From Myxococcota bacterium (GTDB taxonomy: Bacteria > Myxococcota_A > UBA9160 > SZUA-336): a DNA stretch of 64,000 nucleotides. The notes under the pieces are model-generated. The model saw only the letters and a program-made list of their open reading frames with translations. It searched no databases and was not told where the DNA came from. The stretch spans positions 283 to 64,282 of the forward strand of contig JBHHYV010000006.1 of assembly GCA_046757685.1 (NCBI GenBank), in the 5' to 3' direction. Made by a program: the position numbers and the translations under genes. Below are positions 1 through 64,000 of the stretch, one piece after another (the stretch's first letter is position 1; the number at the start of each line of letters is the position of its first letter).

Positions 1-472
1 GCCCGTCGGCGGCCGCGGGGATCAAGCGCTCGAAGGGGTTGGAGGTGAAGAGCATGAAGAGCAGGAAGCCGACCGAGACCAGTCCGAGCACGGCGACCAC
101 GCGCGCCGCCATCGGGTCGGGAAGGTGACGCCGGAAGGTCCCGACCGCAGCCGTCCAGCCGCAGAGCATGAGCGCCCAGAGCAGCAGCGACCCCTCGTGC
201 CCTCCCCACACGGCCGCGATCCGGTAGTGGAGGGGGAGGGCGGAGTTCGAGTGCTCCGCGACGTAGAGCACCGAGAAGTCGTTGACCACGAACGCGTAGG
301 TGAGGCAGCCGAAGGCGAGCGCCACGAAGGCGAGCTGGCCGAGGGAGGCGGGGCGCGCGAGTCCCATCCAGACCGCATCGCCGCGCGCGGCCCCCACCAG
401 GGGCAGCGTGCTCTGCACTGCCGCCAGGCAGAGCGCCAGGATCAACGCCAGGTGGCCGACTTCGGGAATCAC
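1..472 (-). CDS. ccmF: cytochrome c-type biogenesis protein CcmF, N-terminal part (gene runs off the window start)
   Basis: Not in the ORF track because there is no stop in the window. Reverse translation from GTG (472-470) gives VIPEVGHLALILALCLAAVQS...FVVNDFSVLYVAEHSNSALPLHYRIAAVWGGHEGSLLLW, a typical CcmF N-terminus. A GGAGG lies just upstream, and the gene follows ccmE. Confidence 0.8.
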   Translation of the reverse strand, partial: MIPEVGHLALILALCLAAVQSTLPLVGAARGDAVWMGLARPASLGQLAFVALAFGCLTYAFVVNDFSVLYVAEHSNSALPLHYRIAAVWGGHEGSLLLWALMLCGWTAAVGTFRRHLPDPMAARVVAVLGLVSVGFLLFMLFTSNPFERLIPAAADG

Positions 473-485
473 GGCGAGCCTCCGG

Positions 486-953
486 CTAGTTCGTGACGAG
501 GGACGACTGCGGCCAGCCCGAGGGGGGGGCCTGGTGACGATCGCCGAGGGCCGCGGCGACCTCGGGGGGCATGTAGGTCTCGTCGTGCTTGGCCAGCACC
601 TGGGTGGCCCGGAACACGCCGTCCTTGCGCAGCCGGCCCTGGACCACGGCGCCCTGTCCCTCGGTGAAGAGGTCCGGCAGGATCCCCGTGTACGACACCT
701 CGACCCGCTCCTTCAGGTCGGTCACCACGAAGTGCACGGTGAGCCCGTCGGACTCTCGCTTCAGGCTGCCCGGCTCGACCAGCCCGCCCACGCGGTAGGC
801 GCGGCCCTGCGGCGCCTTGCCCTGGGCGATGTCGGAGGGCGTGATGAAGAAGACCAGGTTGCTCTGGAAGGCATTGAGCACAAGGGCCGTCGTGAGCGCG
901 AGGGCGACCAGGCCCACTCCGACGAACGCGAGCCTCCTTCGGCGAGGCGTCAT
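486..953 (-). CDS. ccmE: cytochrome c maturation haem chaperone CcmE
   Basis: Has an N-terminal membrane anchor (LAFVGVGLVALALTTALVL) and the haem-binding LAKHDETYMPPEV motif. Start taken at the internal ATG (MTPRRRR), which overlaps the ccmD stop as ATGA. The longer track ORF 486..1127 overlaps ccmD. Confidence 0.9.
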   Translation of the reverse strand: MTPRRRRLAFVGVGLVALALTTALVLNAFQSNLVFFITPSDIAQGKAPQGRAYRVGGLVEPGSLKRESDGLTVHFVVTDLKERVEVSYTGILPDLFTEGQGAVVQGRLRKDGVFRATQVLAKHDETYMPPEVAAALGDRHQAPPSGWPQSSLVTN

Positions 954-1120
954 CGGGAGTCCACCTTTCGCTCGTGCGCGTGTTGGGCGCGACGCAGATC
1001 CGCCCGGCGTCGCGACCGGAGCTGCAGCAGCTCGACGGTCAATGCCAGGGCCACGACGCCATAGGCGCCCCACACGTAGAACGCATAGCCCCCCATCGAG
1101 AGGAAGTGGGCCAGGCTCAC
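950..1120 (-). CDS. ccmD: haem exporter protein CcmD
   Basis: This is the tail of track ORF 950..2053. The sequence MGGYAFYVWGAYGVVALALTVELL matches the CcmD signature MGGYAFFVW. GTG at 1120 overlaps the ccmC stop as GTGA. ATG at 1096 is an alternative start. Confidence 0.7.
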   Translation of the reverse strand: MSLAHFLSMGGYAFYVWGAYGVVALALTVELLQLRSRRRADLRRAQHAHERKVDSR

Positions 1121-1890
1121 GAGGCATCTCCCAGGAGATCGCGCACCCACTCGGTGTGGCGCTCGCGTTCGAGGATCACGCAGCGGACGCGCAGAAGCAC
1201 GGTGACGAAGCTGTGAAGCCAGAAGGCCAGCGTCATGATCAGCATCGCGGTGAGCATGACCTGGGCCATGCGCTGCGGCCCGCTCACGCTGATCGAAGCC
1301 CCCTGGTGCAGGGTGTTCCACCAGCGCACCGAGAAGAAGATGATCGGCACGTTGACGACCCCGACCAGGGCCAAGAGCCCCGTCGCGCGATCGGCGCGCC
1401 GCGGGTCGTCGATCGCCGCGCGCAGCGCCATCACCCCCAGGTAGAGGAAGAGCAGCACCAGCTCCGAGGTCATGCGCGCGTCCCAGGCCCACCAGGTGCC
1501 CCAGACCGGCCGCCCCCAGAGCGATCCCGTCCAGAGTGCCAGGAAGGTGAAGAGCGCCCCGGTCGGGGCGAGGGCAGTGGCCATCATCGAGGAGAGCCGC
1601 GTGCGGAAGACCAGCCCCAGGCCCGCGTAGAAGGCCATGCACAGGTAGAGCCAGAGAGACATCCAGGCGGCAGGCACGTGCACGAAGATGATCCGGTACG
1701 CATCGCCCTGGCGGAAGTCGGGGGGCGCGATGTAGAGACCCAGGACGAGGCCGACGACCGCGAGCAGCGTGGCCGGGATCGCGAACCAGGGAATCAGCCT
1801 TCCCGCCAAGGGGTAGAAGTATGCGGGCGCGGCGTATCGCGACCAGCGTGTCGGCGCGGGCGGGGACATCGTGGCTCGTCTTCCTCTCAT
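1117..1890 (-). CDS. ccmC: haem exporter protein CcmC
   Basis: Polytopic membrane protein with the Trp-rich WGRPVWGTWWAWDARM motif (WGxxWxWD) and conserved His residues. ATG at 1869 is an alternative start. Confidence 0.9.
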   Translation of the reverse strand: MRGRRATMSPPAPTRWSRYAAPAYFYPLAGRLIPWFAIPATLLAVVGLVLGLYIAPPDFRQGDAYRIIFVHVPAAWMSLWLYLCMAFYAGLGLVFRTRLSSMMATALAPTGALFTFLALWTGSLWGRPVWGTWWAWDARMTSELVLLFLYLGVMALRAAIDDPRRADRATGLLALVGVVNVPIIFFSVRWWNTLHQGASISVSGPQRMAQVMLTAMLIMTLAFWLHSFVTVLLRVRCVILERERHTEWVRDLLGDAS

Positions 1891-1913
1891 CGGCTGTGGT
1901 CGGCCCGTCAGTC

Positions 1914-2609
1914 TCAGTCGAGCGAGATCCGGAGTGCCGCCGCCGTGGCCACCGGAGTGAACGAGAGCGCCGCGACCCAGAAGGCCGCGAGCAGCGACAG
2001 CTGCCCCTGCGCTCCCAGACCGGAGATCTCGGCCTGCACGGCCCCGGCGCCAAAGATCAGGACCGGGACGTACAACGGTAGCACCAGGATCGAGACCAGC
2101 ACTCCGCCTCCCCGAAGCCCCAGGGTCAGGGCGGCCGCGATCGCCCCGACCGCGCTCAGCACCGGTGTGCCCAGCAGCAGCGACAGGGCCAGCACGCCGA
2201 GGCTCTCGGGGGGCAGCCCGTACTGGAGGGCCAGCAGCGGGGCGATCGCCACCAGCGGGGCGCCGGTCGCGATCCAGTGGGCGACGACCTTTGCCAGGAC
2301 CAGGAGCGCGAGCGACTGGGGAGCGACGAGCATCTGCTCGAGGGTGCCGTCCGCGTGGTCGCTCGCAAAGAGCCGCCCCAGCGCGAGCATCTGGGCGAGC
2401 AGGGCCGCGACCCAGAGCACTCCGGGGCCGAGCACGCGCAGGGTCTCCATCTCGGGACCGACCCCGAGGGGAAAGAGGCTGGCGACGATCACGAAGAAGA
2501 AGAGCGACGAGAGCACGTCGGAGCGGCGGCGCAGGGCCAGGGTCAGGTCGCGCCGGACCAGGCTGCCGGTGGCGCCGAGCGTCGCTCCGAGGAGGGTGCC
2601 CGCGCTCAT
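1914..2609 (-). CDS. ccmB: haem exporter permease CcmB
   Basis: 231-aa hydrophobic protein between ccmA and ccmC. Its start overlaps the ccmA stop (ATGA). Confidence 0.85.
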   Translation of the reverse strand: MSAGTLLGATLGATGSLVRRDLTLALRRRSDVLSSLFFFVIVASLFPLGVGPEMETLRVLGPGVLWVAALLAQMLALGRLFASDHADGTLEQMLVAPQSLALLVLAKVVAHWIATGAPLVAIAPLLALQYGLPPESLGVLALSLLLGTPVLSAVGAIAAALTLGLRGGGVLVSILVLPLYVPVLIFGAGAVQAEISGLGAQGQLSLLAAFWVAALSFTPVATAAALRISLD

Positions 2610-3301
2610 GGGCCGAGGTCGAGGACCTTCGCGAGGCCCGCCTGGAGTGTCACCGAGCGATGGCTGGCGAGCAGCACCCGGCCTCCCCGGGACAGGTGCT
2701 CGGCGACCGTCGCGCGCACCGTCTCGAGGGCATCGGAGTCCAGCGCGTTGAAGGGCTCATCGAGGATCCAGAGCGGGGCCGGCGAGACCAGCAGCCGGCA
2801 GAGCGCGGCGCGGCGCCGCTGGCCCTGGGACAGGAGCTTGGTCGGAAGCTCCTCGCAGGCCGCCAGGCCGAGGCGCTCGAGCGCGAGCGACAGCTCCTTG
2901 GCCGTGACGGTCGCGCGGGCCAGGCTTGCGGCGAAGCGCAGGTTCTCCCGGCAGGTGAGCTCCGCCTGGAGCGCGTCGAAGTGGCCGATGTAGCACAGCT
3001 GCGCCCGGAACTCCTCGCCGAGCGCCCCGATCCGCGATCCGCGCCAGCGAACCTCTCCCCGCGTGGGCCGGACGAGGCCGCAGACCGTGCGCAGGAGGGT
3101 CGTCTTGCCGCAGCCGTTGGGGCCGCGCACGTGGATCCACTCGCCCTCTCCCAGCTGGAAGTCGATCCCCGAGAAGAGCCGTCGCTCGCCGCGGTCGCAG
3201 GTCAGTCCATCGGCCTCGAGCACGGGCGTGAGGGTGTGCTTCTCGGGCCCGATCCGCACGCGCCGGGCCGGCTGGCTGCGGCCGCCGCGGGCTCTCTCCA
3301 C
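2606..3301 (-). CDS. ccmA: cytochrome c biogenesis ABC ATPase CcmA
   Basis: Walker A GPNGCGKTTLLR, ABC signature LSQGQRRR and Walker B LWILDEP. The start could instead be GTG at 3223. Confidence 0.85.
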   Translation of the reverse strand: MERARGGRSQPARRVRIGPEKHTLTPVLEADGLTCDRGERRLFSGIDFQLGEGEWIHVRGPNGCGKTTLLRTVCGLVRPTRGEVRWRGSRIGALGEEFRAQLCYIGHFDALQAELTCRENLRFAASLARATVTAKELSLALERLGLAACEELPTKLLSQGQRRRAALCRLLVSPAPLWILDEPFNALDSDALETVRATVAEHLSRGGRVLLASHRSVTLQAGLAKVLDLGP

Positions 3302-3393
3302 CCGCTGCGGCGACGCGCGGGCGGACCGCCCCCTTGCCTTGTCCGCATCGGTGACGAGAGTAGGGGTGATCCAGGAGAAAGGAGGTAGCCATC

Positions 3394-3894
3394 ATGATGA
3401 GACGTTCCCTCATTCCGTGGCACCGCCGCTCGAAGCCGGTGCCGATCCATCGCGAGATGAGCCCGTTCCTCTCGCTGCGCCGCGAGCTGGACGACGTCTT
3501 CGGAGAGTTCCTGCGCGACTTCGATCTCGCGCCCTCCCTGTGGGGCTTCGGAGCGCAGGCCTTCGAGCCCTCGCTCGACGTCCACGAGACGGAGGACGAG
3601 ATCCAGGTGAGCGTCGAGCTCCCCGGCGTCGAGGAGAAGGACATCGAGGTCAGCGTCTCCGAGGAGGCGCTCACGATCCGCGGCCAGAAGAGCCAGGAGC
3701 GAGAGCACTCCGAGAGGGGGGCGCAGTGGCAGGAGCGATCCTACGGGTCGTTCGAGCGCACGCTCCCGCTGCCGCCGGGAGTGGAGGTCGGCAAGGCCGA
3801 GGCCCGCTTCCAGCGCGGCGTGCTGACCGTGACGCTGCCCAAGAGCCAGGAGGCCCAGCGGGCGGTGCGGCGGCTCGAAGTGAAGGGCGAGTAG
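3394..3894 (+). CDS. Hsp20/alpha-crystallin family small heat-shock protein
   Basis: Alpha-crystallin domain: PSLDVHETEDEIQVSVELPGVEEKDIEVSV...ERSYGSFERTLPLP...RGVLTVTLPK. A strong AGGAGAAAGGAGG ribosome-binding site lies upstream. Confidence 0.9.
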   Translation: MMRRSLIPWHRRSKPVPIHREMSPFLSLRRELDDVFGEFLRDFDLAPSLWGFGAQAFEPSLDVHETEDEIQVSVELPGVEEKDIEVSVSEEALTIRGQKSQEREHSERGAQWQERSYGSFERTLPLPPGVEVGKAEARFQRGVLTVTLPKSQEAQRAVRRLEVKGE

Positions 3895-4000
3895 GCGCGT
3901 CGGCTCCCGGCCCCGCTCGCGGCCGCCCGTCGCGGGAGGGGCGGGCGGGCCGGGAAGGCGCCTCGGTTCGTCTCCGTCGTCCGATCCAAAGGAGTGCACG

Positions 4001-4444
4001 ATGCAGATTCGCACGATTCTCGTCCCCGTCGACTTCTCGAACCACTCGGACCGGGCGCTCCGGTACGCGCTCGAGATCGCCCAGCACTTCGGTGCGAGGC
4101 TGCATCTCTTTCACGCGTACAGCCTGCCGGCCGGACCGGCGACGGCCTACGACTACATGATTCCAGCCGACCTCTCCGCAGGGCTGCGGGAGGCGGCGAT
4201 CCAGCGCCTGGACGAGCTCGCGAAGACCCTCGAGCAGAAGGGCGTCGAGGTGACGACCGAGGTCTCCCAGGGTGTCGCGAGCCAGGCGATCTGCGACGCG
4301 GTCGAGCGGGAGAAGCCCGACCTGCTGGTGATGGGGACCCGGGGCCTCTCGGGTCTCAAGCACGTGCTGCTGGGTAGCGTCACCGAGCGGACGCTGCGCA
4401 GGGTGCGCTGTCCGGTGCTGACGCTGCACGCGGACTCCGCCTGA
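4001..4444 (+). CDS. universal stress protein (UspA family)
   Basis: ILVPVDFSNHSDRALRYA...DLLVMGTRGLSGLKHVLLGSVTERTLRRVRCPVLTL, a typical Usp ATP-binding fold. Confidence 0.9.
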   Translation: MQIRTILVPVDFSNHSDRALRYALEIAQHFGARLHLFHAYSLPAGPATAYDYMIPADLSAGLREAAIQRLDELAKTLEQKGVEVTTEVSQGVASQAICDAVEREKPDLLVMGTRGLSGLKHVLLGSVTERTLRRVRCPVLTLHADSA

Positions 4445-4612
4445 TCGAGCAGGAGATCCGCCGGTACCGGGCGCCTTGTCGGGGCAGCGTGTCCCAGAGA
4501 GGACCGAGTCGTGCAACCCCGACCCAGCCTGGATCCGGCGAAAATTCCCTCGCGCTTTCCAAAGCTCACCTAGTTCGGATGCTTCCCGCTCTCGTTGCTG
4601 GATATCAAGTGC

Positions 4613-4628
4613 TGGTACAGTGTTTGCA
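4613..4628 (+). promoter_or_regulatory. candidate sigma-54 (-24/-12) promoter
   Basis: TGGTACagtgtTTGCA has GG (4614-4615) and GC (4626-4627) at the canonical 12-nt offset of TGGCACG-N4-TTGCW. It sits in a locally AT-richer patch 108 nt upstream of the ATG at 4737. Confidence 0.55.
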
Positions 4629-4736
4629 TCTTCGATTGGCGAGCTGGGCGGTCCGGGTGGAGCCCTGATTCCCACGCCCCTCCCCGCGGCCCGGGCCGCC
4701 CTGGCGTTCTGGTAGGATGAACTCGAGAGGAGAGCT

Positions 4737-5366
4737 GTGATGCCTTGGAATCGCTGCAAGTACGCCATCGGGGTCTTCGCGATCGTGCTGACATTTGGGT
4801 ACGGCTCGCAGAGCCTCGCGGCCATTACGGGGACGGATCACGACTTCTCCACGCAGGGATTCAGCGGCGGAGAGATCTGTGTGGTATGCCACACGCCGCA
4901 CTTCTCGGATACCACCGTGGTCGATGCGCCCCTGTGGAACCACGAGCTCACGACGCAGAGCTTCACGCCCTACTCGAGCGCGACCCTTGACGCGGCGGTC
5001 GGACAGCCTCAGGGCATCTCGAAGCTCTGCTTGAGCTGCCACGACGGCTCCGTCGCAGTCGATGCGTTCGGCGGGAAGCCCGGCGGCAGCTTCTTCGTGC
5101 CGCCTCAGGACCAGGTCGGGACCGACCTGAGCAATGACCACCCGATCTCGTTCGTCTTCGACGCCAGCCTCGCCTCCACGGATGGCTCGCTCTTCGATCC
5201 CACGACGAAGAGCTCGGGCCTGGGCGGGACGATCGACCAGGACATGCTCTTCTCCGGCAATCTCGAGTGCGCTTCGTGTCACGACGTGCACGACTCGGGG
5301 TTCCCCGAGTTCCTGGTGAAGTCCAACGCGGGTAGCGGGCTCTGCCTGACCTGCCACGACAAGTAG
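4737..5366 (+). CDS. secreted tetrahaem c-type cytochrome (paired-CXXCH type)
   Basis: Signal peptide plus four CXXCH motifs (CVVCH, CLSCH, CASCH, CLTCH). HDFS...CVVCHTPH is typical of doubled-CXXCH domains. Paralogous to the N-terminus of ORF 11566..13269. Confidence 0.85.
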   Translation: MMPWNRCKYAIGVFAIVLTFGYGSQSLAAITGTDHDFSTQGFSGGEICVVCHTPHFSDTTVVDAPLWNHELTTQSFTPYSSATLDAAVGQPQGISKLCLSCHDGSVAVDAFGGKPGGSFFVPPQDQVGTDLSNDHPISFVFDASLASTDGSLFDPTTKSSGLGGTIDQDMLFSGNLECASCHDVHDSGFPEFLVKSNAGSGLCLTCHDK

Positions 5367-5384
5367 TGACAACCGGTTCGCCGA

Positions 5385-5420
5385 CCCCGGGGAGCGCCGC
5401 CAGCGGCCCGCTCCCTGGGG
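5385..5420 (+). promoter_or_regulatory. intercistronic GC-rich stem-loop
   Basis: CCCCGGGGAGCG (5385-5396) pairs with CGCTCCCTGGGG (5409-5420): a 12-bp stem with one G-U pair and a 12-nt loop. No U-tract follows. Confidence 0.45.
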
Positions 5421-5461
5421 GCTCGCTGGCGACGGCATAGCATCGGCCGGGGACTGGAGCC

Positions 5462-6628
5462 GTGGAGCGCAGGAGTAGGAGGGTCCATCCTCATCCGGCC
5501 GCCGGAGCCGTGCGCTTCGGGCTCCTGCTCTTCGTCTCCGGATGCCTCTTCGCGAGAGCCCCCGCGCCCCCCCCCGAGGACGTCTTCTACCCCGCACCTC
5601 CTCAGGAGCCCAGGATCCAGTACCTGGCGACCTTCGAGTCGACGCGTGATGTCGTAGGCCCGCCGAGCTGGTTCCGGCGCTTCGTGGTCGGGGACGAGCC
5701 GGCCTCCGGGCTCGGAAAGCCCTACGGAGTGGCGATCCACGGCGGCGAGATCTTCGTCTGCGACACCCGCTCGAACGTGGTCGTGATCATGAATCTCGTG
5801 GATCGAAGTGTCGAGCTTCTCGGAGCGCGCGCGAACGGGCGTCTCCACAAGCCGATCAACGTGGCCGTCGACGACGACGGCACCCGCTACGTGGCCGATA
5901 CCGGCTTGCGGCGAATCCTGGTCTACGACTCGACGAATGCGTTCCAGCGCGCCTACGGCGACCCCGAGCGCTGGTCTCCCTCCGATCTCGCGATCTCGGG
6001 AGAGCGTCTCTACGTCGCGGACGTGCGAAACGGACGGGTCGCGGTGCTGGACAAGGCCACGGGCCGCGAGCTTGGACGCATCGGTCGCAAGGGAAGCGGG
6101 CGCGGCGAGTTGGTGTTCCCGACGAACGTCGCGGTCGATCGGAACGAGCACGTCTTCGTCGCCGACACGGGCAACTCCCGGGTCGTCGAATTCGCCCCCG
6201 ACGGGGAGTTCGTGCGCCAGATCGGCTCGCTCGGAAGGAAGCTCGGCCAGTTCGTGCGTCCCAAGGGAATCGCCGTGGATCGGGAGGGGAGAGTCTACGT
6301 CGTGGACTCCGCCTTCGAGAACGTCCAGATCTTCGACTCCGAGGGAAGGCTCCTGCTCTTCTTCGGGGGCCGCGGCAATGCACCCGGGGGGCTGAATCTG
6401 CCTGCGACCGTCGCTGTCGACTACGACAACGTCGGACTCTTCGCCGATCGGGTCGCCGCGGGTAGAGAGATCGAACATCTGATCCTGGTGAGTAGCCAGT
6501 TCGGCAGGAACAAGGTGAACGTCTACGGGTTTCTCGCTCCGGCTCGTCCCGGGGGCGCTACCCAGACGGGGCGCACCCAGGACGGGCCTCGGAGTCGTGC
6601 CCATGCTGGGCAGGGCGCTCGGCGATGA
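5462..6628 (+). CDS. NHL-repeat beta-propeller lipoprotein
   Basis: Lipobox LLLFVSGC. Repeated NHL-type blades, e.g. PYGVAIHGGEIFVCDTRSNVVVIMN, INVAVDDDGTRYVADTGLRRILVYD, FPTNVAVDRNEHVFVADTGNSRVVEF and PKGIAVDREGRVYVVDSAFENVQIFD. No CXXCH. Confidence 0.85.
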   Translation: MERRSRRVHPHPAAGAVRFGLLLFVSGCLFARAPAPPPEDVFYPAPPQEPRIQYLATFESTRDVVGPPSWFRRFVVGDEPASGLGKPYGVAIHGGEIFVCDTRSNVVVIMNLVDRSVELLGARANGRLHKPINVAVDDDGTRYVADTGLRRILVYDSTNAFQRAYGDPERWSPSDLAISGERLYVADVRNGRVAVLDKATGRELGRIGRKGSGRGELVFPTNVAVDRNEHVFVADTGNSRVVEFAPDGEFVRQIGSLGRKLGQFVRPKGIAVDREGRVYVVDSAFENVQIFDSEGRLLLFFGGRGNAPGGLNLPATVAVDYDNVGLFADRVAAGREIEHLILVSSQFGRNKVNVYGFLAPARPGGATQTGRTQDGPRSRAHAGQGARR

Positions 6629-6646
6629 ATCCGAGGGATCGAGAAG

Positions 6647-7891
6647 ATGCCTGCAGAGCCCGCCGGGTCGCGAGATCGGATCCCGCGAATCGCTCGGGCG
6701 GGGCGAGATCTGGCCGGGTGGGGTCTGCTCGTCCTGGCAGCGGGCGTCGCTGCGGATGCTGCAGAGGTGCCCTCGCGCGTCGGCCCTGACGCTGCATGCG
6801 TCACCTCCGGGTGTCACGCTCCGGTGGTGGGGTTCCGGTACCCACACTGGACCGAGGCAGGGACAGAGTGCCGAAAGTGCCACCTCCCGGTGAACGGGAA
6901 GCACGTCTTCGAGACCGCGGACGCCCCGGAGCTGTGCAACCAGTGCCACTCCCCCGTCAACGGGGACGCGGACGTCCACGATCCAGCAGAAGACGGATGC
7001 CTGGACTGCCACGATCCCCATGGATCGGACACACCGGCGCTGCTCACGGCTCCGAGCGAGTCCGAGCTCTGCTTCGAATGCCACGATGAGGAGTCCTTCG
7101 AGCCTGCCGTTCCCCATGACCCTGTCGAATCGGGGGAGTGCACCGCATGCCATGATCCCCACTCCTCTCCTCACGACAATCTGCTGGTCGCAGTGGGACG
7201 GGAGCTCTGTGGGGACTGCCATGACGAAGTCGTCGAGGTCGCGGAGACCTCGAAGACGGGTCACGCCGCTGCGCTCGAAGGACGGCAATGTCTCTCGTGC
7301 CACGCGCCCCACGGTTCGGAACAGGAGGCGCTCCTGGTCCGACCCCTGGTCGATCTCTGTCTAAGCTGTCACGACCGTCCGATTTCGGTGGGGGAGAGGA
7401 CGCTCATCGACGTCGACCAGTGGCTCGAAGAGCATGATGACTGGCACGATCCAATCCTGAAGAACGGCTGCAGCGCCTGTCACGAACCCCATGGCGGAGA
7501 GCAGCTTCAGCTGCTCCGGAAGTCGTTTCCACCGGGCCTCTATGCCCACTTCGCGACGCACAGCTATGCGCTGTGCTTCTCGTGTCACGATCCGAACCTG
7601 GCGCGCTCCAGGCGGACCCGGTCCGCGACCGGATTCCGCGACGGAGATCGAAACCTCCACCGCGTCCACGTCGACCGAGGGGACCGCGGCCGGACCTGCC
7701 GGGTATGCCACGATGCGCACGCGGCCGGGAATCCCAAGCTCGTTCGGGAGAGCGTTCCCTACGGGATGTGGAAGCTACCGATCGGGTACGAGGCTCTGCT
7801 GACGGGCGGCTCCTGTCATCCAGGCTGCCATTCGGCGAAGACCTACGACCGCGATCGGAGCCTCCCCGGCAGAAGCAGGGCGTCGCCATGA
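6647..7891 (+). CDS. secreted multihaem c-type cytochrome (11 CXXCH + CX4CH + CX3CH)
   Basis: Signal peptide ending ADA-AE. Eleven CXXCH motifs, mostly CxxCHDPH-type, plus CVTSGCH near the N-terminus and SCHPGCH near the C-terminus. Confidence 0.85.
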   Translation: MPAEPAGSRDRIPRIARAGRDLAGWGLLVLAAGVAADAAEVPSRVGPDAACVTSGCHAPVVGFRYPHWTEAGTECRKCHLPVNGKHVFETADAPELCNQCHSPVNGDADVHDPAEDGCLDCHDPHGSDTPALLTAPSESELCFECHDEESFEPAVPHDPVESGECTACHDPHSSPHDNLLVAVGRELCGDCHDEVVEVAETSKTGHAAALEGRQCLSCHAPHGSEQEALLVRPLVDLCLSCHDRPISVGERTLIDVDQWLEEHDDWHDPILKNGCSACHEPHGGEQLQLLRKSFPPGLYAHFATHSYALCFSCHDPNLARSRRTRSATGFRDGDRNLHRVHVDRGDRGRTCRVCHDAHAAGNPKLVRESVPYGMWKLPIGYEALLTGGSCHPGCHSAKTYDRDRSLPGRSRASP

Positions 7892-8469
7892 GGCGGGCTG
7901 TAGCCCTGGCGCTGGTGCCCCTCCTCTCGATCGCGCTGGGAGCCGGATGCCTGTCTCCTCGGAGCCGTCATCGTCTGCTCACGACGTTCTTCGACGGAGT
8001 GCCTCCGCTCGAGCGAGAGCTGCCCGAGGGAGCTGCGCCCCCACCCCGCGTCGCTTCGGTCACGCCCAGCGGGAGCCCGCGTCCCGCGGCTCCCGTGCTG
8101 CTGCTTCACGATCCATACTCGGATCGCGCCTGCACCGAGTGTCACGATGCGGATCGCTCGAACCGCCTGATCGACAAGGTCCCAGAGCTGTGCTGGAGCT
8201 GCCACGACGCCGAAGACTACGAAGGGAGCGTCACCCACGGCCCGGTGGCCGCCGGGCGCTGCCTGGCCTGCCACGATCCACACCGGTCGCCCAACGAGTC
8301 GCTTCTGGTGCGTGCCCCCGCCTCGCTCTGCACGGGTTGTCACGACCGGCAGACCTTCCCGGAGCTCGAGCGCCACCGGCAGCGCGAGGGCGCCGACTGT
8401 CTCGGCTGCCACGATCCCCATGCCTCGGACCACGACTACATGCTCGACCGTCCCTCGGGGTCGTCATGA
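7888..8469 (+). CDS. pentahaem c-type cytochrome lipoprotein
   Basis: Start taken at the internal ATG (MRRAVALALVPLLSIALGAGC, lipobox-like), which overlaps the upstream stop (ATGA). Five CXXCH motifs (CTECH, CWSCH, CLACH, CTGCH, CLGCH) and an FFDGVPP motif. Confidence 0.8.
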   Translation: MRRAVALALVPLLSIALGAGCLSPRSRHRLLTTFFDGVPPLERELPEGAAPPPRVASVTPSGSPRPAAPVLLLHDPYSDRACTECHDADRSNRLIDKVPELCWSCHDAEDYEGSVTHGPVAAGRCLACHDPHRSPNESLLVRAPASLCTGCHDRQTFPELERHRQREGADCLGCHDPHASDHDYMLDRPSGSS

Positions 8470-10469
8470 GCGGGGTGAGGCGCCCATCTCGCGGGCGGGT
8501 CTGCGTGCCGGGGCTGATGTGGGCGGGGGCCTTCGGCCTGCTGGTCGCACTGACGCTCGTGGCCGGGACTGCCTTCGCGCAGCAGATCCGCCTGGCGCGC
8601 GTGACGGAGGTGAGCGGCTACACGGAGCTGGGCCTTCGGGCCGAGAAGGACCGCCGAGACCGCAACAGCAAAGGGAGCGCGCTCCGCTCCAGCGAGCTCC
8701 GCCTCGATCAGCTGCTGCATCTCGATCTGGATGGGTATCTCTATCACCCGCGCTTCGTTCGCTTCCATGGCTCGGGCGAGCTGCACTTCTTTCAGACGCC
8801 CGTGAGCGGCGGTTCCTCCGTGCTCCGGAGCGTCGACCGGGAGCTCGCGAGTGGGAGCTGGATCCTGACCTTTCTCGAGGAGCACCCCTATGGACTGAAC
8901 GTATTCGGAAACGTGTCGGACCAGGACGTGGATGCGAGCTTCACCCCTACGTTCCTGCTCCACAACGAGCTCTTCGGGGCGACGTTCCACTTCCGCCGGG
9001 GCCCGCTGCCCTTCCAGGTCACCTACGATCAGCGTTCGCGGGCGGGTACGGGTCCCACCTCGGTAATCGACGAGGTCGGAACGGACTTCTCGGTCCGCTC
9101 CGACTACCGGATCGGGGAGAGCTCGCAGGGGGGGCTGGAGTATCGCCGCAGCGTCGACGACATCCGCCAGCAGGACCAGATCATCGACCGGAGCTCCTTC
9201 TCGGTCGACAATGTGACCTATCTCGATCCGGAGCGACGCAGGAGACTGAGAGGCAACCTTCGCTTCTTCCAGCAGGTGGACGTCAGCCGCCTCACCCGGC
9301 TCTCGGCCCTCGGCGGCCTCGACTGGCGCCACTCGAAGCGGCTGACGTCTCGCCTGAACTTGGATCTCGAGCAGACTCGCATCGCCGGTCAGCGAACGAC
9401 GAACTGGAACCTGGAGGCGGGAGCCCGCCATCAGCTCTACGAGAGCCTCGCCTCGGACCTCGCGATCTACGCTCGTCTCCAGGACGCTACGTTCGGAAGC
9501 GACAACAGCTTCGGCGGGACGCTCTCGGAGCAGTACACGAAGCGCCTTGGCGGATGGGGGCGAGTGAACCTCAGCTTGATCCCCTTCGGTCAGCTTGAGC
9601 AGATTCGTTCGAGCCAAGACACGGCTCAGGTCGTCGACGAAGGCCAGGTCCTCCAGGACGCGGTCCCGGCCGTGCTCAAGCAGCCGGATGTCCTCCCTGG
9701 ATCCATCGTCGTGACGGACGCCGCCGGGCTCATCGTCTTCCAGGAGAGCCTGGACTACGCGGTCCAGATCCGAGGAAGCCAGACCGAGATCCTGAGGCTG
9801 GCGGGCGGAGCGATCGCGAATCTCGACACGGTGCTCGTCGACTACGAGCACCGACTCCCGAGCGCGCAGGATGTCCTGCTCTCGGGGGTCAACGGCCAGC
9901 TTCGGGTCTCGCTTCCCCTCGGGATCGCGCTCTTCGGGACGTTGCTCGACCAGAATCAGCGCAAGCTCTCGGGCGACCTGACCTCCAAGCTGGAGTCGCG
10001 CAATCGCCTGTCTAGCGGCATCGAGCTCAACAGGACCTGGATGTCCGCGCGAGTCGAGGCCGAGCGAGAGACCTCGACCTTCGCCTCCTTCCGGGCGCTC
10101 TCGCAGACCCTGAGCTTGTTCACCGAGAGCGGATCGGCATGGCGGGGACGCGTTTCCGGGACTCACCGCCAGCTCCGCTATACGGACTCCGACCAGAGGA
10201 TCTCCCGCACCCTGGCCGCGGCGACCCTTCGCCGGCAGTTCTTGACCTCGGGACGCCTCGAGCTGGCGATCGACTACGAGCGAACGCGCTGGTCCGGTGG
10301 AGTCAACCCGGAGTTCAACGATGTCGATGGACTGGGTGTGAAGGCGTCCCTCGAGTGGTCGTTTCGTCGCATCACGGTCACGGTCACCGGGAATCTCAAG
10401 CGGCTCGAACGGCTGCAGCAGCGGGAGAGGCAGAATCGGATCCTTCTGCGGGTCCGGAGAGACTTCTAG
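8466..10469 (+). CDS. putative outer-membrane beta-barrel protein (porin partner of the cytochromes)
   Basis: The ATG overlaps the upstream stop (ATGA). Signal peptide ...LVAGTAFAQQ, no Cys, many short alternating polar/hydrophobic stretches, and a C-terminus ...ILLRVRRDF ending in Phe. I did not recognise a family. The call rests on composition and context. Confidence 0.55.
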   Translation: MSGVRRPSRGRVCVPGLMWAGAFGLLVALTLVAGTAFAQQIRLARVTEVSGYTELGLRAEKDRRDRNSKGSALRSSELRLDQLLHLDLDGYLYHPRFVRFHGSGELHFFQTPVSGGSSVLRSVDRELASGSWILTFLEEHPYGLNVFGNVSDQDVDASFTPTFLLHNELFGATFHFRRGPLPFQVTYDQRSRAGTGPTSVIDEVGTDFSVRSDYRIGESSQGGLEYRRSVDDIRQQDQIIDRSSFSVDNVTYLDPERRRRLRGNLRFFQQVDVSRLTRLSALGGLDWRHSKRLTSRLNLDLEQTRIAGQRTTNWNLEAGARHQLYESLASDLAIYARLQDATFGSDNSFGGTLSEQYTKRLGGWGRVNLSLIPFGQLEQIRSSQDTAQVVDEGQVLQDAVPAVLKQPDVLPGSIVVTDAAGLIVFQESLDYAVQIRGSQTEILRLAGGAIANLDTVLVDYEHRLPSAQDVLLSGVNGQLRVSLPLGIALFGTLLDQNQRKLSGDLTSKLESRNRLSSGIELNRTWMSARVEAERETSTFASFRALSQTLSLFTESGSAWRGRVSGTHRQLRYTDSDQRISRTLAAATLRRQFLTSGRLELAIDYERTRWSGGVNPEFNDVDGLGVKASLEWSFRRITVTVTGNLKRLERLQQRERQNRILLRVRRDF

Positions 10470-10477
10470 GGGTCCAC

Positions 10478-11569
10478 GTGGGTCAGCGAGCCAGCGTCCA
10501 CCGATCGCGCTCCAGAGCTCCCCACACGTCCCCGGCGCTCCGGGTCGGGCTGGCAGCGCTCTGGGGCCTGGGGCTCTGGGCCGCGATCGCCTGCGCTCGC
10601 CCTCCCAGCCCGCGCGCCTGGGACGCGCCCGGCGAGTCTCGCGTCTGGCCCGCCGGGCCCGACCCCGGTCGGATCGAGTATGTCGGGGCACTGCAGTCGG
10701 GCGAGGACCTGGGACGGCCCAGGGGACTCCTGGAGCGCCTGGTCCGCGGTCTCGCCGGAGCGGAGCCAGACCGGATGCTCGCGCCGCTCGCGGTTGCGGT
10801 CACTCCTTCAGGCCTCCTGGTCGTGGCCGATCCCGGCGTACCGACGCTCCACTTCTTCGATCTCGGGCGCCGCCGCTACGATCGGCTGGATGCCGACGCC
10901 GCTCGGACCCTGCGTTCTCCCGTCGGGGTCGCGGTGGCGGACGGCGGTCGCACCTTCGTGTCGGACTCGGCGCTCGGACGGGTCTTCGTCTTCGATGCCG
11001 ATCGCCGGAGGATCGGCGACTTCGGAGCCGGAGTCCTGCAGCGACCCACGGGCCTCGCTCTCGATCCGAGCCAGGATCATCTCTACGTGGTCGATACGCT
11101 GGCCTGCCAGGTGGTCGTCTTCGATGTCGCGGGGCGACCGGTGCGGCGCTTCGGAGAGCGTGGGACGGGCCCCGGCCAGTTCAATGGTCCGACCCACATC
11201 GCGATCGCCCCGGATGGAACGATCGCGATCTCGGACTCGCTCAACTTCCGGGTCCAGGTCTTTCACCCGGATGGCACCCTGAGCCACTCCGTCGGTCGTC
11301 CAGGAGACGTGGCGGGAAGCTTCGCCCGCCCGAAGGGCGTCGGCTTCGACTCGTTCGGGAATCTCTACGTGGTGGATGCCGCCTTCGAGAACGTCCAGAT
11401 CTTCGGTCCCGAGGGAGCCCTCCTGCTTGCATTCGGCCACGCGGGCGGCGGGATCGGGGGCTTCTCTCTCCCGGCCGGGATCGCGATCGATGACAGAGAC
11501 AGGATCTGGGTCGCAGATTCCTTCAACCAGCGCGTCCAGGTCTTTCGGCTGCGCCCAGGTCCGCGATGA
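10478..11569 (+). CDS. NHL-repeat beta-propeller lipoprotein (paralogue of 5462..6628)
   Basis: GTG start 8 nt after the upstream stop. Lipobox LWAAIAC. NHL blades include PLAVAVTPSGLLVVADPGVPTLHFFD, PTGLALDPSQDHLYVVDTLACQVVVFD, PTHIAIAPDGTIAISDSLNFRVQVF and PKGVGFDSFGNLYVVDAAFENVQIF. Confidence 0.8.
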   Translation: MGQRASVHRSRSRAPHTSPALRVGLAALWGLGLWAAIACARPPSPRAWDAPGESRVWPAGPDPGRIEYVGALQSGEDLGRPRGLLERLVRGLAGAEPDRMLAPLAVAVTPSGLLVVADPGVPTLHFFDLGRRRYDRLDADAARTLRSPVGVAVADGGRTFVSDSALGRVFVFDADRRRIGDFGAGVLQRPTGLALDPSQDHLYVVDTLACQVVVFDVAGRPVRRFGERGTGPGQFNGPTHIAIAPDGTIAISDSLNFRVQVFHPDGTLSHSVGRPGDVAGSFARPKGVGFDSFGNLYVVDAAFENVQIFGPEGALLLAFGHAGGGIGGFSLPAGIAIDDRDRIWVADSFNQRVQVFRLRPGPR

Positions 11570-13269
11570 GGCCGCGGCGCGTGGCGATGGGGCTCGGCCT
11601 GCTGGCGGCGACTCTGCTGCCGCCGGGAAACGCGGGAGCACAGATCGTTGGATCCAAGCACGATCTCTCGGTCAGCGGCCAGGGACCGGTGAAGTCGTCG
11701 GGCGAGAGCGAGGTATGCATCTTCTGCCATACACCCCACAACGCCGCGCCGGCGACTCCGCTCTGGAACCGGACGCTCCCCAGCTTGACCTACACTCCCT
11801 ATTCCAGCTCCACCCTGCAGTCGCAGCCGGGTCAGCCTACCGGCGCTTCGAAGCTCTGTCTCAGCTGCCACGACGGGACGATTGCGCTCGGCTCCGTGCT
11901 GAGCCGCGCCGCGCCCATTCCCATGACCGGAGCGCTCCCACCGCACTCCGACCTGACGACGGATCTCTCCGACGATCATCCCGTCTCGTTCGTCTACGAC
12001 TCCTCGCTGGCCGCGGCGGACCCCGAGATCGTGGATCCGACCCTCCTGCCTCAGGGCATCCGGACCGACCCGAACGGGCAGCTCCAGTGTACGAGCTGCC
12101 ACGAGCCGCACTCCAATCTGCACGGGGACTTTCTCGTCGTGGCCAACGGCTTCTCGGCACTCTGTCTCGCCTGTCACGAGAAGGTGGGGTGGCCGGGGAG
12201 CGCGCACGAAACCTCGTCCGCGACCTGGAACGGAGCGGGCGTCGACCCGTGGCCGCACACCGACGAGATCACGGTTGCAGCCAATGGCTGCGAGAACTGC
12301 CACGCTCCCCACGCAGCGGGATCGGCCCAGTGGCTGCTGAACGAGCTTCGGGAAGAGGACAACTGCCTCGCGTGTCACGAGGGAACCGTGGCCACGCTGG
12401 ACATCGGAGGCGAGCTGCAGAAGCCCTTCCGCCACCCCGTAGGTGCCTTCCTGGGACTGCATCATCCCGAGGAGGACCCGCGCCAGATGCCCCGACACGT
12501 CGAGTGCGAGGACTGCCACGATCCGCACGCGGCGACCCAGGGAAGCGCGTTCCCCCCTGATGTCAGCGGACCCCTCGTGGGAGCCTCAGGCGTCTCGGCA
12601 TCCGGGAGCCCGGTCGCCGTGGCGAGCTTCCAGTACGAGGTCTGCTTTGCATGCCACGCGGAGGGAGCGGGCGTACCCCCCCCAGGCGTGACACGGCAGA
12701 TTCTGGAGCCGAGCTTGAGGCTCAAGCTCGACGCCTCCAATCCGTCGTTCCATCCAGTCGAGGCCCCGGGTCGGAACCCGAGCGTACCGAGCCTCCTGTC
12801 GCCCCTCTCGGAAGCCTCTCTGATCTACTGCACCGACTGCCATGCCAGCGACGACGGCCCGGGGAGCGGAGGTTCGGGTCCCGCGGGCCCCCATGGCTCC
12901 ATCTGGCCTGCGCTGCTGGAGCGCGAGTACCGGACCGGGGATGGAACCAGCGAGAGCTTTCAGGCCTACGCGCTCTGCTACAAGTGCCACGACCGAAGCA
13001 GCATCCTGGGAAACCAGAGCTTCTCCGAACACCGCAAGCACATCGTAGGGGAAAGGGCTCCGTGCTCCGCATGCCATGACCCCCATGGGATCAGCGTCAC
13101 GGAGGGCGACGCGACTCACAACTCGCATCTCATCAACTTCGACGTCGACATCGTGTCGCCGAACCCCTCGAACGGTCGCCTCGAGTTCGTGGACCTTGGC
13201 ATTCGCACCGGGAAATGCAGCCTCGAGTGCCACGGCGAGCGTCACGACGACAAGTCCTATCGGCCCTGA
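11566..13269 (+). CDS. secreted multihaem c-type cytochrome (11 CXXCH + CX3CH)
   Basis: The ATG overlaps the upstream stop (ATGA). Signal peptide ...GNAGA-QIV, 11 CXXCH motifs and a C-terminal CSLECH. The first ~200 aa are collinear with the tetrahaem protein at 4737..5366. Confidence 0.85.
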   Translation: MRPRRVAMGLGLLAATLLPPGNAGAQIVGSKHDLSVSGQGPVKSSGESEVCIFCHTPHNAAPATPLWNRTLPSLTYTPYSSSTLQSQPGQPTGASKLCLSCHDGTIALGSVLSRAAPIPMTGALPPHSDLTTDLSDDHPVSFVYDSSLAAADPEIVDPTLLPQGIRTDPNGQLQCTSCHEPHSNLHGDFLVVANGFSALCLACHEKVGWPGSAHETSSATWNGAGVDPWPHTDEITVAANGCENCHAPHAAGSAQWLLNELREEDNCLACHEGTVATLDIGGELQKPFRHPVGAFLGLHHPEEDPRQMPRHVECEDCHDPHAATQGSAFPPDVSGPLVGASGVSASGSPVAVASFQYEVCFACHAEGAGVPPPGVTRQILEPSLRLKLDASNPSFHPVEAPGRNPSVPSLLSPLSEASLIYCTDCHASDDGPGSGGSGPAGPHGSIWPALLEREYRTGDGTSESFQAYALCYKCHDRSSILGNQSFSEHRKHIVGERAPCSACHDPHGISVTEGDATHNSHLINFDVDIVSPNPSNGRLEFVDLGIRTGKCSLECHGERHDDKSYRP

Positions 13270-13426
13270 CTCGCAGTCCTCCAGGAAGGCCCAGGACGGT
13301 CCCCCGGCGAGGCATCCTGTCCCCGATGTGGCGAAACGACTCTCGAAGACCCAGAGCCTTGCCTCTGCGAATGACGCAACGCGCCGAGCGAGGCCGGCCG
13401 GTCGGCGCCGGTGGGCGTTCTGCGCG

Positions 13427-13443
13427 AGGCACGCGAATTGCAA
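13427..13443 (+). promoter_or_regulatory. candidate sigma-54 (-24/-12) promoter
   Basis: AGGCACGcgaaTTGCAA is a near-perfect match to TGGCACG-N4-TTGCW, with GG at 13428-13429 and GC at 13440-13441. It lies in the gap after 13269 and inside the 5' extension of track ORF 13411..14160. Confidence 0.6.
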
Positions 13444-13509
13444 ATCTGGCCCCGCAGTGGGCCTCACGGACCGGAGGACGGGACGGGGCGCCACGGCGCG
13501 GAGGATCGC

Positions 13510-14160
13510 GTGGAGAGCGAGAGGCAGCCGACGGCCGGGTCCGGAGACGGTGGCGCTGGCAGTCCGCCGCCCTATCAGCTCGCGACGTGGGCGCTGTTGG
13601 GCGTCGCGGTCGTGGTGGTGCTGGGGCTCCTCTCCCTTCGCTGTTCACTCGGCCCCCATACGCCGCGTAGCTACTCGAGCCGGACGCTTCCTGCCGAGCC
13701 CACCCCGCGCCTGCTCCCGCCGCCGGCCTGGGACGACTCGGAGTATCCGTGCAGCGATTGTCACGAAGACGAGCCGACGAACCGGACGGTACGGATGCTC
13801 GAAGAGGAGCATGACGAGCTCGAGTTCACGCACGGGAACATCTGGTGCCTGGACTGCCACGATGCAGACCAACGCGATCGACTCCACCTGGCGAATGGGA
13901 CTCTCGTCGATTTCGACGACTCCTGGCGGCTCTGCACCCAGTGCCACCCGCACAAGCTCGCGGATTGGAGAGCGGGAGTGCACGGCAAGCGGACCGGCAG
14001 CTGGTGGGGCACCAAGAGCTACCAGACGTGCGTGAGCTGCCACGATCCCCACTCCCCGCACTTCAAGCCTCTTGCGCCCAAGCCCCCTCCCCAGAGACCG
14101 GGCCAGATCGTTGCCAGGGCGCACGTACCGTGGGAGAAGCCCTCGAATGAAGGACGCTGA
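13510..14160 (+). CDS. membrane-anchored tetrahaem c-type cytochrome (NrfB/CbcS-like position)
   Basis: Start reassigned to GTG 13510, which has a GGAGGA 4 nt upstream and lies downstream of the sigma-54 motif. One TM helix (WALLGVAVVVVLGLLSL) and four CXXCH motifs (CSDCH, CLDCH, CTQCH, CVSCH). Confidence 0.75.
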   Translation: MESERQPTAGSGDGGAGSPPPYQLATWALLGVAVVVVLGLLSLRCSLGPHTPRSYSSRTLPAEPTPRLLPPPAWDDSEYPCSDCHEDEPTNRTVRMLEEEHDELEFTHGNIWCLDCHDADQRDRLHLANGTLVDFDDSWRLCTQCHPHKLADWRAGVHGKRTGSWWGTKSYQTCVSCHDPHSPHFKPLAPKPPPQRPGQIVARAHVPWEKPSNEGR

Positions 14161-15076
14161 CTCGACGGGCGTGCAAGGCGCGCACAGAGCCTCGCGCCGG
14201 AAGTTCCTGAAGGGCGCCGCAGCGGGCCTGGGTGCGCTCGCCGGTGTTCCGGCGGCTGCGCAGGCCTTCGACCTGGAGGCCTTCTTCCAGAAGCACTTCC
14301 GCCTGCTCTCGGACGAAGAGCTTGCCGAGACGCTGAGACGGCTGCAGCGCAGGTACTCCAAGCGCTACGGCAAGGAAGTGCGCGTGTCCGCCACCGGGCC
14401 CGTCGATGGGGTGGTCTTCGGCTACGGTCTCGACGTCTCGCGCTGCATTGGCTGCAGGCGCTGCGTCTACGCCTGCGTAGAGGAGAACAACCAGTCCCGC
14501 GATCCGGAGATCCAGTGGATCCGTGTGCTGGAGTTCGAGCGCGAGAAGGCGATCCGCCGCATCGATCTCGATGAGGGCAATCCCTACTACGACGCCGAGC
14601 AGGTCCCCGAACCGGGGAAGTTCTACCTTCCGATCGCTTGCCAGCAGTGCGAAGACTCCCCGTGCACCAACGTCTGCCCGACGGGTGCGACTTGGCGCGA
14701 GCCCGACGGGATCGTGGTCATCGACTACGACTGGTGCATCGGGTGCCGATACTGCATGGCCGCGTGCCCCTATGGGGCAAGGCACTTCAACTGGGGCGAG
14801 CCTCAGCTCGACTCGGAGGAGCTGAACCCCGATACCCACTTCCTGGGGAACCGGCCGCGACCCAAGGGGGTGGTCGAGAAGTGCACGTTCTGCATCCAGC
14901 GAGTCCGGAACGGGCGCTATCCAGCCTGCGTCGAAGCGTGTCCGGTCGGGGCTCGCAAGTTCGGAAACCTGCTCGATCCGAAGAGTGAGATCCGCTACCT
15001 GCTCGAGCACAAGAGGACCTTCGTCCTCAAGGCCGAGCTCGAGACCCGGCCCAAGTTCTTCTACTTCTACGGCTGA
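14147..15076 (+). CDS. Tat-exported 4Fe-4S ferredoxin-type subunit (NrfC/PsrB/HybA family)
   Basis: Twin-arginine signal SRRKFLKGAAAGLGALA. Multiple CxxCxxCxxxCP clusters (CIGCRRCVYAC, CQQCEDSPCTNVCP, CIGCRYCMAACP, CTFC...CVEACP). Confidence 0.85.
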   Translation: MKDADSTGVQGAHRASRRKFLKGAAAGLGALAGVPAAAQAFDLEAFFQKHFRLLSDEELAETLRRLQRRYSKRYGKEVRVSATGPVDGVVFGYGLDVSRCIGCRRCVYACVEENNQSRDPEIQWIRVLEFEREKAIRRIDLDEGNPYYDAEQVPEPGKFYLPIACQQCEDSPCTNVCPTGATWREPDGIVVIDYDWCIGCRYCMAACPYGARHFNWGEPQLDSEELNPDTHFLGNRPRPKGVVEKCTFCIQRVRNGRYPACVEACPVGARKFGNLLDPKSEIRYLLEHKRTFVLKAELETRPKFFYFYG

Positions 15077-15112
15077 GCGAGTCGCGGATCATGAAGGGGA
15101 GTCGCTAGCGCC

Positions 15113-16333
15113 ATGCGGAGCCTGCGGAGCTTCTGGAGCTTCATCGAGGGGAGCGCGTCGATCTTGCTTCGAGGGAGTCGCGCCTACTTCGGGTGGATCG
15201 CCTTCCTCGTGACGATGATCCTCATCGGGGGCGTCGCCTATGCCAATCAGGCGATCTTCGGCCTGATCACCTCGAATATGCGCGACCAGGTTTCCTGGGG
15301 ATTCTACATCGGGAACTTCGCGTTCATGGTGGGAGTGGCGGCGGCCGCGGTGGTGCTGGTCATCCCGGCCTACGTATACGATTGGAAGCCGATCCGAGAG
15401 GTGGTGCTACTCGGCGAGCTGATGGCAATCGCGGCAATCATCATGTCCGTTCTCTTCGTAACAGTGGACCTGGGTCGCCCGGAGCGCTTCTGGCATCTCC
15501 TCCCGCTCCTGGGAAACCCGAACTTCCCGTTCTCGCTTCTCGTCTGGGACGTTCTCGTTCTGAGCGCCTACTTCCTGATCAACTACTTCATCGTGACTTA
15601 CCTGCTCTACAAGGGGTATACCGGTCAGAAGTACAGCAGCGCCTTCATTCTTCCGATCATCTTTCTCTCGATTCCGCTCGCTGTCTCGATTCATACGGTC
15701 ACTGCCTTCCTCTTCATGGGTCTCAAGGCGAGAGGCTTCTGGCACACTGCAATCTTGGCGCCGCGCTTTCTGGCCAGTGCGTTCTGCTCGGGTCCGGCGA
15801 TCCTGCTGCTGATCTTTCAGGTGCAGCGGCGCGTCGGGACCATACCGATCTCGGATAGGGCCCTGCGGAAGATCGGAGAACTGATCGCCTACGCGCTGGC
15901 GGTGAACCTGTTCTTCGTCGCCGCGGAAGCGTTCACCGAGTTCTACGCTCTGAGAGCCGAGTCGATCCATGCCGAGCTCCAGTGGTTCGGGGTACCGGGG
16001 CGGAGAGACATCGCGTTCTACAGCTGGGTGTCCCTGGGGACCCAGATCCTCGCGTTCATCGGGTTCGCGGTCCCCGCACTCAGGAACCGTTTCGTGGTGC
16101 TGAACTTCGCCAGCGTTCTGGCGATCGTGGGCGTGTTCATCGAGAAGGGAATGGGCCTGCTGGTGCCCGGGATGACGCCCGACATGCTTGGGGAGGTGTA
16201 CTTCTATGTTCCCAGCATGAACGAGGTGCTCGTGGCGGTGGGCGTATGGGGAGTGGGTGCGCTGCTGTTCACGCTGATGTCGAGAGTAGCGATGGCGGTC
16301 AGCGATGGTAGCCTTCGTCAGCCGGCCAGTTGA
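15113..16333 (+). CDS. NrfD/PsrC-family polytopic quinol-interacting membrane subunit
   Basis: 406-aa protein with about 10 hydrophobic helices, immediately after the FeS subunit. N-terminal region typical of NrfD-like proteins (WGFYIGNFAFMVGVAAA). Confidence 0.85.
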   Translation: MRSLRSFWSFIEGSASILLRGSRAYFGWIAFLVTMILIGGVAYANQAIFGLITSNMRDQVSWGFYIGNFAFMVGVAAAAVVLVIPAYVYDWKPIREVVLLGELMAIAAIIMSVLFVTVDLGRPERFWHLLPLLGNPNFPFSLLVWDVLVLSAYFLINYFIVTYLLYKGYTGQKYSSAFILPIIFLSIPLAVSIHTVTAFLFMGLKARGFWHTAILAPRFLASAFCSGPAILLLIFQVQRRVGTIPISDRALRKIGELIAYALAVNLFFVAAEAFTEFYALRAESIHAELQWFGVPGRRDIAFYSWVSLGTQILAFIGFAVPALRNRFVVLNFASVLAIVGVFIEKGMGLLVPGMTPDMLGEVYFYVPSMNEVLVAVGVWGVGALLFTLMSRVAMAVSDGSLRQPAS

Positions 16334-16372
16334 AGCGCGACAACCGAATGCCGCGCACGGGGGGTAGCGGGA

Positions 16373-17050
16373 ATGAGTGGGAGGACCGTCAGGCTCGCAT
16401 TGGGGGCTGCCGCACTGGGAGTTGCGTTGACGGCCTCCGCTGGAGTGAAGAAGGTCGTTCCTGAGCACAGATACGTCGGGGTAAAGAAGTGTCGGACCTG
16501 CCACAAGAAGGAGCTCATCGGAGACCAGTACGGAAAGTGGCGGGAGGGCGTGCACGCGAAGGCGCTCGAGACCCTGCGCGGGGACAAGGCGCGCGAGTTT
16601 GCCCAGAAGAAGGGCATCACCGCCCCGCCCTGGGAGAGCGAAGACTGCCTCAAGTGCCATGTGACCGCCTACGGAGTCGATGAGCGCTGGCTGCCCAGCC
16701 GGCCTCTCGATCCTGCGGACGGGGTTCAGTGCGAGTCGTGTCACGGCCCCGGTCACGACTACCGCAAGAAGAAGATCACGTCGAAGCACGAGACCGCCCT
16801 GAAGAAGGGCCTCTGGGAAGCGGGAAAGGACCCCGAGATCTGTACCCGCTGTCACAACGACGAGAGCCCGGCCTGGGATCCGAGCAAGTTCGAACGGGCC
16901 GACGGAACGACGGCCGGCTTCGACTTCGAGCTGGCCAAGAAGAAGATCCAGCACCCCATTCCCAAGGAAGTGAAGGGCCACTACATCGAGCTCGAGAAGA
17001 AGCAGCGGGCCAAGAAGCGAGCCCGCAGGGAACAGGAACAGGAAGAGTAG
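16373..17050 (+). CDS. secreted tetrahaem cytochrome, c554-like family
   Basis: Signal peptide plus CRTCH, CLKCH, CESCH and CTRCH. YVGVKKCRTCHKKELIGDQYGKWREGVHAKA is typical of the Cytochrome_C554-type fold. Lys/Glu-rich C-terminal tail. Paralogue at 26269..26928. Confidence 0.85.
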   Translation: MSGRTVRLALGAAALGVALTASAGVKKVVPEHRYVGVKKCRTCHKKELIGDQYGKWREGVHAKALETLRGDKAREFAQKKGITAPPWESEDCLKCHVTAYGVDERWLPSRPLDPADGVQCESCHGPGHDYRKKKITSKHETALKKGLWEAGKDPEICTRCHNDESPAWDPSKFERADGTTAGFDFELAKKKIQHPIPKEVKGHYIELEKKQRAKKRARREQEQEE

Positions 17051-17077
17051 ATTCCCGGGGCTCGGGGCTCGGGGCGA

Positions 17078-17182
17078 GGCAGGCTCGCTCTCGTCAAGCG
17101 GGCCTGCCAAGGGCGGCCGGTTTCCCGCGAGCCGCCAAGGGCCCGAGCGGAGTCCTCGGCGCGGGGGGAGACGATCCCCGCG
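17078..17182. terminator. convergent-gene hairpin region (putative bidirectional terminators)
   Basis: Hairpin 17078-17108 has an 11-bp stem (GGCAGGCTCGC/GCGGGCCTGCC, one G-U pair) and a 9-nt loop. A second hairpin at 17160-17182 pairs CGCGGGG with CCCCGCG. Neither has a U-tract. Confidence 0.35.
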
Positions 17183-17202
17183 GTTGCGAGTGACCTAGGG
17201 TG

Positions 17203-17469
17203 TCAACGCGCTTTCGGCCCGTGGGCCGGGTTCGCGTCCTCCGGCGGCGCCCCGCGGTGCAGGCCGATGAAGACGTAGGTCAGTGTGCCCGCGACGGTGA
17301 GGTAGACGGGTGTCATCACCAGGCTGATGGCCAGGGTCCAGTTGAGCGCATCGTGCCAGCGTGCGGCTACGGAGATCAGCCAGGGTACGAAGATCAGAAT
17401 GGCCACCGCGAAGAGCCACATGAGGGAGATCGAGAGAAACTGGAGCGCAGTGATCCACTTTCGATACAT
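17203..17469 (-). CDS. small hydrophobic membrane protein (88 aa), last gene of the Qrc/ACIII-like operon
   Basis: This is the tail of track ORF 17203..17766. The ATG overlaps the NrfD stop (ATGA). MYRKWITALQFLSISLMWLFAVAILIFVPWLISV... suggests 2-3 predicted TM helices. No family recognised. Confidence 0.5.
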   Translation of the reverse strand: MYRKWITALQFLSISLMWLFAVAILIFVPWLISVAARWHDALNWTLAISLVMTPVYLTVAGTLTYVFIGLHRGAPPEDANPAHGPKAR

Positions 17470-18851
17470 CAGCTCGCTCCCTCGGGAAGCGGCCCGGAGG
17501 CCGGGGGATCTTCTGGGGCGTCGTCTGGCTGATAGCTCGCGACCCGCTCGCTGGTCTCCCGCACGGCCGCCTCGCGTCCCTCTTCGATCTCCCAGATCGA
17601 GATCAGCGGGAAGAACTTGGCGAAGAGCATGAAGGCCAGGCAGAAGACCGCCAGGGCGGCGGCAAGAAGGCTGATCTCGGTGAGAGACGGCCAGTACGCG
17701 TGCCGAGGGAAGTCCGCGAAGGGAACCGAGAGCGAGGGAACGACGATGATCAGACGCTCGATCCACATTCCCACCACGATGCCGATCGACACCAGCAGGA
17801 TCACCGGGATGGTCCGCGTCTTGCGCCGAGAGAGAAGAGAGACGGGCACGACGAAGTTCAGGAAGATCATCATCCAGAACGGAATCGCGTAGGGCCCCGT
17901 GAACTTGAACATCATCACCGAGAGTTCAGTGGGCTCCTGGCCGAAGAATCCCGTCAGGTACTCGGAGAAGGTCAGGTAGAACCAGATGGCCGACATGGCC
18001 AGGAGCAGCTTCGAGAGGTTCGCGAAGTGGACCTGCTTGAGGTAGCCCTCCAGGTGGTAGACCTTCCGGAAGACGATCATCACCACCAGCAACGCCGCGA
18101 TCCCCGAGAAGATGGCGCCGGCGACGAAGTAGGGACCAAAGATGGTGCTGTGCCAGCCGGCCTCGAGGGTCATGGCGAAGATGTAGCTGATCACTGTGTG
18201 GACGGAGACGGCGATGGGGATGACCAGGATCATGAGCAGGTTCATGGCGCGTGACAGGACGTGAACCTGGCGCGGCGTTCCCTGCCACTGCCAGCTCAAG
18301 AAGTCGTAGAGCCAGTGGGGGCGGACTCCGCGGTCTCGCAAGCGCGCGATGTCGGGGATTAGAGGCAGGTAGAGATACACCGTGCTCGCCGCGAAGTACG
18401 CGGTGATGCTCATCACGTCCCAGAGTAGCGGCGACTGGAGGCGGCCCCACTTGAAGATGTTGAGGATCCGGTCGGGGCGACCCAGGTCGATGATGGGATG
18501 AAGGCCGCCGATGGCCAGAACGATGGCGGTGATCACCTCGGCCATGCGGGTGATGGGGCGACGCCACTCGGCCTGGTTGAGGCGCAGGATGGCCGAGATC
18601 AGGGTGCCCGCGTGGCTGATGCCGATGAAGAACACGAAGTTGATGATGTAGAAGCCCCAGCTCACGGGCTCGTTCATCCCGGTCTCGCCGAGGCCGAGGA
18701 AGAACTGGCGCAGGTAGCGGTAGACGCCGAACAAGATGATCGCGAGCAGGACGCCAACGCCCAGGTAGAAGCCCGGGCCGGTCTGCTCGATCGGGCGGTA
18801 GAGCGCCTCGTCTTGGCCCGGTGCTGGCGACCGCTGACCCTCGTCAGACAC
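17469..18851 (-). CDS. NrfD/PsrC/ActC/QrcD-family membrane subunit
   Basis: GTG start at 18851 overlaps the upstream FeS gene end. Polytopic membrane protein with NEPVSWGFYIINFVFFIGISHAGTLISAILRL, typical of NrfD-like quinone-site subunits. Confidence 0.85.
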   Translation of the reverse strand: MSDEGQRSPAPGQDEALYRPIEQTGPGFYLGVGVLLAIILFGVYRYLRQFFLGLGETGMNEPVSWGFYIINFVFFIGISHAGTLISAILRLNQAEWRRPITRMAEVITAIVLAIGGLHPIIDLGRPDRILNIFKWGRLQSPLLWDVMSITAYFAASTVYLYLPLIPDIARLRDRGVRPHWLYDFLSWQWQGTPRQVHVLSRAMNLLMILVIPIAVSVHTVISYIFAMTLEAGWHSTIFGPYFVAGAIFSGIAALLVVMIVFRKVYHLEGYLKQVHFANLSKLLLAMSAIWFYLTFSEYLTGFFGQEPTELSVMMFKFTGPYAIPFWMMIFLNFVVPVSLLSRRKTRTIPVILLVSIGIVVGMWIERLIIVVPSLSVPFADFPRHAYWPSLTEISLLAAALAVFCLAFMLFAKFFPLISIWEIEEGREAAVRETSERVASYQPDDAPEDPPASGPLPEGAS

Positions 18852-19569
18852 GGCGCTCCCTTTCGTCCAGATAGAATACAGCCGGCCCGGTGCCGAGCTC
18901 CTCGAGGAACCGGTGGGCGCGCGGGCTCCGGGCACTCTCTGCCACGGGGCTGTCCGGATCGGCCAGGTCGCCGAAACGCATCGCCTTGGCCGGGCACACC
19001 TCGACGCAGGCGGGCTGGTAGTCCTCCTCACGCACGTCACGGCCCTCTACGGCGGCGTCGTCCCGCGCCTTCTGCAGGCGGTGGTAGCAGAAGGTGCACT
19101 TCTCCACGATGCCCCGATAGCGCAGCGAGACGTCCGGGTTCGTGTGGGCGCGTAGCGCCTCGGGAAACTCGTAGTCGAACCAGTTGAAGACCTTGACGGT
19201 GTAGGGACAGGCCGCCATGCAGTAGCGACAGCCGATGCAGCGCGGGTAGATCTGGCCCACGATCCCGTCGGTGCCCTTGTAGGTGGCGTGCACGGGACAC
19301 ACCATGGTGCAGGGCGCCTTCTCGCAGTGGTAGCAGAGGAGAGGATAGAGCCGAACCAGGGCGCGGTCTCCCTCGCCCTCCTCGTGCCGCAGGACGCGGA
19401 TCCACTGCATCACGCGTCCGCTCTGCGCCTGGCCGGGAGGCACATCGGGGATATTGTTCTCGGACTTGCAGGCCGCGACGCAGGCCGCGCAGCCGGTGCA
19501 GCGATCCAGGTCCACCACCATTCCCCAGCGCCTCGGCCGTAGCTCCGAGCTCGTCCCAGCTTCCGCCAT
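18844..19569 (-). CDS. 4Fe-4S ferredoxin-type subunit (PsrB/QrcC/ActB2-like), no own Tat signal
   Basis: RWGMVVDLDRCTGCAACVAACKSENN, CYHCEKAPCTMVCP, CIGCRYCMAACP and CTFC...CVEVCP cluster motifs. Confidence 0.85.
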   Translation of the reverse strand: MAEAGTSSELRPRRWGMVVDLDRCTGCAACVAACKSENNIPDVPPGQAQSGRVMQWIRVLRHEEGEGDRALVRLYPLLCYHCEKAPCTMVCPVHATYKGTDGIVGQIYPRCIGCRYCMAACPYTVKVFNWFDYEFPEALRAHTNPDVSLRYRGIVEKCTFCYHRLQKARDDAAVEGRDVREEDYQPACVEVCPAKAMRFGDLADPDSPVAESARSPRAHRFLEELGTGPAVFYLDERERRV

Positions 19570-19584
19570 GGGTCCTCCCTTCCC

Positions 19585-21786
19585 TTACGCCTTCTCGAGA
19601 AAGACCGGAATCGGCCCCCAGGTGGGTGCCCCGGTCGTCGCGTCGAAGAGCGCATAGGGAAGCTTCAAAGGGTTGCCACCGACCCTCTCGGTCACGACGC
19701 CCGGCGCCGAGAGACCGAAGCCCAGGGGCGCCGCCACGGAGCCCGGCGTGATGCTGCGCGTCACCACCACCCTGGCCTCGATCTCCGCGCGCGGACCTCG
19801 GATCTTGACCCGATCGCCGTGAGACATCCCCCGAGAGTGGGCATCGATGGGGTGCAGCTCGACCCACGACTCCCAGAGCACGCCGTGGGGCATTCCAGCA
19901 ATCTCCATCAGCATCGGTCGGTCCAGGACGCGCCCGCCCCGAATGGCCGGTCCGTCAAAGGGTACGAGCCAGAGCTGACGCGGCGCGAGCGCAGGAGGTC
20001 GGGCGGGCGGAGAGGACGTGACCGCTTGCCCGGAGGTCCGCGCAGCCAGCGCGCGCTGGGGCGCCAGCCACATCGCCTCTCCCGAAAGCAGCTCGCGCTT
20101 CGCAGTCTTTGCATCGACCTGTGCCAACGCGTTGCGCTGGGAGCGCTCGACCAGCTCGCCCTGCCCACGTCGCACCACGACGTCCACTGCCTTCTCCACG
20201 AGCCCCTGCATGGTCGGGGCTGGAGGAGCGAATCCGGGGCCTGCAGATCCTGTCTTCGCGAGATCGAGCAGAACGTCCTCGGGCGCGCGCGCTTCGACTA
20301 CCGGCACCATGGCGGGACGCTGAACCTGGAGCGCCGCATCGGGCACCCCCCACGCCGGCGAGGGCAGATCCCAGGACTCCAGATCCAGGAGCGTCGGTAG
20401 GGTCACGTGCGAGAGCAGCGCCGTATGAGTCTCCCGCGAAGCGAAGGTCGCCACGAAGGGCACGTGGCTTATGGCGCGGGCGATCTGGTCCTGCCCCGGA
20501 AGCTCGTGAACCAGGTTCGCCTCGATGCAGATCAGTACGTCGACGGGTGAGCGGCGGATCTCGAAGAGAGGCTGGAGGATCTCGGGGAGGCCGCCGTCCA
20601 GCGCGCCCCCCGACTCCCCCAGTGAGAGCGCGCGGGCCAGGTCGTCGAGCGGATCGCTGGCCCAGGAGAGTCCGCCTCGCTCTCGGAAGCCGCCAGTCCA
20701 CAGGTTCAGGGCCAGGGCTGCGCGAACATCGGCCGCGCCGTCGACCCGGCGCAGGAGCGCCGGACCGGGTAGCACGACTCCCGGGGCGAAGCGGCGCAGT
20801 GCGCGAGCCGCGAGCTCGAGCTCGCCGGCGCGCAGGCCCAGGTTCTCGGGTGCAAAGCGGCGCGCGAAGGTGATCGGGTCCCGGGCCTCGGGAACCCAGC
20901 GAGCGTAGCGGGCGAGAGTTGCAGAGCGCTGCGGATGCCCCTCGCTCAAGGTCTGGGCGAGACCCAGCAGGATGTCCCGCTCCTGGCCCGGAGCGCTGGG
21001 GATCCAGGCGTCGCTCTTCGCTGCGGTCGCTCCCTGGCGTGGGCCCAGGTAGAGCGTCGGTGCGGCGCCCGTGTCCGGATGCTCGCGTCGCTCGCCGTGG
21101 GCGCGCATCTGGGAGACGGGACTGCCGTCCACGTCCAAGAGCTCGTCACCCACCAGGAGCAGGGTTCCGCTGTGCGCGAGATCTACGCGCAGCCGTCCCT
21201 TCTTCGCCCCGCCGAAGAACTCGCCGGCCAGCTGGTCCAGCGCTCCTTCGACACGGAGCGGGATGTAGCGCGCCCCGGGGATCGAGCGTACCCAGGTTTC
21301 GACGAGGCGGGTTCCCAGGGAAGGGGTGCGCCCATCCACGACCGCCAGGCGATCTCCGGCCCCTGCGGCCACCAGCTTGCGGAGCTGCCCTCCAAGCAGA
21401 CCGAGGGCTTCTTCCCATGCAGCCGGGTGGCCTTCCGCCCCGGCATCGCTGCGCACCAGGGGTGTCGCCAGGCGCAGAGGATCGAAGAGCGCCTGCATCT
21501 GGGACTGGCCGGCGGCGCACAGCGAGCCCTGGCTCGCGGGATGCCAGGGAGTCCCTCGCAGTCCGACCGGGAGCTGGTCGATCTTGCGCAGCGAGAGCGA
21601 GCAGTGGTTCGGGCAGTCGCGGCAGACGCTCCGCGAGAAGCTCTCCAGGCCCGGGCCGCGCACGTCCTGGAAGCTGAGTCGGTCGACCGCATACTGGTGC
21701 AGGCGGTCGAGGAGCCAGTCGCCCCCCGACGCCGAGACACCCGCGGCACCGAGCGACTTGAGGAAGGTCCGGCGAGAGAGGGCCAT
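19585..21786 (-). CDS. Tat-exported molybdopterin-oxidoreductase-family large subunit (PsrA/QrcB/ActB1-like)
   Basis: Start taken at the internal ATG with the twin-arginine signal MALSRRTFLKSLGAAG. N-terminal Cys motif CRDCPNHC...(x24)...C (CxxCxxxC...C). About 730 aa. No in-frame stop. Confidence 0.8.
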   Translation of the reverse strand: MALSRRTFLKSLGAAGVSASGGDWLLDRLHQYAVDRLSFQDVRGPGLESFSRSVCRDCPNHCSLSLRKIDQLPVGLRGTPWHPASQGSLCAAGQSQMQALFDPLRLATPLVRSDAGAEGHPAAWEEALGLLGGQLRKLVAAGAGDRLAVVDGRTPSLGTRLVETWVRSIPGARYIPLRVEGALDQLAGEFFGGAKKGRLRVDLAHSGTLLLVGDELLDVDGSPVSQMRAHGERREHPDTGAAPTLYLGPRQGATAAKSDAWIPSAPGQERDILLGLAQTLSEGHPQRSATLARYARWVPEARDPITFARRFAPENLGLRAGELELAARALRRFAPGVVLPGPALLRRVDGAADVRAALALNLWTGGFRERGGLSWASDPLDDLARALSLGESGGALDGGLPEILQPLFEIRRSPVDVLICIEANLVHELPGQDQIARAISHVPFVATFASRETHTALLSHVTLPTLLDLESWDLPSPAWGVPDAALQVQRPAMVPVVEARAPEDVLLDLAKTGSAGPGFAPPAPTMQGLVEKAVDVVVRRGQGELVERSQRNALAQVDAKTAKRELLSGEAMWLAPQRALAARTSGQAVTSSPPARPPALAPRQLWLVPFDGPAIRGGRVLDRPMLMEIAGMPHGVLWESWVELHPIDAHSRGMSHGDRVKIRGPRAEIEARVVVTRSITPGSVAAPLGFGLSAPGVVTERVGGNPLKLPYALFDATTGAPTWGPIPVFLEKA

Positions 21787-21793
21787 CGTTCCC

Positions 21794-22393
21794 CTACCTG
21801 TGGCACAGCAGGCAGTCGACGCCTGCTCGTGGGTTTCCACTCTTGAGATGACAGCTGATGCAGCGCTCCATCCCAGAGGGACCGTTGAAGTCGATGTAGG
21901 GCCGCGAGAAGGGCACCTCGCGTTTGGCAACCTCTCCGTGACAGGTCTCGCACAGAATCTTGCCTGCCTTCACGTGGCGCCGGTGGGAGAAGTGCACGTA
22001 CTCCTCGAGCTTGTCCACGCGCTTCCAGGGGATCGGCTCGCCCTTCTCCAGGAACGCGACGAGCTTGGCCTCCTCGGGGTTGTCCCCGATGGCCTCCTCG
22101 TGGCAGTCCTCACAGACGTCGCCCGAAGGGATGGTGGCGTGGTCGGAGTCCTCGGCACCCTCGTGGCAGTCGGTGCAGGGGATCTCCTCCTCGGCTACGT
22201 GGATCTCATGAACGTAGGCGATGGGCTGCTCGACTGGGAGGCGTGCGGAGCAGCCGAGCGCGAGGAGACCGGCCAGACCCGCGATCCCCAGGACGGCTGC
22301 GCGGCGGAAGGCCCCCGATTCCGCGATCTCCGCGACTGGCGGTGAGGCGAGCGTCGAAGCGGCAGGGACGAACCAGACCCTCCGGACTCTCAC
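21794..22393 (-). CDS. pentahaem c-type cytochrome lipoprotein (ActA/QrcA-like)
   Basis: GTG start. Lipobox-like LLALGC. Five CXXCH motifs (CTDCH, CEDCH, CETCH, CISCH, CLLCH). FSHRRHV...CETCH is c3/c7-like. Confidence 0.8.
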   Translation of the reverse strand: MRVRRVWFVPAASTLASPPVAEIAESGAFRRAAVLGIAGLAGLLALGCSARLPVEQPIAYVHEIHVAEEEIPCTDCHEGAEDSDHATIPSGDVCEDCHEEAIGDNPEEAKLVAFLEKGEPIPWKRVDKLEEYVHFSHRRHVKAGKILCETCHGEVAKREVPFSRPYIDFNGPSGMERCISCHLKSGNPRAGVDCLLCHR

Positions 22394-22401
22394 CCAAACA
22401 T

Positions 22402-22429
22402 CTCTTCTGCGGTCACCTCTTCTGCGGTC
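22402..22429. repeat. tandem perfect 13-bp direct repeat (CTCTTCTGCGGTC x2, 2-nt spacer)
   Basis: Copies at 22402-22414 and 22417-22429, 9-36 nt upstream of the GTG start (22393) of the minus-strand pentahaem gene. Confidence 0.7.
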
Positions 22430-22453
22430 TGCGCGAGACTTTCAGCGTTCACG

Positions 22454-22486
22454 CCGAGTCTCCGGTATGACGTCTATCATACTCGG
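22454..22486. promoter_or_regulatory. imperfect palindrome in the divergent intergenic region
   Basis: CCGAGTctccgGTATGAcgtctaTCATACTCGG. The right arm TCATACTCGG is the reverse complement of CCGAGT..GTATGA with a 5-nt insertion. The patch is locally AT-rich. Confidence 0.25.
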
Positions 22487-22787
22487 CGGGTCAGGTCGTG
22501 GCCCGGCTCCGCTGGGGCGAGTTCCCGACCGTCGCTTTCGCTGCGGCTCGCCCACCCTCCAGCTGGGCTCCGAGGCGTCGCTCCCGGTTCATCGAGAACA
22601 CCCTTGCGTCCGTGACGCCTCTCTCTGCTCGAGTCCCACGAACCGCGGAGGTGCCTCTCGTGCTCCGCCGCCTGCATCGGTACTCGCTCGCTCCGTGGCT
22701 TCGTCGGTCGGTCCCTGGGGGTGGGGCGCGATGTCGCGGCTCGGGACAGCATTGGCCGATGAGTTCGGCCTCGGCCGCAGCGAGGGA

Positions 22788-22805
22788 GTTTCAACGGAAT
22801 GAAAC
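22788..22805. promoter_or_regulatory. perfect 6-6-6 palindrome GTTTCA-N6-TGAAAC upstream of the decahaem gene
   Basis: Read directly from the sequence, 43 nt upstream of the GTG at 22848. The regulator is unknown. Confidence 0.3.
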
Positions 22806-22847
22806 CTGCTAGAGTGCAAGTGCGCGAGCTTTTGGGGAGGGATTGGC

Positions 22848-23843
22848 GTGAGGGGTAGAGATACATCGACTTCCGCCACCGGGAGCGCGGGTCGCCTTCG
22901 GGTCAGGGCTCGCCGCGTGGCGAGTGTGGCGCTTCCGATCCTCACTCTGGCAGCGATCGTCGCTTGTGTGACGGCTTGGCCGACGACCGTCCCCGAGCGC
23001 CTCCACCGCATCGCGAACGTTCCGGGGGCCCAGGCCGTGGGCGCGGAGGAGTGCGGCACCTGCCACGAGGACATCGAGGGACACGCCCCGATCCCCGCCT
23101 ATCACTCGGACTGCGAGGCGTGTCATGGGGGCGGCAGCCTTCATGTCGATAGCGAGAAGCCCGCCGACATCCGGTTCCCCACCGCGGACGACTGCCTGAG
23201 CTGCCACGAGAAGGGCCGCACCACGCACATGGACTTCGCCACGGGGGAGCACTCGCGCGCGGGGCTGATCTGTGCGGACTGCCACAACCCCCACAACCGA
23301 GAGCCGCACCACGTGCGGGTTGTCCAGGCCGTCTCCTTCCCACAGATGGAGCCGAACTCGAAGCTCTGCATCGGATGCCACGCCGATGTGGCGGCGCGCC
23401 TGCACTACCCATCCCATCACCCGGTGGCCGAGGGCATGCTCTCCTGCATCGATTGCCACTCTCCCCACGAGGACCGTCGGGCTGCGCTCGGCGACAAGAC
23501 GCAGCTATGCGCAGGCTGCCACCAGGATCACGTCGGTCCCTGGATCTACGAGCATCCACCGGTGACCGAGGACTGCATGATCTGTCACAACCCGCACGGG
23601 ACCGCCGCATTCAACCTGCTCGAGACCAACGTCCCCGCGATCTGCCTCTCGTGTCATACCCCTGCGGACGATCCACACCTGCTCGAGACCGGGGATCCGG
23701 CCGCGGCGACGATCACAACGGACGCGCCGACGCTACCTGGACAGAGGATCACGGCGCTGGGGGCGTCCGCTGTCTATACACGCTGCACCGATTGCCACGG
23801 AGCGATTCACGGATCGATGCAAGACCACCATCTGTGGAGGTGA
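22848..23843 (+). CDS. decahaem c-type cytochrome, MtrA/DmsE/PioA/MtoA family
   Basis: 331 aa with exactly ten CXXCH motifs and a family-typical C-terminus (RCTDCHGAIHGS). The N-terminal signal ends in a lipobox-like IVAC. The start codon is uncertain. Confidence 0.85.
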   Translation: MRGRDTSTSATGSAGRLRVRARRVASVALPILTLAAIVACVTAWPTTVPERLHRIANVPGAQAVGAEECGTCHEDIEGHAPIPAYHSDCEACHGGGSLHVDSEKPADIRFPTADDCLSCHEKGRTTHMDFATGEHSRAGLICADCHNPHNREPHHVRVVQAVSFPQMEPNSKLCIGCHADVAARLHYPSHHPVAEGMLSCIDCHSPHEDRRAALGDKTQLCAGCHQDHVGPWIYEHPPVTEDCMICHNPHGTAAFNLLETNVPAICLSCHTPADDPHLLETGDPAAATITTDAPTLPGQRITALGASAVYTRCTDCHGAIHGSMQDHHLWR

Positions 23844-23848
23844 GATCA

Positions 23849-26143
23849 ATGGCGTCGAAACTTGCGGGCACGATCGGGTGGGTCGTCGTCGGGCTGTGGG
23901 TGCTGCCTTCCGCGGCGATGGGCGATGGGGATTCGTCGCTTCGCTGGTCTGCGACCAGCGAGATGCGGTTCACCGACATCCGTGCGCCCTCCGACGAGGA
24001 CTTCCGCACCGGCTTCCTGGACAAGTACCAGTTCAGCGCGGACAAGAACAACCAGTTCCCGTTCGAGATCGCGCTCAGCCGCGCGGCCCTCGACTGGTTC
24101 GGGGCCGCCGAGACCCCGCGCATCCAGTTCCGCTTTCGGAGCCCCTCCTCGGACCTCTCGGTCTCGGGCGACGGCCCCTCGACGGGGGAGTTCTTCCTGA
24201 GCCAGCGCGGCGACCTCTTTGCGCGTTTTCCGGGCCTGGCGGCGGACTTGGTGTACCGGCGCAGCCGCATCGACGAGCTGCGCCTCTTCACGAATCCTAC
24301 GGGTCTGGGGAGCGCCCCCTTCACGCTCTTCAATGACGGCACGAGTGGTCGGCGCCGCTTCTTCGTCCGCCGCGAGCAGGTGGGAGGTGCGATCCACCTG
24401 AGACCCTGCGACCTGCTCTGCGACCAGCCGAAGGGCTGGCTCTCCGAGCTGAACCTGAGGGGCTCCTGGGAGGATCGATCGGGTCGGCGACAGCTGCGCT
24501 TCATGCTCGGCGGCGGCGACCTCATCGGAGGGGGCGCCCAGACCAGTCGCTGGCGCGCGGTCGAGCAGGATCTGGACCAGCAGTCCGTGAAGCTCGGCAG
24601 CAGCCTGGTGTTCTCTCCGGGCGGCCTGTTCACCCTGGAGCTCGCCTTCGATCACGAGCGCTTCCGCAACCGCTCCGGTCCCTTCCTGCAGAGTCAGCTC
24701 ACGGCCATGGACTCCAATATCGACTCGGCGTCGGGCGTCCTGGGACTTGGCGCGGGAACCGCGGGCCTGCAGACGCTGGGCTTCATTCCCGAGACGAGCC
24801 GGAGCACCGGTACGGCGCGTTTCCAGACCCGCCTCTGGGACCGCCGCATCGCGATCCACGGAGGGTTCCAGCTCAGCAAGCTCAAGCAGATCGGTAAGCT
24901 CTCGCCCCTCCAGAACCTGGCCGGGCTCGATCGCAACAACATCTTCTTCTACTCCGGGAATCTCGCCGCCAGAGGCCGGATCACCGAGATCGCCTCGGTC
25001 AACGCGTTCGTTCGCTTCGACAATCGCCGCAACCGGATCGACCGCTCGACGGTGCTCTTCAACTCGAGGGATACGAACTTCAACACCCAGTTCGACCCCT
25101 TCGTGGCAGGGCTGCGGAACATCGATACCGGCGCCGAGATCGTCCTCAGGCCGGTCCGGGCCTTCCGCTTCACCGTTGGAAGCCGCGCCCACTTCACGAA
25201 TCGCGCCCTCGACTTCCTGGACAAGCCCCTGTCGAGTGAGGGCATCCTGCCCTCGGTGACCGTCATCGACGACGACACCGTGACGTACACGGTCTACGTC
25301 AAGTCGAATGCGCGACCGATCTCGGGTCTCAATCTCTCGAGCGAGCTGGGGCTGCGCGAATCGCCGAAGACGGGCTACATCCGCGAGCTCGACGACGTGC
25401 GCTACGGGAAGGGACGCGCCTCCTACGCGCTTCCACTGTCCCGTCCCGTGACTCTCAGCGCCTTCGCCAACGGAGAGCGGGGCGAGAACAACGACTTCAA
25501 GATGCTGGGCGAGACCGCGGGGACCAGAGATCGAGGCTTCGACCAGGTGCGCTACTCCTACGGGGTCACGCTCACCGGCTCGCCGACCGATGAGCTCTCG
25601 CTCTTCGGGAGCTTCTTCCAGTCTCGCGATGCCCAGGACTTCAATCTCGTCCGGGCCACGATTCCACGCATGGATGGAAGGGACCCGACCGTCCTGGACC
25701 TCGACTTCTTCATCGATGCGCCCCTCGAGTTCCGGACGGACCAGACCAACCTGGTCATCGGCGGGAACGCCCAGCTGACTCGCCAGGCCAGTGCCAACGT
25801 CTACTACTCGTTCACCCGCTCCAAGTCGCGCTTCGACTCGATCAATACGACGTCAGCGACCATCGCGAATGCCAGCCGGATTCGCAGCGATATCCAGAGC
25901 ATCGGGACGGGGCTCAGCTTCCACCTCCGGGACGGTGCGGATCTGTCGCTCGGCTATCGCTACGACGCCTACCACGACCGTGCCGGGGTCAACGGGTCGG
26001 CCGGCTCTGCGACCCCCTTCCGGCTCTCGACCGGACGCCACTTCGTTACGCTGGGCGTGACGCTGACGGACGAGTTCTTCGGAGGCAAACCACCGCCGGC
26101 GGGCACTGCGAGAGCCGGGGGTCGCCGTCTCGCGCTGCGCTGA
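23849..26143 (+). CDS. putative MtrB/PioB-like outer-membrane beta-barrel
   Basis: The ATG is 5 nt after the decahaem stop. Signal peptide ...VLPSAAMG, 764 aa, no Cys, rich in Gly/Asp/Arg/aromatic alternating segments. Size and position match decahaem-associated barrels. Family not verified. Confidence 0.6.
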   Translation: MASKLAGTIGWVVVGLWVLPSAAMGDGDSSLRWSATSEMRFTDIRAPSDEDFRTGFLDKYQFSADKNNQFPFEIALSRAALDWFGAAETPRIQFRFRSPSSDLSVSGDGPSTGEFFLSQRGDLFARFPGLAADLVYRRSRIDELRLFTNPTGLGSAPFTLFNDGTSGRRRFFVRREQVGGAIHLRPCDLLCDQPKGWLSELNLRGSWEDRSGRRQLRFMLGGGDLIGGGAQTSRWRAVEQDLDQQSVKLGSSLVFSPGGLFTLELAFDHERFRNRSGPFLQSQLTAMDSNIDSASGVLGLGAGTAGLQTLGFIPETSRSTGTARFQTRLWDRRIAIHGGFQLSKLKQIGKLSPLQNLAGLDRNNIFFYSGNLAARGRITEIASVNAFVRFDNRRNRIDRSTVLFNSRDTNFNTQFDPFVAGLRNIDTGAEIVLRPVRAFRFTVGSRAHFTNRALDFLDKPLSSEGILPSVTVIDDDTVTYTVYVKSNARPISGLNLSSELGLRESPKTGYIRELDDVRYGKGRASYALPLSRPVTLSAFANGERGENNDFKMLGETAGTRDRGFDQVRYSYGVTLTGSPTDELSLFGSFFQSRDAQDFNLVRATIPRMDGRDPTVLDLDFFIDAPLEFRTDQTNLVIGGNAQLTRQASANVYYSFTRSKSRFDSINTTSATIANASRIRSDIQSIGTGLSFHLRDGADLSLGYRYDAYHDRAGVNGSAGSATPFRLSTGRHFVTLGVTLTDEFFGGKPPPAGTARAGGRRLALR

Positions 26144-26268
26144 GCCCCTCGAGTCCCGATTCCTGCTCGTGGAGCGCGGTCTTGCGGGGCTGACAGGAGC
26201 ATGCTGAATGGATCTCCAGGCTCGAAGCTCGCCTCGGGGGCTCGCTCTGCCGAGGGGAAGGAGGCCGG

Positions 26269-26928
26269 ATGAGGATGGGCGCGACGGCGATGGTGTGTGC
26301 TGCAGGTGTGGTCGCGATCCTCCTCGCGGGCCCTGCTCTTGCCGCGGAGGGGGCGCCGGCCAAGTTCGTGAGCGCGAAGAAGTGCGCGACGTGCCACAAG
26401 AAGAAGCTGATCGGGAACCAGTACGGGGCATGGCAGCGCTCGGCTCACGCTCGAGCCTTCGAGGACCTGTCGACCGATCGCGCGCGTGCAGTCGCAGCCA
26501 AGGTGGGAGTGAAGGGCGACCCGGCCCAGGCGCCCCAGTGCCTGGAGTGCCACGTGACGGGCTACGGGGCGGGGCCGGAGGCCTTCCTCAAGGGGGCTCT
26601 GGTTCTCGCCGAAGGCGTCGGCTGCGAGAGCTGTCACGGCGCGGGCCAGAACTTTCGCAAGAAGTCGATCATGTCGGACCTGGAGCTGGCCAAGTCGAAG
26701 GGCCTGCGGATTCCCGAGGACGCGGATTGCCGGGTCTGCCACAACGAGAAGAGCCCGACCTGGGATGAGAACCGCTACGTCCTGGCCTCGGGAAAGCACG
26801 TAGGCTTTGACTTCGATCTCGCCCGCAAGAAGATCGCCCACAAGATTCCGGAAGACGTCAAGGGTCACTACGTCGAGATCGAGAAGAAGCTGAGGAAAGA
26901 GAAGAAGCTGAGGGAGAAGGGCCGGTAG
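26269..26928 (+). CDS. secreted tetrahaem cytochrome, c554-like family (paralogue of 16373..17050)
   Basis: GGAAGGAGG ribosome-binding site and a signal peptide. Four CXXCH motifs (CATCH, CLECH, CESCH, CRVCH). Collinear with 16373..17050, including ...GFDF(E/D)LA(K/R)KKI.H.IP..VKGHY(I/V)E(L/I)EKK and a Lys/Glu tail. Confidence 0.85.
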   Translation: MRMGATAMVCAAGVVAILLAGPALAAEGAPAKFVSAKKCATCHKKKLIGNQYGAWQRSAHARAFEDLSTDRARAVAAKVGVKGDPAQAPQCLECHVTGYGAGPEAFLKGALVLAEGVGCESCHGAGQNFRKKSIMSDLELAKSKGLRIPEDADCRVCHNEKSPTWDENRYVLASGKHVGFDFDLARKKIAHKIPEDVKGHYVEIEKKLRKEKKLREKGR

Positions 26929-27359
26929 TCCGGGGAGCTGAGGGTGAGATCCTGCGCCTGGCCTCGGAGCCCTGCGAGCCTCTCCCGGGCGACTGCCGCA
27001 GCCTCGTCGATCCGTTCGACGTCGTAGGTGTGCGCGACGAAGACCTCGCGCAACCGGATCTCGCGGGGAACCGGCTTTGCGATCGCATGCCGTTCACTCA
27101 TGTGGCAGGTCGTGCAGACGGCGACCCTCCTTCCAGAGGCCCGCTTTCCGCCCATCACACTCAGGCTGTACGCGTCGAGAATCTCCTCGTGACAGACCCC
27201 ACAGAACCGGGGCGTGACGAAGGGATCCGCCTTCTCGAATGCCTCGGGAGGCAGGTAGAGCAGGGGAGCGAAGAAGAGGACGGCACTGAATACGCTCAGG
27301 AACCCGAGTGCAACCGCAACGTCCTCCAGAACGAAGTCGGGAAAGAAGCGCCGGGGCAG
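26868..27359 (-). pseudogene. cytochrome b C-terminal-like segment fused to a dihaem c domain, out of frame with the upstream cytochrome b fragment
   Basis: My translation of the frame shifted relative to 27296..27778 gives LPRRFFPDFVLEDVAVALGFLSVFSAVLFFAPLLYLPPEAFEKADPFVTPRFCGVCHEE...VAVCTTCHMSE. The FFPDF...ADPFVTP part resembles the cytochrome b/subunit IV helix E region and is followed by two CXXCH motifs. There is no ATG/GTG/TTG before 27158. Confidence 0.5.
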
Positions 27360-27778
27360 CCCGTGAAGCAGAGACCGAGCGTCGTGAAGAGCAGAAGGCA
27401 GCCCGTCAGCCAGTGGAGCTCCCGGGGCCGCTTGTACGATCTCATCGCGACCACGCTCAGCATGTGCAGGAGCAGGACGATCATCATGGCGTTGGCGCCG
27501 TGCACGTGAATCAGCCGGATGAGCCAGCCAAACGGGATCTCGTGCATGATCCGCTGGATGCTCTCGAACGCGTGCATCGAGTCGGGAACGTAGTAGATGA
27601 GCAGCAGAATCCCCGTCGCGATCTGCAGCGCGACAAAGACCAGGAGGACGAAGCCGAGCGAGTACCAGCGGTTCGTCGTCGCGGGAACCAGGTAGTCGAT
27701 CAGCTGGGTGCGAACCAGCCGGCGAAGCCCGGTTCGTTCATCCAACCAGTCGACGAGCCGGCTACGCCGGTCGGACAA
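27296..27778 (-). pseudogene. cytochrome b N-terminal fragment (helices A-C only)
   Basis: WYSLGFVLLVFVALQIATGILLLIYY, then helix B with the His-x13-His pair (LIHVHGANAMMIVLLLH), then ELHWLTGCLLLFTTLGLCFTG. After that, the expected YLLPWDQ and the helix D His pair are replaced by an unrelated 20-aa tail and a stop. Confidence 0.6.
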
Positions 27779-28259
27779 CGATCTTCCCCTGGCGGACAGC
27801 GACCGCGAAGCGCGGCAGGGGAGCTGGGGGAGGCCCGCCGAGGACTCGCCCGTCCGGGGCGAATCGACCGCCGTGGCAAGGGCAGAAGAAGATCCGCCGG
27901 CTCCGCTGCCACTTCACGACGCACCCGAGGTGGGTGCAGACTCCGGAGAGGGCATAGATCCGGTCGGTCGTTCGCATGACGAAGGCAGGGCGGCCGCCTA
28001 CGAGCACCCTCACGGCATCCCAGAGTCGGGCCTGGTCCGCCGGGATCTCGATCCGACCTCCGAGCTCTCCACCTCCGGTCGGGGTGAGATCACGCAGGGT
28101 CGGTAGGCACCCGACCGCAAGCCCCACGCCCGCTACGACACCGCCGTCTCGCGGGCGTCTCGCCGTGTCGGCAGCGCTGCGTACGGCCCTCGCAGGAGCG
28201 CCGTCGCGGTACCGAGTAGACTCGAAATCGAGGCCGGGATCAAGGGCCGCAGCTCGCAC
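27762..28259 (-). CDS. Rieske [2Fe-2S] protein
   Basis: CTHLGCVV...CPCHGGRF Rieske boxes (CxH...CxxH). Overlaps the start of the cytochrome b fragment by 17 nt. Confidence 0.85.
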   Translation of the reverse strand: MRAAALDPGLDFESTRYRDGAPARAVRSAADTARRPRDGGVVAGVGLAVGCLPTLRDLTPTGGGELGGRIEIPADQARLWDAVRVLVGGRPAFVMRTTDRIYALSGVCTHLGCVVKWQRSRRIFFCPCHGGRFAPDGRVLGGPPPAPLPRFAVAVRQGKIVVRPA

Positions 28260-28373
28260 TCTTCTAGGCTACCCTGGGCTCGCCGGTGCCCCGGAGGCCG
28301 GCGGACCCGGCCCGGCGCGTGCGGCGCCTCTGCGGCCCCATCTCCCCAACCCGCAACGATCGGAGGACGGAAC

Positions 28374-29570
28374 ATGGCTCGCGAAGCAGTCATCGTAGAG
28401 AGCGCCCGGACGGGGCTCACCAAGGCCCACCGAGGCTCGTTCAACATGACCGAGCCGGTGGCCTACACCGCGCACTGCTTGCGCGCGGTGGTCGACCGGG
28501 TCGCGGGCCTCGATCCGGCCGAGATCGAGGACGTGCTCGTAGGCTGCGGCATGCCCGAGGGCTGCCAGGGCATGAACACCGCGCGCATCTCTGCGCTGGT
28601 CGCGGGCTTTCCCAAGGAGGTCGCCGCGGCGACCGTCAACCGCTTCTGCTCGTCGGGCTCGCAGGCCGTCGCGATGGCCGCGCACGAGATCCTCCACGAA
28701 GGGGCCGAGGTGGCGATCGGCGCGGGTGTCGAGACGATCACCATGATGCAGGACGGAACGCAGAACACCCACCGTCTGGTGAATGCGGCGGCCCGCGAGC
28801 GCTTTCCCGGCCTCTACTACCCGATGGGGTTGACGGCCGAGATCGTCGCGGAGCGCTACTCGATCTCTCGCGAGGACCAGGACGCCTACGGGCTCGAGAG
28901 CCAGCAGCGCTACGCGGCCGCAGTCGAGAAGGGCTGGATCTCCGAGGAGATTGCGCCCATGAAGGTGACGCGACGGGTGCAGAAGAAGGGCGAGGAGCCC
29001 TACGAGGAAGAAGCCATCGTCGATCGCGACGAGTGCAATCGACCCGAGACCACGCTCGAGGGCCTCGCCAAGCTCAAGCCCGTGTTCAAGCCCGAGGAAG
29101 AGGGCGGGACCGTGACCGCCGGCAACGCCTCGCAGCTCTCGGACGGCGCCTCGGCGACGCTGCTCATGTCGGCCGAGCGCGCGGCGCAGCTCGGGGTCCA
29201 GCCGCTCGGGATCTACCGTGGGACCGCCGTCGCCGGAGTGGGCCCCGAAGAGATGGGAATCGGTCCCGTGGCGGCCGTCCCCAAGCTGCTCGAGCGCCAC
29301 GGTCTCACGATGGACGACATCGACCTCGTCGAGCTGAACGAGGCCTTCGCCTCGCAGACGCTCTACTGCCAGCGCCAGCTTCACATCCCGAACGAAAAGC
29401 TGAACCTGTGCGGCGGAGCGATCGCGATCGGTCATCCCTTCGGGATGACGGGCTCGCGTCTGACCGGCCTCCTGCTGCGTCAGCTGCAGCGCACGGGCGG
29501 ACGCTACGGAATCGTCACCATGTGCATCGGCGGTGGACAGGGGCTCGCGTCCCTCTTCGAGAGGGCCTGA
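28374..29570 (+). CDS. acetyl-CoA C-acyltransferase (thiolase)
   Basis: 398 aa with [11 protein letters not shown] (active-site Cys), the C-terminal [16 protein letters not shown] and MCIGGGQG thiolase signatures. Confidence 0.9.
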
Positions 29571-29598
29571 GCGGGAGGGCGCGAGATCTCGGGCGCGT

Positions 29599-29624
29599 GT
29601 CGGGAGGGTCCGGGCCCTCCCGAC
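29599..29624. terminator. hairpin between convergent genes (putative bidirectional terminator)
   Basis: GTCGGGAGGG-tccggg-CCCTCCCGAC: a perfect 10-bp stem between the thiolase stop (29570) and the minus-strand stop at 29641. No U-tract. Confidence 0.45.
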
Positions 29625-29640
29625 GCTGCACCCAGAGCCG

Positions 29641-31335
29641 TCAGCCCGAGCGCGCCGGTGCCGGCGAGAGCCTGCGGATCAGCGCCCGGGCGTCCGACGC
29701 CGCTCGCTCGTCTCCCTGCTCGAGGGCCTGCCGCTCGGCCCGGCGGGCCTGGCGGAGGGCCTCCCGCCGCTGCCCGAGACCGGCCAGCACGGTGGCGAGC
29801 TGGGCCCGGGCATCTGCATCGCGAGGGTCGATCTCGAGCCCGGCCGACCACTCGCGAAGAGCCAGCGCGAGGCGGCCCTGGGTCTGGTAGGCCTGCGCGA
29901 GGGAGAAGCGCGCCTCGGAGTTCCGCGGCCGGAGCGCCGCGTAGCGCTCCAGGTGTCGCGTGGCCTCTGCGACCCGGCCCAGCGAGCTCAGGAGCAGAGC
30001 CATGTTGCGATGGACGTTCACATAGTCGGGCGCGAGCCGCGCCGCCTCCTTCCAGCGTCGGAGCGCCTCGTCGGCGTCCCCCGCGCGGAGGGCCTCGGCC
30101 CCGAGCGCGGACTGCGCCACGAAGTTGCCCCGGGTCGCCTCGAGGGCGTGCTCGAAGAGCGTCCGGCTGCTGCGCCAGACCGCGACCTGCGAGTGGGTGG
30201 CCCATCCACACCCCAGGAGCAGCGCGACCGAGACCAGGCCCGCGCCGATCCGCGTGCGCCGCCCGCGCGACGCCACCTCGCCGAGCCCGAAGGCGAAGGC
30301 GATCGCGAGCCCGATCGAGGGCACGTAGGTGTAGCGGTCGGCCATCCACTGCATCCCGACCTGGACGAGACCGAGCACCGGTACCAGGGTGCCCGCGAAC
30401 CAGAGCCAGCCCACCCCGAGCCAGGGACGGGCCCTGCGGGCGGCGATCGCTCCCAGGGTCGCAGCCGCGACCGCCGCCAGGCTCAGCGCGACGATTCCCG
30501 CGCTCCACGACCGGGGATGGGGATAGAAGACCGCCAGGTCGACGGGCCACGCGAGCTTGACCACGTAGCCGACCAGGGCCACTGCGGCCGTCTGCAGCCG
30601 CAGCGCGAGCGAGAAGGCCTCGATCCCCTGGATTGCCGATCCCGTCTCCTGGGCGACGAGCGTGAGGGCGATCGAGGCGAGGGCCAGGGCGAAGAGCGGC
30701 AGCTTCTCGACGATCAACCTCCGGACGGGAACCCTGCCGAGCCGCCGGAAGGGCCAGAGGTCGAGGAGCAGGAGCGTGAAGGGAAGGGTCACGAGCATCG
30801 GCTTGGCCAGCAGGCCCAGCGCCATGAGGAGCAGGGCGGCCGCGTAGGCCCCGCGGCTGCCGCGCCGGACGAAGCGGGTCCAGGCGGCGGTCGAGAGCAG
30901 CCAGAAGAGGGTGGACAGCACGTCCTTGCGCTCCGAGATCCAGGCGACGGACTCCACGTGCATGGGGTGCAGCGCAAAGAGGCCCGCCACCAGGGCGGGC
31001 CGCCAGAGCGCGCCCGTCCAGACGCGCAGCAGCCCGAAGAGGAGCAGCACGTTCGCCACGTGCAGCGCCAGGTTGACCCGGTGGGCGGGACCGGGCCTGA
31101 TCCCGAAGAGCTCCACGTCGAGCATGTGCGACAGCCAGGTGAGCGGATGCCAGTTGGCCGCGGCGAAGGTCCCGAATGCCCAGCGCACGCCCTCGGCCGA
31201 GAGCCCCGCCTGCACGATCGGGTTCTCGGTGACGTACTGGGGGTCGTCGTAGCGCACGAAACCCAGCTGTCCGACGTCGGCGTAGGCGAGCAGGGTCGCC
31301 GCAACCAGAGCTGCTGCGAGGGCCCCGCTGCGCAT
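29641..31335 (-). CDS. polytopic membrane protein with C-terminal TPR repeats (TMTC/PMT-like glycosyltransferase family candidate)
   Basis: N-terminus ...LLAYADVGQLGFVRYDDPQYVTENP...NWHPLTWLSHMLD, followed by about 10 TM helices and TPR-like repeats (AEALRAGDADEALRRWKEAARLAPDY...). Confidence 0.7.
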   Translation of the reverse strand: MRSGALAAALVAATLLAYADVGQLGFVRYDDPQYVTENPIVQAGLSAEGVRWAFGTFAAANWHPLTWLSHMLDVELFGIRPGPAHRVNLALHVANVLLLFGLLRVWTGALWRPALVAGLFALHPMHVESVAWISERKDVLSTLFWLLSTAAWTRFVRRGSRGAYAAALLLMALGLLAKPMLVTLPFTLLLLDLWPFRRLGRVPVRRLIVEKLPLFALALASIALTLVAQETGSAIQGIEAFSLALRLQTAAVALVGYVVKLAWPVDLAVFYPHPRSWSAGIVALSLAAVAAATLGAIAARRARPWLGVGWLWFAGTLVPVLGLVQVGMQWMADRYTYVPSIGLAIAFAFGLGEVASRGRRTRIGAGLVSVALLLGCGWATHSQVAVWRSSRTLFEHALEATRGNFVAQSALGAEALRAGDADEALRRWKEAARLAPDYVNVHRNMALLLSSLGRVAEATRHLERYAALRPRNSEARFSLAQAYQTQGRLALALREWSAGLEIDPRDADARAQLATVLAGLGQRREALRQARRAERQALEQGDERAASDARALIRRLSPAPARSG

Positions 31336-31412
31336 GGCGCTGCACTATAGGTCGCCGGCCCGCGTTCGTCGGCGCTTCGATTCGGGGATTCGGGTATGCT
31401 TGCGGGCGATCC

Positions 31413-32126
31413 GTGAGCGACACGACCCGAGCGAGCTATCGAATCCAGGGGCGCGAGGTGCGGCTGCCCGTCGAGGTGCGCGACGCCTCGACCGCCAGCG
31501 TGATCTACCCGGTGCCCGCCGCGGAGGCCCAGCGCTGGCTGCCGGACGCTGCGCTGCGCGTGGTCGCGGACCCGGACGGCGTGGCACAGCTGGTGCTCGC
31601 GCTGATCGACTATCGCGACAACGACCTCGGAGACTACGACGAGATCTCGCTGGTGCTCTTCGTGACGCCGCGCGGGGCCGGTCCCGAGCAGGCGGCGGCC
31701 TACATCCACCGGCTGCCCGTGAACCAGTCCTTCACCTGCGAGGCGGGTCGCACCATCTGGGGCTACCCGAAGAGCGTCGAGCGGATCGACTTCGACTACT
31801 TCGACGCGGCGATCCGCGGTCGGCTCGAGATGGACGGCCAGCACGTCTTCACCCTCACCGTCCCGCGCCGGGATCCTCCGCCGGAGGCCGAGCCGACGAC
31901 GCTCGAGGTCTCGACCTACAGCTACCTGGGCGGTGTGCCCCACCGCACCGCAGCCACGAACCGGGGCACCGCCGTCGTCTCTCCCGGCCCGGCGGGAGTC
32001 TCGCTCGAGCTGGGCTCGCATCCCCTCGCCGACGAGCTCCGAGGTCTGGGCCTGCCACGGGACCCGCTGCTCAGCACCTGGACGGCCTCGTGGAGCGGGA
32101 GCTTCGGCGCACCCGAGAAGGTCTGA
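31413..32126 (+). CDS. acetoacetate decarboxylase-like family protein (tentative)
   Basis: YIHRLPVNQSFTCEAGRTIWGYPK resembles the ADC-family core. Otherwise unrecognised. Confidence 0.45.
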   Translation: MSDTTRASYRIQGREVRLPVEVRDASTASVIYPVPAAEAQRWLPDAALRVVADPDGVAQLVLALIDYRDNDLGDYDEISLVLFVTPRGAGPEQAAAYIHRLPVNQSFTCEAGRTIWGYPKSVERIDFDYFDAAIRGRLEMDGQHVFTLTVPRRDPPPEAEPTTLEVSTYSYLGGVPHRTAATNRGTAVVSPGPAGVSLELGSHPLADELRGLGLPRDPLLSTWTASWSGSFGAPEKV

Positions 32127-32132
32127 GCGGGA

Positions 32133-32996
32133 TCAGGACCCACGCCGGCGGGCGGGAATGCCCCGCTCGAGCCAGTTCCGGACCTCGAGGGTCCGCAGGT
32201 CGGCGTCGAGAACGTCCCGTCCGAGGCCCGCGGCCGCGGCAAGGCGGAGGTCGCTCCCATCCCGCTGCAGCCGCTCCAGCGTGGCGATCCACTCGCGCGC
32301 GGCGCCGAGGTCCGAGAAGGTTCCCTGCCGCACCAGCTCGTCGGCTCGCAACGCCGCCAGGCTGGCGATCTCGTGCAGATCGTACTCGGGGTGGTACTGG
32401 ACGGCCCAGAACGATCCGCCCTCGAACTCGACCTCGAGCGCCTGCACGGAGCTGAATGCGTTGGAGGCGAGCAGGGTCGACCCCGGGGGCAGCGTGACCA
32501 CCTCGTCGGCGTGGCTCGTCAGGCTGTCGAAGACCCTGGGCTTGCCGCAGTAGAGGGGGTGGCGCTCGCCCTCGGCGGTGAGCGTGATCGCGCGCCCGAC
32601 TCCGAACTCGCGCCCGCGGGGGCTGGCGCGGCAGGCGCCCCCGGCCGCGACGACCGCCAGCTGGGCGGCGAAGCAGCTGCCAAAGCTCGGCACGTGCGCC
32701 CGGAGCAGGGCCCGCGCGAGCTCGACCTGGCGCCGCACGCGGGGATCGTCGTCCTCGTGGATCGTCAGGCTCGAGCCTGTCCACACCGCCCCGTCGTAGT
32801 CAGCGAGCGACGCTCCCGAGGGCACACCCGCGCCGGGATCGGCGGGACAGTGGAGGTCGATCCGGACACCCGGCGAGAGGCGGCGGAGGAGCGCCGCATA
32901 GAGGGGCCCCGCTCGTGTCCCTCCCGCCTCCTCGAGGCGAGCCCGGTCTTCGCGAGGGTAGGCATCGAGCACCAGCAGCCGAAGTCCCTCGCGCAC
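32133..32996 (-). CDS. class I glutamine amidotransferase-like protein
   Basis: VPSFGSCFAAQLAVVAAGG (nucleophile-elbow Cys) and WAVQYHPEY (His/Glu region) are typical of the GATase1 fold. Confidence 0.7.
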   Translation of the reverse strand: MREGLRLLVLDAYPREDRARLEEAGGTRAGPLYAALLRRLSPGVRIDLHCPADPGAGVPSGASLADYDGAVWTGSSLTIHEDDDPRVRRQVELARALLRAHVPSFGSCFAAQLAVVAAGGACRASPRGREFGVGRAITLTAEGERHPLYCGKPRVFDSLTSHADEVVTLPPGSTLLASNAFSSVQALEVEFEGGSFWAVQYHPEYDLHEIASLAALRADELVRQGTFSDLGAAREWIATLERLQRDGSDLRLAAAAGLGRDVLDADLRTLEVRNWLERGIPARRRGS

Positions 32997-33024
32997 GCGG
33001 CTCCCGGGCCCGCCTTCCTGGCCG

Positions 33025-33933
33025 CTAGGGGTGGGGACGCCGGCCAGGGCCGCGGGGCTCCACGGGCGAGGCGTCCGAGAGCGCGAGCGGGCGCTCGCCC
33101 TGCACCGTCACGCGGTGCATCACCCGCTCGAAGCGCTGGTAGTCGTCCATCGCGTAGTGCTGCAGCGAGCGGTTGTCCCAGATCGCGAGCGAGCCTGGCT
33201 TCCAGCGGAAGCGGCAGCTCAGGTCCGGCCGCGAGACGTGCGCGTAGAGGAAGCCCAGCAGCACCTCGCTCTCGCGCGGCTCGAGGCCGATGATCCGCTG
33301 GGTGAACATCGCGTTCACGTACAGGCTGCGGCGTCCCGTGTCCGGGTGCACCCGCACGACCGGGTGCTCGACCTCGGCGTTCACCGCGTCGCTGTAGCGG
33401 TAGTGGAGCGGCGCCTCGCCCCGGTACTTCTCCCATCCCGTGAGCGCGGGATCGTAGGCGCGCGAGGCGGAGTGCACCGCCCGGAGCGGGTCGAGCAGCG
33501 CGCGCATCGGAGCCGAGAGCGCGAGGTAGGCCTTCTCCATCGAGGCAAAGAGCGTGTCGCCGCCGTAGGGCGGAATCGTCACGCCGTAGAGGAGGGTCAG
33601 GCTGGTGGGTCGCTCGAAGAAGGAGTTGTCACTGTGCCATCCCGTTCCAAAGCAGGCGGATTCCCCTGCGGGCTTGAGGACCCGCACCAGCTCCGGAACC
33701 CCCTCCATGCCCTCGACGATCGGATGCACGTCGGGGGTGCCGAAGCGCCGGGCCAGGGCAACCTGGTCGCGAGGCTCGAGCTTCTGGTCCCGAAAGAAGA
33801 GCACCCCGTGCTCGTGAAGCGCCTGGCGGACCCGCGCGAAGCCGGCGGCGTCGAGCTGCGCCAGATCCACGTCCCGAATCTCCGCGCCGAGCGCGCCCGA
33901 GACGGGTCGAAGATCGAAGGGGGTACGCGACAT
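33025..33933 (-). CDS. TauD/TfdA-family Fe(II)/2-oxoglutarate dioxygenase
   Basis: LGAEIRDVDL...HGVLFFRDQ...WHSDNSF...PYGGDTLFAS...HRV, with the HxD...H facial triad pattern. Confidence 0.85.
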   Translation of the reverse strand: MSRTPFDLRPVSGALGAEIRDVDLAQLDAAGFARVRQALHEHGVLFFRDQKLEPRDQVALARRFGTPDVHPIVEGMEGVPELVRVLKPAGESACFGTGWHSDNSFFERPTSLTLLYGVTIPPYGGDTLFASMEKAYLALSAPMRALLDPLRAVHSASRAYDPALTGWEKYRGEAPLHYRYSDAVNAEVEHPVVRVHPDTGRRSLYVNAMFTQRIIGLEPRESEVLLGFLYAHVSRPDLSCRFRWKPGSLAIWDNRSLQHYAMDDYQRFERVMHRVTVQGERPLALSDASPVEPRGPGRRPHP

Positions 33934-34060
33934 CGAGGCCTCCGCTGCGCGATGATAGCACCGCGTTCCCAGGGTCCGGCGAAGCTCCCCGAGACACGGA
34001 GCCGGCTTCGCGGACGTCCGGCGCGCTCTGTCGCGATGCGATGGGATGGGAGGATCTTCG

Positions 34061-34432
34061 ATGGTCGTGCTCTCCTTCTGCCTCCACAGGCTGCCTCAGC
34101 TCTCCCGCGAGGAGTTCCAGCGCTACTGGCGAGAGGAGCACGCGCCTCTCGTGGCGCGCCACAGCAAGGTGCTCCGGATCGAGCGCTACGTGCAGCTCCA
34201 TAGCGTCGAGCCGTCGCTGAACGAGGCCTTTCGGGTGGGCCGGGGAGGACCCGAGGAGTACGACGGGATCGCGCAGCTCTGGTGGTCGAGCGTCGAGGAC
34301 CTGGTGCAGGCCACTGCCAGCGACGAGGGCCGTCGGGCGGGTGAGGAGCTGCTCGCCGACGAGCGCCGCTTCATCGACCTGGCCCGCTCGCCGCTCTGGC
34401 TCTCGCGGGAGCACCCGGTCGTCGGCGGCTAG
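34061..34432 (+). CDS. EthD-domain protein
   Basis: MVVLSFCLHRLPQLSREEFQRYWREEHAPLV... is a typical EthD N-terminus. Start taken at the internal ATG. Confidence 0.6.
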   Translation: MVVLSFCLHRLPQLSREEFQRYWREEHAPLVARHSKVLRIERYVQLHSVEPSLNEAFRVGRGGPEEYDGIAQLWWSSVEDLVQATASDEGRRAGEELLADERRFIDLARSPLWLSREHPVVGG

Positions 34433-34460
34433 GGGAGTCCTGGCCGGGCTCGCCGCGGGG

Positions 34461-35363
34461 TCAGTCCAGGTCGCGCCCGTCCATGCCTGCGTTCTTGCGC
34501 GCGCGCTTGACCAGGTCCGTGACGATGGGGCCGAGCGCCGTCGGATCCTCGACCGGGTCGACGGAAGGCCCGCGATGCCAGCTCTCGGCGACGGCGAGCA
34601 TCCGCCCCGAGGCCTCGAAGACTCGTCCCGTCACGTCGCGCGACTCGCAGCTGGCGAGCCACGTGCAGATGGGCGCGATCCAGCGCGGGTGCATTGCGGC
34701 CTTGTCCTCCTGGCTCGCCTGGCCCATGCCCAGGTCCTCGGTCAGCCGGGTCAGGGCGCCGGGTGCGATCGCGTTGACGGTCACGCCGTAGCGACCCAGC
34801 TCACGCGCGGCGATGATCGTGAAGCCCGCGATTCCCATCTTGGCGGCGCCATAGTTGGTCTGCCCGGGGTTGCCGTAGATCCCCGAGACCGAGGTGGTGT
34901 TGATCAGGCGGGCGTCGACCGGCTGGCCGGCCTTGGAGCGCTGGCGCCAGTAGGCGGCGGCATGCCGCGAGGGGGCGAAGGTCCCCTTCAGGTGCACGCG
35001 GATCACGGCGTCCCACTCCGCCTCCTCCATGTTCACCAGCATCCGGTCGCGCAGGATGCCGGCGTTGTTCACCAGCACGTCGAGACCGCCAAAGTGATCG
35101 ATCGCCTGGTCGATCATCCGCTTGGCACCGTCCCAGTCGCTGACGTCGTCGGTGTTCGCGACCGCCTGGCCGCCGCGGCTCTGGATCTCGGAGACGACCT
35201 CTTCGGCCGGACCCCGATCGGCTCCGGTGCCGTCGCGCGCTCCTCCCAGGTCGTTGACCACGACCTTCGCGCCGTGGTCGGCGAGCATCAGGGCGTGCTC
35301 ACGACCGATCCCGCGACCGGCTCCCGTCACGATACAGACGCGATCTTCGCAGAAGTGGCTCAT
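34461..35363 (-). CDS. short-chain dehydrogenase/reductase (SDR)
   Basis: VCIVTGAGRGIGRE (TGxxxGxG), NNAG, and Y...K in GNPGQTNYGAAK. Confidence 0.85.
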   Translation of the reverse strand: MSHFCEDRVCIVTGAGRGIGREHALMLADHGAKVVVNDLGGARDGTGADRGPAEEVVSEIQSRGGQAVANTDDVSDWDGAKRMIDQAIDHFGGLDVLVNNAGILRDRMLVNMEEAEWDAVIRVHLKGTFAPSRHAAAYWRQRSKAGQPVDARLINTTSVSGIYGNPGQTNYGAAKMGIAGFTIIAARELGRYGVTVNAIAPGALTRLTEDLGMGQASQEDKAAMHPRWIAPICTWLASCESRDVTGRVFEASGRMLAVAESWHRGPSVDPVEDPTALGPIVTDLVKRARKNAGMDGRDLD

Positions 35364-35522
35364 CGCAATGCCTCCTACGAGCTCCCCGCTCTGGCACATT
35401 GTACGCCGGGCGCCCTTCCCGCGGCGAGCGCGGCCCGCGATCGCCCCGGTCCCTTCGGGGGGGATGGACTCGCGGCCGGCCGGCGATTACGCTGCCCGGC
35501 CAGCGGGGCCGGAGGAGCAGGG

Positions 35523-36401
35523 ATGCAGCTGGGTGAGCTCGGGGTCTGGTTCTTCACCGAGACGATGACGGCGGCTCGGGCGGCGGAGTTCGCCCAGCGC
35601 CTCGAGCGCCTGGGCTACTCGGCGCTCTGGCTTCCCGAGACGACGGGTCGCAACCCCTTCGCGCACGCCGCGTGGCTGTTCTCGCAGACCGAGCGGCTGA
35701 TCGTCGCGACGGGGATCGCCAACATCTACCATCGGCACCCCGCCATGACGGCCCAGTCGCAGAAGACCCTGGCCGAGCAGTCCGGGGGGCGCTTCCTGCT
35801 CGGGCTGGGCGTCTCGCACGCGCCGCTGGTCGAGGGGCTGCGCAAGCTCGAGTACGGCAAGCCCGTGGCGACCATGCGCCGCTACCTGGAGGCGATGGCC
35901 GAGGCGCCCTACAGCGCCGTCGCGCCGGCCGAAGACCCTCCCACGGTGATCGCCGCGCTTGGCCCGAAGATGCTCGCGCTGGCGGCCGAGAGGACCCAGG
36001 GCGCACATCCCTACTGGACCACGCCCGAGCACACCGCCCGCGCGCGCGAGATCCTGGGGCCGGAGCGCTGGCTCTGCGTCGAGCAGAAGGTCGTGATGAC
36101 GTCCGATGCCCCGCTGGCGCGTCGGGCGGGGCGCGCCCAGCTGGCGATCTATGCGGGGCTTCCGAACTACCGCAACAACTGGAAGCGGCTCGGCTTCAGC
36201 GACGAGGATCTCGACGGAGGCGGCAGCGATCGGCTGATCGATGCGCTCGTCGCCTGGGGAGACGAGACTGCCATCGCAAAGCGGATCCAGGAGCACCGCG
36301 ATGCCGGCGCGAGCCACGTCTGTATCCAGCCCATCCAGCCCGATGGGCCTCTGGGGGAGCCCGATTGGCGAGCGCTCGAGGCGCTCGCTCCCGGCCGCTA
36401 G
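35523..36401 (+). CDS. LLM-class (luciferase-like) F420-dependent oxidoreductase candidate
   Basis: MQLGELGVWFFTETMTAARAAEFAQRLERLGYSALWLPE...GRFLLGLGVSH is typical of the luciferase-like monooxygenase family. Start taken at the internal ATG of track ORF 34341..36401. Confidence 0.8.
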   Translation: MQLGELGVWFFTETMTAARAAEFAQRLERLGYSALWLPETTGRNPFAHAAWLFSQTERLIVATGIANIYHRHPAMTAQSQKTLAEQSGGRFLLGLGVSHAPLVEGLRKLEYGKPVATMRRYLEAMAEAPYSAVAPAEDPPTVIAALGPKMLALAAERTQGAHPYWTTPEHTARAREILGPERWLCVEQKVVMTSDAPLARRAGRAQLAIYAGLPNYRNNWKRLGFSDEDLDGGGSDRLIDALVAWGDETAIAKRIQEHRDAGASHVCIQPIQPDGPLGEPDWRALEALAPGR

Positions 36402-36423
36402 GAGAAGGAGGGGGATCCCAGAG

Positions 36424-36903
36424 ATGCATGCGGAAGCTCGGTCCCGGGACATCGCTTCGAGGCGCGCCTCCAGGGGGCCCACCCTCTCGAGTCTCGCGCT
36501 GGCGGCGGCGCTGCTCGCGCTCTCTCCCGGGCCGGCATCCGCCGATGCCTGGCGGCGCGACGCGTCGGGAATCTGCGAGCGGACCTGGACCGCGGGCTCC
36601 CTCCTGCGCGGTCCCACGGCCATCGCGAACGGGATCGTTCTCCCCCTCCGCTCCCTGGTCGGAAGCCTGCTCGGGGGCCCGGCCGCTCTGGCGACGAGCC
36701 CCATCGGCATGGCGATCGGGACCGGCGAGGGGATCGCGTGGGTCCTGGTGGGATCGCTCGAGACCGTGACCGGGGGCACGCTGGGCGTGACTCCCGAGAC
36801 GGCCACGAAGCTGCGGCTCTCTCCCGTGCTGCAGCTTCCCTTTGGCGCGCGCAGCGACTCGACGCGCGTCGCATCCCGCCCCATCGGGTGCGGCGACGGC
36901 TGA
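36424..36903 (+). CDS. hypothetical secreted Gly/Ala-rich protein
   Basis: Signal peptide ...LALSPGPASADA. No recognisable domain. Codon usage is consistent with the neighbouring genes. Confidence 0.4.
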   Translation: MHAEARSRDIASRRASRGPTLSSLALAAALLALSPGPASADAWRRDASGICERTWTAGSLLRGPTAIANGIVLPLRSLVGSLLGGPAALATSPIGMAIGTGEGIAWVLVGSLETVTGGTLGVTPETATKLRLSPVLQLPFGARSDSTRVASRPIGCGDG

Positions 36904-38083
36904 CCGACCCGAGTCCGTAGACGCGCGTCTGACCGCTGCGGCCCCCGGTCGTCGCCCGCTGGTCCTCGTGTGTGCGACGGCGTTCCTGCTGATGCTCGGG
37001 CTCGGCGTGCTCTTTCCGGTGCTCCCCTTCTACGTGCGCTGGCTCCGGCTCTCGGAGTTCCAGGCGGGCCTGCTGATCGCCTGCTATGCCGGGATGTCGG
37101 TGCTGACGGCACCGCTGTGGGGCCGCTTCTCGCAGCGATTCGGTCGCAAGCCAGCGATCCTGATCGGGCTCATCGGGTTCTCGGTGGGATTCGGGCTCTT
37201 CTCGATCGGCTCGACCTTTGCCGAGCTGCTCGGCGCGCGCATCCTCGGAGGCTTCTTCGCGGCGGCCGCGATGCCCGCGATCTTCGCCTACGCCGCCGAC
37301 GTCTCCCGGCCGGAGTCGCGGGCGCAGGCGATGGGGGCGGTGGGGGCATCGATCGGTCTGGGGGTTCTCGTCGGTCCCGTGATCGGCGGGCTGCTCTCGC
37401 CGCTGGGACTGCGCGTTCCCTTCATGGCCTCGTCGGCGATCGGCGCCTTCGCCGCCGTCGCAGTGGCCTTCGGGCTTCCCGAGAGCCGGGTGAGCTCTCG
37501 GGATCGGGCCGAGCCGGGGCGCTCCATGCAGGTCGCGCGGCGGCTCGCTCCCTACCTGCTCGTCGCGTTCGGGCTGCAGACCGCGCGCATGGCTCTCGAG
37601 AGCACGATCGGCTTCGTCGCCGGCGATCGCGTGGGTGCGAACGCGCGCGACGTGGGGCTGCTGCTCGGCGCTCTGGGCGTCATCGCCGTCGCGGTCCAGG
37701 GGGGAATCCGCCCGCTCTCCGCCCGCTTCGGGGATCGACGCCTGCTGCTCACGGGAATCGTGCTCGGCGCGATCGGGCTCGTGGGCATTGGACGCGCGAC
37801 CTCGTGGCCGGCCTTCTATGCGACCGGGGGAGTGCTCTCGTTCGGGTTCGCGCTGGTGCTGCCCTCGTTCAACGCGATCCTGAGCCGTGCGGCCGAGGAT
37901 GTGCAGGGAGAGGCGCAGGGTCTCAAGAGCAGCGCGGAGTCCCTGGGGCGCGTGGTGGGGCCGCTCGTATTCACGGCCGGCTACCAGGCCGTAGGGGCGC
38001 CGCTTCCCTTTGCGGGCGCCGGAGCCCTGTGCCTGCTGGCCGGGATCCTGGCGTTCGCGGCCGTCGGACGCCGCGAGGGCTGA
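36842..38083 (+). CDS. MFS transporter
   Basis: About 12 TM helices, with FLLMLGLGVLFPVLPFY and the loop 2-3 motif GRFSQRFGRKP. The true start is probably downstream of 36903 (uncertain). Confidence 0.75.
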   Translation: MARAATRRASHPAPSGAATADRPESVDARLTAAAPGRRPLVLVCATAFLLMLGLGVLFPVLPFYVRWLRLSEFQAGLLIACYAGMSVLTAPLWGRFSQRFGRKPAILIGLIGFSVGFGLFSIGSTFAELLGARILGGFFAAAAMPAIFAYAADVSRPESRAQAMGAVGASIGLGVLVGPVIGGLLSPLGLRVPFMASSAIGAFAAVAVAFGLPESRVSSRDRAEPGRSMQVARRLAPYLLVAFGLQTARMALESTIGFVAGDRVGANARDVGLLLGALGVIAVAVQGGIRPLSARFGDRRLLLTGIVLGAIGLVGIGRATSWPAFYATGGVLSFGFALVLPSFNAILSRAAEDVQGEAQGLKSSAESLGRVVGPLVFTAGYQAVGAPLPFAGAGALCLLAGILAFAAVGRREG

Positions 38084-38101
38084 CCCGCGGCGAGCGCCGG
38101 C

Positions 38102-40573
38102 TCAGTAGAGGATCTGCTCGCGCTCGAGCGCGGCGATCTCGTCGAGCGAGTAGCCCAGCAGGTCCCGCAGGATCTCGACGCTGTCGGCACCGAGCAACGG
38201 GGCCGGGGCGCGCACGCCGTTGGGGCCGCGGGCGAGGAGCCACGGGATGCCCGCGTGGGTCCGCACGCCCACCTCAGGATGGTCGAGCCGGGTCAGGAAG
38301 CCCCGCGCCTCGAGCTGGGGATCCCGGCTCAGGTCCAGCGTCGTGAGCGAGGGGAACGCGGCGACCCCGGCCGCCTGCAGCCTGTGCGTCGCCTCCCAGC
38401 GGTCTTGCGTTCGGGTCCACTGGGTGATCTGGCGCTCGATCTCGTCCTCGTGCGCCTTGCGCGAGGCGGCGCTGGCAAAGCGCTCGTCGCGCCCGAGCGC
38501 GGGATCGATGACGTCGCAGAGGGCCGACCACTCCGCATTGCTGGCGCAGGCGATCGAGATCCAGGTGTCGTCTCCCCGGCAGGGGAAGCAGTCGTGGGGA
38601 GCCATCCAGGGGTCCCGGTTCCCCACGCGCTCGGGCTCGCGGCCGTTGATCGCGAACTCCATCCAGCCCTCGGCCACCAGCGCCGCGCTGGCCTCCCAGA
38701 GCGACACATCGATGTACTCGCCCCTGCCGGTGCGCTCGCGGGCCACGAGCGCGGCGCAGATCGCCATTGCCGCAGTGATGCCTGCCGTGGGATCGCCGAG
38801 CGAGATCCCGAGCTCCCTGGGCTCGCCGCCCCGGTAGCCGGTCAGGGACGAGAGACCGCAGAGCGGTCCGATCGCCGGACCGTACGCCATGTAGTCGCGG
38901 CTGGGGCCCGTCTGGCCGTAGCCCGAGATCGATGCCGCGATCAGATCGGGCCGCAGCGCGCGTAGCGCCGGGTAGCCCAGACCGAGCCGCTCCATCACGC
39001 CGGTTGCGAAGTTGTCGACGACCACGTCACAGCGGGCGATCAGCCGCTTGGCGACCTCGACGGCGCCGGGCTGCCCGAGGTTGAGCCGAAGGCTCCGCTT
39101 GCCTTGGTTCCACTGGTTGAAGTAGCCCGAGGCATTGAGCGATGGCTCCACATCGGGAGCGAAGATCGGCAGGCGCCTCCCCAGGTCGGGCCGCGCGTAC
39201 GACTCGATCTTGATGACGTCCGCCCCCAAGTGGGCGAGCTGCATGGCGCAGAAGGGGCCGGCCCAGACCCAGGAGAGGTCGGCCACGCGCACTCCCTCCA
39301 GCGGCCGCCCGGAGAGCGGCGGTCGCGAGGTCGCTCGCCGCCCTGCGGCTGCCGCTGGGGGTCGAGGGTCCGCGGCGGGTGCGACTGCGGTAGAGGGGGG
39401 CGGCCGGGGCGGGCTCTCCGAGGGCTCGAGCTCTCGCAGCTTCGCGTCGTGCTCGCCCAGCCGGGGCGCGGGAGCCCGGATCCGCCAGGCTCCGTTCGAC
39501 AGTCGATAGGGCGCCCCCGGATGCGTGACCGTTCCCGCGACGGGGTGATCCACGGGCACGAAGAAGCCGCGCTCCGCCAAGTGCCGCTGCACTGCGAGAT
39601 CGGCCATCCCGAACACCGGCGCGAAGCAGATGCGGCGCTTCTGGCCCTCGCGATAGAGGTCGTCGACCTTCCAGCGCCCGATCCACTCCTGCACGAAGGT
39701 CTCCAGCAGGTCTGCGTTCTCGAGGCGTCCGCCGAAGTCCCGGAAGACCTCGAGCTCGGACCAGTCGGGATGCCCCATCAGGTCGACCAGCCGCTCCCAC
39801 TGGTCCTGCTCGATCGTGCACAGGAAGATCAGGCCGTCCTGGCAGCGGAAGATCCGCCAGGGGTTCAGGGCGCGCCGCCCGAGCCGCGTCGGAACCAGCC
39901 CGGCGTAGGTCGTCGTGACGAGGGCCGCCTCGAGGAGAGAGGCGATGACGGCCTGGTTCGACAGGTCGATCTGCTCTCCGACCCCGGTGCGGCGCGCCCG
40001 CAGGTAGGCCGCCAGCGCCGCCATCGCCCCGGTGAGCCCACTCTGGAAGTCCGCCTGGTGGCCGTAGGCCTTCAGCGGCGGGCTGTCGACCTCCTCCGAG
40101 GCGCCTGGCGTCAGGTACGCCCAGCCGCCGGCGTTCGTCGTCGTGAGCTCCTCGGCCCGGTAGTCGCGATAGGGTCCCGTCCTCCCGAAGGGCGTGATCG
40201 AGCACACGACCAGCTCGGGGCGCAGCCGCCAGAGCGCCGGGCCATCGAGACGCAAGGCATCGGCGCGGGCGGGCGGCAGGTTATGGACCAGGATGTCGCT
40301 GCGCTCGATCCAGCGGTCGAGCGTCTCGCGATCCTCGCGCGCGTCGAGATCGAGGGTCACTCCCCGCTTGTTGGTGTTCAGGTAGAGGAAGAGCCCGCTC
40401 TGCTCGGGGTCCGGCGTGCCCCCCGGAAAGGGCCCGCGGCGACGCGCGCGCTCGCCCTGCGGAGGCTCGACCTTGACCACGCTCGCTCCAAGGTCGGCCA
40501 TCAGCTTGGTCGCATAGGCCGCCGAGACCAGCTCGCCCAGCTCCAGCACGCGCACACCCTCGAGGCCGCTCAT
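38102..40573 (-). CDS. tandem fusion of two family III (CaiB/BaiF) CoA-transferase domains
   Basis: Two complete copies of the family N-terminus, LEGVRVLELGELVSAAYATKLMADLGASVVKVE and LEGVRVADLSWVWAGPFCAMQLAHLGADVIKIE. They are joined by a Pro/Ala-rich linker (EPSESPPRPPPSTAVAPAADPRPPAAAAG). Confidence 0.85.
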   Translation of the reverse strand: MSGLEGVRVLELGELVSAAYATKLMADLGASVVKVEPPQGERARRRGPFPGGTPDPEQSGLFLYLNTNKRGVTLDLDAREDRETLDRWIERSDILVHNLPPARADALRLDGPALWRLRPELVVCSITPFGRTGPYRDYRAEELTTTNAGGWAYLTPGASEEVDSPPLKAYGHQADFQSGLTGAMAALAAYLRARRTGVGEQIDLSNQAVIASLLEAALVTTTYAGLVPTRLGRRALNPWRIFRCQDGLIFLCTIEQDQWERLVDLMGHPDWSELEVFRDFGGRLENADLLETFVQEWIGRWKVDDLYREGQKRRICFAPVFGMADLAVQRHLAERGFFVPVDHPVAGTVTHPGAPYRLSNGAWRIRAPAPRLGEHDAKLRELEPSESPPRPPPSTAVAPAADPRPPAAAAGRRATSRPPLSGRPLEGVRVADLSWVWAGPFCAMQLAHLGADVIKIESYARPDLGRRLPIFAPDVEPSLNASGYFNQWNQGKRSLRLNLGQPGAVEVAKRLIARCDVVVDNFATGVMERLGLGYPALRALRPDLIAASISGYGQTGPSRDYMAYGPAIGPLCGLSSLTGYRGGEPRELGISLGDPTAGITAAMAICAALVARERTGRGEYIDVSLWEASAALVAEGWMEFAINGREPERVGNRDPWMAPHDCFPCRGDDTWISIACASNAEWSALCDVIDPALGRDERFASAASRKAHEDEIERQITQWTRTQDRWEATHRLQAAGVAAFPSLTTLDLSRDPQLEARGFLTRLDHPEVGVRTHAGIPWLLARGPNGVRAPAPLLGADSVEILRDLLGYSLDEIAALEREQILY

Positions 40574-40601
40574 CGCTCGGCTTCCTGCGCCAGGGCCCCG
40601 G

Positions 40602-40823
40602 CTAGCGACCTTCACCGGGCCGGCCGGTGGCCATGCAGGCCATGTCGGCGATCGAGTACTCCTCGGCCAGGTGCTCCCGATCCGCCAGGCGCCGGTCGAG
40701 CACTGCGTGGAGTCCCTCCGCTTCGCTTCGGTAGCGCTGGAGGGGGTACTCGAGCCCCATCTCCTCGAGGGCGATCGAGATCTTCCAGCCGTTGGGGGTC
40801 GGCCAGTAGTACAGGTCGATCAT
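40602..40823 (-). pseudogene. remnant of a YfcG/Nu-class-like glutathione S-transferase (internal deletion and 3' truncation)
   Basis: The N-terminus MIDLYYWPTPNGWKISIALEEMGLEY is joined directly to the C-terminal-domain segment QRYRSEAEGLHAVLDRRLADREHLAEEYSIADMAC. The entire middle of the fold is missing. Confidence 0.6.
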
Positions 40824-40841
40824 GCGCCGGGAACGCCCCGA

Positions 40842-41492
40842 TCAGGCACGCATTCCTCCAGCCTTCGCGATGGGGTGCAGGCTTGCCTCGGCGCTCGCTC
40901 GAGCCCCCACGCGCGCCATCCAGGCGTTCAGGTTCGAGAGCCCGGAGTCGACGGGCTGTCCGACCCCGGCGCCGAAGTCCAGGAACACGTAGAGCAGGAT
41001 GTCGGCCAGGCCGAAGCGATCTCCGGCCAGGAACTCGCTCCCGGCGATCCAGCCGTCGAGCTTGGCCAGGTTCTCGCGCGCGATGGCCTTCAGGTCGTCC
41101 GCGGCCTGCGGAATCACCCGGATCCGCTCCTTGAACATCGCGAGGCCCTCGCCATAGCGAAAGCCCGAGGTCCCCGGCTCCACGATGTTCAGATCGGTAC
41201 GGCGCACCCACATCCGCGTCCGCGCGCGCTCCTCCGGGGTCGCGCCGATCAGCGGGGGATCCGGCTGGAGCTCGTCGAGGTACTCGCAGATCGCGGTGAT
41301 CTCGCAGAGCGACGTACCGTCGTCGAGCTCGAGCGCGGGCAGCTGGCCCATGGGGTTGCGCGCCAGGTAGGCGGGCTTGCGGTTCTCGCCGCCCATGATG
41401 TCCACCTGCTCGATGGGAAGCTCGAGACCCTTCTCGAGCAGGAACATGCGGACCACGCGCGGGTTCGGGCCGAGGCTGTCGTAGAGCTTCAC
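40842..41492 (-). CDS. glutathione S-transferase
   Basis: GTG start. VKLYDSLGPNPRVVRMFLLEKGLELP...NPMGQLPALELDDGTSLCEITAICEYL (thioredoxin-like N-domain) followed by a helical C-domain. Confidence 0.8.
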   Translation of the reverse strand: MKLYDSLGPNPRVVRMFLLEKGLELPIEQVDIMGGENRKPAYLARNPMGQLPALELDDGTSLCEITAICEYLDELQPDPPLIGATPEERARTRMWVRRTDLNIVEPGTSGFRYGEGLAMFKERIRVIPQAADDLKAIARENLAKLDGWIAGSEFLAGDRFGLADILLYVFLDFGAGVGQPVDSGLSNLNAWMARVGARASAEASLHPIAKAGGMRA

Positions 41493-41581
41493 GGGGAATC
41501 CCCTTGCTCGAGGGCTTGGCGCGAGCAGCCGCCCGGCTGCCCGGGCCATTCTAGACGCGCTCGGCGGACCCGTGGGTGTGG

Positions 41582-42331
41582 CTACTCGAGCAGCTCGGGC
41601 AGGATCTGGCTGAGGGAGCCCCGAAGCACCGCGTCGGCGAGCGCATCCATCTCGGTCGGCTCGGCGTTGGCGATCACGATCTTCGATCCCGCCTGCCGGG
41701 CCAGCGGGACCACGCCGGCGATGGGGAACACGGCGAGCGTGGACCCGACTGCGAGCAGCAGATCGCTGGCCTCGGCGGCCCGTTCGGCCCGTTCCAGGTC
41801 CTCGGGCACGAGCCCCTGCCCGAAGGAGATCGTCGCGGACTTGAGGATCCCTCCGCAGCTCGGGCACGGCGGGTCGTCCTCTCCCGCCCGCACCCGCTCC
41901 AGGGCGGCCTCCATCGGACCGCGTTCCCCGCACGTCATGCAGACGACCTCGCGCAGGGTCCCGTGGATCTCGATGACCCGATCGGGGGAGGTCCCCGCCT
42001 GCTGGTGCAGGCCGTCCACGTTCTGGGTGATCAGCGTGTGCAGCGTGCCGCGCCGCTCGAGCGCTACGATCGCCCGGTGTCCCGCATTGGGCTCCCTGCG
42101 GCGGGCCAGCGACTGGAGCCGGCTCCGCCAGGCTCTGCGGCGGACCTCCGGGTCGGACAGGTAGTGGTCGAGGGTCGCCATCTTCTCGGCCTCGGGATTT
42201 CGGGTCCAGAGCCCCTGCGGCCCCCGAAAGTCCGGGATCCCGGAGTCGGTCGAGATCCCGGCGCCGCTCAGCACGACGACCCGTTGGGCGGCGTCGATCC
42301 AGCCCCGCACCCGGCGCAGCTCGCTCTCCAT
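41582..42331 (-). CDS. cobB: NAD-dependent protein deacylase (Sir2 family)
   Basis: VVVLSGAGISTDSGIPDFRGPQGLW, ITQNVDGLH, and a Zn ribbon (CxxC...CPSCGG). Confidence 0.85.
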   Translation of the reverse strand: MESELRRVRGWIDAAQRVVVLSGAGISTDSGIPDFRGPQGLWTRNPEAEKMATLDHYLSDPEVRRRAWRSRLQSLARRREPNAGHRAIVALERRGTLHTLITQNVDGLHQQAGTSPDRVIEIHGTLREVVCMTCGERGPMEAALERVRAGEDDPPCPSCGGILKSATISFGQGLVPEDLERAERAAEASDLLLAVGSTLAVFPIAGVVPLARQAGSKIVIANAEPTEMDALADAVLRGSLSQILPELLE

Positions 42332-42449
42332 TCCCGGTGGGCCTCCCCTGGCGCCAGTATCGCAAGCTGGCGCCGATCCGGCTCGGCGGGATGGGGCTCC
42401 CGGCGGCCGCGGGTTGACGGTGGGGGCGCTTCGATCACACTGCAGGCCG

Positions 42450-43712
42450 ATGACGGAGTCGCTCGGCATCGCGCAGCGCCTGGCCTTTCTGGACTTCGGG
42501 GAGGGCGACCGGCGGGCGCTCGCGTCGCTGCGACCGCTGCTCGAGGCGAATGCGGAGCGGCTGGTCGCCCACTTCTACCGCCACCTGCTCTCCTTCGAGC
42601 CGACCCGCCGGCTGCTGCGGGATCCCGAGGTCAAGGAGCGGCTGTTGACCCTCCAGCGCGACTACCTGCTGAGCCTGGCCGGACCTCGGATCGACGAGGC
42701 GTTCGCCGCGGACCGGCTGCGGATCGGCCGGACCCACGAGCGGGTCGGGCTCGACGTGCAGTGGTACCTGGGTGCCTACTCGCTCTACTTCTCGCTCCTG
42801 CTGCCGCTGATCCACGAGCGCTACGAGGGGGATGCTCCGCGCTGCGAGCGGACCATCGCCGCGCTCGTGAAGCTCCTGATTCTCGACGCCTCGCTCGCGA
42901 TGGGCGCGTACATCGAGGACCGCCAGTCGGCGCTCGAGGAGGCCAACCGCGAGCTGGCCGAGATCGGGCGCAGCCTCGAGCGCCAGATCGAGGCGGCCGG
43001 GCTCGCGCTCTCCAAGACCACCCGTCGCGCGCGCGCCGCCGAGGAGCTGGCCTCGATCGCGACGCTGGTGGCTGGGCTCGCTCACGAGATCGGAACCCCG
43101 ATGAGCGTGATCCAGGGGCACGCCGAGCTGCTGGAGTCGGCCGTCTCGGAGCCTCGCGCCCGTGAGCGGCTCGCGATCATCCGGGGCCAGGTCGATCGCA
43201 TCTCGCGGATCATCCAGACGCTGCTCCGGGTGGCACGCCCCCACCCGCCGGTGCGGACCCGCTTGTCGCTGGACGACCTGATCCATACGACGCTGAGCTT
43301 CGTGCGCGAGAAGCTCCAGCGGAGACAGATCCAGGTGGATTGCGAGCTCGATGCTCCTACCTCGATTTCCGGAGACGCCGACCGGATTCAGCAGCTATTC
43401 CTGAACCTCTTCCTGAATGCTGCGGATGCCATGCCCCAGGGTGGGACCCTGCGCGTGAGAGCGCGGCAGGTCGACGACTGCGTCGAGATCCGGATCTCGG
43501 ACACGGGCCGAGGGATTCCCCCCAAGGACCTCGAGCACGTCTTCGAGCCCTTCTACACCACCAAGCCCGCGGGCCAGGGGAGCGGCCTGGGGCTGGTGGT
43601 CGCGAGCGGAATCGTCCTCGACCACGACGGCGAGATCGACGTGACCAGCGAGGAGGGCAAGGGCACCGAGTTCCGCATCCAGCTGCCGACTCGGGACGCC
43701 GCCGCCGGCTAG
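42450..43712 (+). CDS. globin-coupled sensor histidine kinase
   Basis: Protoglobin-like N-terminus (LAFLDFGEGDRRAL...FYRHLL...RIGRTHERVGLDVQWYLGAY), a coiled linker, HisKA (LAHEIGTPMSVIQGHAELL) and HATPase (DTGRGI...GSGLGL). Confidence 0.8.
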   Translation: MTESLGIAQRLAFLDFGEGDRRALASLRPLLEANAERLVAHFYRHLLSFEPTRRLLRDPEVKERLLTLQRDYLLSLAGPRIDEAFAADRLRIGRTHERVGLDVQWYLGAYSLYFSLLLPLIHERYEGDAPRCERTIAALVKLLILDASLAMGAYIEDRQSALEEANRELAEIGRSLERQIEAAGLALSKTTRRARAAEELASIATLVAGLAHEIGTPMSVIQGHAELLESAVSEPRARERLAIIRGQVDRISRIIQTLLRVARPHPPVRTRLSLDDLIHTTLSFVREKLQRRQIQVDCELDAPTSISGDADRIQQLFLNLFLNAADAMPQGGTLRVRARQVDDCVEIRISDTGRGIPPKDLEHVFEPFYTTKPAGQGSGLGLVVASGIVLDHDGEIDVTSEEGKGTEFRIQLPTRDAAAG

Positions 43713-44149
43713 TCCGAGAGAGCCTCGAACTCAGGCGCGTAGGCGGCTCGGATCAGGTCGGACTCGGTGATCAGGCCGATCACTACGCTCCGTCCTTCCC
43801 GCTCGCTCACCACGGGCAGGCAGCCGATCTTGTGACGCAGCAGGAGCCTGGCCGCCTCCTGAAGCGAGGTCTCGGGCCCGGTGGTCACGGGGTGGGCCGA
43901 CATGATCTCGCCCACCCGGATCCTGCGAAGGTGATCCTGGCTCGCGGCCGGGTCGGCCGCGCTCTCGATTCGCGAGAGGGCCGTCTCGAGGACGTCGCGG
44001 TTGCTCAAGACCCCGACCAGCGCCTCGCGCTCGACCACCGGGAGATGCCGGATGCGGGCGAGGCGCATGATCCGGTCCGCATCGAGCAGCGAGTCCTCCG
44101 GAGAGATGTGGACGAACTCCGTCCTCATCAGGTCCGAGACACTCTTCAT
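43709..44149 (-). CDS. CBS-domain pair protein
   Basis: Two CBS repeats (VSDLMRTEFVHISPEDSLLDADRIMRLARIRHLPVV... and VGEIMSAHPVTTGPETSLQEAARLLLRHKIGCLPVV). Confidence 0.8.
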   Translation of the reverse strand: MKSVSDLMRTEFVHISPEDSLLDADRIMRLARIRHLPVVEREALVGVLSNRDVLETALSRIESAADPAASQDHLRRIRVGEIMSAHPVTTGPETSLQEAARLLLRHKIGCLPVVSEREGRSVVIGLITESDLIRAAYAPEFEALSD

Positions 44150-44302
44150 GCCCACTCCCGCTGCACGTCGTGTACCGGGAACATCCGCGCACCGAGCGCG
44201 GCGCTCCGTGGAGGCGAGACGGTTCGTCTCGGACAGAGGCAGATTGCCTCGCCGACGCGGGGGCCGAGGCGCGGGCGACCGCCGATGTGCGCAGCTACCC
44301 CT

Positions 44303-45385
44303 CTAGCTTCGCCAGGGCTCGACGAGGATCTTTGCGTGGCGCTCGGGCGTGGCCAGCTCCTCGAACGCACCGGCCACGCCCTCGACCCCGACCTTGCCGG
44401 TGATCAGGGGGTCGACCTCGAGCTCTCCGTCGGCGATGTGGCGCAGGGTGTCGGCGAACTCGTTCGGGCTGTAGCCCAGCACGAACTGGAGGTTCAGCTC
44501 CTTGTTGATGCCGAGACTGGGCCGGATCTGGTCGTCCTGCATGCAGACGCCGACGACGACGATGCGGGCTCCCCGGTAGGCGCCGCGCATGATCTGGTCG
44601 ATCACGCCCGGCACTCCCACACACTCGAAGATCACTCCGGGCCTCGGACCGGCGCCCATCATGGCCGCGAGCGGGTTGGAGGGGTCGCCGCCCTCCGGCG
44701 TGGCGAGCTGGGTCCACTCGGTATAGGGGGCGTGCTCGGCGGGGTCGATCACCACCTCGGCGCCCAGCTGCTGGGCGAGTCGACGCCGCGCGGGCGAGTA
44801 GTCGGCCGCCACGATCGGCCCGATGCCCTTCCGCTTCAGGCTCGCGACCACCGCCAGCCCGACGGGTCCGCAGCCGATCACCAGGGGCATGTCCTCCGCG
44901 CTCGCTTGCGCCTTCTCGACGGCGTGGCAGCCCACGGCCATGGGCTCGGTCAGTGCAGCCCGCTCGGTCTCCAGGCCGTTCGGTACCGGTAGCAGCAGCA
45001 TCTCGCTCAGGACCATCCGCTCGGCGTAGCCGCCGGGAACCTCGTTCGAGTAGCCGACGGCCTGGAATCCGCTCTGCCGCAGCAGGATCGGCATGGAGCA
45101 GACGCGTGAGCCGACGGGGAGCGTCTTCTGCGTCCCCGGACCGTGGTCGAGGATCTCGGCGCAGAACTCGTGCCCCATCACGATGTCGGCGGATGGGTCC
45201 ATGGTCGTCGCGGCGCCGGCCTCGGTCGCGTCGGCGACCATCTGGTCCATGTGACGCAGGGCGTGCAGGTCCGAGCCGCAGATGCCGCAGGCGAGCGTGC
45301 GCACGAGGACCTCTCCCGGACCCGGCACCGGGTCGGGGAGGGTGTCGACGACCAGCTTCTTCTCGCGCATGACGGTGGCGCGCAT
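44303..45385 (-). CDS. zinc-dependent alcohol dehydrogenase family (MDR) oxidoreductase
   Basis: GEVLVRTLACGICGSDLH (catalytic Zn site) and the Rossmann motif VIGCGPVGLA. Confidence 0.85.
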   Translation of the reverse strand: MRATVMREKKLVVDTLPDPVPGPGEVLVRTLACGICGSDLHALRHMDQMVADATEAGAATTMDPSADIVMGHEFCAEILDHGPGTQKTLPVGSRVCSMPILLRQSGFQAVGYSNEVPGGYAERMVLSEMLLLPVPNGLETERAALTEPMAVGCHAVEKAQASAEDMPLVIGCGPVGLAVVASLKRKGIGPIVAADYSPARRRLAQQLGAEVVIDPAEHAPYTEWTQLATPEGGDPSNPLAAMMGAGPRPGVIFECVGVPGVIDQIMRGAYRGARIVVVGVCMQDDQIRPSLGINKELNLQFVLGYSPNEFADTLRHIADGELEVDPLITGKVGVEGVAGAFEELATPERHAKILVEPWRS

Positions 45386-45492
45386 GTCGTTCTCCTCTGG
45401 GTCGCGGGGGCAGGCGATCCCGGGCGGCTCTCCCCCCCTCTCCCGCGGTGGGCGGTGCGAAGACATCCTGCCATATCGCTAAGCTCCGGGTC

Positions 45493-46887
45493 ATGCGCGT
45501 GATCCTCGGAGCCCTGCTGGTGACGCTCGCGGCCTGTGCCCCGGCCGAGCGCCGCTCGCCGAACGTCGTGGTCGTGCTGATCGACACGCTGCGCCCGGAC
45601 CACCTGCAGCTCGGGGGCTACCCCGAGCAGACCTCGCCCTTTCTCGACGGGGTGGCCGCACGCTCGACGGTCTTTCTCGACGCCGTCTCGGCCTCGTCGT
45701 GGACCGCACCGTCGACGGCCTCGATCTTCACCTCGGTCTATCCCCAGCAGCACGGCGTGGTCGAGGGCTGGTTCGCCGCCAGGGCGCTCGCGCGCAAGGT
45801 CCGCCGGGAGGGGCACGCGACTCTACCCCTGAACCGGATTCGCGAGGATCTGGCGACGCTGCCCGAGCTGCTCCGCGAGGCGGGCTACCGGACCTTTGGG
45901 ATCTCGACGAACGTGAACGTGGGGCCGGAGATGGGCTTCGATCAGGGCTTCGAGTCGTTCTACCGCTTTCCGCTGGTGCGCCCCGCCCAGGATCTCCGGC
46001 TGCACCAGATCGGGACCCTCGACGTCCAGTCGGAGCCCGCGGAGCAGGTCTACCGGAAGCTGGTCGAGTGGGAGGGACGGATCCGTGGGAAGGAGGGCGC
46101 GCCACCCTACTTCCTGTACCTGCACTTCAACGATCCGCACCGGCCCTACAACCCGCGCGCGCCCTGGTTCCGGGACAGTGACGATCCGGATCGGCGGGCC
46201 CTCTCGGCCTATGACAGCGAGATCCACTACCTGGACGGATGGCTCGAGAAGATCTGGGATCGGCTCGGCCTCCAGCGCGATACGATCGTGGTGTGGGTCA
46301 GCGATCACGGGGAGGGCTTCGGAGACCACGGCGAGTACGCCCACCGCTGGGGCCTCTACCGGGAGCTCAACCACGCCCTCTTCGTGATCTACGGACCGGG
46401 GTACGGCATTCTCGCCCAGCGCATCTCCGAGCGTGTCGCGGCCTGGGACCTGCTTCCGACGCTGCTCGATCTGCTGGGACTGAAGGCGCCCCCGGAGCGC
46501 GTCGGCTGGTCGCTGGCGCCGCTCGTGCGGCGGGGCCCGGGCGCCGAGACGCTTCGGCGCAAGCTCGAGAAGAGGCGCCTCTTCGCGCATCGCGAGCGGC
46601 GCACCGTGGCGCCCGGAGAGGTCTGGGCCGTCTTCTCGGGGCCCTGGAAGCTGATCGACGACATCGGGCGGATCGAGCTCTACGACACCCGGAACGACGT
46701 GTCGGAGCAGCGCGACCGGGCGGACGCTGAGCCCGAGATCGTGGGGCGGCTGCGGGCCCGGCTCGATGCCTTCAAGGGCGCGATGAGCAGGGTCTCGGCA
46801 CGCCGCGCGGGCGCCTCGGGCGCTACCGCCGTCGAGATCGACTCCGAGACCCTGCGCCAGCTCCAGGGTCTCGGGTACGCCGAATGA
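45493..46887 (+). CDS. sulfatase-like (alkaline-phosphatase superfamily) lipoprotein with a non-canonical nucleophile motif
   Basis: Lipobox LAAC and NVVVVLIDTLRPDHL. The position of the (C/S)xPxR formylglycine motif reads TAPST (45703-45717), followed by ASIFTSVYPQQHGV. Confidence 0.8.
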   Translation: MRVILGALLVTLAACAPAERRSPNVVVVLIDTLRPDHLQLGGYPEQTSPFLDGVAARSTVFLDAVSASSWTAPSTASIFTSVYPQQHGVVEGWFAARALARKVRREGHATLPLNRIREDLATLPELLREAGYRTFGISTNVNVGPEMGFDQGFESFYRFPLVRPAQDLRLHQIGTLDVQSEPAEQVYRKLVEWEGRIRGKEGAPPYFLYLHFNDPHRPYNPRAPWFRDSDDPDRRALSAYDSEIHYLDGWLEKIWDRLGLQRDTIVVWVSDHGEGFGDHGEYAHRWGLYRELNHALFVIYGPGYGILAQRISERVAAWDLLPTLLDLLGLKAPPERVGWSLAPLVRRGPGAETLRRKLEKRRLFAHRERRTVAPGEVWAVFSGPWKLIDDIGRIELYDTRNDVSEQRDRADAEPEIVGRLRARLDAFKGAMSRVSARRAGASGATAVEIDSETLRQLQGLGYAE

Positions 46888-47633
46888 GTCTCCCGACTGC
46901 GAGCGAGCTGCTGCAGGCGCGCCGGGTGCTCTGTGTCCAGCCGCACTACGACGACAACGACCTCGGGGCGGGGGGAACGATCGCGGCCCTCGCCGCGGCC
47001 GGGGCCGAGGTCTGCTACCTCACGGTGACCGACGACCTGGTGGGCGTGCTCGATCCGGAGCTCTCCGAGGACGAGGCAGGCAAGAGGCTCCGCGCGGACC
47101 AGGCGCGCGCGGCCGAGGCGATCGGGGTGGCTCGCCACGTCTGGCTCGGCCTGCCCGACGCCGGGTCCTACGACTACTTCGAGCTGCGTCGCGGGATCAT
47201 CGAGCAGATCCGTCACTTCCGGCCGGACTGGCTGTTCAGCGTGGACCCGTGGCTCCCCTACGAGTCGCACCGAGACCATCTCCTGGTCGGGAGGGCGGTC
47301 TCCGAGGCGCTCCTCCTCTACCGCTTTCCGCGCCTGCGCACCGATCCCGAGGTCGATCGTGCCTACACCCCCCACCCGGTCGAGGGGATCGCCTACTACT
47401 TCACCCGGGAGGCGAACCGGATCGTCGACATCGGCGGGACGCGTGCGTGCAAGCACCGGGCGCTCGACGCCTACGTCACCCAGCTCACTCCCGAGGATCG
47501 ACGCCGGCTGCATGCGGGGCTCGAGGCCCAGGAGCGCGCGTGGGCCCGAGGCGAGGACTTCGAGTACGCTGAGGCGCTGCGCGTGCTGAGACCCGGTCAG
47601 CTGCACGTGCACCTCGGTGAGAGCCCCCGCTAG
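46884..47633 (+). CDS. PIG-L/LmbE-family deacetylase
   Basis: VLCVQPHYDDNDLGAGGTIA (the HxDD motif) and a later HRDH. The ATG overlaps the upstream stop (ATGA). Confidence 0.8.
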   Translation: MSLPTASELLQARRVLCVQPHYDDNDLGAGGTIAALAAAGAEVCYLTVTDDLVGVLDPELSEDEAGKRLRADQARAAEAIGVARHVWLGLPDAGSYDYFELRRGIIEQIRHFRPDWLFSVDPWLPYESHRDHLLVGRAVSEALLLYRFPRLRTDPEVDRAYTPHPVEGIAYYFTREANRIVDIGGTRACKHRALDAYVTQLTPEDRRRLHAGLEAQERAWARGEDFEYAEALRVLRPGQLHVHLGESPR

Positions 47634-48147
47634 AGCCGTGGCCGCGGCGCGAGAGGTCCAGATCCGCGCGGGAGGAGAGGCCGATCTGCCCGCCATCGAC
47701 GTCATCTACGGCCACTACGTTCGCGAGACGCCGATCACCTTCGACGTGGAGCCGGCGACCCATGTGGCGCGGCGAGCCTGGCTGGACCCGTTCGCCCAGC
47801 GGGGTCCCCATCGGCTGCTGGTCGCCGAGACGGAGGGGCGGGTGGTGGGGTGGGTCGCGACGCACGTCTTCCGGGCCAAGGCCGCCTACGCGAGCTCCGC
47901 CGAGGTCAGCATCTACCTCTCCCCCGAGGCGACCGGCTGCGGGGTCGGGAGCCGCCTCTACGCGGGCCTCTTCGAGGCCCTTGCGAGCGAGGACCTGCAC
48001 CGGCTGTACGCGGGCGTCACCCTGCCCAACCCCGCGTCGATCGCCCTTCATCGTAAGTTCGGGTTTGGCTCGATCGGGGTGTTCCGCGAGGTGGGCTACA
48101 AGCTCGGGCGCTACTGGGACGTGGAGTGGTTCGAGAGGGCGCTCTAG
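47617..48147 (+). CDS. GNAT N-acetyltransferase (phosphinothricin-acetyltransferase-like)
   Basis: IDVIYGHYVRETPITFDVEP...GRVVGWV...GCGVGSRLY...NPASIALHRKFGF. The GTG start overlaps the upstream gene by 17 nt. Confidence 0.8.
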   Translation: MRAPARAVAAAREVQIRAGGEADLPAIDVIYGHYVRETPITFDVEPATHVARRAWLDPFAQRGPHRLLVAETEGRVVGWVATHVFRAKAAYASSAEVSIYLSPEATGCGVGSRLYAGLFEALASEDLHRLYAGVTLPNPASIALHRKFGFGSIGVFREVGYKLGRYWDVEWFERAL

Positions 48148-48980
48148 GCGCCGGTCAGCCCGCCGTCGACGACCAGTGTCTCGCCGGTCACGTAGCTCGA
48201 CTCCGGCGAGAGCAGGAAGAGCGCCGCGTAGGCGACCTCCCAGCCCGTTCCCTGCCGGCCGAGTGGTACGGGAGTCCTTGCCCGGCTCGGTCGCCCGCGC
48301 GTGGCGAGCCGGCCGAGTGGGGTGTCGATCAGGCCGGGTACCACCACGTTCGCGCGCAGCCCGCGGCGTCCGCCGGCCCGGGCGACCTCGCGGCAGAGCG
48401 CCTCCACTCCGGCCTTCGAGGCGTCGTAGGCCGGAATGCGCGATCCCGCCGAGCGCCCTGCGACCGAGCTGATGAACACGATGGAGCTCGACGGCGCCAG
48501 GAGCCCCAGCGCGGCCCGTGCGACCAGGAAGTGAGCGCGCAGGTTGACCGCGAAGGTCTGGTCCCACTCCTCCAGCGTCGTTCCCTCGAGGCCGCGGCCG
48601 ATGCCGATTCCGACGTTCAGGACGACCCCGTCCAGGCCTCCCAGCTCGGCTGCCGCCGCCGCGGGAAGCCCCTCGCACTCGGCCGGGCGCGACACGTCGA
48701 CCTGGATCCAGCGGCCCTGACCGCCCGCCTTCTCGATCCTTGCCAGCGTCTCGCGCGCCGAGTCCGGGTCGCGATCCGCGCATGCGACCGCCGCGCCCTC
48801 GCGAGCCGCGAGCAGCGCGATCGCGCGCCCGTTCCCGATCGGCGGGTCCGCCTCGTCCGAGGGCCGCGTACCCGCCCCCACCACCAGGATCCGGCGCCCC
48901 TCGAGCCTGCCGCGTCCGGGGGCCAGCCCCAGGGCCTCGGCAGGCAAGGGCGGGACCTCGGGCCGTTCGCGAGGGGACAC
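48144..48980 (-). CDS. SDR-family oxidoreductase
   Basis: ILVVGAGTR...IGNGRAIA, NVGIG, and YDASKAG (YxxxK). Confidence 0.8.
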   Translation of the reverse strand: MSPRERPEVPPLPAEALGLAPGRGRLEGRRILVVGAGTRPSDEADPPIGNGRAIALLAAREGAAVACADRDPDSARETLARIEKAGGQGRWIQVDVSRPAECEGLPAAAAAELGGLDGVVLNVGIGIGRGLEGTTLEEWDQTFAVNLRAHFLVARAALGLLAPSSSIVFISSVAGRSAGSRIPAYDASKAGVEALCREVARAGGRRGLRANVVVPGLIDTPLGRLATRGRPSRARTPVPLGRQGTGWEVAYAALFLLSPESSYVTGETLVVDGGLTGA

Positions 48981-49059
48981 TCTGCCAGTCTATCGCGCGC
49001 GCCCGCCCTGAGTCTCGCGCGCCGCCCTCGCGGGCGGGGGGAGGCTAGACTCGCCGACC

Positions 49060-50034
49060 ATGCGGCCCGCTCCAGAGCCCGTCCGCGCCTACCTGCTCGA
49101 TCTACAGGAGCGGATCTGCGCCTCGTTCGAGTCTGCCGACGGGGCGGGGCGCTTTCGAGAGGATCCCGTCTCGGGGCCGGGCCCGTCCCTGTCGCGGCCG
49201 CGCGTGCTCGAGGATGGAGCGGTCTTCGAGAGGGCGGCCGTGCACTTCACCCACTCCGCGGGGAGCCGATTGCCCGGAGCCGCAAGCGAGCGTCACCCCG
49301 AGCTCGCCGGCCGGCCCTTCGAGGCCGTCTCGCTCTCGCTGATCACCCATCCGCGAAATCCCTACGTGCCCACCTCGCACGCGAACCTGCGGTTCTTCCA
49401 GGGCTCGCCGGGGCGGGGCGAGGCGCCGGCCGGGGCCGGCTGGTGGTTCGGGGGCGGCTTCGACCTGACGCCCTTCTATCCCTTCGAGGAGGACGTGATC
49501 GCCTGGCATCGCGCCGCCCGCGAGGCGTGTGCCGAGCTCGGGGAAGGGGCCTATGCCGAGCTCAAGCGGGCCTGCGACGAGTACTTCCGGCTGCCCCACC
49601 GCGACGAGGCGCGCGGGGTCGGCGGCCTCTTCTTCGACGACCTCGCCGCCCCTGGCTTCGACCGCTGCTTCGCCTTCGTCCGCAGCGTGGGGGAGCACTA
49701 TCTCTCGGCCTACGGCGAGATCGTGGCGCGCCGGCGCGCCACGCCCTACGGCGAGCGCGAGCGGACCTTCCAGCTGCACCGTCGCGGGCGCTACGTGGAG
49801 TTCAACCTCCTCTACGACCGCGGCACCCGCTACGGGCTGCAGTCGGGTCGCCGTATCGAGGCGGTGCTGGCGTCACTGCCCCCCCGCGTGGCCTGGAGCT
49901 ACGACTGGAAGCCGGACCCGGGAACGCCGGAGGGGGAGCTGGTCGAGCGATTCCTGCAGCCGCGCGACTGGCTCTCCGAGGAGGCGGCGAGGCGCCCCTC
50001 CGCGACGGGTCCGAAGCGGGCGCGCGAGGTATGA
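49060..50034 (+). CDS. hemF: oxygen-dependent coproporphyrinogen III oxidase
   Basis: HPRNPYVPTSHANLRFF, WWFGGGFDLTPFYPFEED, GVGGLFFDDL and RRGRYVEFNLLYDRGT are hallmark HemF motifs. Confidence 0.9.
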   Translation: MRPAPEPVRAYLLDLQERICASFESADGAGRFREDPVSGPGPSLSRPRVLEDGAVFERAAVHFTHSAGSRLPGAASERHPELAGRPFEAVSLSLITHPRNPYVPTSHANLRFFQGSPGRGEAPAGAGWWFGGGFDLTPFYPFEEDVIAWHRAAREACAELGEGAYAELKRACDEYFRLPHRDEARGVGGLFFDDLAAPGFDRCFAFVRSVGEHYLSAYGEIVARRRATPYGERERTFQLHRRGRYVEFNLLYDRGTRYGLQSGRRIEAVLASLPPRVAWSYDWKPDPGTPEGELVERFLQPRDWLSEEAARRPSATGPKRAREV

Positions 50035-50041
50035 TGGGGCC

Positions 50042-50692
50042 ATGAGCCAACCACCCCGGATCGACCCCGACCAGATTCCCGATGCCATCTGGAAGCAGAT
50101 GAACATCAGCCGCGAGCGCTTTGCCGAGATCCGCGAGGAGATGCGCGCGCGGGAGGCGAGGGCGCCCCAGGTCGGCAGCGTTGCCTTCGACTTCGAGCTG
50201 GAACGGCTCGCACCCGACGGGGCCCGCACGCGAGAGTCCACGCGGCTCTCCGACTCGCGGGGACGCCCCGTCGCGCTGGTCTTCGGATCCTACACCTGAC
50301 CGCCGTTCCGGGCTCAGGCGGTCCGCCTGAACCAGATCTACCGTCGCCATCGCGAGCGCGTCGACTTCTTCTGCATCTACATCCAGGAGGCGCATCCCGA
50401 CGACGGCTGGCAGGTGCTGATGAACCTGGACCAGAAGGTGGTCTTCGATCAGCCCACCCAGGTCGAGGAGCGAGCGGAGATCGCCGCCGCCTGCAGGCTC
50501 GATCTGCACTTCGAGATGCCCATGCTCCTCGATCGCATGACCAACGAGGTCGATGCCGCCTACGCCGCCCTTCCCGAGCGCCTCTACGTGATCGATCGCG
50601 AGGGCCGCATCGCCTACCGGGGGGACATGGGTCCCTGGGGCTTCGATCCCGAGAGCTGGGAGCGCGCGATCGAGGCCGAGACCGCCGCCTGA
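50042..50692 (+). CDS. iodothyronine-deiodinase-family thioredoxin-fold selenoprotein (in-frame UGA = Sec at 50297-50299)
   Basis: The end of track ORF ..50299 and ORF 50414..50692 are in the same frame, with no other stop between them. Read-through gives VALVFGSYT-U-PPFRAQAV...VDFFCIYIQEAHPDDGWQV. This matches the deiodinase active site FGS(A)T-U-PPF and the (L)VYIDEAHPSDGW motif. Confidence 0.7.
50311..50333 (+). promoter_or_regulatory. candidate bacterial SECIS hairpin
   Basis: GG-C-UCAGGCG-GUC-CGCCUGA-A-CC: a 7-bp upper stem, one C-A mismatch and 2 further bp. It starts 11 nt after the UGA, and the apical region reads GGUC(C). Confidence 0.5.
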
Positions 50693-50707
50693 GAGCCCGG
50701 TCCGCCC

Positions 50708-51904
50708 TCAGGCGGCGACGAGCTCGAGCGGGATCTTCGAGTAGGCACGCATCAGGAAGCTCGGATGCAGCGGCAGCGGCTCGGAGCTCGCGAGCTGGAA
50801 GTCGCGCGTGCGCTCCAGGAGCGTGCGAATCGCCACCCGCGCTTCGAGTCGCGCCAGGTTCGATCCCAGGCAGAAGTGGGGGCCGAAGCCGAACGCCAGG
50901 TGGGGATTGGGCTGGCGCGCCACCTCGAAGGCGTCGGGCTCCTCGAAGACCGAGGCGTCGCGATTGGCCGAGCCGAGCCACTGGAGCACGAACGAATCTG
51001 CCTCGAGCCGTACCCCGTGCAGCTCGACCGGTCCGGTCACGCAGCGCGCGTCGGCCTGGATGGGGGATGCGAAGCGCAGCACCTCGTCGATCGCCGTGGG
51101 CAGAAGGCCCGGATCCACCCGGAGCTTCGCCAGGGCCTCGGGATGCGCGAGCAGCTCGAGCGTCGCGTTTCCGATCAACGTGGTGGTGGTCTCGTTTCCC
51201 GCCACGAGCAGCAGGATCAGCATCTGCAGCAGCTCGGGGAAGCTCAGGCGAGAGCCCTCGAGCTCTGCCCGGACGAGGCCCGTGAGCAGGTCGTCCCTGG
51301 GGGTTGCGCGGCGCTCGGCGGCCAGCGTGGTGAAGTAGTCGCTCATCTCCGAGACGATCACGCGGTCGCGTTCGACCGCCTCGGGGGAGGGTGGGCTCAG
51401 GAGTCCCGCACCCAGGTTCTCGATCAGCGCGTCCGACCACGAACGGAAGAGCTCCCGGTCGGCGAGGGGAACGCCGATCATCTCGGCGATCACCATCATC
51501 GGGAGCGGGTAGGTGAGGGCCTCGACCCAGTCGACGATCCCCGTCTCCAGCGCCCGGTCGACGAGCTCCTCGGCGATCTCGACCATCCTCGGCTCGAGCC
51601 TGCGAACGATGCGCGGCGTGAAGGCCTGGTTGACGAGCGACCGCAGGCGGGTGTGCTCGGGGCCGTCCTGTCCGAGCATGCTCTGCGGGAGATCGTCGGC
51701 TCCCCTCGCATCGACGAGGTCGGGAAAGCGATTCGAGTACGTCTCGGCGTCCTTGAGCATGCCCAGGACGTCGTCGTAGCGGAAGACCGAGGCGGCGTTC
51801 AGCCCCTCGTGTACGAAGACGGGGTGGTCTCGGCGAGCCTGCGCGTAGCTCGGAAAGGGGTTCCGGCGCAGGGCTTCGTCGAGGGGATCGAACGAGAAGG
51901 CCAT
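50708..51904 (-). CDS. cytochrome P450
   Basis: Haem-thiolate loop FGFGPHFCLGSNLARLE, EVLRF (ExxR) and the I-helix LLVAGNETTT. Confidence 0.9.
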   Translation of the reverse strand: MAFSFDPLDEALRRNPFPSYAQARRDHPVFVHEGLNAASVFRYDDVLGMLKDAETYSNRFPDLVDARGADDLPQSMLGQDGPEHTRLRSLVNQAFTPRIVRRLEPRMVEIAEELVDRALETGIVDWVEALTYPLPMMVIAEMIGVPLADRELFRSWSDALIENLGAGLLSPPSPEAVERDRVIVSEMSDYFTTLAAERRATPRDDLLTGLVRAELEGSRLSFPELLQMLILLLVAGNETTTTLIGNATLELLAHPEALAKLRVDPGLLPTAIDEVLRFASPIQADARCVTGPVELHGVRLEADSFVLQWLGSANRDASVFEEPDAFEVARQPNPHLAFGFGPHFCLGSNLARLEARVAIRTLLERTRDFQLASSEPLPLHPSFLMRAYSKIPLELVAA

Positions 51905-51905
51905 C

Positions 51906-52871
51906 TCAGCTCCAAAGGCTCGGCGTGAGATCCCGACTCCAGCGAAGGATCGCAAGCAGGATCAGGAAGGCGCCCTCCAGTCGGGTCAGGCGCCAGCCGG
52001 TTCGCATGAAGAGGGCCACCAAGCCCACCATGGCCACCATCATGACGATGCTTCCCATCGCCGTCGAGTGGATCTGCAGCGGGTGAAAGAGGGCCGCCAG
52101 CCCCAGGACCCCCAGCATGTTGAAGAGGTCGCTGCCGATCAGGTTGCCCGCGACGAGCCCGGGGTGGCCGCGCAGCACCGCCGCGACCGACGTGGCCAGC
52201 TCCGGGAGCGACGTGCCGCCGGCCACGATCGTCATTGCGATCGCCCACTCCGAGAGGCCGAGCGTCCGCGCGACCTCGGTCGCGGAGCCGACCAGCAGAT
52301 GGGCGCCACCGACGACGGCCGCGAGTGACACCAGCACGAGGGGCGCATCCCAGAAGTCCGGGGGTCCCGTCTCGGCCGGCCGGTCCGGCGCCTCGGTCTC
52401 GTCGACGAGGGGCTCGTCGCGGTGGAAGAGGTAGAGCACGTAGGCTCCCAGAATCGCGATCATCAGGGCGCCGTCCATGCGCGTGAGCTTGGAGTCGCCG
52501 ACGAAGAAGAGCGCGAGCAGGCTCGCCGAGAGGAGCAGCATGACGGCGTCGCGAACGACGAGCGAGCGGCTCGTCGGAAGGGTTCTCAGCACCGCGCAGC
52601 CGCCCAGGATGAACCCCAGGTTGAAGATGTTCGAGCCGACGACGTTGCCGACCGAGATCTCCGGCTGGTGCCGCAGCGCCGCCACGAGCGTGACGACCAT
52701 CTCGGGCGCCGAGGTCCCGATCGCCACGACCGTCATTCCGATCACCACGTCCGAGAGACCGAATCGGCTCGCGATCCGCGCCGACGCGTACACCACGCCG
52801 TCGGCGCCCTTCCAGAGCAGGACGATGGAGACTCCGATCCATGCGATGTCGACCCAGAGGTGTGCGTTCAA
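51906..52871 (-). CDS. Ca2+/cation antiporter (CaCA/YrbG family)
   Basis: Two alpha-repeats, GTSAPEMVV...GNVVGSNIFNLGFILG and GTSLPELATS...GNLIGSDLFNMLGVLG. Confidence 0.85.
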   Translation of the reverse strand: MNAHLWVDIAWIGVSIVLLWKGADGVVYASARIASRFGLSDVVIGMTVVAIGTSAPEMVVTLVAALRHQPEISVGNVVGSNIFNLGFILGGCAVLRTLPTSRSLVVRDAVMLLLSASLLALFFVGDSKLTRMDGALMIAILGAYVLYLFHRDEPLVDETEAPDRPAETGPPDFWDAPLVLVSLAAVVGGAHLLVGSATEVARTLGLSEWAIAMTIVAGGTSLPELATSVAAVLRGHPGLVAGNLIGSDLFNMLGVLGLAALFHPLQIHSTAMGSIVMMVAMVGLVALFMRTGWRLTRLEGAFLILLAILRWSRDLTPSLWS

Positions 52872-52880
52872 GCCGTCCGC

Positions 52881-53474
52881 CTAGTCTCCCGCATCCTCAT
52901 CCGCTGCCCCTTCCGGGTTCTCGTCGCTCGTCAGGTCCGCCTCTCCATCGGCCTGCGCGTCCGGCTCGGACGCGGCCCCCCGCGCGCGGAGGTGATCGAC
53001 GATTCGTTCGGGGGCGTAGCGCTCCCGATCACGGTCCGCGCGTTCAGCCAGCCGGCGTCCTACCTCAGGGTACCGCAGAGCGGCGATCCGGGCGGCCAGC
53101 AGCGCCGCATTCTCGGCGCCGTCGATGCTGACGGTGGCGACCGGAGTGCCGGGGGGCATCTGGAGGGTGGCGAGCGCCGCATCGATCCCGGCGAGCGGCC
53201 CGACCGCGAGCGGGACTCCGATCACCGGGAGGCGCGTCTGGGCTGCGGCCACGCCGGCGAGGTGAGCGGCCATCCCTGCGAACGCGATGATCGCCAGCGC
53301 TCCCTCCGCCTCGGCGGCTCGGATCGACTCGCCGACGAGCTCCGGCGTGCGGTGCGCCGAGGCTACGCAGATGCGCGCGGCGACCCCGACCTGCGAGAGG
53401 ACTGCGCGCGCCTCGAGGACCGGATCCAGATCGTTGGGGCTCCCGGCGATCAGCAGCACGCGCGCGCCCGTCAC
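52881..53474 (-). CDS. purE: 5-(carboxyamino)imidazole ribonucleotide mutase with an acidic C-terminal extension
   Basis: [24 protein letters not shown] and LPVIGVP PurE motifs. About 35 extra Asp/Glu-rich residues at the C-terminus. Confidence 0.85.
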
Positions 53475-53475
53475 G

Positions 53476-54834
53476 CTAGGAGCCGCCTTCCGCGCCGCCG
53501 GATGCGGGCGCAGCGGCGCCGACCGCTCGCTCGCTGGGGACGGACTCTCCCTTCCGGCGCAGCACCACGAGCAACACGATCGACCCGACGACTGCGCTCA
53601 GCAGCGATCCGCTCAGGATTCCCACCTTGGCCGATTCGAGCAGCTCGCCCCCGAGCGCCAGGGACGCGATGAAGAGGGCCATCGTGAAGCCGATTCCACC
53701 GAGGAAGCCCGCGCCGACCATCGCGGGCCAGTCGACTCGATCGGGGAGAGCCGCGAACCCCATCCGGACGAAGACCCAGCTGAAGCTCACGATCCCGATG
53801 GGCTTGCCGAGCAGCAGCCCCAGCATGACGGCCATCTCGACGGGAGAGCCGAGGTCACCGGGCTGGATGCGGACCCCCGCGTTGGCCAGCGCGAAGAGCG
53901 GCATGATCCCGAACGCCACCCAGGGATGCAGGGCGCGCTCGAGCCGCTCGAGGGGCGGCACCGTCTCGCGAGAGGCCCGGGCGAGGCGCAGCAAGACCGC
54001 GTACTGCTCGCCGTTGCGAGGCCCCCCGAGCAGTCGGCTCGATACCTGCCGGCAGTGCTCGAAGAAGCCCTCGTGCGGCACCCAGGGCGCCGCAGGCGTC
54101 ATCAGGCCCAGGAGTACGCCGGCGACCGTCGAGTGGACCCCGGACTGCATGAAGGTGAGCCAGATCCCGACGCCGAGAACCGCGTAGACCCCGATCGCAC
54201 GCACACCGATCCGATTCAGCAGCGCGACGAGTCCGAAGCCGACGGCCGAGGCGGCGAGGCCCGGGGCCGAGAGGCCCGCGGAGTAGCCCACAGCGATCAC
54301 GACCACCGCCCCGATGTCGTCCACGATCGCGAGCGCGAGCAGCATGACCTTCAAGCCATGGGGCATGCGCGAGCCCAGCAGGGCCATGACTCCCACGACG
54401 AAGGCGATGTCGGTCGCCATCGGGATGCCCCAGCCGTTGTGACCGGGCTCGCCGAACTGGAACGCCAGGTAGATCCCCGCCGGAGCGAGCATGCCCCCGA
54501 GCGCCGCAGCGATCGGCAGCGCCGCCTTGCGCGGCTCGTGGAGCTCTCCGGACACGAACTCGCGCTTGATCTCGAGCCCGACGACGAAGAAGAAGATCGT
54601 CATCAGGCCATCGTTCACCAGCTCGTGCAGGGTCAGCGCGGGGTGGAGTCCGCCGATCGAGACTCCGATCTCCAGCTCGAGGACACGGTGGTAGAAGGCG
54701 AGCCAGTCGCTGTTGGCCAGCCAGAGCGCGAGCGCGGTGCACGCCACCAGGACCAGGCCGCTGGACGCCTCGACCTCGGTGAACCGGACGAAGGGTCGGC
54801 TCAGGCGCTGGGCAGGAGTGCGGGGCAACGGCAT
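53476..54834 (-). CDS. nhaA: Na+/H+ antiporter NhaA
   Basis: NDGLMTIFFFVVGLEIKRE, IPMATDIAF and LALAIVDDIGAVVVIA are characteristic NhaA motifs. Confidence 0.9.
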   Translation of the reverse strand: MPLPRTPAQRLSRPFVRFTEVEASSGLVLVACTALALWLANSDWLAFYHRVLELEIGVSIGGLHPALTLHELVNDGLMTIFFFVVGLEIKREFVSGELHEPRKAALPIAAALGGMLAPAGIYLAFQFGEPGHNGWGIPMATDIAFVVGVMALLGSRMPHGLKVMLLALAIVDDIGAVVVIAVGYSAGLSAPGLAASAVGFGLVALLNRIGVRAIGVYAVLGVGIWLTFMQSGVHSTVAGVLLGLMTPAAPWVPHEGFFEHCRQVSSRLLGGPRNGEQYAVLLRLARASRETVPPLERLERALHPWVAFGIMPLFALANAGVRIQPGDLGSPVEMAVMLGLLLGKPIGIVSFSWVFVRMGFAALPDRVDWPAMVGAGFLGGIGFTMALFIASLALGGELLESAKVGILSGSLLSAVVGSIVLLVVLRRKGESVPSERAVGAAAPASGGAEGGS

Positions 54835-55391
54835 CGAGTTCTTCCTCGTCTCTCAGGCGGATCCCGGCGTGGCTGCCGCCCGCTCCTCCGCCCGGTCGTT
54901 GCCCGCTGACGGGCTGAGCGAGGGTAGGCGATCTGGCCGCGACCGGGTCCCTGTAGTCTCTCTCGCGCGCATCGGCAAGCGCAGGGCCGCATCTGCGGCC
55001 ATTGACCCCCAGGTTCCACCGAGGACGGCCCGAGCTGGAGGTCGTCGCTGCGACCCTGACCCGCCTGCAGCTGCGGGGGGCCCGGCCCGACGCGGGCGCC
55101 TGAGCGTCGGCGCTCGAGCCCTGAACGCTCGACCTCCAAGGAGCCTCGAACCACGGGCGACGCCGTCCCCTACGATCCCGCGTACGCCACCATCGCGACG
55201 ATCTGGCGGCGGAGGGTGACGCCATGGTCGGCGACTCCATCGCCGAGGAGGGCATCGACTCCCTGCGCGCCCTCCACCGGGATCGCAGGCGGATCGGCCG
55301 GGGGCTGCGCGGAGCATGCGGGAGCAGAGGCCGCCCCGACCGCGAGAAATGCGTCGGAACCCCTGGGACGGAACACTAGAGTCGAAGCGGA

Positions 55392-58300
55392 TCAGGACTC
55401 GGGCAGCGCGTCCAGGGCGCGGCGCGCCGGCGTGTAGTCCGGGTCGAGCTGCAGCGCGCGCCGCAGTCGGCTGCGCGCCTCGGCGAGGTTGCCGGAGTCG
55501 CGCGCCAGGAGCGCCCGCAGGTGCTGCACCTTCGGGCGATCCCGCTCCGCCCGCTCCGCGTTGGTGAGGGCGCGCGCCGCGTCCTCGGGACGCTGCTGGC
55601 GCTCGCGAACCTGGGCCAGAAAGCGCCACTCTGCGGGCGACTCGGGGTCGTGCATCAGGAAGCGCGAGAGCTGCCGTCCGCACTCATCGAGGCGCTGGGC
55701 CCGGCAGTAGATCCGCGCCGCCTCGAGCCACAGGGTGGGGAGCCGCTCCGCGTAGCCGCGGGCCAGCAGCCGGGTGATCTCGCGCACGGCCTCGTCGCTC
55801 TTCCCGAGGTCGCCCAGGGCGATGGCCCGGCGAGCCGCAGCGCGCGGATCGTCGGGACGCAGCTTCAGGGCTGCGGCGGCATCGGCGAGGGCGCCGGCGG
55901 CATCTCCATCCCCCGCCCGCAGCGTGGCCCGCAGCAGCAGCGCCGAGAACGACTGCGGAAACTCCTCGAGGGTCTCGTCGAGCAGCTCGCGCGCCCGCGC
56001 GCGCCCATCGGGCGCGTCGAGCAGGACGTACGCGTGCCCGACGGCCCCGGAGGCGGAGTGCGACCGGCGCTCGGCGGCGCGCATGGCCAGGGCGAAGGTG
56101 GTCCGGTTCTGTCTCGCGACCCGGTACGAGAGTCCGATCGCGGCGATCTGCTCCGGTGTCACGGGTGTGCCGGACTGCGCGAGCAGCGGGAGCATGGCCA
56201 GGGGATAGCGATCGAAGCGTCGCCAGTTGGCGGCGATCGTCCCGGTGTCGTAGATCGCCCAGGGCGCGCGCAGCTCGATGCGCATGTTGTCGTCGGTGTT
56301 CGGACGCTCGCCTTCGGCCAGCTCGCGAGTGCTCTCGGGGAGCAGCAGCAGGAGGCTCCAGAGGTCTTCGGTCGAGTAGCTGCCGACCCGGCTCAGATCC
56401 TCGCGAACCGACCGGGGGAGCCGGCTCCAGCGCGGCAGGTCGCGGCTGCCGAGCGGCTCGAGCGTGGCGAGCAGCAGCAGATCGCCGAGCCCGTAGCGCG
56501 ACGCGCAGGCGTACACGTAGGGGAACTCCGCCTGCACGGCGGCGAGGAGCGAGTCGAGCTCGGGAGGCGCCATCCCGTAGAGCTGGACCCACTGCAGGAG
56601 CCTGCCGCCCGGACGGAGCGCGTGGCGCGCGAGAGCGAAGTACTCCCGGGTGAAGAGGTTCGACACGCCGCTCATCCAGGGATTCGAGGGCTCCGAGATG
56701 ATCGCGTCGTAGCGCCGATTGGTGTACGAGAGAAAGCTGCGCGCGTCGTCCACGACCAGGTGGACCCGAGGGTCCTCGAGTGGGCGGCCGTTGACGAAGT
56801 CGAACGCATGCGACGCCTCGACGACGGCCGGCTCCAGCTCGATCGCGTCGATCCGCTCGACCGGATGCCGGGCGACCGACCCGACGGTCACGCCCGACGC
56901 CAGCCCGATCACGAGCACGTCGCGCGCGGGAGGTCCGAAGAGCAGCGGGATGTGGGCGGAGAGCACCTGGGTCGGCATGTCGGCAAACGAGCTCGCATCG
57001 GGCTTGCCGTTGACGCGCAGCGCGACCCCGTCGCGCGCGCGGTGAACCGAGATCGTCGCGTTCAGCCCGTCGCGGTAGAGCACCAGCTCGTCGGAGGGCA
57101 CCCCCTCGAAGTCCGAGAGGTCGATCGCGTCGAACTCGGCGAGCAGCGGCTCCCGAAAGGCGCCCCGCGCAAAGGCCTGCTCGCTCCAGGCCGGCGGATG
57201 CAGCCAGAGCCCGATTCCCACCAGCGCGGGGACGCTCGCCGCAAGGGCGCGCGGAACCGGTCGTGCCGGCCCGATTCTCGAGAGCAGCAGCGCCATCGAC
57301 GTGGCCAGGTTCAGCAGGGCCGCGCCGAGCAGCGTGTTGCGAACCCCGAAGCTGGGAATCAGCACAAAGCCCGCGGCGAACGCCCCCGCAGCAGAGCCCA
57401 GCGTGTTGGCAAAGTAGACCCGTCCGACGGCCTGGCTCGCCTCGGACGATCGGCTCGAGAGCGCGCGGGTGAGCAGCGGAAAGAGGGCCCCGAGGAGCGC
57501 AGTGGGCGGCAACATCGCGATCACCGAGCTCGCGAGCTGGATGCCCGCGACCGCGGTGGGCGAGGTTCCGAGGCGCCCGACCGCAAGGACGAAGAGGTCG
57601 GGAATCGACTGCAGAACGAGCGACGTGCAGAGGGCCAGCAGGCCGAGCACCAGGATTCCGACCTCGAAGACCGCCCTCGGAGAGCGCAGCCGGTCCACGA
57701 AGCGTCGCGCGACGAGGCTGCCCAGGGCAATCCCCCCCAGGAAGGCCGCGAGCATGGCCGAGAAGGCATAGATCGAGGAGCCCAGCACCATCGCGAGAGC
57801 CCGCGTCCACGCTACCTCGTAGACCAGGCTGGTGAATCCGACGGCCGCATAGGCGCTGAGCAGGAGCCGCTGTGCAGGCTCGGAGGCACCGCCTCGTCGG
57901 GTCGCTGGCTGCGCTGCGCCCTGCGCGATGCCCCGCGCCTTCGGGGCGAGCACCAGCAGCGCGAGCGCGCCGACGAGGGCGTCGATCCCGGCGCCGGCCC
58001 AGTTGGTGCCCCGCAGGCCGACCCCGGGGAAGAGGACGAACGTCGCGAGGAAGACGCCGGCGACTGCGCCCAGGGTGTTCAGGCCGTAGAGGAGTGCGAC
58101 CGAGGCGCCGACCGCGGAGTCTCGCCGCACGGTCGTCGCCACCAGGATCGGAAGGGTCGCGCCCATCGCCAGGGTCGGGAGCAGGAACAGGCCGAGGGCC
58201 ATCGCGAAGCGGATCCCGGCGGCGGTCCAGAAGGGAAGCCCGCCGACGACCTCTCGGTTCAGCTCGGGGTAGAGCCCCACCACGAAGGGGACGGCCGCCG

Positions 58301-58610
58301 CATAGCCGGCGATTCCGAGCTCGAGCCAGCCGTAGACGCGCAGGCCCTCGCGCAGCCGGTGGGCGATGCGCGCCCCCACCAGGCCCCCGAGCCCGAGGCC
58401 GAGCATGTAGGCCACCAGGATGGTGCTGACGGCGAGCGTCGTGGAGCCGAAGACCAGACGCAGCTCGCGCGTCCAGACCACCTCGAGGACCAGGCTCCCG
58501 ATGCCGGAGAGCCAGAAGCACAGCGAGATCGCGGCGAGCGACACGCGATCGCCTGCGGCGCTGCCCGTCTGCGCCGCAGGGCTGCCGCGAGCCCGAGGCC
58601 CGCGGCTCAC
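55392..58610 (-). CDS. fused polytopic membrane / spermidine-synthase-like methyltransferase-fold / TPR protein
   Basis: N-terminal region of roughly 14 TM helices (SGIGSLVLEVVWTRELRLVFG), a central aminopropyltransferase-like core (VLVIGLASGVTVG...IELEP...YDAIISEPSNPW) and C-terminal TPR repeats. GTG at 58610 overlaps the infA stop (GTGA). Confidence 0.75.
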   Translation of the reverse strand: MSRGPRARGSPAAQTGSAAGDRVSLAAISLCFWLSGIGSLVLEVVWTRELRLVFGSTTLAVSTILVAYMLGLGLGGLVGARIAHRLREGLRVYGWLELGIAGYAAAVPFVVGLYPELNREVVGGLPFWTAAGIRFAMALGLFLLPTLAMGATLPILVATTVRRDSAVGASVALLYGLNTLGAVAGVFLATFVLFPGVGLRGTNWAGAGIDALVGALALLVLAPKARGIAQGAAQPATRRGGASEPAQRLLLSAYAAVGFTSLVYEVAWTRALAMVLGSSIYAFSAMLAAFLGGIALGSLVARRFVDRLRSPRAVFEVGILVLGLLALCTSLVLQSIPDLFVLAVGRLGTSPTAVAGIQLASSVIAMLPPTALLGALFPLLTRALSSRSSEASQAVGRVYFANTLGSAAGAFAAGFVLIPSFGVRNTLLGAALLNLATSMALLLSRIGPARPVPRALAASVPALVGIGLWLHPPAWSEQAFARGAFREPLLAEFDAIDLSDFEGVPSDELVLYRDGLNATISVHRARDGVALRVNGKPDASSFADMPTQVLSAHIPLLFGPPARDVLVIGLASGVTVGSVARHPVERIDAIELEPAVVEASHAFDFVNGRPLEDPRVHLVVDDARSFLSYTNRRYDAIISEPSNPWMSGVSNLFTREYFALARHALRPGGRLLQWVQLYGMAPPELDSLLAAVQAEFPYVYACASRYGLGDLLLLATLEPLGSRDLPRWSRLPRSVREDLSRVGSYSTEDLWSLLLLLPESTRELAEGERPNTDDNMRIELRAPWAIYDTGTIAANWRRFDRYPLAMLPLLAQSGTPVTPEQIAAIGLSYRVARQNRTTFALAMRAAERRSHSASGAVGHAYVLLDAPDGRARARELLDETLEEFPQSFSALLLRATLRAGDGDAAGALADAAAALKLRPDDPRAAARRAIALGDLGKSDEAVREITRLLARGYAERLPTLWLEAARIYCRAQRLDECGRQLSRFLMHDPESPAEWRFLAQVRERQQRPEDAARALTNAERAERDRPKVQHLRALLARDSGNLAEARSRLRRALQLDPDYTPARRALDALPES

Positions 58611-58849
58611 CGGCTCTGGGGACGGGAGCCGGGGGGTTCTCGGTAGGTGATGAACCCGTGGGTGGGATCGTAGGGAGAGACCCCGCACTGCACGCGATCC
58701 CCGACGATCACCCGGATGTGAAAGCGCCGCATGCGCCCCGAGAGCTGCGCCGTGATCGTGTGGCCGTTGTCCAGCTTGATCCGGTAGCGGCCTCCTCCCA
58801 GGATTCTATCCACCGTTCCGGAGACCTGGACGAGGTCCTTCTTTGCCAC
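58607..58849 (-). CDS. infA: translation initiation factor IF-1
   Basis: VAKKDLVQVSGTVDRILGGGRYRIKLDNGHTITAQLSGRMRRFHIRVIVGDRVQCGVSPYD is collinear with IF-1 (S1/OB fold). The GTG start is preferred over 58861. Confidence 0.85.
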   Translation of the reverse strand: MAKKDLVQVSGTVDRILGGGRYRIKLDNGHTITAQLSGRMRRFHIRVIVGDRVQCGVSPYDPTHGFITYREPPGSRPQSR

Positions 58850-58969
58850 GCACGCTCCCATGATGCCCTCGGGCAGGCTCTCTCCCTGGAGCCACCTCCC
58901 TGGCGCGCGCCATTATAACGCCTCGCCCGCCTGCGGCCCGCCGCCCCATGCCCTCGTCGGGGCCGCGCT

Positions 58970-59920
58970 TCAGTCGCTCGCCGGGTCGATCGTATGCAGC
59001 CGCGGCGCGGGCTCGGTCTGGATCGTGGTGTGCTCGATCCCGTAGCGCGCCCGCAGCAGCTGACTGACGGCACGCTGGACCTCGTGCCCGTCCGCTCCGG
59101 GAGCGAGATCCACGTGACCGCTCATCGCAGGAAATCCCGAGGTGACCGTCCAGATGTGCAGGTCGTGGATGCCTGCGACCCCGGGGAGCTCGCAGACGTC
59201 GGCCGCCAGCCGCTCGAGGTCCAGGTCTTCGGGCGCGCCCTCGAGCAGGATGTCCACCGATCCCCGTACCAGCCGCAGCGCGGCGGCCACGAGCAGCCCG
59301 GCGATCCCGAGGCCGGCGATCGCATCGGCCTGCAGCAGCTCCCACGCCCAGATCGCGATGGCGGCGCCGATCGCGGCCAGCGATCCCAGAGCATCTCCGA
59401 GCACGTGGGCGAGCGCTCCACGGACGTTCAGGTTGGTGCGGTCCGAGCGCGCGAGCAGCCAGGCGGCGAAGAGGTTCGCAGCCAGGCCGATGCACGCGAT
59501 CGAGAGCATCGGGACGGCGTCGATCGGCTCTGGCGAACGGAGCCGGCGCAGGGACTCGATCGCGATTGCGACGCTCGTGGCACCGAGCAACAGGCCGTTC
59601 GCCAGGGCCGCCAGGATCTCGGCGCGACCGTAGCCGAAGGTCTTGCGCGCGCTCGTGGGCCGCAGGCGCAGGTGCGCGGCGAAGAGCGCGAGGCCGAGCG
59701 ATCCGGCATCGGTGAGCATGTGCCCGGCATCCGCCAGGAGCGCGATCGAGCCGGTGAGCCAGCCCCCGACCGCCTCGAGCAGCAGGATCGAGCTGGTCAC
59801 GGCGAAGGCCCCGCGCAGCGCCGCCAGGTTGGCGACGCCGGAGCCGGGAGGGAGCTGTGCCCCCGCCGGGCGGGCGTATCGCCGCGGGTGACCCTGCGGG
59901 GTGGGGTCGGAGTGAGCCAC
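58970..59920 (-). CDS. cation diffusion facilitator (CzcD/ZitB-like) transporter
   Basis: LLADAGHMLTDAGSL and ALAHVLGDALGS (the HxxxD pairs of TM2/TM5), plus a C-terminal cytoplasmic domain. Confidence 0.85.
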   Translation of the reverse strand: MAHSDPTPQGHPRRYARPAGAQLPPGSGVANLAALRGAFAVTSSILLLEAVGGWLTGSIALLADAGHMLTDAGSLGLALFAAHLRLRPTSARKTFGYGRAEILAALANGLLLGATSVAIAIESLRRLRSPEPIDAVPMLSIACIGLAANLFAAWLLARSDRTNLNVRGALAHVLGDALGSLAAIGAAIAIWAWELLQADAIAGLGIAGLLVAAALRLVRGSVDILLEGAPEDLDLERLAADVCELPGVAGIHDLHIWTVTSGFPAMSGHVDLAPGADGHEVQRAVSQLLRARYGIEHTTIQTEPAPRLHTIDPASD

Positions 59921-59969
59921 GGGGAACTACTCTGGCACTAGAATGCCTGCGCAACCAGAGGAGGGAGTG

Positions 59970-60683
59970 ATGTCGGCCTGGAGGGTTCCGTCCCTGATCA
60001 TCGCGGCGCTGCTGGCGTCGGGTCCGTTGGCGGCCCACTTCGAGATCCTGTCTCCGCTGCGGGGCTTCGAGATCTTCGGGGTCGGGGTGGTGCTCGCGCT
60101 GCTCTCCGCGATCGCACTCGGCGGCGCGGCGGCCTATGCCGCGCTCTACGGTCGCGCTTGGCGTCGCGCGGCGGTCCGAGCCGCTCTCCTTCCCATCGGC
60201 GTGGTCGTGGTCGTGCTGGGGCTGCAGGCACAGGGCGGGGGAGGGCCCTTCAACGACGTCACCACGGATCTCGAGGATCCCCCCGTCTTCCATGCGGGCC
60301 CGGCGGCGGGGATCGGCTACCCCGAGGACTTCGTGGCCATGCAGCGCAAGCAGTACCCGGACCTGGGTCCCCGGCACCTGTCGGCATCCGTGGAGGCGAG
60401 CTGGACGCGCGCACTCGAGGCGGCCCGAGCGATGCCGCGCTGGCAGATCACCTCGGCCGACCCCGACGCGGGCCAGATCGAGGCGGTCGCCACGACGCGC
60501 GTCTTTCGCTTTCGCGACGACATCGCCGTCCGGCTGCGTCCGGAGCAGGCGCCCCCGGGCGCCGTCTCGGAGGGATCGGACACCCGGATCGATATCCGCT
60601 CCCGCTCGCGCGACGGGCGGGGCGACCTGGGAGCGAACGCGGCGCGGATTCGCCGCTACCTGGCTGCGCTGGGAGGCGTCTGA
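59970..60683 (+). CDS. DUF1499-family membrane protein
   Basis: NDVTTDLEDPPVF and VFRFRDDIAVRL...RSRSRDGRGDLGANAARIRRYL resemble DUF1499. Start taken at the internal ATG. Confidence 0.6.
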   Translation: MSAWRVPSLIIAALLASGPLAAHFEILSPLRGFEIFGVGVVLALLSAIALGGAAAYAALYGRAWRRAAVRAALLPIGVVVVVLGLQAQGGGGPFNDVTTDLEDPPVFHAGPAAGIGYPEDFVAMQRKQYPDLGPRHLSASVEASWTRALEAARAMPRWQITSADPDAGQIEAVATTRVFRFRDDIAVRLRPEQAPPGAVSEGSDTRIDIRSRSRDGRGDLGANAARIRRYLAALGGV

Positions 60684-60707
60684 GACTCCTCTCAGCCCTC
60701 CCGTGCC

Positions 60708-61448
60708 CTAGGATCCGGCCTTCTTCAGCTCCTGGTCGATCTGGGCGCTCATGCCCTCCACGGAGCGCGCGCGCACCTTGCGCCCATTGATGTAGAGCGT
60801 CGGAGTTCCCCGCACGTCGACCGACACCCCCTGCCGGTAGTCCTCGCTGACCCGCTTGTCGAAGTCGGCCTTGTTCTTCTCGAGGTCCTTCTTGAAGCGC
60901 TCGACGTCGAGGCCCGCCTCCTTCGCGTACTCGACCATCTTCGAGGCGTCGAGGTCCCGCTTGGTGTTGTGCTCGAAGAGCACGTTGTGGAAGGGCCAGA
61001 ACTTGCCCTGGGCCTGCGCGGCCAGCGAAGCGATCGCCGCGGGCCGTGCGGCCGGATGGAAGTTGAGCGGGAACTGCTTGTACACGATCTTGACCTTGTC
61101 CCCATACTTCTTCCGGACCTGCGCGATCAGCGGCTCGGTGCGTGCGCAGAAGGGACACTGGAAGTCCGAGAACTCGACGATGGTGACGGGAGCATCGGAG
61201 CGCCCCAGGACGGGCGCGCTTCCGAGGTCGATGTCGTAGACCTTGGCGAAGTCCTCGGGAGGACGCGTCGGCTTCGCCGCAGGCCGGGCCGCCAGGATCT
61301 TCTGCTGGCCCTTCTCGAGCGCGGCCAGCTTCTGGAGGATCTCCTCCTGCTGCTGCTTCAGTCCCTCCACGTCCTCTTGCGTCGCGCCGCAGGCGGCAAC
61401 GCCGAGAGCGAGCAGAAGCGCGGCTCCGCTCCTCCAGATTCGGCCCAT
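60708..61448 (-). CDS. DsbA-family thiol:disulfide oxidoreductase
   Basis: Signal peptide, a coiled region, then VTIVEFSDFQCPFCAR (CPFC active site). Confidence 0.8.
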   Translation of the reverse strand: MGRIWRSGAALLLALGVAACGATQEDVEGLKQQQEEILQKLAALEKGQQKILAARPAAKPTRPPEDFAKVYDIDLGSAPVLGRSDAPVTIVEFSDFQCPFCARTEPLIAQVRKKYGDKVKIVYKQFPLNFHPAARPAAIASLAAQAQGKFWPFHNVLFEHNTKRDLDASKMVEYAKEAGLDVERFKKDLEKNKADFDKRVSEDYRQGVSVDVRGTPTLYINGRKVRARSVEGMSAQIDQELKKAGS

Positions 61449-61692
61449 CCTTCATCCTCCTCGTGACCCTGCCCGAGTCCCGGCTCCGCGAGACGATACC
61501 TCACGCCGGCCTCGCCCGAGAGGCTGCTTCGGCCGGCGCGGCCTGCCACTGGAGTCCGTAGCGCCCGGGGGGCTCCGGGAGGGGCGCTCGGTCTCCGGCG
61601 GCGGGCGCCGGAGGCGTGGGTTGGAGGGCCGCCGATCCGTCGGTACCCTCCGGCGGCCTCGGCCGAGCTCCCCGGAGGGCGCCACACCCACG

Positions 61693-62637
61693 ATGGATCC
61701 GCTGCCGGAAGCGTTGCGCCCGATCCCGGGGCGGTCCAGGTGGGCCGCGTGGGGCACCGCCCTGCGGCCGGAGCAGTGGCTGAAGAACACGGTGGTCGCT
61801 GCGGGAACGGTCTTCGGGCTGCGGCTCGCAGATCCCTCCGCCTGGCTGGCCATGCTGGCCGCGTTCTGCGTGTTCTCGGCCGCGAGCAGTGGCGTCTACC
61901 TGGTCAACGACGTGGTCGATCGCGAGCGGGATCGAGGCCACCCGAGCAAGCGCCGGCGTCCGATCGCGGCGGGCGAGATCTCGCCGGGCGCTGCTCTCTG
62001 GGCCGGAGGGCTCCTGTCCGCGATCGCGTTCGGCGGGGCGCTGCGCCTGGCGCCCGGAGTCGCCGCGGCGGTCGGGGCGTACCTGCTCCTGAACGTGCTC
62101 TACTCGCTCGTCCTCAAGCATGTCCCGATCGTGGACGTGATCGCGATCGCACTCGGCTTCGTCCTGCGCGCCGCTGCGGGCGCCGCGGCGGTCTCGGTGG
62201 TGATCTCACCGTGGCTGGTGATCTGCACCTTCACGCTCATGCTCTTCCTCGCGATCGCCAAGCGGCGCGCCGAGCTGGCGGCTGCCGCGCCGGCCTCCCC
62301 GACGCGACGCTCCAGCCGAGGCTACAGCCTGGAGCTCCTCGACCAGATGATCACGGTGCTCGTGGCCACGACCCTGGTCTCGTACTGCCTGTACACGCTC
62401 TCGCCGGATGTGCGGGCAAAGCTGGGAGCCGACCACCTCTACCTGACCGTGCCCTTCGTCGTCTACGGGATCTTCCGCTACCTGGTGCTCGTGCGCGAGA
62501 CGCGCGGCACCGAGAACCCCGCGCGCGCGGTACTCGGGGATCGGCCCCTGCTCCTCACGCTCGCGCTCTGGAGTGCGACGGTGGTAGCGCTGCTCTACTC
62601 GGGCGCGGGCGCGGGGAGCCGCGCGGCGGGTGGCTGA
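61693..62637 (+). CDS. UbiA-family prenyltransferase, decaprenyl-phosphate phosphoribosyltransferase-like
   Basis: LRPEQWLKNTVVAAG..., the Asp-rich NDVVDRERDRGHPSKRRRPIAAG, and about 8 TM helices. Start taken at the internal ATG of track ORF 61243..62637. Confidence 0.75.
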   Translation: MDPLPEALRPIPGRSRWAAWGTALRPEQWLKNTVVAAGTVFGLRLADPSAWLAMLAAFCVFSAASSGVYLVNDVVDRERDRGHPSKRRRPIAAGEISPGAALWAGGLLSAIAFGGALRLAPGVAAAVGAYLLLNVLYSLVLKHVPIVDVIAIALGFVLRAAAGAAAVSVVISPWLVICTFTLMLFLAIAKRRAELAAAAPASPTRRSSRGYSLELLDQMITVLVATTLVSYCLYTLSPDVRAKLGADHLYLTVPFVVYGIFRYLVLVRETRGTENPARAVLGDRPLLLTLALWSATVVALLYSGAGAGSRAAGG

Positions 62638-64000
62638 GCCCGCGCTCCCCGATCGCCTCCGGCGGCAGCTCGGTCTCTTCGACACCACGATGGTCGTCGC
62701 CGGCAGTGTGATCGGAGTCGGTATCTTCACGACCAGCGGCCTCGTCGCTGCCTCGCTTCCGAGCGTGGGCTGGATCCTGGCCGCGTGGATCCTCGGCGGA
62801 GTGCTGTCCGCCGCGGGAGCCCTCACCAACGCCGAGATGGGCGCGTCCCTTCCGCACGCGGGGGGCGACTACGTCTACCTGCGCGAGGCCTTCCACCCGG
62901 CTCTGGGGTTCGTCGCGGGCTGGCTCAGCTTCTTCGCGATCTTCTGCGGCACGGTCGGCACCTTGGCTTCCGGGCTCGCGGAGTACCTGAGCGTGCTCCT
63001 GCCCCCGCTCCAGGGGCATGTGTGGCAGGCAGGACCGGTCCGCATCGGAGGGGCGCAGGGTGCCGCGCTCTTCGCGGTCTGGGCATCGACGGCGCTTTGC
63101 GGGTACGGCGTGCGCGAGGGGGCCCGGGTCCAGAACCTCTTCAGCGTCGCCAAGATCTCCGCTCTCGTCCTGCTCTCGATCTCGGCGCCGCTGCTCGGAG
63201 CGCGCGGCGTGGCCGCGCTCCCGGTGGATCCCAGCGTGACCCTGGCGGTCTCCTGGATCCCGGCGCTGGGGGCGGCGCTGGTCCCGATCCTCTTCACCTA
63301 CCTGGGTTGGAACGCTCCGGTCTACATCGCCTCCGAGATTCGGGACCCCGCCCGAACGCTGCCACGCGCGCTGCTCCTGGGGACGGCGCTCGTGACCGCG
63401 CTCTACCTGATCGTGAACGGCGTCTACCTCTACGCGCTCCCCCTGGACCAGATGTTCACGCTCGACGCTGCGGGCCGGCGCGTGGGGGTCGTGCGGATCG
63501 CCGAGCTCGCGGCCGTGTCGTTGATCGGTCCCGGGGGGGGGCGCCTGGTGACGGTGCTGGTCGTGCTCTCGATCGTAGGCACGCTGCACGCCACGGTGCT
63601 GGTGGGGGCCAGGATCGTCTATGCCATGGCACTCGATCGCACCTTGCCGCGGGCCTTCGCGGCGGTGCACCCGAATCGCCACACGCCCCACGTCGCGCTC
63701 GTGCTGCAGGCGGGGATCGCGTCCCTGCTGCTCGTGACCGGGAGCTTCGGCGCGATCCTCACCTACACGACGTTCGCGGTGATCTCGCTGATGCTGCTCG
63801 ACGGCCTGGCGCTCTTCCGCCTGCGCCAGAGGAGCGACCTGGCGCGACCCTACCGCGTGTGGGGCTATCCGTGGGTGCCCGGTCTCTACGTGCTCGCCAG
63901 CCTGTGGCTCTGGCTCAATACCCTCGTGCTCCAGCCGCTCGAGGCGGGACTGGGCCTGCTGATCGCTGCAACCGGCCTTCCGGCCTGGTGGATCTCGCGC
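62630..64000 (+). CDS. APC-family amino acid permease (3' end beyond the window)
   Basis: Not in the ORF track because there is no stop. GTG at 62630 overlaps the upstream stop. LGLFDTTMVVAGSVIGVGIFTTSG...NAEMGASLPHAGGDYVYLREAF...FTYLGWNAP is typical of APC permeases. Confidence 0.8.
   Translation, partial: MAEPALPDRLRRQLGLFDTTMVVAGSVIGVGIFTTSGLVAASLPSVGWILAAWILGGVLSAAGALTNAEMGASLPHAGGDYVYLREAFHPALGFVAGWLSFFAIFCGTVGTLASGLAEYLSVLLPPLQGHVWQAGPVRIGGAQGAALFAVWASTALCGYGVREGARVQNLFSVAKISALVLLSISAPLLGARGVAALPVDPSVTLAVSWIPALGAALVPILFTYLGWNAPVYIASEIRDPARTLPRALLLGTALVTALYLIVNGVYLYALPLDQMFTLDAAGRRVGVVRIAELAAVSLIGPGGGRLVTVLVVLSIVGTLHATVLVGARIVYAMALDRTLPRAFAAVHPNRHTPHVALVLQAGIASLLLVTGSFGAILTYTTFAVISLMLLDGLALFRLRQRSDLARPYRVWGYPWVPGLYVLASLWLWLNTLVLQPLEAGLGLLIAATGLPAWWISR

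Follow-up and report, generated by a model that had tools for sequence, protein, structure and literature searches.

The window analysed here, a stretch of 64 kb, carries between 4.7 and 28.3 kb a 23.5-kb segment in which four known kinds of envelope-crossing respiratory electron machinery lie together in a high-GC genome (about 71% GC). The host probably belongs to Myxococcota, to judge from the best matches of the island's own genes, which may be foreign. The features of the locus are listed in Table 1. A six-frame scan of stop-to-stop ORFs over the 64-kb window placed 60 CXXCH motifs in ten ORFs (4+11+5+11+4+4+5+10+4+2) of the interval 4716-27737, exactly the count given in an earlier note on this DNA, and just two elsewhere, one each in two spurious ORFs of low GC3. 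This density is far beyond chance. The tenth ORF, with two motifs at 26868-27737 on the minus strand, is not an intact gene: it joins pieces of cytochrome b, with a shift of frame, to the central part of a pentahaem gene, so that 58 motifs fall in nine intact genes. Extra haems could sit at three additional CX3-4CH motifs, of which 6647-7891 has two and 11566-13269 has one. The gene types that the earlier note had named were all found with Pfam and NCBIfam models, except that ccmD was recognised by eye and cytochrome b is truncated, and its description of a dense, envelope-spanning electron-transfer toolkit is supported.

Table 1. Genes and gene remnants of the left part of the 64-kb window
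Feature	Position	Strand	Evidence
ccmF, N-terminal part only (cut by window edge)	1-472	-	Pfam Cytochrom_C_asm; translation starts VIPEVGHLAL
ccmE	486-953	-	Pfam CcmE, E = 2.7e-37; ATG at 953, then membrane anchor
ccmD, 48 aa	950-1096	-	small ORF MGGYAFYVWGAYGVVALALTVELL between ccmC and ccmE; by motif and position only, read by eye
ccmC	1117-1890	-	Pfam Cytochrom_C_asm, 3.7e-35
ccmB	1914-2609	-	Pfam CcmB, 1e-71
ccmA	2606-3301	-	Pfam ABC_tran, 2.5e-29
hsp20, spacer gene outside system	3394-3894	+	Pfam HSP20; host-like GC3
usp, spacer gene outside system	4001-4444	+	Pfam Usp; host-like GC3
OmcE-like tetrahaem cytochrome, putative nanowire subunit	4740-5366	+	end-to-end match with OmcE filament subunits
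NHL-repeat beta-propeller lipoprotein 1	5462-6628	+	Pfam NHL, E = 2.3e-21; lipobox FVSGC
Periplasmic 11-haem cytochrome (+ 2 CX3-4CH)	6647-7891	+	partial match to MtrA 6R2Q_A, E = 1.6e-17
Pentahaem lipoprotein	7888-8469	+	five CXXCH; lipobox LGAGC; Pfam Paired_CXXCH_1
Large outer-membrane beta-barrel	8466-10469	+	signal peptide; C-terminal F; AlphaFold pLDDT 87
NHL-repeat beta-propeller lipoprotein 2	10478-11569	+	Pfam NHL, E = 4e-28; lipobox AIAC
11-haem cytochrome (+ 1 CX3CH)	11566-13269	+	OmcE-like N-terminal domain, then 7-haem extension
Membrane-anchored tetrahaem cytochrome	13411-14160 (start uncertain, 13411-13510)	+	four CXXCH; N-terminal hydrophobic helix
Tat-exported 4x[4Fe-4S] subunit, DsrO/NrfC-like	14147-15076	+	Pfam Fer4_11; Tat motif SRRKFLKG
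NrfD-family quinone-interacting membrane subunit, DsrP-like	15113-16333	+	Pfam NrfD, 8e-41
c554-type periplasmic tetrahaem, copy 1	16373-17050	+	Pfam Cytochrome_C554, 6e-20; PDB 1BVB, 6e-15
NrfD-type membrane subunit, Qrc-like operon	17469-18851	-	best NCBIfam match DsrP, 114 bits; QrcD, 44
FeS subunit, Qrc-like operon	18844-19569	-	best NCBIfam match QrcC, 281 bits
Tat molybdopterin-like subunit, Qrc-like operon	19585-21786	-	best NCBIfam match QrcB, 233 bits
Pentahaem lipoprotein, Qrc-like operon	21794-22393	-	best NCBIfam match QrcA, 84 bits
MtrA-like decahaem, probable lipoprotein (IVAC)	22848-23843	+	ten CXXCH; 6R2Q_A, E = 1.2e-24
MtrB-like outer-membrane barrel, 26 strands	23849-26143	+	AlphaFold pLDDT 86.6
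c554-type periplasmic tetrahaem, copy 2	26269-26928	+	Pfam Cytochrome_C554, 3e-21
Decayed cytochrome b fused to pentahaem cytochrome fragment	26868-27778	-	2 CXXCH; junctions ~27359 and ~27209
Rieske [2Fe-2S] protein, apparently intact	27762-28259	-	Pfam Rieske, 1.4e-12; CTHLGC and CPCHGG motifs

The leftmost module (4740-13269) is predicted to be a previously unrecognised nanowire cluster of the omcE type. The product of its first gene aligns along its whole length with the solved OmcE filaments of G. sulfurreducens (PDB 7TFS; 7TFS_A, E = 8e-25) and D. soudanensis (PDB 9YUQ; 9YUQ_N, E = 1e-18). The four CXXCH motifs and four further histidines are invariant among eight aligned sequences, a conserved ligand set that does not in itself prove polymerisation, the identity to OmcE being just 34%. 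What OmcE filaments do for the cell is itself disputed (PMC11077965; PMC13194489). The last gene of the cluster encodes a protein with an OmcE-like region at residues 5-206, followed by an extension of 360 residues and seven haems. Its match to 7TFS_A (E = 6e-30) covers all of OmcE, it keeps the OmcE haem ligands, and it is 41% identical to the product of the gene at 4740; among its 429 metagenomic relatives, 79 of the 80 best have 11 CXXCH. The five-haem gene starts at ~7888, rather than within the preceding gene. The barrel at 8466 has about 29-33 predicted strands, counting a small conserved inserted beta domain. It found 17 homologues, no match in Pfam and NCBIfam searches, and generic barrel matches only in the PDB (best TM 0.45, with MtrB).

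As in the omcE cluster of Desulfuromonadia (bioRxiv 10.1101/2025.10.22.684050), all genes run in one direction and encode an OmcE-like tetrahaem that keeps all eight haem ligands, further multihaem cytochromes, a pair of beta-propeller lipoproteins and a large outer-membrane barrel. The arrangement differs in having three extra multihaems instead of two, in lacking the tail of glycosylation genes, in its genomic neighbours and in being followed directly by a tetrahaem/FeS/NrfD module. Its Myxococcota (and also Binatia) hosts lie outside the five phyla named for the omcE cluster in that work. In the cluster described here, one of the multihaems carries an OmcE-like N-terminal domain.

The second module (13411-17050) is predicted to encode a DsrOP- or NrfCD-like quinol:cytochrome c oxidoreductase with a c554-type shuttle. 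Against NCBIfam models, its FeS subunit scored 191 bits with DsrO, below the cut-off of 200, and its NrfD subunit 363 bits with DsrP, above the cut-off of 350; the latter also matched ActC of ACIII (6F0K_C, 6e-13). With DsrOP, NrfBCD and the Geobacter Cbc-type modules it shares a Tat-exported FeS protein, an NrfD-type membrane subunit and a membrane-attached multihaem. The cytochrome here is a tetrahaem, and DsrM, DsrK, DsrJ and DsrAB are absent nearby. The tetrahaem adjoins FeS and NrfD genes in most of 80 loci from several phyla, and conservation of the module extends across Myxococcota, Acidobacteriota, Planctomycetota and others.

The minus-strand operon at 17469-22393 probably encodes a Qrc-like four-subunit quinone-interacting complex. 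Its start codons and signals were examined together with Pfam and NCBIfam matches, and every NCBIfam score was below the equivalog cut-off. The gene order (multihaem, Tat molybdopterin-like, FeS and NrfD-type membrane subunit) is that of Desulfovibrio Qrc and Alternative Complex III. Unlike Qrc, however, the A subunit has five CXXCH and not six, and the membrane subunit scores higher with DsrP than with QrcD; unlike ACIII, the operon has no ActD, ActE or ActF and no fused ActB.

The MtrAB-like conduit proposed in the earlier note is supported by the sequence match to MtrA and by the 26-strand barrel model, whose top Foldseek match is MtrB (6R2Q_B, E = 2e-20, TM 0.61/0.70; second match, 4e-10). 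The sequence similarity of this barrel to Pfam MtrB_PioB is below the threshold (E = 0.006), and the decahaem likewise scored below the cut-offs of the NCBIfam GSU2203 (208 bits) and DmsE (168 bits) families. A decahaem gene followed at once by the gene of a 26-strand barrel is also found in Shewanella MtrAB (PDB 6R2Q) and in PioAB/MtoAB. Differently from Shewanella, the decahaem looks like a lipoprotein and no MtrC/OmcA-type surface cytochrome is present, no MtrC-like decahaem gene adjoining the pair. The barrel belongs to a small family, with 137 relatives in a set of 1.84 billion representatives, and in five relatives it always comes directly after the gene of a multihaem protein of about 300-340 aa.

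Next to this pair, the Rieske/cytochrome b region appears to be a pseudogenised remnant. Cytochrome b models matched it only to position 126/205 or 144/223 (best NCBIfam scores, 115 bits with cytochrome b6 and 109 bits with ExtP); helix D and the C-terminal half are missing, and the frame shifts after FTG. In a relative, L082, a single intact operon comprises the genes of a decahaem, a barrel, a Rieske protein, cytochrome b, a pentahaem and a c554. Compared with it, residues 154-230 and 279-355 of cytochrome b and 1-111 of the pentahaem protein are missing; the Rieske proteins are 62% identical. The L082 operon resembles Geobacter extHIJKLMNOPQS in clustering a porin, a decahaem, a Rieske protein, cytochrome b and further cytochromes (in Geobacter, porin ExtI, 10-haem ExtN, Rieske ExtO, cytochrome b ExtP, ExtQ and 4-haem ExtS; PMC5877670). 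The locus described here differs from the Geobacter cluster in its far bigger barrel (764 aa; ExtI, about 45 kDa), in the lack of a rhodanese and of ExtKL, and in the decay and inversion of the cytochrome b part. It is unlikely that these lesions are assembly or sequencing artefacts in an organism with an intact Rieske/cytochrome b/pentahaem operon, although the contig is probably metagenome-assembled, the Rieske gene looks intact, and a nearly identical fragment from a JGI sample (P0003) is intact. Within 600 bp lie two distinct gaps, one of 77 residues and the other of about 188. Together with the frame change, the overlap of the junk-like C-terminus with the adjoining gene and the inversion relative to L082, they form a pattern that simple indel errors would not typically produce. 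With cytochrome b truncated, just two of the three quinone-pool modules proposed in the earlier note look functional.

The segment also differs from its surroundings in composition. GC3 at 4.7-28.3 kb is 0.833, compared with 0.889 in the rest of the contig (p = 8e-7), and the tetranucleotide correlation is lower. The GC3 decrease is alike in all four cytochrome modules and sharp at both ends (4.6 and 28.2 kb). The ccm genes lie outside the atypical block: ccmC, ccmB and ccmA have GC3 values of 0.90-0.93, as in the rest of the contig, their tetranucleotides are also host-like, and hsp20 and usp stand between them and the cytochromes. The ccm genes supply haem attachment yet belong to the host backbone.

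We consider it probable that the locus is an atypical block of four separable modules for extracellular electron transfer, including an omcE-type nanowire cluster and a broken cytochrome b. The alternative of the earlier note, a single co-inherited 28-kb island that includes ccm, an Ext(ABCD/EFG)-like conduit and three working quinone modules, appears improbable. The contiguity of the genes and the uniform GC3 decrease would agree with it, and the left-hand set, which combines a barrel with a pentahaem lipoprotein and a periplasmic multihaem cytochrome, resembles ExtABCD/ExtEFG. Against it stand the host-like ccm genes, the broken cytochrome b, and the OmcE homologue and two propeller lipoproteins, which suit the definition of an omcE cluster instead of an Ext-like conduit. 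Moreover, the modules occur apart in relatives. What appears to travel together are sub-blocks: the closest relative has only the 11-gene block 4740-17050 in common, and in L089, a Myxococcota MAG, this block lies amid entirely different neighbours. The nanowire cluster recurs in L089, in L087/L088 and in a Binatia MAG (L086), which has the seven-gene nanowire cluster only; in the MAG OFTM73 this cluster is on a different contig from the NrfD module. In metagenomic loci of 30-69% GC with enough flank, the nanowire cluster retained the NHL gene (57/58), the pentahaem (36/38), the barrel (34/41) and the OmcE-like gene (21/21). Downstream of the 11-haem gene, the tetrahaem was found in none of 27 such loci, and FeS and NrfD genes in two each. 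The dispersal that would count against a single toolkit is therefore seen in part.

The compositional offset might instead reflect codon usage or selection on secreted, conditionally expressed genes of a native locus, and not horizontal acquisition. This is possible, though we hold it to be doubtful. No integrase, tRNA or flanking repeats marking a mobile island were found, and in several relatives these modules fall 0-4 points below their flanks in total GC. However, the same gene families show no GC3 drop relative to flanks in five relatives, and the sharp borders, together with the different neighbours of the 11-gene block in L089, would favour a horizontal origin.

In the probable modular arrangement, menaquinol would be oxidised at the NrfD-type subunits, and electrons could pass through the FeS subunits and membrane-attached tetra- and pentahaems to the c554-type periplasmic carriers. 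These would feed the two barrel-cytochrome assemblies across the outer membrane, which may deliver electrons to an OmcE-like surface filament or straight to minerals. Inward flow through the same chain is also possible; multihaem chains are reversible, so that sequence does not decide the direction.

A system devoted to inward flow, in which Fe(II), a cathode or a partner cell supplies the quinone pool with electrons, seems rather unlikely. In such a system the Qrc-like complex would act as a quinone reductase, as in Desulfovibrio, and the nanowire cluster would be the counterpart of Uet in cathode-oxidising Tenderiales. MtrAB without MtrC is the pattern of PioAB/MtoAB in Fe(II) oxidisers, and the closest NCBIfam models of the Qrc-like operon are named as menaquinone reductase subunits QrcA, QrcB and QrcC. 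Conversely, carbon-fixation and high-affinity oxidase genes are absent from the window, and the two OmcE homologues with solved structures belong to bacteria that reduce metals or electrodes. The uetABCDEFGHIJ cluster of Candidatus Tenderia electrophaga, proposed for electron uptake, has the same parts list by description (tetrahaem UetA, barrel UetC, the two NHL proteins UetH and UetI and, encoded immediately behind these, undecahaem UetJ; bioRxiv 10.1101/2022.05.06.490989), a likeness of gene content. A PPIase, three trihaems and a cupredoxin are found in the uet cluster only. The O2-dependent enzymes reported in the earlier note (HemF, P450 and TauD), which would suit inward flow, were located in the flank.

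A six-frame scan of all stop-to-stop open reading frames (ORFs) located 60 CXXCH motifs in ten ORFs between positions 4716 and 27737 (4+11+5+11+4+4+5+10+4+2), exactly the number counted in the earlier note. Outside those ten ORFs the 64-kb window contains two CXXCH motifs, one each in spurious frames of low third-position GC (GC3), and the concentration of motifs is real and far beyond chance. Three further CX3-4CH motifs in the two 11-heme proteins may account for extra hemes. Because the genome, at approximately 70% GC, is full of spurious ORFs, gene models were picked by GC3, and their starts were then adjusted by hand. The System I Ccm genes are present in the order ccmABCDEF, and no ccmGH was seen in the window. 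A scan for sigma-70 promoters and terminators gave no yield above chance.

Order of the genes along the window
Genes	Position	Strand	Remark
ccmA, B, C, D, E, F'	1-3301	-	ccmF truncated at window edge
hsp20 + usp	3394-4444		after ccm genes
Eleven co-directional genes	4740-17050	+	
Four-gene operon	17469-22393	-	
Three genes	22848-26928	+	
Cytochrome b + Rieske	26868-28259	-	
Ordinary metabolic genes, including TauD, HemF, P450	28.3 kb onward		

The first part of the forward-strand block (4740-13269), previously read as an Ext-like conduit, is by its gene content an omcE-type nanowire cluster, with an OmcE homologue, two propeller lipoproteins, a barrel, and multihemes; none of the NCBIfam Ext models matches in it. 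The product of its first gene, a tetraheme of 209 residues (4740-5366), is the putative filament-forming subunit. Its alignment with the two OmcE filament subunits of solved structure, those of G. sulfurreducens (7TFS; E = 8e-25, 34% identity) and D. soudanensis (9YUQ; E = 1e-18), runs from the signal peptide to the C terminus. The 11-heme protein encoded at 11566-13269 has 567 residues, of which the N-terminal 206 align to OmcE (E = 6e-30), and this part is 41% identical to the tetraheme. An alignment of eight sequences, comprising OmcE, these two proteins, and their orthologues from three metagenome-assembled genome (MAG) loci, showed four CXXCH motifs and four further His to be invariant at heme-ligand positions. 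These are the conserved OmcE features described for D. soudanensis (bioRxiv 10.1101/2025.10.22.684050), and OmcE filaments are built with inter-subunit His-heme ligation (PMC9473688). Both NHL-repeat β-propeller proteins carry a lipobox Cys. Beside the OmcE homologue there are three multihemes, with 11, 5 (a pentaheme lipoprotein), and 11 hemes, the omcE-type criterion being two; the cluster of the MAG OFTM73 (locus L087) has exactly two.

The 667-residue barrel of the nanowire cluster (8466-10469) carries a signal peptide and ends in Phe. AlphaFold models it with confidence (pLDDT 87) as ∼29 to 33 strands, a count that includes a small, conserved inserted domain; neither Pfam nor NCBIfam gave a family for it, and no PDB entry is specifically related to it. 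Across the barrel family, conservation is highest in this small inserted β domain (residues ∼400 to 460), not in the barrel wall; D427, R441, V453, V455, and Y457 are invariant in it, and it has the motif VVTD..G..Y..G.DY. The domain may act as a plug or as a docking site for the cytochromes.

The nanowire cluster recurs in three MAG contexts, namely, Myxococcota (L001/L089), Candidatus Binatia (L086), and OFTM73 (L087/L088). A metagenome scan with the 11-heme protein gave 429 relatives, and among the best 80 of these, 79 have 11 CXXCH motifs. In the metagenomic loci with enough flank, an NHL gene lies upstream of the 11-heme gene in 57 of 58, and it is accompanied by a pentaheme in 36 of 38, a barrel in 34 of 41, and an OmcE-like gene in all 21. 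The 36 OmcE-like genes obtained from metagenomic loci have a median length of 212 residues; 34 encode four CXXCH motifs, and most end with CLTCHxK. The GC content of these loci ranges from 0.30 to 0.69, which indicates that the cluster is taxonomically widespread. Homologues of OmcE have been described in five phyla, Myxococcota not among them (bioRxiv 10.1101/2025.10.22.684050), and a literature search found no paper tying OmcE to Myxococcota in the sense of a nanowire cluster. The present results place the omcE-type cluster in Myxococcota and Binatia MAGs, beyond the five phyla reported so far, and find it to be common in metagenomes as well.

The structural papers on OmcE filaments leave open how the filament is anchored or initiated, and for either role the conserved cytochrome of the cluster that bears an OmcE-like domain offers a concrete candidate. 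The N-terminal ∼200 residues of the 11-heme protein correspond to a complete OmcE protomer. Since all eight conserved heme-ligand residues are present, the protein could include the His that ligates the heme of the neighboring subunit, and it could consequently dock at the end of the filament as its last subunit. Its 7-heme tail would thread the very large barrel and so wire the filament to the periplasm, presumably assisted by the pentaheme lipoprotein and the NHL propellers. In environmental clusters of 30 to 69% GC, the 11-heme protein invariably accompanies OmcE-like genes. It and UetJ of the cathode-oxidizing Tenderiales may also be one protein, in which case the "omcE" and "uet" systems would be a single bidirectional machine. 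The whole of this proposal, from anchor or end-piece of OmcE-type nanowires to one shared machine, is tentative, and we regard it as rather doubtful.

Downstream of the nanowire cluster, the segment 13411-16333 encodes a membrane-anchored tetraheme, a Tat-exported FeS protein, and an NrfD-family subunit. The NrfD subunit scores above the NCBIfam cut-off for DsrP (363 versus 350), and the FeS protein scores just under that for DsrO (191 versus 200). No DsrM, DsrK, or DsrJ was found with these O-like and P-like subunits, so that a Dsr (DsrMKJOP) identity is ruled out for 14147-16333 and for the module as a whole. The pair of FeS and NrfD genes was retrieved from 80 loci of Myxococcota, Acidobacteriota, Planctomycetota, and others, with identities of 50 to 81% in the 40 loci tabulated. 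The tetraheme accompanies the pair in most of them, and a c554-type tetraheme does so in the closest Myxococcota.

The window encodes two c554-type tetrahemes (16373-17050 and 26269-26928), which are paralogues sharing a 169-nt DNA repeat of 71% identity. Their C-terminal tails, KKQRAKKRARREQ.. and KKLRKEKKLREKGR, are rich in Lys and Arg and highly basic, and the orthologue at locus L082 of a relative has the same basic tail, which may serve for docking to the membrane or to partner proteins.

The four-gene operon encodes a pentaheme lipoprotein and Tat molybdopterin-like, FeS, and NrfD-type subunits. The best NCBIfam matches of the first three subunits are QrcA, QrcB, and QrcC, and the membrane subunit scores higher with DsrP than with QrcD, all four falling below the Qrc equivalog cut-offs (score/cut-off of 84/180, 233/440, 281/400, and 44/570). 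The gene order is A-B-C-D as in Qrc, B but not C has a Tat signal, and sequence matches in the PDB were to the general Mo-bisPGD and ActC families only. Features of alternative complex III (ACIII) were sought in the operon: there is no fused ActB and no ActD, ActE, or ActF, and no further genes precede the convergent c554 gene. ACIII is ruled out by the absence of ActDEF and by the separate molybdopterin-like and FeS genes. In an uncultured delta-proteobacterial MAG (L013, 2470-11212), a Qrc-like pentaheme/Mo-like/FeS/NrfD operon lies 2.5 kb upstream of a tetraheme/FeS/NrfD module; this is the sole other locus among the 80 genome loci in which these two quinone modules adjoin.

The three-gene block on the forward strand begins with a decaheme (22848-23843) carrying ten CXXCH motifs, which matches MtrA (6R2Q_A; E = 1e-24) and scores below the NCBIfam cut-offs for DmsE (168 bits, cut-off 192) and GSU2203 (208, cut-off 325). 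The barrel that follows has 764 residues and a sub-threshold match to Pfam MtrB_PioB (E = 0.006). Its family is small, with 137 relatives among 1.84 billion representatives, and in five relatives a multiheme gene of ∼300 to 340 residues always precedes the barrel. The AlphaFold model of the barrel, built on 49 homologues, is of high confidence (pLDDT 86.6) and has 26 strands, and its best PDB match is MtrB (E = 2e-20, TM 0.61/0.70; runner-up, 4e-10). No gene for an MtrC/OmcA-type surface decaheme adjoins this MtrAB-like pair, the next gene being a c554-type tetraheme. The barrel (23849-26143) also has a weak NCBIfam match (E = 3e-4) to the "GSU2204 family CXXCH-containing (seleno)protein", and the best match of its partner decaheme is the GSU2203 (OmcK) family. 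These sequence matches hint that the Geobacter GSU2203-2204 pair may be a distant counterpart.

The Rieske/cytochrome b module that had been recognized beside this pair has both genes, and the Rieske cluster motifs (CTHLGC and CPCHGG) are intact. The cytochrome b models matched no further than position 126 of 205 or 144 of 223. The similarity to all homologues ends at an FTG motif, after which the frame changes, and a check for the four His ligands on helices B and D found helix D and the PEWY region absent in the window copy. A JGI fragment (P0003), 83% identical, continues through both. At L082 a single strand encodes the decaheme, barrel, Rieske (154 aa), cytochrome b (355 aa), pentaheme (300 aa), and c554. 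Compared with that locus, the window copy is missing cytochrome b residues 154 to 230 and 279 to 355 and pentaheme residues 1 to 111, and the remnants of the two are fused, with a frameshift, into a single ORF, in which the last two CXXCH motifs lie. The Rieske-b-pentaheme segment is also inverted relative to the decaheme and barrel. The module looks like a case of gene decay; less probably, the lesions in cytochrome b are an assembly artefact. The intact operon resembles Geobacter extHIJKLMNOPQS, where a porin, a 10-heme cytochrome, the Rieske protein ExtO, and the cytochrome b ExtP are joined (PMC5877670), and the window cytochrome b scores about equally with NCBIfam cytochrome b6 (115 bits) and ExtP (109 bits). 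The L082 operon unites an MtrAB-like conduit with a Rieske/cytochrome b complex, an arrangement apparently decayed in this genome. At L082 (5699-8748 and 12025-15682), the intact operon is followed 3 kb downstream by Fur, ferritin, and a complete mercury resistance cluster, mer (MerR/T/F/A and HMA).

The composition of the region was compared with that of the rest of the contig. GC is 0.63 to 0.70 over 4 to 28 kb versus 0.70 to 0.735 elsewhere, per-gene GC3 is 0.833 in 20 island genes versus 0.889 in 29 flank genes (Mann-Whitney p = 8e-7), and tetranucleotide usage correlates with that of the remaining contig at 0.85 to 0.96 inside versus 0.973 to 0.987 outside. The GC3 of ccm, hsp20, and usp is 0.90, and the atypical composition, with sharp boundaries, is present at 4.7 to 28.3 kb. 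In five relatives the same gene families show no drop in GC3 against their own flanks, which for GC3 rules out low GC as an intrinsic trait of these families; their total GC is 0 to 4 points lower in some relatives. Taken together, GC3, tetranucleotides, and this control make 4.7 to 28.3 kb foreign-looking in composition, and leave the ccm genes, counted in the earlier note as part of a single island (1-28259), host-like. No tRNA, tmRNA, Rfam match, integrase domain, or island-flanking repeats were found as marks of mobility; the only repeats in the window are paralogous heme, NHL, c554, and FeS segments.

The 11-gene block is the only part colinear with a relative (L001/L089, 38 to 80% amino acid identity), where it has citrate synthase on one side and a hemerythrin/Crp pair on the other. 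The Binatia MAG has the seven-gene nanowire cluster only, and OFTM73 has the nanowire cluster and the NrfD module on separate contigs. Downstream of the 11-heme gene, the tetraheme of the NrfD module was found in 0 of 27 metagenomic loci with enough flank, and FeS and NrfD in 2 of 27 each. The modules are cassettes that accumulated here in a lineage-specific manner, pointing to modular rather than joint inheritance: extracellular electron transfer modules travel as separate cassettes, able to accumulate at one locus. The interpretation in the earlier note is in part right: its electron transfer toolkit is retained, including the one block kept together in the relative, without the Ext identity, the ccm genes, the joint inheritance, or an intact cytochrome b.

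Electrons would pass from the quinone pool through the FeS and membrane-attached multihemes to the c554-type carriers, and from these to two outer membrane assemblies, one of which would feed the OmcE-like filament. The architecture supports such a chain, and the sequence is compatible with flow in either direction. Flow could be outward, as the hosts of both solved OmcE filaments are Desulfuromonadia that reduce metals or electrodes. It could also be inward: Qrc is a quinone reductase, and MtrAB pairs that lack MtrC are typical of Fe(II) oxidizers. A uet cluster of similar make-up has, moreover, been proposed for electron uptake (bioRxiv 10.1101/2022.05.06.490989). Whether cells need OmcE filaments physiologically is itself disputed (PMC11077965; PMC13194489).

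Several observations concern the flank. A deiodinase-like ORF (50045-50692, forward strand; Pfam T4_deiodinase) has an in-frame TGA ahead (50297-50299), in FGSYT-[TGA]-PPF, which is the active-site motif with selenocysteine that is classical for selenoproteins of the deiodinase and thioredoxin-fold kinds. Given this motif, the gene probably encodes a Sec-containing protein and is split by ORF callers; a SECIS-like hairpin ∼17 nt downstream of the TGA folds no better than shuffled sequence. At 42165-43712 (forward strand), 14 kb from the island, lies a globin-coupled sensor histidine kinase (Protoglobin, HisKA, and HATPase_c), possibly an O2 or redox sensor, with no response regulator seen adjoining it. 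Two unusually large fusions are encoded on the reverse strand, a 905-residue protein with two CoA-transferase family III domains (38102-40819) and a 1137-residue protein with a spermidine-synthase-like domain and TPR repeats (55392-58805).

Follow-up and report, generated by a model that had tools for sequence, protein, structure and literature searches.

An OmcE-type multihaem cytochrome cluster with a large predicted outer-membrane β-barrel, two NHL propeller lipoproteins and an OmcE-fused dodecahaem cytochrome

The window, which is the whole 64-kb stretch of DNA analysed, carries seven co-directional plus-strand genes (G1 to G7) at 4740-13269, downstream of a sigma-54-type -24/-12 motif and with ATGA overlaps at 7888, 8466 and 11566. 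The tight packing, the promoter, the three overlaps and the haem counts had been described in a first-pass annotation, and all were found again in the sequence. That gene reading stood as far as it went; it overlooked the OmcE nature of G1 and of the head of G7, together with a tetrahaem cytochrome and a quinol-oxidoreductase-like module downstream:

4613..4628, + strand: sigma-54-type -24/-12 promoter motif, TGGTAC-N5-TTTGCA, ~110 bp 5' of G1
4740..5366, + strand: G1, secreted OmcE-family tetrahaem cytochrome, candidate nanowire subunit (208 aa, 4 CXXCH)
5462..6628, + strand: G2, NHL six-bladed β-propeller lipoprotein, type A (Pfam NHL, DUF5128, lipobox VSGC)
6647..7891, + strand: G3, secreted 11(+2)-haem MtrA/DmsE-like cytochrome, accessory, GSU0615 type (CXXCH count, TIGR03508 partial match)
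7888..8469, + strand: G4, pentahaem lipoprotein cytochrome (5 CXXCH, lipobox-like GAGC)
8466..10469, + strand: G5, predicted large outer-membrane β-barrel (667 aa, AF2 model and Foldseek)
10478..11569, + strand: G6, NHL six-bladed β-propeller lipoprotein, type B (GTG start, Pfam NHL, lipobox AIAC)
11566..13269, + strand: G7, secreted 12-haem cytochrome, OmcE-like module plus 8-haem extension (CXXCH count, profile matches)
13510..14160, + strand: membrane-anchored tetrahaem cytochrome (4 CXXCH; start candidates 13411-13618)
14147..15076, + strand: Tat-exported 4Fe-4S protein, NrfC/DsrO-like (Fer4_11 and related families; RRKFLK twin-arginine signal)
15113..16333, + strand: NrfD/DsrP-like integral membrane quinone-interacting subunit (Pfam NrfD, E 8e-41)
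16373..17050, + strand: cytochrome c554-like tetrahaem protein (PF13435, E 6e-20)

The promoter motif, TGGTACAGTGTTTGCA at 4613-4628, is the sole match to TGGYAYN5TTGCW in the 64-kb window, for which 0.02 matches would be expected by chance, and the motif is seen again ahead of the gene-1 orthologue in 6 of the 52 other loci compared. The flanking ORFs that were scanned showed no enhancer-binding protein.

Cytochrome nanowires of Geobacter and Desulfuromonas are built from the tetrahaem subunit OmcE (PDB 7TFS, 9YUQ), whose copies are held together by inter-subunit His-haem coordination. A phmmer search of the PDB with G1 returned full-length matches to the OmcE filament of G. sulfurreducens (7TFS, E 1e-24) and to OmcE from D. 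soudanensis (9YUQ, E 1e-18). Identity to these two solved subunits is 34% and 32%, compared with 39% between the two, and in an alignment with both of them no haem ligand varies, whether among the 8 Cys, the 4 proximal His or the 4 distal His. The ligands comprise the motif residues C47/C50/H51, C97/C100/H101, C177/C180/H181 and C202/C205/H206 and the distal histidines H34, H54, H134 and H184. By sequence, G1 belongs to the OmcE nanowire-subunit family and, judged from homology alone, would polymerise into a filament. The published mark of an omcE neighbourhood is a large outer-membrane β-barrel and a β-propeller lipoprotein nearby (bioRxiv 10.1101/2025.10.22.684050), and both are found beside G1, with the large barrel G5 and the propeller lipoproteins G2 and G6 lying in the same operon-like cluster.

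Pfam places both G2 (E 2e-21) and G6 (E 6e-29) in the NHL family, with the 6-bladed DUF5128 also matched. Six blade motifs with a spacing of 42-48 aa were recovered by pattern in G6, and four in G2, to which two degenerate ones could be added by eye. The lipoboxes are followed at +2 by Leu in G2 and Ala in G6, and that of G4 by Leu, in agreement with the non-Asp residues at +2 described earlier. The description of G2 and G6 as six-bladed NHL lipoproteins without CXXCH also holds. Orthologues of G2 occupy the same position in six further loci (L001-L006) at 41-64% identity. The NHL lipoproteins of the Geobacter and Desulfuromonadia omcE loci have their closest relative in G6, whose HMM gave 1e-84 for the Geobacter protein and 7e-78 and 9e-77 for the pair in a Desulfuromonadia locus (L090). 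An NHL protein, Gmet_0556, has been cited as important in Fe(III) reduction.

The 667-aa product of G5 ends in RVRRDF, with a C-terminal Phe, and includes a conserved inserted domain of ~65 aa. Its AF2 model (pLDDT 87.1, pTM 0.70) is all-beta with ~28-30 long strands, and Foldseek matched the model only to large outer-membrane barrels (TonB-dependent receptors, LptD and MtrB), the top TM-score being that of MtrB (6r2q_B, 0.45/0.46). No family in Pfam or NCBIfam was matched by G5, MtrB_PioB and porin models included, and the likeness to MtrB is at fold level only. As modelled, G5 is a very large outer-membrane β-barrel, so the proposal of a barrel at 8466..10469 has held up. Its family comprises 3532 cluster representatives at E<=1e-3. 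The gene directly 5' of the barrel gene, in every case among the sampled loci, is G4, in which three Paired_CXXCH_1 stretches were found by Pfam and the Cys after the signal sequence is kept by its orthologues. The 11 CXXCH motifs of G3 are joined by a CX4CH at residue 51 and a CX3CH at residue 390, and its partial match to TIGR03508 has an E-value of 3e-32; both G3 and G4 show partial matches to the DmsE/MtrA family. G3 was found in 35 of 80 loci, at variable positions.

G7 contains 11 CXXCH and an invariant CX3CH, with an N-terminal OmcE-like module (residues ~26-208) and a C-terminal extension that carries 8 haems. The G7 profile matched 7TFS over residues 7-208 (E 2e-42), the G1 HMM matched G7 over residues 7-206 (E 1e-61), and the OmcE ligand set, four distal His included, is invariant in the aligned module. 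The family was found in at least 588 species genomes, with 53-69% identity across phyla, and has 16 invariant non-motif His. One of these, H214, sits ten residues past the fourth haem motif, while the stand-alone OmcE chain ends at CxxCH-x-K; it could ligate the haem otherwise served by a neighbouring OmcE subunit. It is plausible that the fusion serves as a filament anchor or cap. More tentative, and in our view rather doubtful, is the specific proposal that G7 terminates an OmcE-type nanowire as its dedicated end subunit. Its head would bind G1, at either the first or the last protomer, through the usual inter-subunit His-haem interface, and its 8-haem tail would plug into the complex of G4 with the G5 barrel. 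Computed with haems left out, the AF2 model for G7 is poor (pLDDT 58) and lends no structural support to docking of G1 by G7, and the authors of a recent preprint state that the OmcE operons they studied encode no OmcE-like tip or stopper candidate (bioRxiv 10.1101/2025.10.22.684050), which counts against an anchor. If the proposal is true, G7 would take the place of an anchor, initiator or stopper, which by the nanowire field's own account is missing from Geobacter operons, and it would be spread over thousands of genomes in more than 10 phyla.

Six of the genes form a core (OmcE-like protein, NHL, pentahaem lipoprotein, barrel, NHL and 12-haem fusion) whose synteny extends over many phyla. 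The full set occurs in 48 of the 80 sampled loci, with most of the others interrupted by contig ends, and the cassette is also conserved in L001-L006, beyond the 80, and was seen in Nitrospirota, Burkholderiales and Thioalkalispiraceae MAGs. Co-occurrence of NHL, cytochrome and barrel genes across genomes had been suggested as a check, and they proved to be strongly co-conserved. Downstream, the tetrahaem cytochrome at 13510..14160 is 63% identical to the gene at the same position in L001. The 4Fe-4S protein scores 191 bits against NF045797 DsrO, slightly below the cutoff, and the NrfD-like subunit scores 363 bits against NCBIfam DsrP, exceeding the cutoff of 350. In L001 the c554-like orthologue likewise comes after NrfD, and the quinol-oxidoreductase-like module at 14147-17050 is conserved there.

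The reading that we consider probable, with some reserve, is that these genes specify an extracellular cytochrome system of the OmcE type. The NrfCD-like module and its tetrahaem partners would exchange electrons with the quinone pool, and periplasmic G3 and the c554-like protein would pass them to G4, the pentahaem lipoprotein, which would be located at the G5 barrel or within it. At the barrel, G7 would extend the haem chain by its 8-haem rod, and its OmcE-like head would dock G1 via the interface used between OmcE filament subunits, thereby anchoring, nucleating or capping the polymer on the cell surface. G2 and G6 would act as outer-membrane scaffolds or as assembly/secretion factors rather than redox enzymes. 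Electrons could flow either way in such a system, towards reduction of external acceptors or in uptake from external donors.

The genes could also, in line with the first-pass annotation, make up a self-contained Mtr/Ext-like conduit with no filament, in which the G5 barrel would receive G3 or G4 from the periplasmic side, G7 and G1 would be monomeric surface or periplasmic cytochromes, and the NHL proteins would stabilise the complex. Such a conduit has the make-up of Geobacter ExtABCD/ExtEFG, a parallel accurately drawn in the first-pass annotation, in that the same trio of 12-haem periplasmic cytochrome, 5-haem lipoprotein and barrel occurs in both (by composition; PMC6148476). It would also fit the partial DmsE/MtrA-family matches of G3 and G4, the top TM-score of MtrB for the G5 model and the idea of Deng et al. 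2018 that NHL propellers are stabilisers of an outer-membrane cytochrome complex (PMC5815863). We nevertheless judge it unlikely: the full OmcE ligand set, four distal His included, is kept in G1 and the G7 head; the ~28-30 strands modelled for G5 far exceed those predicted for ExtB (18) and ExtE (21) (PMC6148476); and G5 has no match to Pfam MtrB_PioB. Ext clusters lack NHL propellers and OmcE-like proteins. The Ext-like 12-haem element, G3, is dispensable in the cassette, given its presence in 35 of 80 loci.

Inward electron uptake, in which Fe(II), minerals, cathodes or partner cells would be oxidised and electrons delivered to the quinone pool or periplasmic acceptors, is possible but not what we would expect. 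It has been proposed for uetABCDEFGHIJ of 'Candidatus Tenderia electrophaga', which is expressed on cathodes and in which UetA is predicted to be extracellular and, with UetJ, suggested to interact or polymerise (bioRxiv 10.1101/2022.05.06.490989). Compared by composition only, that cluster shares the core with ours (tetrahaem UetA, ~28-strand barrel UetC, NHL proteins UetH and UetI, and 11-CXXCH UetJ), with the UetI gene directly 5' of UetJ, as G6 is of G7. Uet has been reported from iron-oxidising Gallionella, and the MAGs named above in which the cassette occurs are likewise in keeping with uptake. In Desulfovibrio ferrophilus IS5, DFE_0448-0451 and DFE_0461-0465, which as described combine multihaem cytochromes with NHL propellers as here but include no β-barrel gene, are induced during electron uptake (PMC5815863). 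On the other hand, the likeness to Uet concerns gene composition. Uet lacks a pentahaem lipoprotein and includes a PPIase, a cupredoxin and three c7 proteins with three haems each; genes of these three kinds were absent from the present cluster in the Pfam scan. Geobacter OmcE, moreover, is connected with Fe(III) oxide reduction, and because multihaem chains run in both directions, sequence cannot settle the direction of flow. Very improbable is a reading in which the cluster is no outer-membrane wire but a set of periplasmic redox enzymes: the NHL propellers would bind a substrate or catalyse a reaction, and the cytochromes would only feed them electrons or drain electrons from them. Propeller-cytochrome enzymes exist in other contexts, and weak, partial Pfam matches (E 1e-7 to 2e-4) link G2 and G6 to SGL/gluconolactonase and arylesterase propellers. 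Both proteins are lipoproteins without CXXCH, the propellers co-occur strictly with the giant barrel and OmcE-like proteins, and the same NHL family borders omcE in Desulfuromonadia.

The locus is a further example of a recognised OmcE-type cluster. The earlier interpretation, of multihaem cytochromes clustered with an outer-membrane barrel, is upheld, but its claim of an undescribed system is not: the smallest omcE clusters always carry genes for OmcE itself, for a large β-barrel with a putative secretion or anchor role, and for a pair each of multihaem cytochromes and β-propeller lipoproteins (bioRxiv 10.1101/2025.10.22.684050), a census that equals the six-gene core, and G1 falls in the OmcE family. 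Nor are NHL propellers foreign to described systems, since omcE clusters, Tenderia uet and the D. ferrophilus clusters all pair them with such cytochromes. These clusters largely amount to an already described, putative conduit with the same NHL components.

With the omcE clusters of G. sulfurreducens (GSU0615-GSU0619) and D. soudanensis, the cassette shares an OmcE-family subunit with identical ligand set and NHL lipoproteins of the same family. The G. sulfurreducens locus contains an OmcE homologue, an NHL lipoprotein, a G3-type cytochrome and then a large Phe-ending protein without a Pfam match. G3 is 40% identical to its 370-aa cytochrome (GSU0615 type; G3 HMM 3e-87), and no counterpart of its 330-aa, 8-haem GSU0616 was found in the cassette. 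The Desulfuromonadia 'small' cluster L090 has omcE flanked by two NHL genes, together with a 774-aa protein. Gene order in the cassette is unlike that in the Geobacter and Desulfuromonas clusters, and the glycosylation gene block of the omcE cluster is absent here, the quinol-oxidoreductase-like module following instead. Between G5 and the omcE-cluster barrel (750-774 aa, GSU0619 type) no homology was detectable, hmmsearch giving scattered fragments at E>=2e-4 and hhalign a probability of 2%. Because of this, and because no G4-like or G7-like gene was found in the Geobacter and Desulfuromonadia omcE clusters compared, the machinery is not simply the same. The omcE barrel alone is not a sufficient conduit in G. 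sulfurreducens, since deletion of five conduit clusters abolished metal reduction in a strain that, judging by the listed deletions, retained the omcE locus. A nanowire subunit gene amid accessory genes is also seen in the osc (OmcS companion) cluster of G. sulfurreducens, for which roles in folding, secretion and morphology are proposed, as far as the account of Shen et al. 2025 given in PMC13194489 goes. OmcS is unrelated in sequence to OmcE; a porin-like mounting model has been proposed. Relative to the Geobacter locus, the cassette stands out by its unrelated barrel family, the added pentahaem lipoprotein and the OmcE fusion.

Seven tightly packed genes on the + strand (G1 to G7) were confirmed at 4613-13269 in the arrangement proposed by the first-pass annotation, including the ATGA start/stop overlaps at 7888, 8466 and 11566; the start codon of G6 is a GTG at 10478. 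The products are a tetrahaem cytochrome (G1), an NHL propeller protein (G2), a large multihaem cytochrome (G3), a pentahaem lipoprotein (G4), a 667-aa barrel candidate (G5), an NHL lipoprotein (G6) and a second large cytochrome (G7), with 4, 0, 11 (plus one CX4CH and one CX3CH), 5, 0, 0 and 11 (plus one CX3CH) haem motifs, respectively. Pfam and NCBIfam searches identified the two NHL propellers and multihaem cytochromes of the paired-CXXCH type. Six blade motifs spaced 42-48 aa apart could be recognised in G6, and four clear and two degenerate ones in G2. The sequence TGGTACAGTGTTTGCA at 4613-4628 is the sole match to the sigma-54 consensus TGGYAYN5TTGCW in 64 kb, with 0.02 expected, and the same motif precedes the G1 orthologues at 6 of 52 further loci (chance expectation over that sequence estimated at ~0.06). 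No sigma-54 enhancer-binding protein was found among the 20 flanking ORFs scanned. Operon boundaries were drawn from gene spacing, because a scan of 4300-17600 for terminators and sigma-70 promoters returned nothing exceeding chance.

Searches of G1 against PDB sequences gave two matches only, 7TFS (E 1e-24), the OmcE filament of Geobacter sulfurreducens, and 9YUQ (E 1e-18), confirmed to be the OmcE bundle of D. soudanensis. G1 shares 34 and 32% identity with these two solved subunits, which are themselves 39% identical. The G7 profile also matches 7TFS (E 2e-42, residues 7-208), and the G1 HMM spans G7 residues 7-206 (E 1e-61). G1 proteins and the N-terminal 200-residue segments of G7 proteins, orthologues included in both cases, were aligned with the two solved subunits; every one of the eight Cys and of the four proximal and four distal His was invariant. 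Eight further haem motifs lie in the other 360 residues of G7. A reading of G7 as three successive OmcE units was rejected because its C-terminal two thirds show only generic paired-CXXCH similarity, over ~63 columns. G7 is unusually conserved, with 53-69% identity across phyla and 16 invariant non-motif His. In all stand-alone OmcE-type proteins (7TFS, 9YUQ, G1 and its orthologues) the chain ends at CxxCH-x-K; the G7 chain runs past that point, with an invariant H214 ten residues on (window 12190-12210). This residue is a candidate for the "ninth histidine" postulated for a stopper protein (bioRxiv 10.1101/2025.10.22.684050). An AF2 model of G7 from a 49-sequence alignment was unusable (mean pLDDT 58, OmcE-like domain <35).

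No Pfam or NCBIfam family model matched the 667-aa G5 itself; two distant homologues carry a listing for PF27730 (UCP028589), faint where a strength is given. The AF2 model from a 17-sequence alignment (pLDDT 87, pTM 0.70) consists of ~29 long antiparallel strands and a small inserted beta domain. Foldseek comparison of this model with the PDB returned only large outer-membrane barrels (TonB-dependent receptors, LptD, ushers and MtrB), among which MtrB had the highest TM-score (0.45/0.46). The earlier proposal that G5 is a transmembrane beta-barrel therefore survives as a structural prediction. At E<=1e-3 this large family comprises 3532 representatives of 50% clusters. Its best conserved part is the inserted domain (residues ~399-465, window 9660-9860), in which D430, R444, V456, V458 and Y460 are invariant and Y431 nearly so; this domain may be a plug or docking domain.

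To follow the cluster across genomes, five barrel homologues on long contigs, ranging from nearest to more distant, were inspected in Myxococcota, Binatia and Kiritimatiellota MAGs and in loci L003 and L006. All five lie in the same cassette of a tetrahaem cytochrome, an NHL protein, an optional 11-13-haem cytochrome, the pentahaem lipoprotein, the barrel, a second NHL protein and a ~560-aa cytochrome. A scan with one genome per species placed the G7 family in at least 588 loci, the best 80 of which were scored for co-occurrence with a local HMM built for each gene. The six core genes were all present in 48 of these 80, contig ends cutting most of the remainder, and G3 behaved as an accessory (35 of 80). 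Core genes are ordered G1-G2-G4-G5-G6-G7 or as the circular permutation G6-G7-G1-G2-G4-G5. Carriers include Calditrichota, Bacteroidota/Ignavibacteria, Nitrospirota, Verrucomicrobiota, Planctomycetota, Acidobacteriota, Desulfobacterota and Proteobacteria; Desulforhopalus sp. IMCC35007 (L053) and Ignavibacterium are examples of carriers in culture. Together, the five long-contig loci and the 48 with a full core decisively bear out co-conservation of the NHL genes with the cytochromes in related genomes. In the Kiritimatiellota locus L005, an extra OmcE-like paralogue with five CXXCH motifs (14811-15434) adjoins the cassette, in agreement with a "5-haem OmcE-like" class that bioRxiv 2025.10.22.684050 predicts.

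An electron-transfer island makes up the first 27 kb of the window. Features flanking the cassette in this island, and further downstream, are:

Within 486-4444, - strand: ccmE, ccmB and ccmA (System I cytochrome c maturation), upstream of the cluster
Within 486-4444, + strand: Hsp20 and a universal stress protein, after the ccm genes and directly upstream of the sigma-54 motif
13510-17050, + strand: four-gene module of a membrane-anchored tetrahaem cytochrome, a Tat-signal NrfC/DsrO-like FeS protein, an NrfD/DsrP-like subunit and a c554-like tetrahaem cytochrome
17469-22441, - strand: second respiratory complex (NrfD-like, 4Fe-4S, molybdopterin-like and c7-like cytochrome proteins)
22803-23843, + strand: 346-aa paired-CXXCH multihaem cytochrome
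26194-26928, + strand: second c554-like protein
42165-43712, + strand: protoglobin-domain histidine kinase

The NrfD/DsrP-like subunit of the four-gene module scores 363 bits, over the DsrP cutoff, and the same module lies downstream of the cassette in the Myxococcota MAG L001; it is plausibly the inner-membrane quinone link of the system. The complex at 17469-22441 resembles Qrc or alternative complex III, its molybdopterin-like protein having Fe4S4 and dinucleotide-binding domains only. The protoglobin-domain kinase may be a gas or redox sensor.

The region is best read as encoding an extracellular cytochrome system of the OmcE type that is mounted on a large barrel. In this reading, the pentahaem lipoprotein G4 and the 12-haem OmcE fusion G7 would form a trans-membrane and anchoring haem chain, with the propeller lipoproteins G2 and G6 as possible scaffold or assembly factors. 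Of this picture, the protein identities and co-conservation alone are shown, and we infer the order and direction of electron transfer, that G1 polymerises and what G7 does. A 2025 review and bioRxiv 10.1101/2025.10.22.684050 treat as unsolved the ways in which cytochrome nanowires are secreted and anchored and in which they start and stop, and G7 is a concrete candidate for what joins the wire to the membrane. Should the cassette make filaments, OmcE-type wires would occur much more widely than the five phyla so far reported suggest. An omcE-type barrel should not be assumed to be a sufficient conduit, because deletion of five conduit clusters in G. sulfurreducens abolished metal reduction (PMC6148476).

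The first-pass annotation had put the operon forward as a candidate undescribed system, NHL propellers not being known to it as components of described conduits. The locus is real and interesting, but the claim of novelty is superseded, since published loci already combine NHL or propeller proteins with such cytochromes. In bioRxiv 10.1101/2025.10.22.684050, a large barrel ("secretion or anchor") together with a propeller lipoprotein served to select OmcE homologues, which are reported in five phyla; according to that preprint, the operons studied encode no OmcE-like candidate for a tip or stopper. NHL-cytochrome clusters were described in D. ferrophilus (Deng et al. 2018, PMC5815863), and a locus noted in Geoalkalibacter has two NHL proteins together with an OmcE homologue. 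The uet cluster of Ca. Tenderia electrophaga comprises a tetrahaem cytochrome, a 28-strand barrel, two NHL proteins and an undecahaem cytochrome, and its authors raised the possibility of UetA and UetJ interacting or polymerising (bioRxiv 10.1101/2022.05.06.490989); uet is reported from Gallionella too. The window locus adds one more member to a kind of system that is recognised, was described recently and is still unsolved. The "novel porin-MHC" of Verrucomicrobia (He et al. 2017) has an 8-haem periplasmic partner, and the text alone gives no basis for equating it with the cassette. A Thioalkalispiraceae MAG (L058, 7220-14844) was rejected as a stand-in for uet, as it holds the cassette minus G4 and the uet gene order is absent; beyond its cassette come additional cytochromes, a protein resembling cytochrome b561, a third NHL propeller and a 788-aa multihaem cytochrome with an MtrC domain.

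For direct comparison, the OmcE sequence was rebuilt from the PDB alignment and the G. sulfurreducens protein was found at 98% identity. Gene orders at its locus (L087) and at a Desulfuromonadia "small" cluster (L090) are as follows:

L087: purHDE, ppcA, resB, ccsB, 370-aa cytochrome, 330-aa 8-haem cytochrome, NHL lipoprotein, OmcE, 752-aa protein ending FF, glycosyltransferases
L090: cytochrome, cytochrome, NHL, OmcE, NHL, 774-aa protein

OmcE matches the G1 HMM (5e-47), the NHL proteins of omcE loci match the G6/G2 family (1e-84, 7e-78 and 9e-77), and the 370-aa cytochrome matches G3 (3e-87). The large proteins adjoining omcE (L087 10863-13121, L089 11017-13266, L090 12055-14379) are 750-774 aa long, end in KKFF or KKQF and have no Pfam match. 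Homology between G5 and these proteins was not detected (hhalign probability 2%); OmcE-type clusters therefore seem to be served by two giant outer-membrane proteins that are unrelated to each other. The omcE loci compared by HMM have no gene resembling G7 or G4. With G1, the NHL proteins and G3 homologous, G5 unmatched and G4 and G7 lacking counterparts, the window cassette is a sister architecture of the validated omcE cluster and no copy of it. The cassette is compact, is free of glycosylation genes and lies beside a quinone-linked module in a high-GC lineage outside Desulfuromonadia, and its composition puts it closer to uet than to the validated omcE cluster.

Follow-up and report, generated by a model that had tools for sequence, protein, structure and literature searches.

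The genes at 22848-26928 of the 64-kb stretch of DNA analyzed here (the window) probably specify a porin-cytochrome conduit of the Mtr type that spans the outer membrane, together with a c554-like shuttle to inner-membrane quinone complexes, a reading to which we assign a probability of roughly three in four. The conduit pair, which consists of a decahaem cytochrome and a β-barrel (Table 1), resembles MtrAB in fold and shows remote homology to it. In the proposed mechanism, the decahaem would be threaded through the 26-strand barrel, and its chain of haems would join the periplasm to the cell exterior. The c554-like tetrahaem cytochrome may then ferry electrons between the conduit and inner-membrane quinone-interacting complexes. 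Judging by their position, candidate partners in the inner membrane are the divergently encoded Qrc-like complex and a DsrOP-like module that has its own c554 paralog. The window sequence was recovered from metagenomes of hydrothermal vents, and independent contigs reproduce it; no RNA runs turned up.

Table 1 Features of the conduit locus and its surroundings in the window
Feature	Position	Strand	Remarks
DsrO-like FeS protein (TAT), DsrP-like NrfD protein, second c554-like tetrahaem	14147-17050	+	second c554 at 16373-17050
NrfD-family integral membrane quinone-interacting subunit	17469-18851	-	PF03916 (NrfD) 118.6 bits; start codon estimated
QrcC-like 4Fe-4S subunit	18844-19569	-	NF041782 281 bits, cut-off 400
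QrcB-like molybdopterin-family subunit, TAT signal	19585-21786	-	NF041783 (QrcB) 233 bits, cut-off 440
QrcA/ActA-like pentahaem cytochrome	21794-22393	-	five CXXCH; NF041781 (QrcA) 84 bits, under cut-off
Divergent intergenic region, Qrc-like operon/conduit operon	22394-22847	.	short repeats 22399-22428 and 22430/22821
MtrA-like decahaem c-type cytochrome, predicted lipoprotein	22848-23843	+	331 aa, ten CXXCH
Decahaem signal peptide ending in lipobox I-V-A-C (Cys40)	22848-22967	+	Arg-rich n-region, 16-residue hydrophobic core, lipobox
MtrB-like 26-strand outer-membrane β-barrel	23849-26143	+	764 aa; AF2 model and remote homology
Barrel C-terminal basic tail past the last strand	26069-26140	+	24 residues
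c554-like tetrahaem cytochrome	26269-26928	+	219 aa, four CXXCH, Sec signal

The decahaem cytochrome and its predicted lipid anchor

The decahaem gene starts with GTG, and a GGAGG Shine-Dalgarno sequence lies 7 nt ahead. Its coordinates and counts agree on re-check with the original prediction, which had described the length, the ten CXXCH motifs, and a CTDCHGAIHGS end. The motifs begin at Cys69, 89, 116, 142, 174, 200, 221, 243, 266, and 313. The CTDCHGAIHGS sequence lies in the C-terminal region and corresponds to the CHxxxHGS motif of the DmsE/MtrA family. More than 1698 homologs were found, and ten CXXCH are also present in 116 of 120 decahaem homologs. With curated models the protein stays below the cut-offs, as TIGR03508 (DmsE family) gives 167.6 bits (cut-off 192.2) and NF041028 (GSU2203 family), the best-scoring named model, gives 208 bits (cut-off 325). 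The solved MtrA (6r2q_A) is matched at E 1.2e-24 (phmmer), with a weak alignment in the N-terminal half. For the AF2 model, which is of moderate confidence (pLDDT 71), MtrA is the sole PDB match at E<=0.001 (Foldseek, E 1e-8, TMt 0.54).

The protein contains 21 cysteines in total, the 21st being Cys40 in the lipobox. A lipobox-like IVAC had been pointed out earlier as unusual for MtrA-type proteins; the box is present, but it is a clade-wide feature and no peculiarity of this gene. Cys40 is kept in 118 of 120 homologs, with LAAC as the commonest box and V or A at the +2 position. The lipobox Cys is found in 16/16 clade-I loci and is missing from most other clades, and most decahaems of the other sampled clades, including those of PF11854-positive betaproteobacterial loci, carry AxA-type signal peptide sites. 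The homologs from Geobacter-type loci, which have nine CXXCH, also have a lipobox. Based on the motif and its conservation, the window decahaem is predicted to be a lipoprotein. Cys40 would be acylated and the protein sorted to the outer membrane, where a conserved linker of ~28 residues may fasten the wire's periplasmic end to the inner leaflet. MtrA and MtoA are soluble periplasmic proteins with a type-I signal peptide, from which the window decahaem differs. If real, a conserved lipid anchor on a trans-membrane wire would set this system apart mechanistically from the Shewanella paradigm. Such an anchor could hold or orient the wire at its periplasmic end, which bears on complex assembly and engineering.

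The MtrB-like barrel and the relatives of the pair

The stop codon of the decahaem gene (TGA, 23841-23843) is separated from the ATG of the barrel gene at 23849 by a 5-nt spacer (GATCA), which is preceded by GGAGGTGA, and the barrel gene has its own Shine-Dalgarno sequence. The barrel carries a signal peptide ending in PSAAMG, which is followed by DGD. Its AF2 model (pLDDT 89.2, pTM 0.86) takes on 26 long strands, and the top PDB match is MtrB (6r2q_B; Foldseek E 5.7e-23, TMt 0.68), ten orders of magnitude ahead of the next matches, 22-strand TonB-dependent receptors with a TM of ~0.33. Profile-profile alignment (hhalign) to PF11854-positive canonical MtrB/PioB barrels yields a probability of 97% (E 8e-11, 388 columns). 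The coordinates, the 26-strand model, and the MtrB fold match bear out the 764-aa barrel candidate that had been claimed 5 nt downstream of the decahaem. The HMM comparison proposed with the original prediction turned out differently, as both proteins lie under the curated cut-offs of TIGR03508, TIGR03509, and PF11854. The barrel reaches 16.1 bits with PF11854 (cut-off 23) and 17.7 bits with TIGR03509 (cut-off 240), and a profile of its family did not recover MtrB among PDB sequences. The barrel family comprises 160 representatives among 1.84e9 proteins, and 30 of 63 members have a PF11854 match at E<0.01. Two close relatives score near the PF11854 threshold (loci L003 and L010, 23.3 and 21.7 bits), and higher scores are reached by a Thiobacillus barrel (L018, 71.9 bits) and by L039 (498 bits).

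The barrel had been called Cys-free, which does not hold: it contains two cysteines, C187 and C191 (CDLLC), that are not conserved, and relatives have zero to four. An N-terminal CXXC is reported for MtrB of metal-reducing Gammaproteobacteria; the window barrel has none, as its sole Cys pair is not N-terminal. The basic tail noted earlier is real, since its sequence DEFFGGKPPPAGTARAGGRRLALR is covered without indels by independent contigs from two other runs, but it is not conserved. It is missing from the closest homolog, and with family tails of usually 5-7 aa and at most 18, it is the longest observed. The tail is predicted to be disordered, and residues 753-764 of the model have a pLDDT <50.

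The decahaem-then-barrel order is common to about 25 related loci and forms a tight two-gene unit in every relative with enough contig. In a rough NJ tree of decahaems, which was built without support values and without named MtoA, PioA, or MtrA references, the window protein falls into a separate clade that is sister to a clade of Thiobacillus, Gallionella, and Methyloglobulus MAGs and lies apart from betaproteobacterial loci whose barrels strongly pass PF11854 (L039, for example). The window clade was found here in MAGs only, and these are labeled Myxococcota, Gemmatimonadota, "Deltaproteobacteria", or with names beginning in "Spirochaet". Public labels in this branch are "DmsE family" or "cytochrome c3 family" for the decahaem and "hypothetical protein" for the barrel wherever it is named. 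In five clade members (L010, L014, L015, L016, and L026), a ten-haem gene of ~750-800 aa lies directly upstream of the pair. The two products that were scanned with TIGR03507, those of L010 and L014, score 403 and 441 bits (cut-off 209) and are bona fide OmcA/MtrC; these two and two of the other three are predicted lipoproteins. Clade members thus carry or lack MtrC, which makes the MtrC-less state a variable trait of the clade and not a mark of PioAB/MtoAB identity.

Electron-transfer island and direction of electron flow

The c554-like tetrahaem cytochrome, which had been claimed to come next after the barrel, is confirmed by matches to Pfam Cytochrome_C554 (PF13435, 76.6 bits, cut-off 20.8) and to Nitrosomonas c554 (1bvb/1ft5, E 6e-15). 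Its orthologs adjoin the decahaem-barrel pair in L034, L012, L009, and L014 in varying orientation, and the second c554-like protein of the window matches it at 201 bits. No ORF in the 64-kb window resembles OmcA/MtrC: bona fide MtrC relatives used as phmmer queries give a best E of 7e-4 (12 bits), and TIGR03507 has no match near its cut-off. The statement that no extracellular decahaem is encoded nearby therefore stands for the MtrC/OmcA type, but two 11-haem cytochromes and a second barrel are located 10-16 kb upstream. One of these cytochromes (11566-13269) has a plain signal peptide.

The conduit genes are part of a ~24-kb electron-transfer island, which includes the Qrc-like and DsrOP-like quinone modules and an NHL/undecahaem conduit cluster. 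This island and its second conduit cluster had been left out of account earlier; both are present in the window. Altogether, the island harbors two different conduits, two c554 paralogs, and three quinone-interacting modules in a compact form and is thus a candidate for reconstruction in a heterologous host. Rieske/cytochrome b genes are also found near the pair. The start of the QrcB-like protein was placed at the TAT-signal Met (MALSRRTF). The DsrP-like protein passes NF045798 (363 bits, cut-off 350), while the DsrO-like one stays below its cut-off (191 versus 200). The divergent intergenic region gave no match to a sigma-70 promoter, a terminator, or an Rfam family. The Qrc-like neighborhood of the pair is not kept in relatives, so that a coupling of the conduit to the Qrc-like complex is circumstantial.

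For the proposed conduit, the odds are about even that electrons are taken up, with soluble Fe(II) or else reduced minerals as the source. The sister clade is found in MAGs of Thiobacillus, Gallionella, and Methyloglobulus, which are chemolithotroph or methanotroph genera, and is counted toward uptake and against outward flow. Lack of MtrC is in keeping with a soluble substrate (PMC10734462) and points toward uptake, as does the neighboring NHL/undecahaem cluster, which resembles the uet cluster of electron-uptake Tenderiales (10.1101/2022.05.06.490989). A serious contender, though we would not expect it to prevail, is an outward metal-reducing MtrAB-type conduit that has lost MtrC or never had it. 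It would reduce soluble or chelated Fe(III), Mn(III/IV), humics, or electrodes, or hand electrons to the non-MtrC extracellular cytochromes 10-16 kb upstream. This direction is favored by the close relatives with a ten-haem gene directly upstream, true OmcA/MtrC in L010 and L014, by the two 11-haem cytochromes, including the one at 11566-13269 with its plain signal peptide, by the quinol-oxidizing NrfD-family modules that adjoin the pair, and by heterotroph-like flanking genes. Fe(III) reduction in Myxococcota, known from Anaeromyxobacter (cited in 10.1101/2022.03.26.485925), argues the same way. However, the window lacks MtrC, and without it MtrAB is limited to dissolved Fe(III) and electrodes as acceptors (PMC10734462); the upstream undecahaems, moreover, have no specific tie to this barrel. 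The remaining probability falls to bidirectional transfer or another substrate.

The original prediction suggested a kinship with PioAB/MtoAB, by which the pair would be a bona fide orthologue of these Fe(II)-oxidation systems. The MtrA-like decahaem, the MtrB-like barrel, and the lack of MtrC in the window, on which that proposal was built, are all upheld, and the vent source would suit it. The orthology is nevertheless unlikely, as the MtrC-less state varies within a clade that has MtrC-bearing members and the decahaem is set apart in the rough NJ tree, which has no named references, from the strongly PF11854-positive betaproteobacterial loci. The decahaem is also predicted to be lipidated, unlike most decahaems of the other sampled clades, and among the ORFs compared with Pfam and NCBIfam models there was no PioC-like HiPIP, the c554-like tetrahaem being present instead. 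It is quite improbable that no trans-membrane wire is formed at all. In that case, the decahaem would store or carry electrons in the periplasm while tethered to the outer membrane, and the barrel would be an unrelated, large porin that is co-transcribed by chance. A lipid anchor alone could account for membrane association, both proteins score under the curated family cut-offs, and the N-terminal half of the decahaem aligns weakly with MtrA, but the strand number and best fold match of the barrel are specific to MtrB, its profile-profile homology to MtrB/PioB barrels is strong, and the two genes are strictly co-inherited in about 25 loci. The TAT-signal molybdopterin-family and FeS proteins encoded divergently beside the pair, the former with ArrA, PsrA, and ActB of alternative complex III (ACIII) as PDB relatives, could instead suggest a DmsEF-like module in which they form a surface terminal reductase. 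This is very improbable: QrcB is by far the best family (233 bits, compared with ~77 bits for PhsA or ArrA models), the adjacency is not kept in relatives, and the retained qrcABCD order with multihaem and NrfD-family integral membrane subunits indicates an inner-membrane quinone complex.

Beyond the conduit itself, a bolder reading, which we hold to be less likely than not, is that lipid-anchored MtrA and diverged MtrB form a separate, so far unannotated branch of Mtr-type conduits in uncultured bacteria (mostly with Myxococcota and Gemmatimonadota labels). The outer partner would vary in this branch between MtrC, a PEP-CTERM tetrahaem, and no partner at all, and in the vent organism a c554-type shuttle would pass incoming electrons on to a Qrc-like menaquinone reductase. 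If true, such uptake of electrons from Fe(II) or minerals would follow a previously undescribed route that is under-counted in current marker-gene surveys. Metagenome surveys of iron cycling and electroactivity identify Mtr, Mto, and Pio by curated HMMs, and complete conduits are likely under-called in MAGs labeled Myxococcota or Gemmatimonadota, because of the labels given above and because the barrel falls under the MtrB/PioB cut-offs.

Comparison with known systems

The Geobacter GSU2203/GSU2204 pair (NF041028/NF041027) shares with the window pair that NF041028 is the best named model of the decahaem and that the barrel weakly matches NF041027. The window scores are, however, far below the cut-offs (325 and 350), Geobacter-type decahaems have nine CXXCH and a linker of ~66 residues, and CXXCH is described for GSU2204, whereas no haem motif is present in the window barrel. 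The divergent operon shares the order multihaem, molybdopterin-like, FeS, and NrfD subunit with Qrc and alternative complex III. All four subunits, however, score under the Qrc equivalog cut-offs, the cytochrome has five haems instead of six, and a second NrfD subunit and ActE are lacking.

MtoAB from Sideroxydans/Gallionella and PioAB from Rhodopseudomonas are likewise two-component systems without MtrC. The window decahaem differs by its separate clade (in the tree without named references), its predicted lipidation, and its MtrC-bearing relatives, and its companion is a c554-like tetrahaem instead of PioC or MtoD plus CymA. We know of no physiological link between the window pair and Fe(II) oxidation. 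The barrels of MtoAB and PioAB are predicted to have 26 strands (PMC10654088), like the window barrel.

The window pair shares with Shewanella MtrCAB (6R2Q) a ten-haem cytochrome of ~330 aa with the CHxxxHGS motif and a 26-strand barrel encoded immediately downstream, and MtrA and MtrB are the best PDB matches of the decahaem (by sequence and fold) and the barrel (by fold), respectively. In contrast to Shewanella, the window has no MtrC gene, its decahaem bears a conserved lipobox, and its barrel is only ~11% identical to MtrB and scores under the cut-offs of both PF11854 and TIGR03509. In the periplasm, the likely partner is the c554-like tetrahaem in place of CctA/FccA, and the neighboring modules are Qrc/DsrOP-like where Shewanella uses CymA.

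Homology and fold of the decahaem-barrel pair

The decahaem cytochrome and the outer-membrane barrel constitute a predicted Mtr-type conduit that is probably not a PioAB/MtoAB orthologue, and the branch to which they belong is diverged, poorly annotated and predicted to be lipid-anchored. Re-derived coordinates agree with the original prediction of a decahaem with exactly ten CXXCH motifs whose stop codon lies 5 nt from the start of the barrel gene (see table). The GTG start of the decahaem is preceded by a GGAGG Shine-Dalgarno sequence 7 nt upstream. A public gene call begins 23 codons downstream (308 aa); the longer version was kept because the shorter one loses the charged n-region common to all homologues. 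The only cysteine of the decahaem beyond the ten motifs is C40, at the end of the signal peptide (…RLRVRARRVASVALPILTLAAIVAC followed by VTAWP…). The barrel had been described as Cys-free, which is wrong, as it carries C187 and C191.

The decahaem matches MtrA in the solved Mtr complex (6r2q_A, E 1.2e-24), and MtrA is the sole match of its AF2 model (pLDDT 71) at E ≤ 0.001. Its scores lie below the cut-offs of TIGR03508 (DmsE family, 167.6 versus 192.2 bits) and NF041028 (GSU2203 family, 208 versus 325 bits). The barrel fails the MtrB/PioB models that had been proposed as a test (PF11854, 16.1 bits, cut-off 23; TIGR03509, 17.7 bits, cut-off 240), as well as NF041027 (GSU2204, 19.7 bits, cut-off 350). 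Word-indexed searches with the barrel alone or with a 63-sequence profile were insufficient and found one relative. The family was recovered with HMMER: an exhaustive search through 1.84 billion representatives yielded 160 relatives, 69 of them at E ≤ 1e-30; close members are named "hypothetical protein" wherever the source gives a name. PF11854 is matched at E < 0.01 by 30 of 63 family members.

The AF2 model of the barrel, built from an alignment of 63 full-length members, has 26 long strands (pLDDT 89.2, pTM 0.86). Foldseek against the PDB places MtrB (6r2q_B) on top (E 5.7e-23, TMt 0.68), followed by 22-strand TonB-dependent receptors (E ~1e-13); with a TM of ~0.33 for the latter, a TonB-dependent receptor or generic porin was rejected. 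When PDB sequences were searched with a profile of the barrel family, MtrB was not recovered and the only matches were weak hits on generic outer-membrane barrels (Cir, TodX, Opa; E ≥ 0.0035), so the homology is drawn from the fold and from hhalign, which aligns the close relatives of the window barrel with PF11854-positive betaproteobacterial barrels over 388 columns (97% probability, E 8e-11). Taken together with the sub-cut-off scores, these results mark the barrel as a remote homologue that has the MtrB architecture and lies on a branch outside the reach of curated models.

Clade membership, lipobox and barrel tail

More than 1698 decahaem homologues were found, and scanning GTDB with a single genome for each species gave 79 decahaem loci. 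The nearest of these come from MAGs labelled Gemmatimonadota, Myxococcota/Myxococcales, "Deltaproteobacteria" and "Spirochaet*", with no isolate among them. Every locus with enough contig carries the decahaem followed by a barrel of the window barrel's family. In a rough NJ tree, the window and 15 loci form clade I, with a sister clade II from Thiobacillus, Gallionella, Methyloglobulus and gammaproteobacterial MAGs. The two clades are separate from Geobacter-type loci and from the betaproteobacterial loci whose barrels strongly pass PF11854 (e.g. L039). This placement and the presence of MtrC in some clade I loci speak against the suggested PioAB/MtoAB identity. In two gammaproteobacterial MAGs and one Gallionella MAG, the ORF after an MtoA-like decahaem extends to ~1200 aa. 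It joins a PF10082 (BBP2_2) barrel at its N terminus (aa ~93-460; 304-323 bits in the two scanned, L025 and L022) in frame to an MtrB-like barrel (aa ~481-1207) and, judged by sequence, would form an outer-membrane protein with two barrels in tandem.

The lipobox had been considered unusual. It is indeed present, but it is no oddity of one gene: its cysteine is kept in 118 of 120 decahaem homologues, in a setting of typical n- and h-regions with LAAC as the commonest box and V or A at +2. Between the cysteine and the first haem lie a conserved segment (W-x-P…, then H/R-R) and ~25-32 residues. All 16 clade I loci have the cysteine, whereas clade II and most other clades show AxA-type sites, apart from the nine-haem proteins of Geobacter type and a few others; judged from these sequences, the predicted lipobox is therefore a signature of clade I. 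Neither a lipidated MtrA nor an Mtr clade in Myxococcota was found described in the literature searched, which yielded survey tables only.

The basic tail of ~20 aa noted for the barrel is real in the DNA, but it is not a family trait. Contigs from two other hydrothermal-vent study runs match the decahaem-barrel junction, tail and stop without indels, which rules out an assembly or frameshift error. Family members usually have 5-7 residues beyond the last strand (at most 18), and the closest homologue has five (…LNSDAFQ); the 24 of the window are the longest seen. The tail is lineage-specific and, from its AF2 model (pLDDT < 50 at residues 753-764), probably disordered.

Accessory cytochromes and the surrounding island

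As originally noted, an MtrC-like gene is missing near the pair, the best match of any ORF in the 64-kb window being 12 bits. In five clade I loci (L010, L014, L015, L016, L026) a ten-haem gene of ~750-800 aa lies directly upstream of the decahaem. The two scanned, L010 and L014, pass TIGR03507 (OmcA/MtrC) with 403 and 441 bits (cut-off 209), and four of the five proteins, including these two, have a lipobox-like cysteine. In the closest relatives (L001, L002/L003, L007), homologous tetrahaems take this position upstream of the lipobox decahaem. That of L001 has a PEP-CTERM signal (TIGR02595, 17.5 bits, cut-off 16) and, on this sequence feature, may be an exosortase-sorted surface partner in MtrC's place.

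The third gene of the window unit was correctly recognized as c554-like (Pfam Cytochrome_C554, 76.6 bits; Nitrosomonas c554, E 6e-15), and its orthologues adjoin the pair in L034, L012, L009 and L014. The pair is a constant core with an exchangeable accessory cytochrome, a pattern that agrees with the argument that Mtr systems are modular (PMC8805035). The two c554-like paralogues of the window score 201 bits to each other, one placed behind the DsrOP-like pair and the other behind the decahaem-barrel pair. Each has a long C-terminal tail rich in Lys/Arg (…EKKLRKEKKLREKGR in the former and …EKKQRAKKRARREQEQEE in the latter).

Coordinates of the features (window coordinates unless a locus handle, denoting a related decahaem locus, is given)
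Feature	Position	Strand	Remarks
Tetrahaem	4737-5366	+	second cluster
NHL lipoprotein	5462-6628	+	second cluster
11-haem cytochrome	6647-7891	+	second cluster
5-haem lipoprotein	7888-8469	+	second cluster
667-aa barrel	8466-10469	+	second cluster; ends …RVRRDF; without family match
Second NHL protein	to 11569	+	second cluster
11-haem cytochrome	11566-13269	+	second cluster; 567 aa
Membrane-anchored tetrahaem	13411-14160	+	upstream
DsrO-like protein	14147-15076	+	upstream
DsrP-like protein	15113-16333	+	upstream; 363 bits, above cut-off 350
Second c554-like paralogue	16373-17050	+	upstream
NrfD protein	~17469-18851	divergent from decahaem	qrcABCD-ordered operon
FeS protein	18844-19569	divergent from decahaem	qrcABCD-ordered operon
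TAT molybdopterin-family protein	19585-21786	divergent from decahaem	qrcABCD-ordered operon
Pentahaem cytochrome	21794-22393	divergent from decahaem	qrcABCD-ordered operon
88-aa membrane protein		divergent from decahaem	qrcABCD-ordered operon
Decahaem	22848-23843	+	331 aa; GTG start; ten CXXCH
Barrel	23849-26143	+	764 aa; ATG start; own Shine-Dalgarno and signal peptide
c554-like tetrahaem	26269-26928	+	219 aa
Damaged cytochrome b	26868-27778	-	adjoins Rieske gene
Rieske gene	27762-28259	-	downstream
Upstream tetrahaem	L001 3-695; L003 1292-2080		closest relatives; also in L007
~1200-aa ORFs	L022 10738-14340; L024 10696-14367; L025 10798-14418		PF10082 plus MtrB-like

The operon divergent from the decahaem has the gene order of qrcABCD, with all members under the Qrc cut-offs. 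In view of this order and of the NrfD membrane subunit, a DmsEFAB-like reading of the molybdopterin-family genes was rejected. In the divergent intergenic region, a tandem 15-nt direct repeat (CAYCTCTTCTGCGGT twice, 22399-22428) directly adjoins the QrcA-like gene at its start, and a 13-nt repeat, TGCGCGAG(A)CTTT, lies near both ends (22430-22442 and 22821-22833); the repeats may be operator sites or may match by chance. Scans for Rfam families, promoters and terminators gave no usable result, and a search for RNA-seq evidence came back empty. Downstream, the cytochrome b gene is interrupted after ...LCFTG; the middle portion that would be expected is absent, and the coding sequence continues in a different frame into a dihaem c domain (CGVCH, CTTCH). 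The contigs of the other runs likewise stop at this gene, near 27329 and 27381. Possible explanations are a pseudogene, heterogeneity among strains and an assembly collapse.

The island (~4000-28300) has a G+C content of 0.63-0.68 versus 0.70-0.72 in the flanks, in a window of ~70% G+C. The neighbourhood is not common to relatives of the decahaem-barrel pair, and the island is therefore specific to the window's lineage; both features are compatible with horizontal acquisition.

Direction of electron flow and comparison with known systems

In the best-supported model, the decahaem would be threaded inside the 26-strand barrel and tethered by a putative lipid to the inner leaflet of the outer membrane. 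It would be charged or discharged by the c554-like cytochrome, which may link it to the NrfD-family quinone modules.

Electrons may flow inward, in uptake from Fe(II) or another soluble substrate, or outward, in reduction. The MtrC-less state suits a soluble substrate and, together with the vent source and the organisms of sister clade II, points to uptake, as does the behavior of characterized Qrc and c554, which move electrons towards quinone. Reduction is favored by the MtrC-bearing relatives, by heterotroph-type flanking genes and by the Fe(III) reduction known in Anaeromyxobacter. MtoA and MtrA themselves may be functionally interchangeable (PMC10734462).

The island harbors a second conduit-like (porin-cytochrome-like) cluster at 4737-13269(+), whose barrel shows no match to the MtrB-like barrel family at E ≤ 1e-5. 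The components of this cluster resemble those of the Tenderiales uet cluster (10.1101/2022.05.06.490989) and those of the Desulfovibrio ferrophilus NHL clusters.
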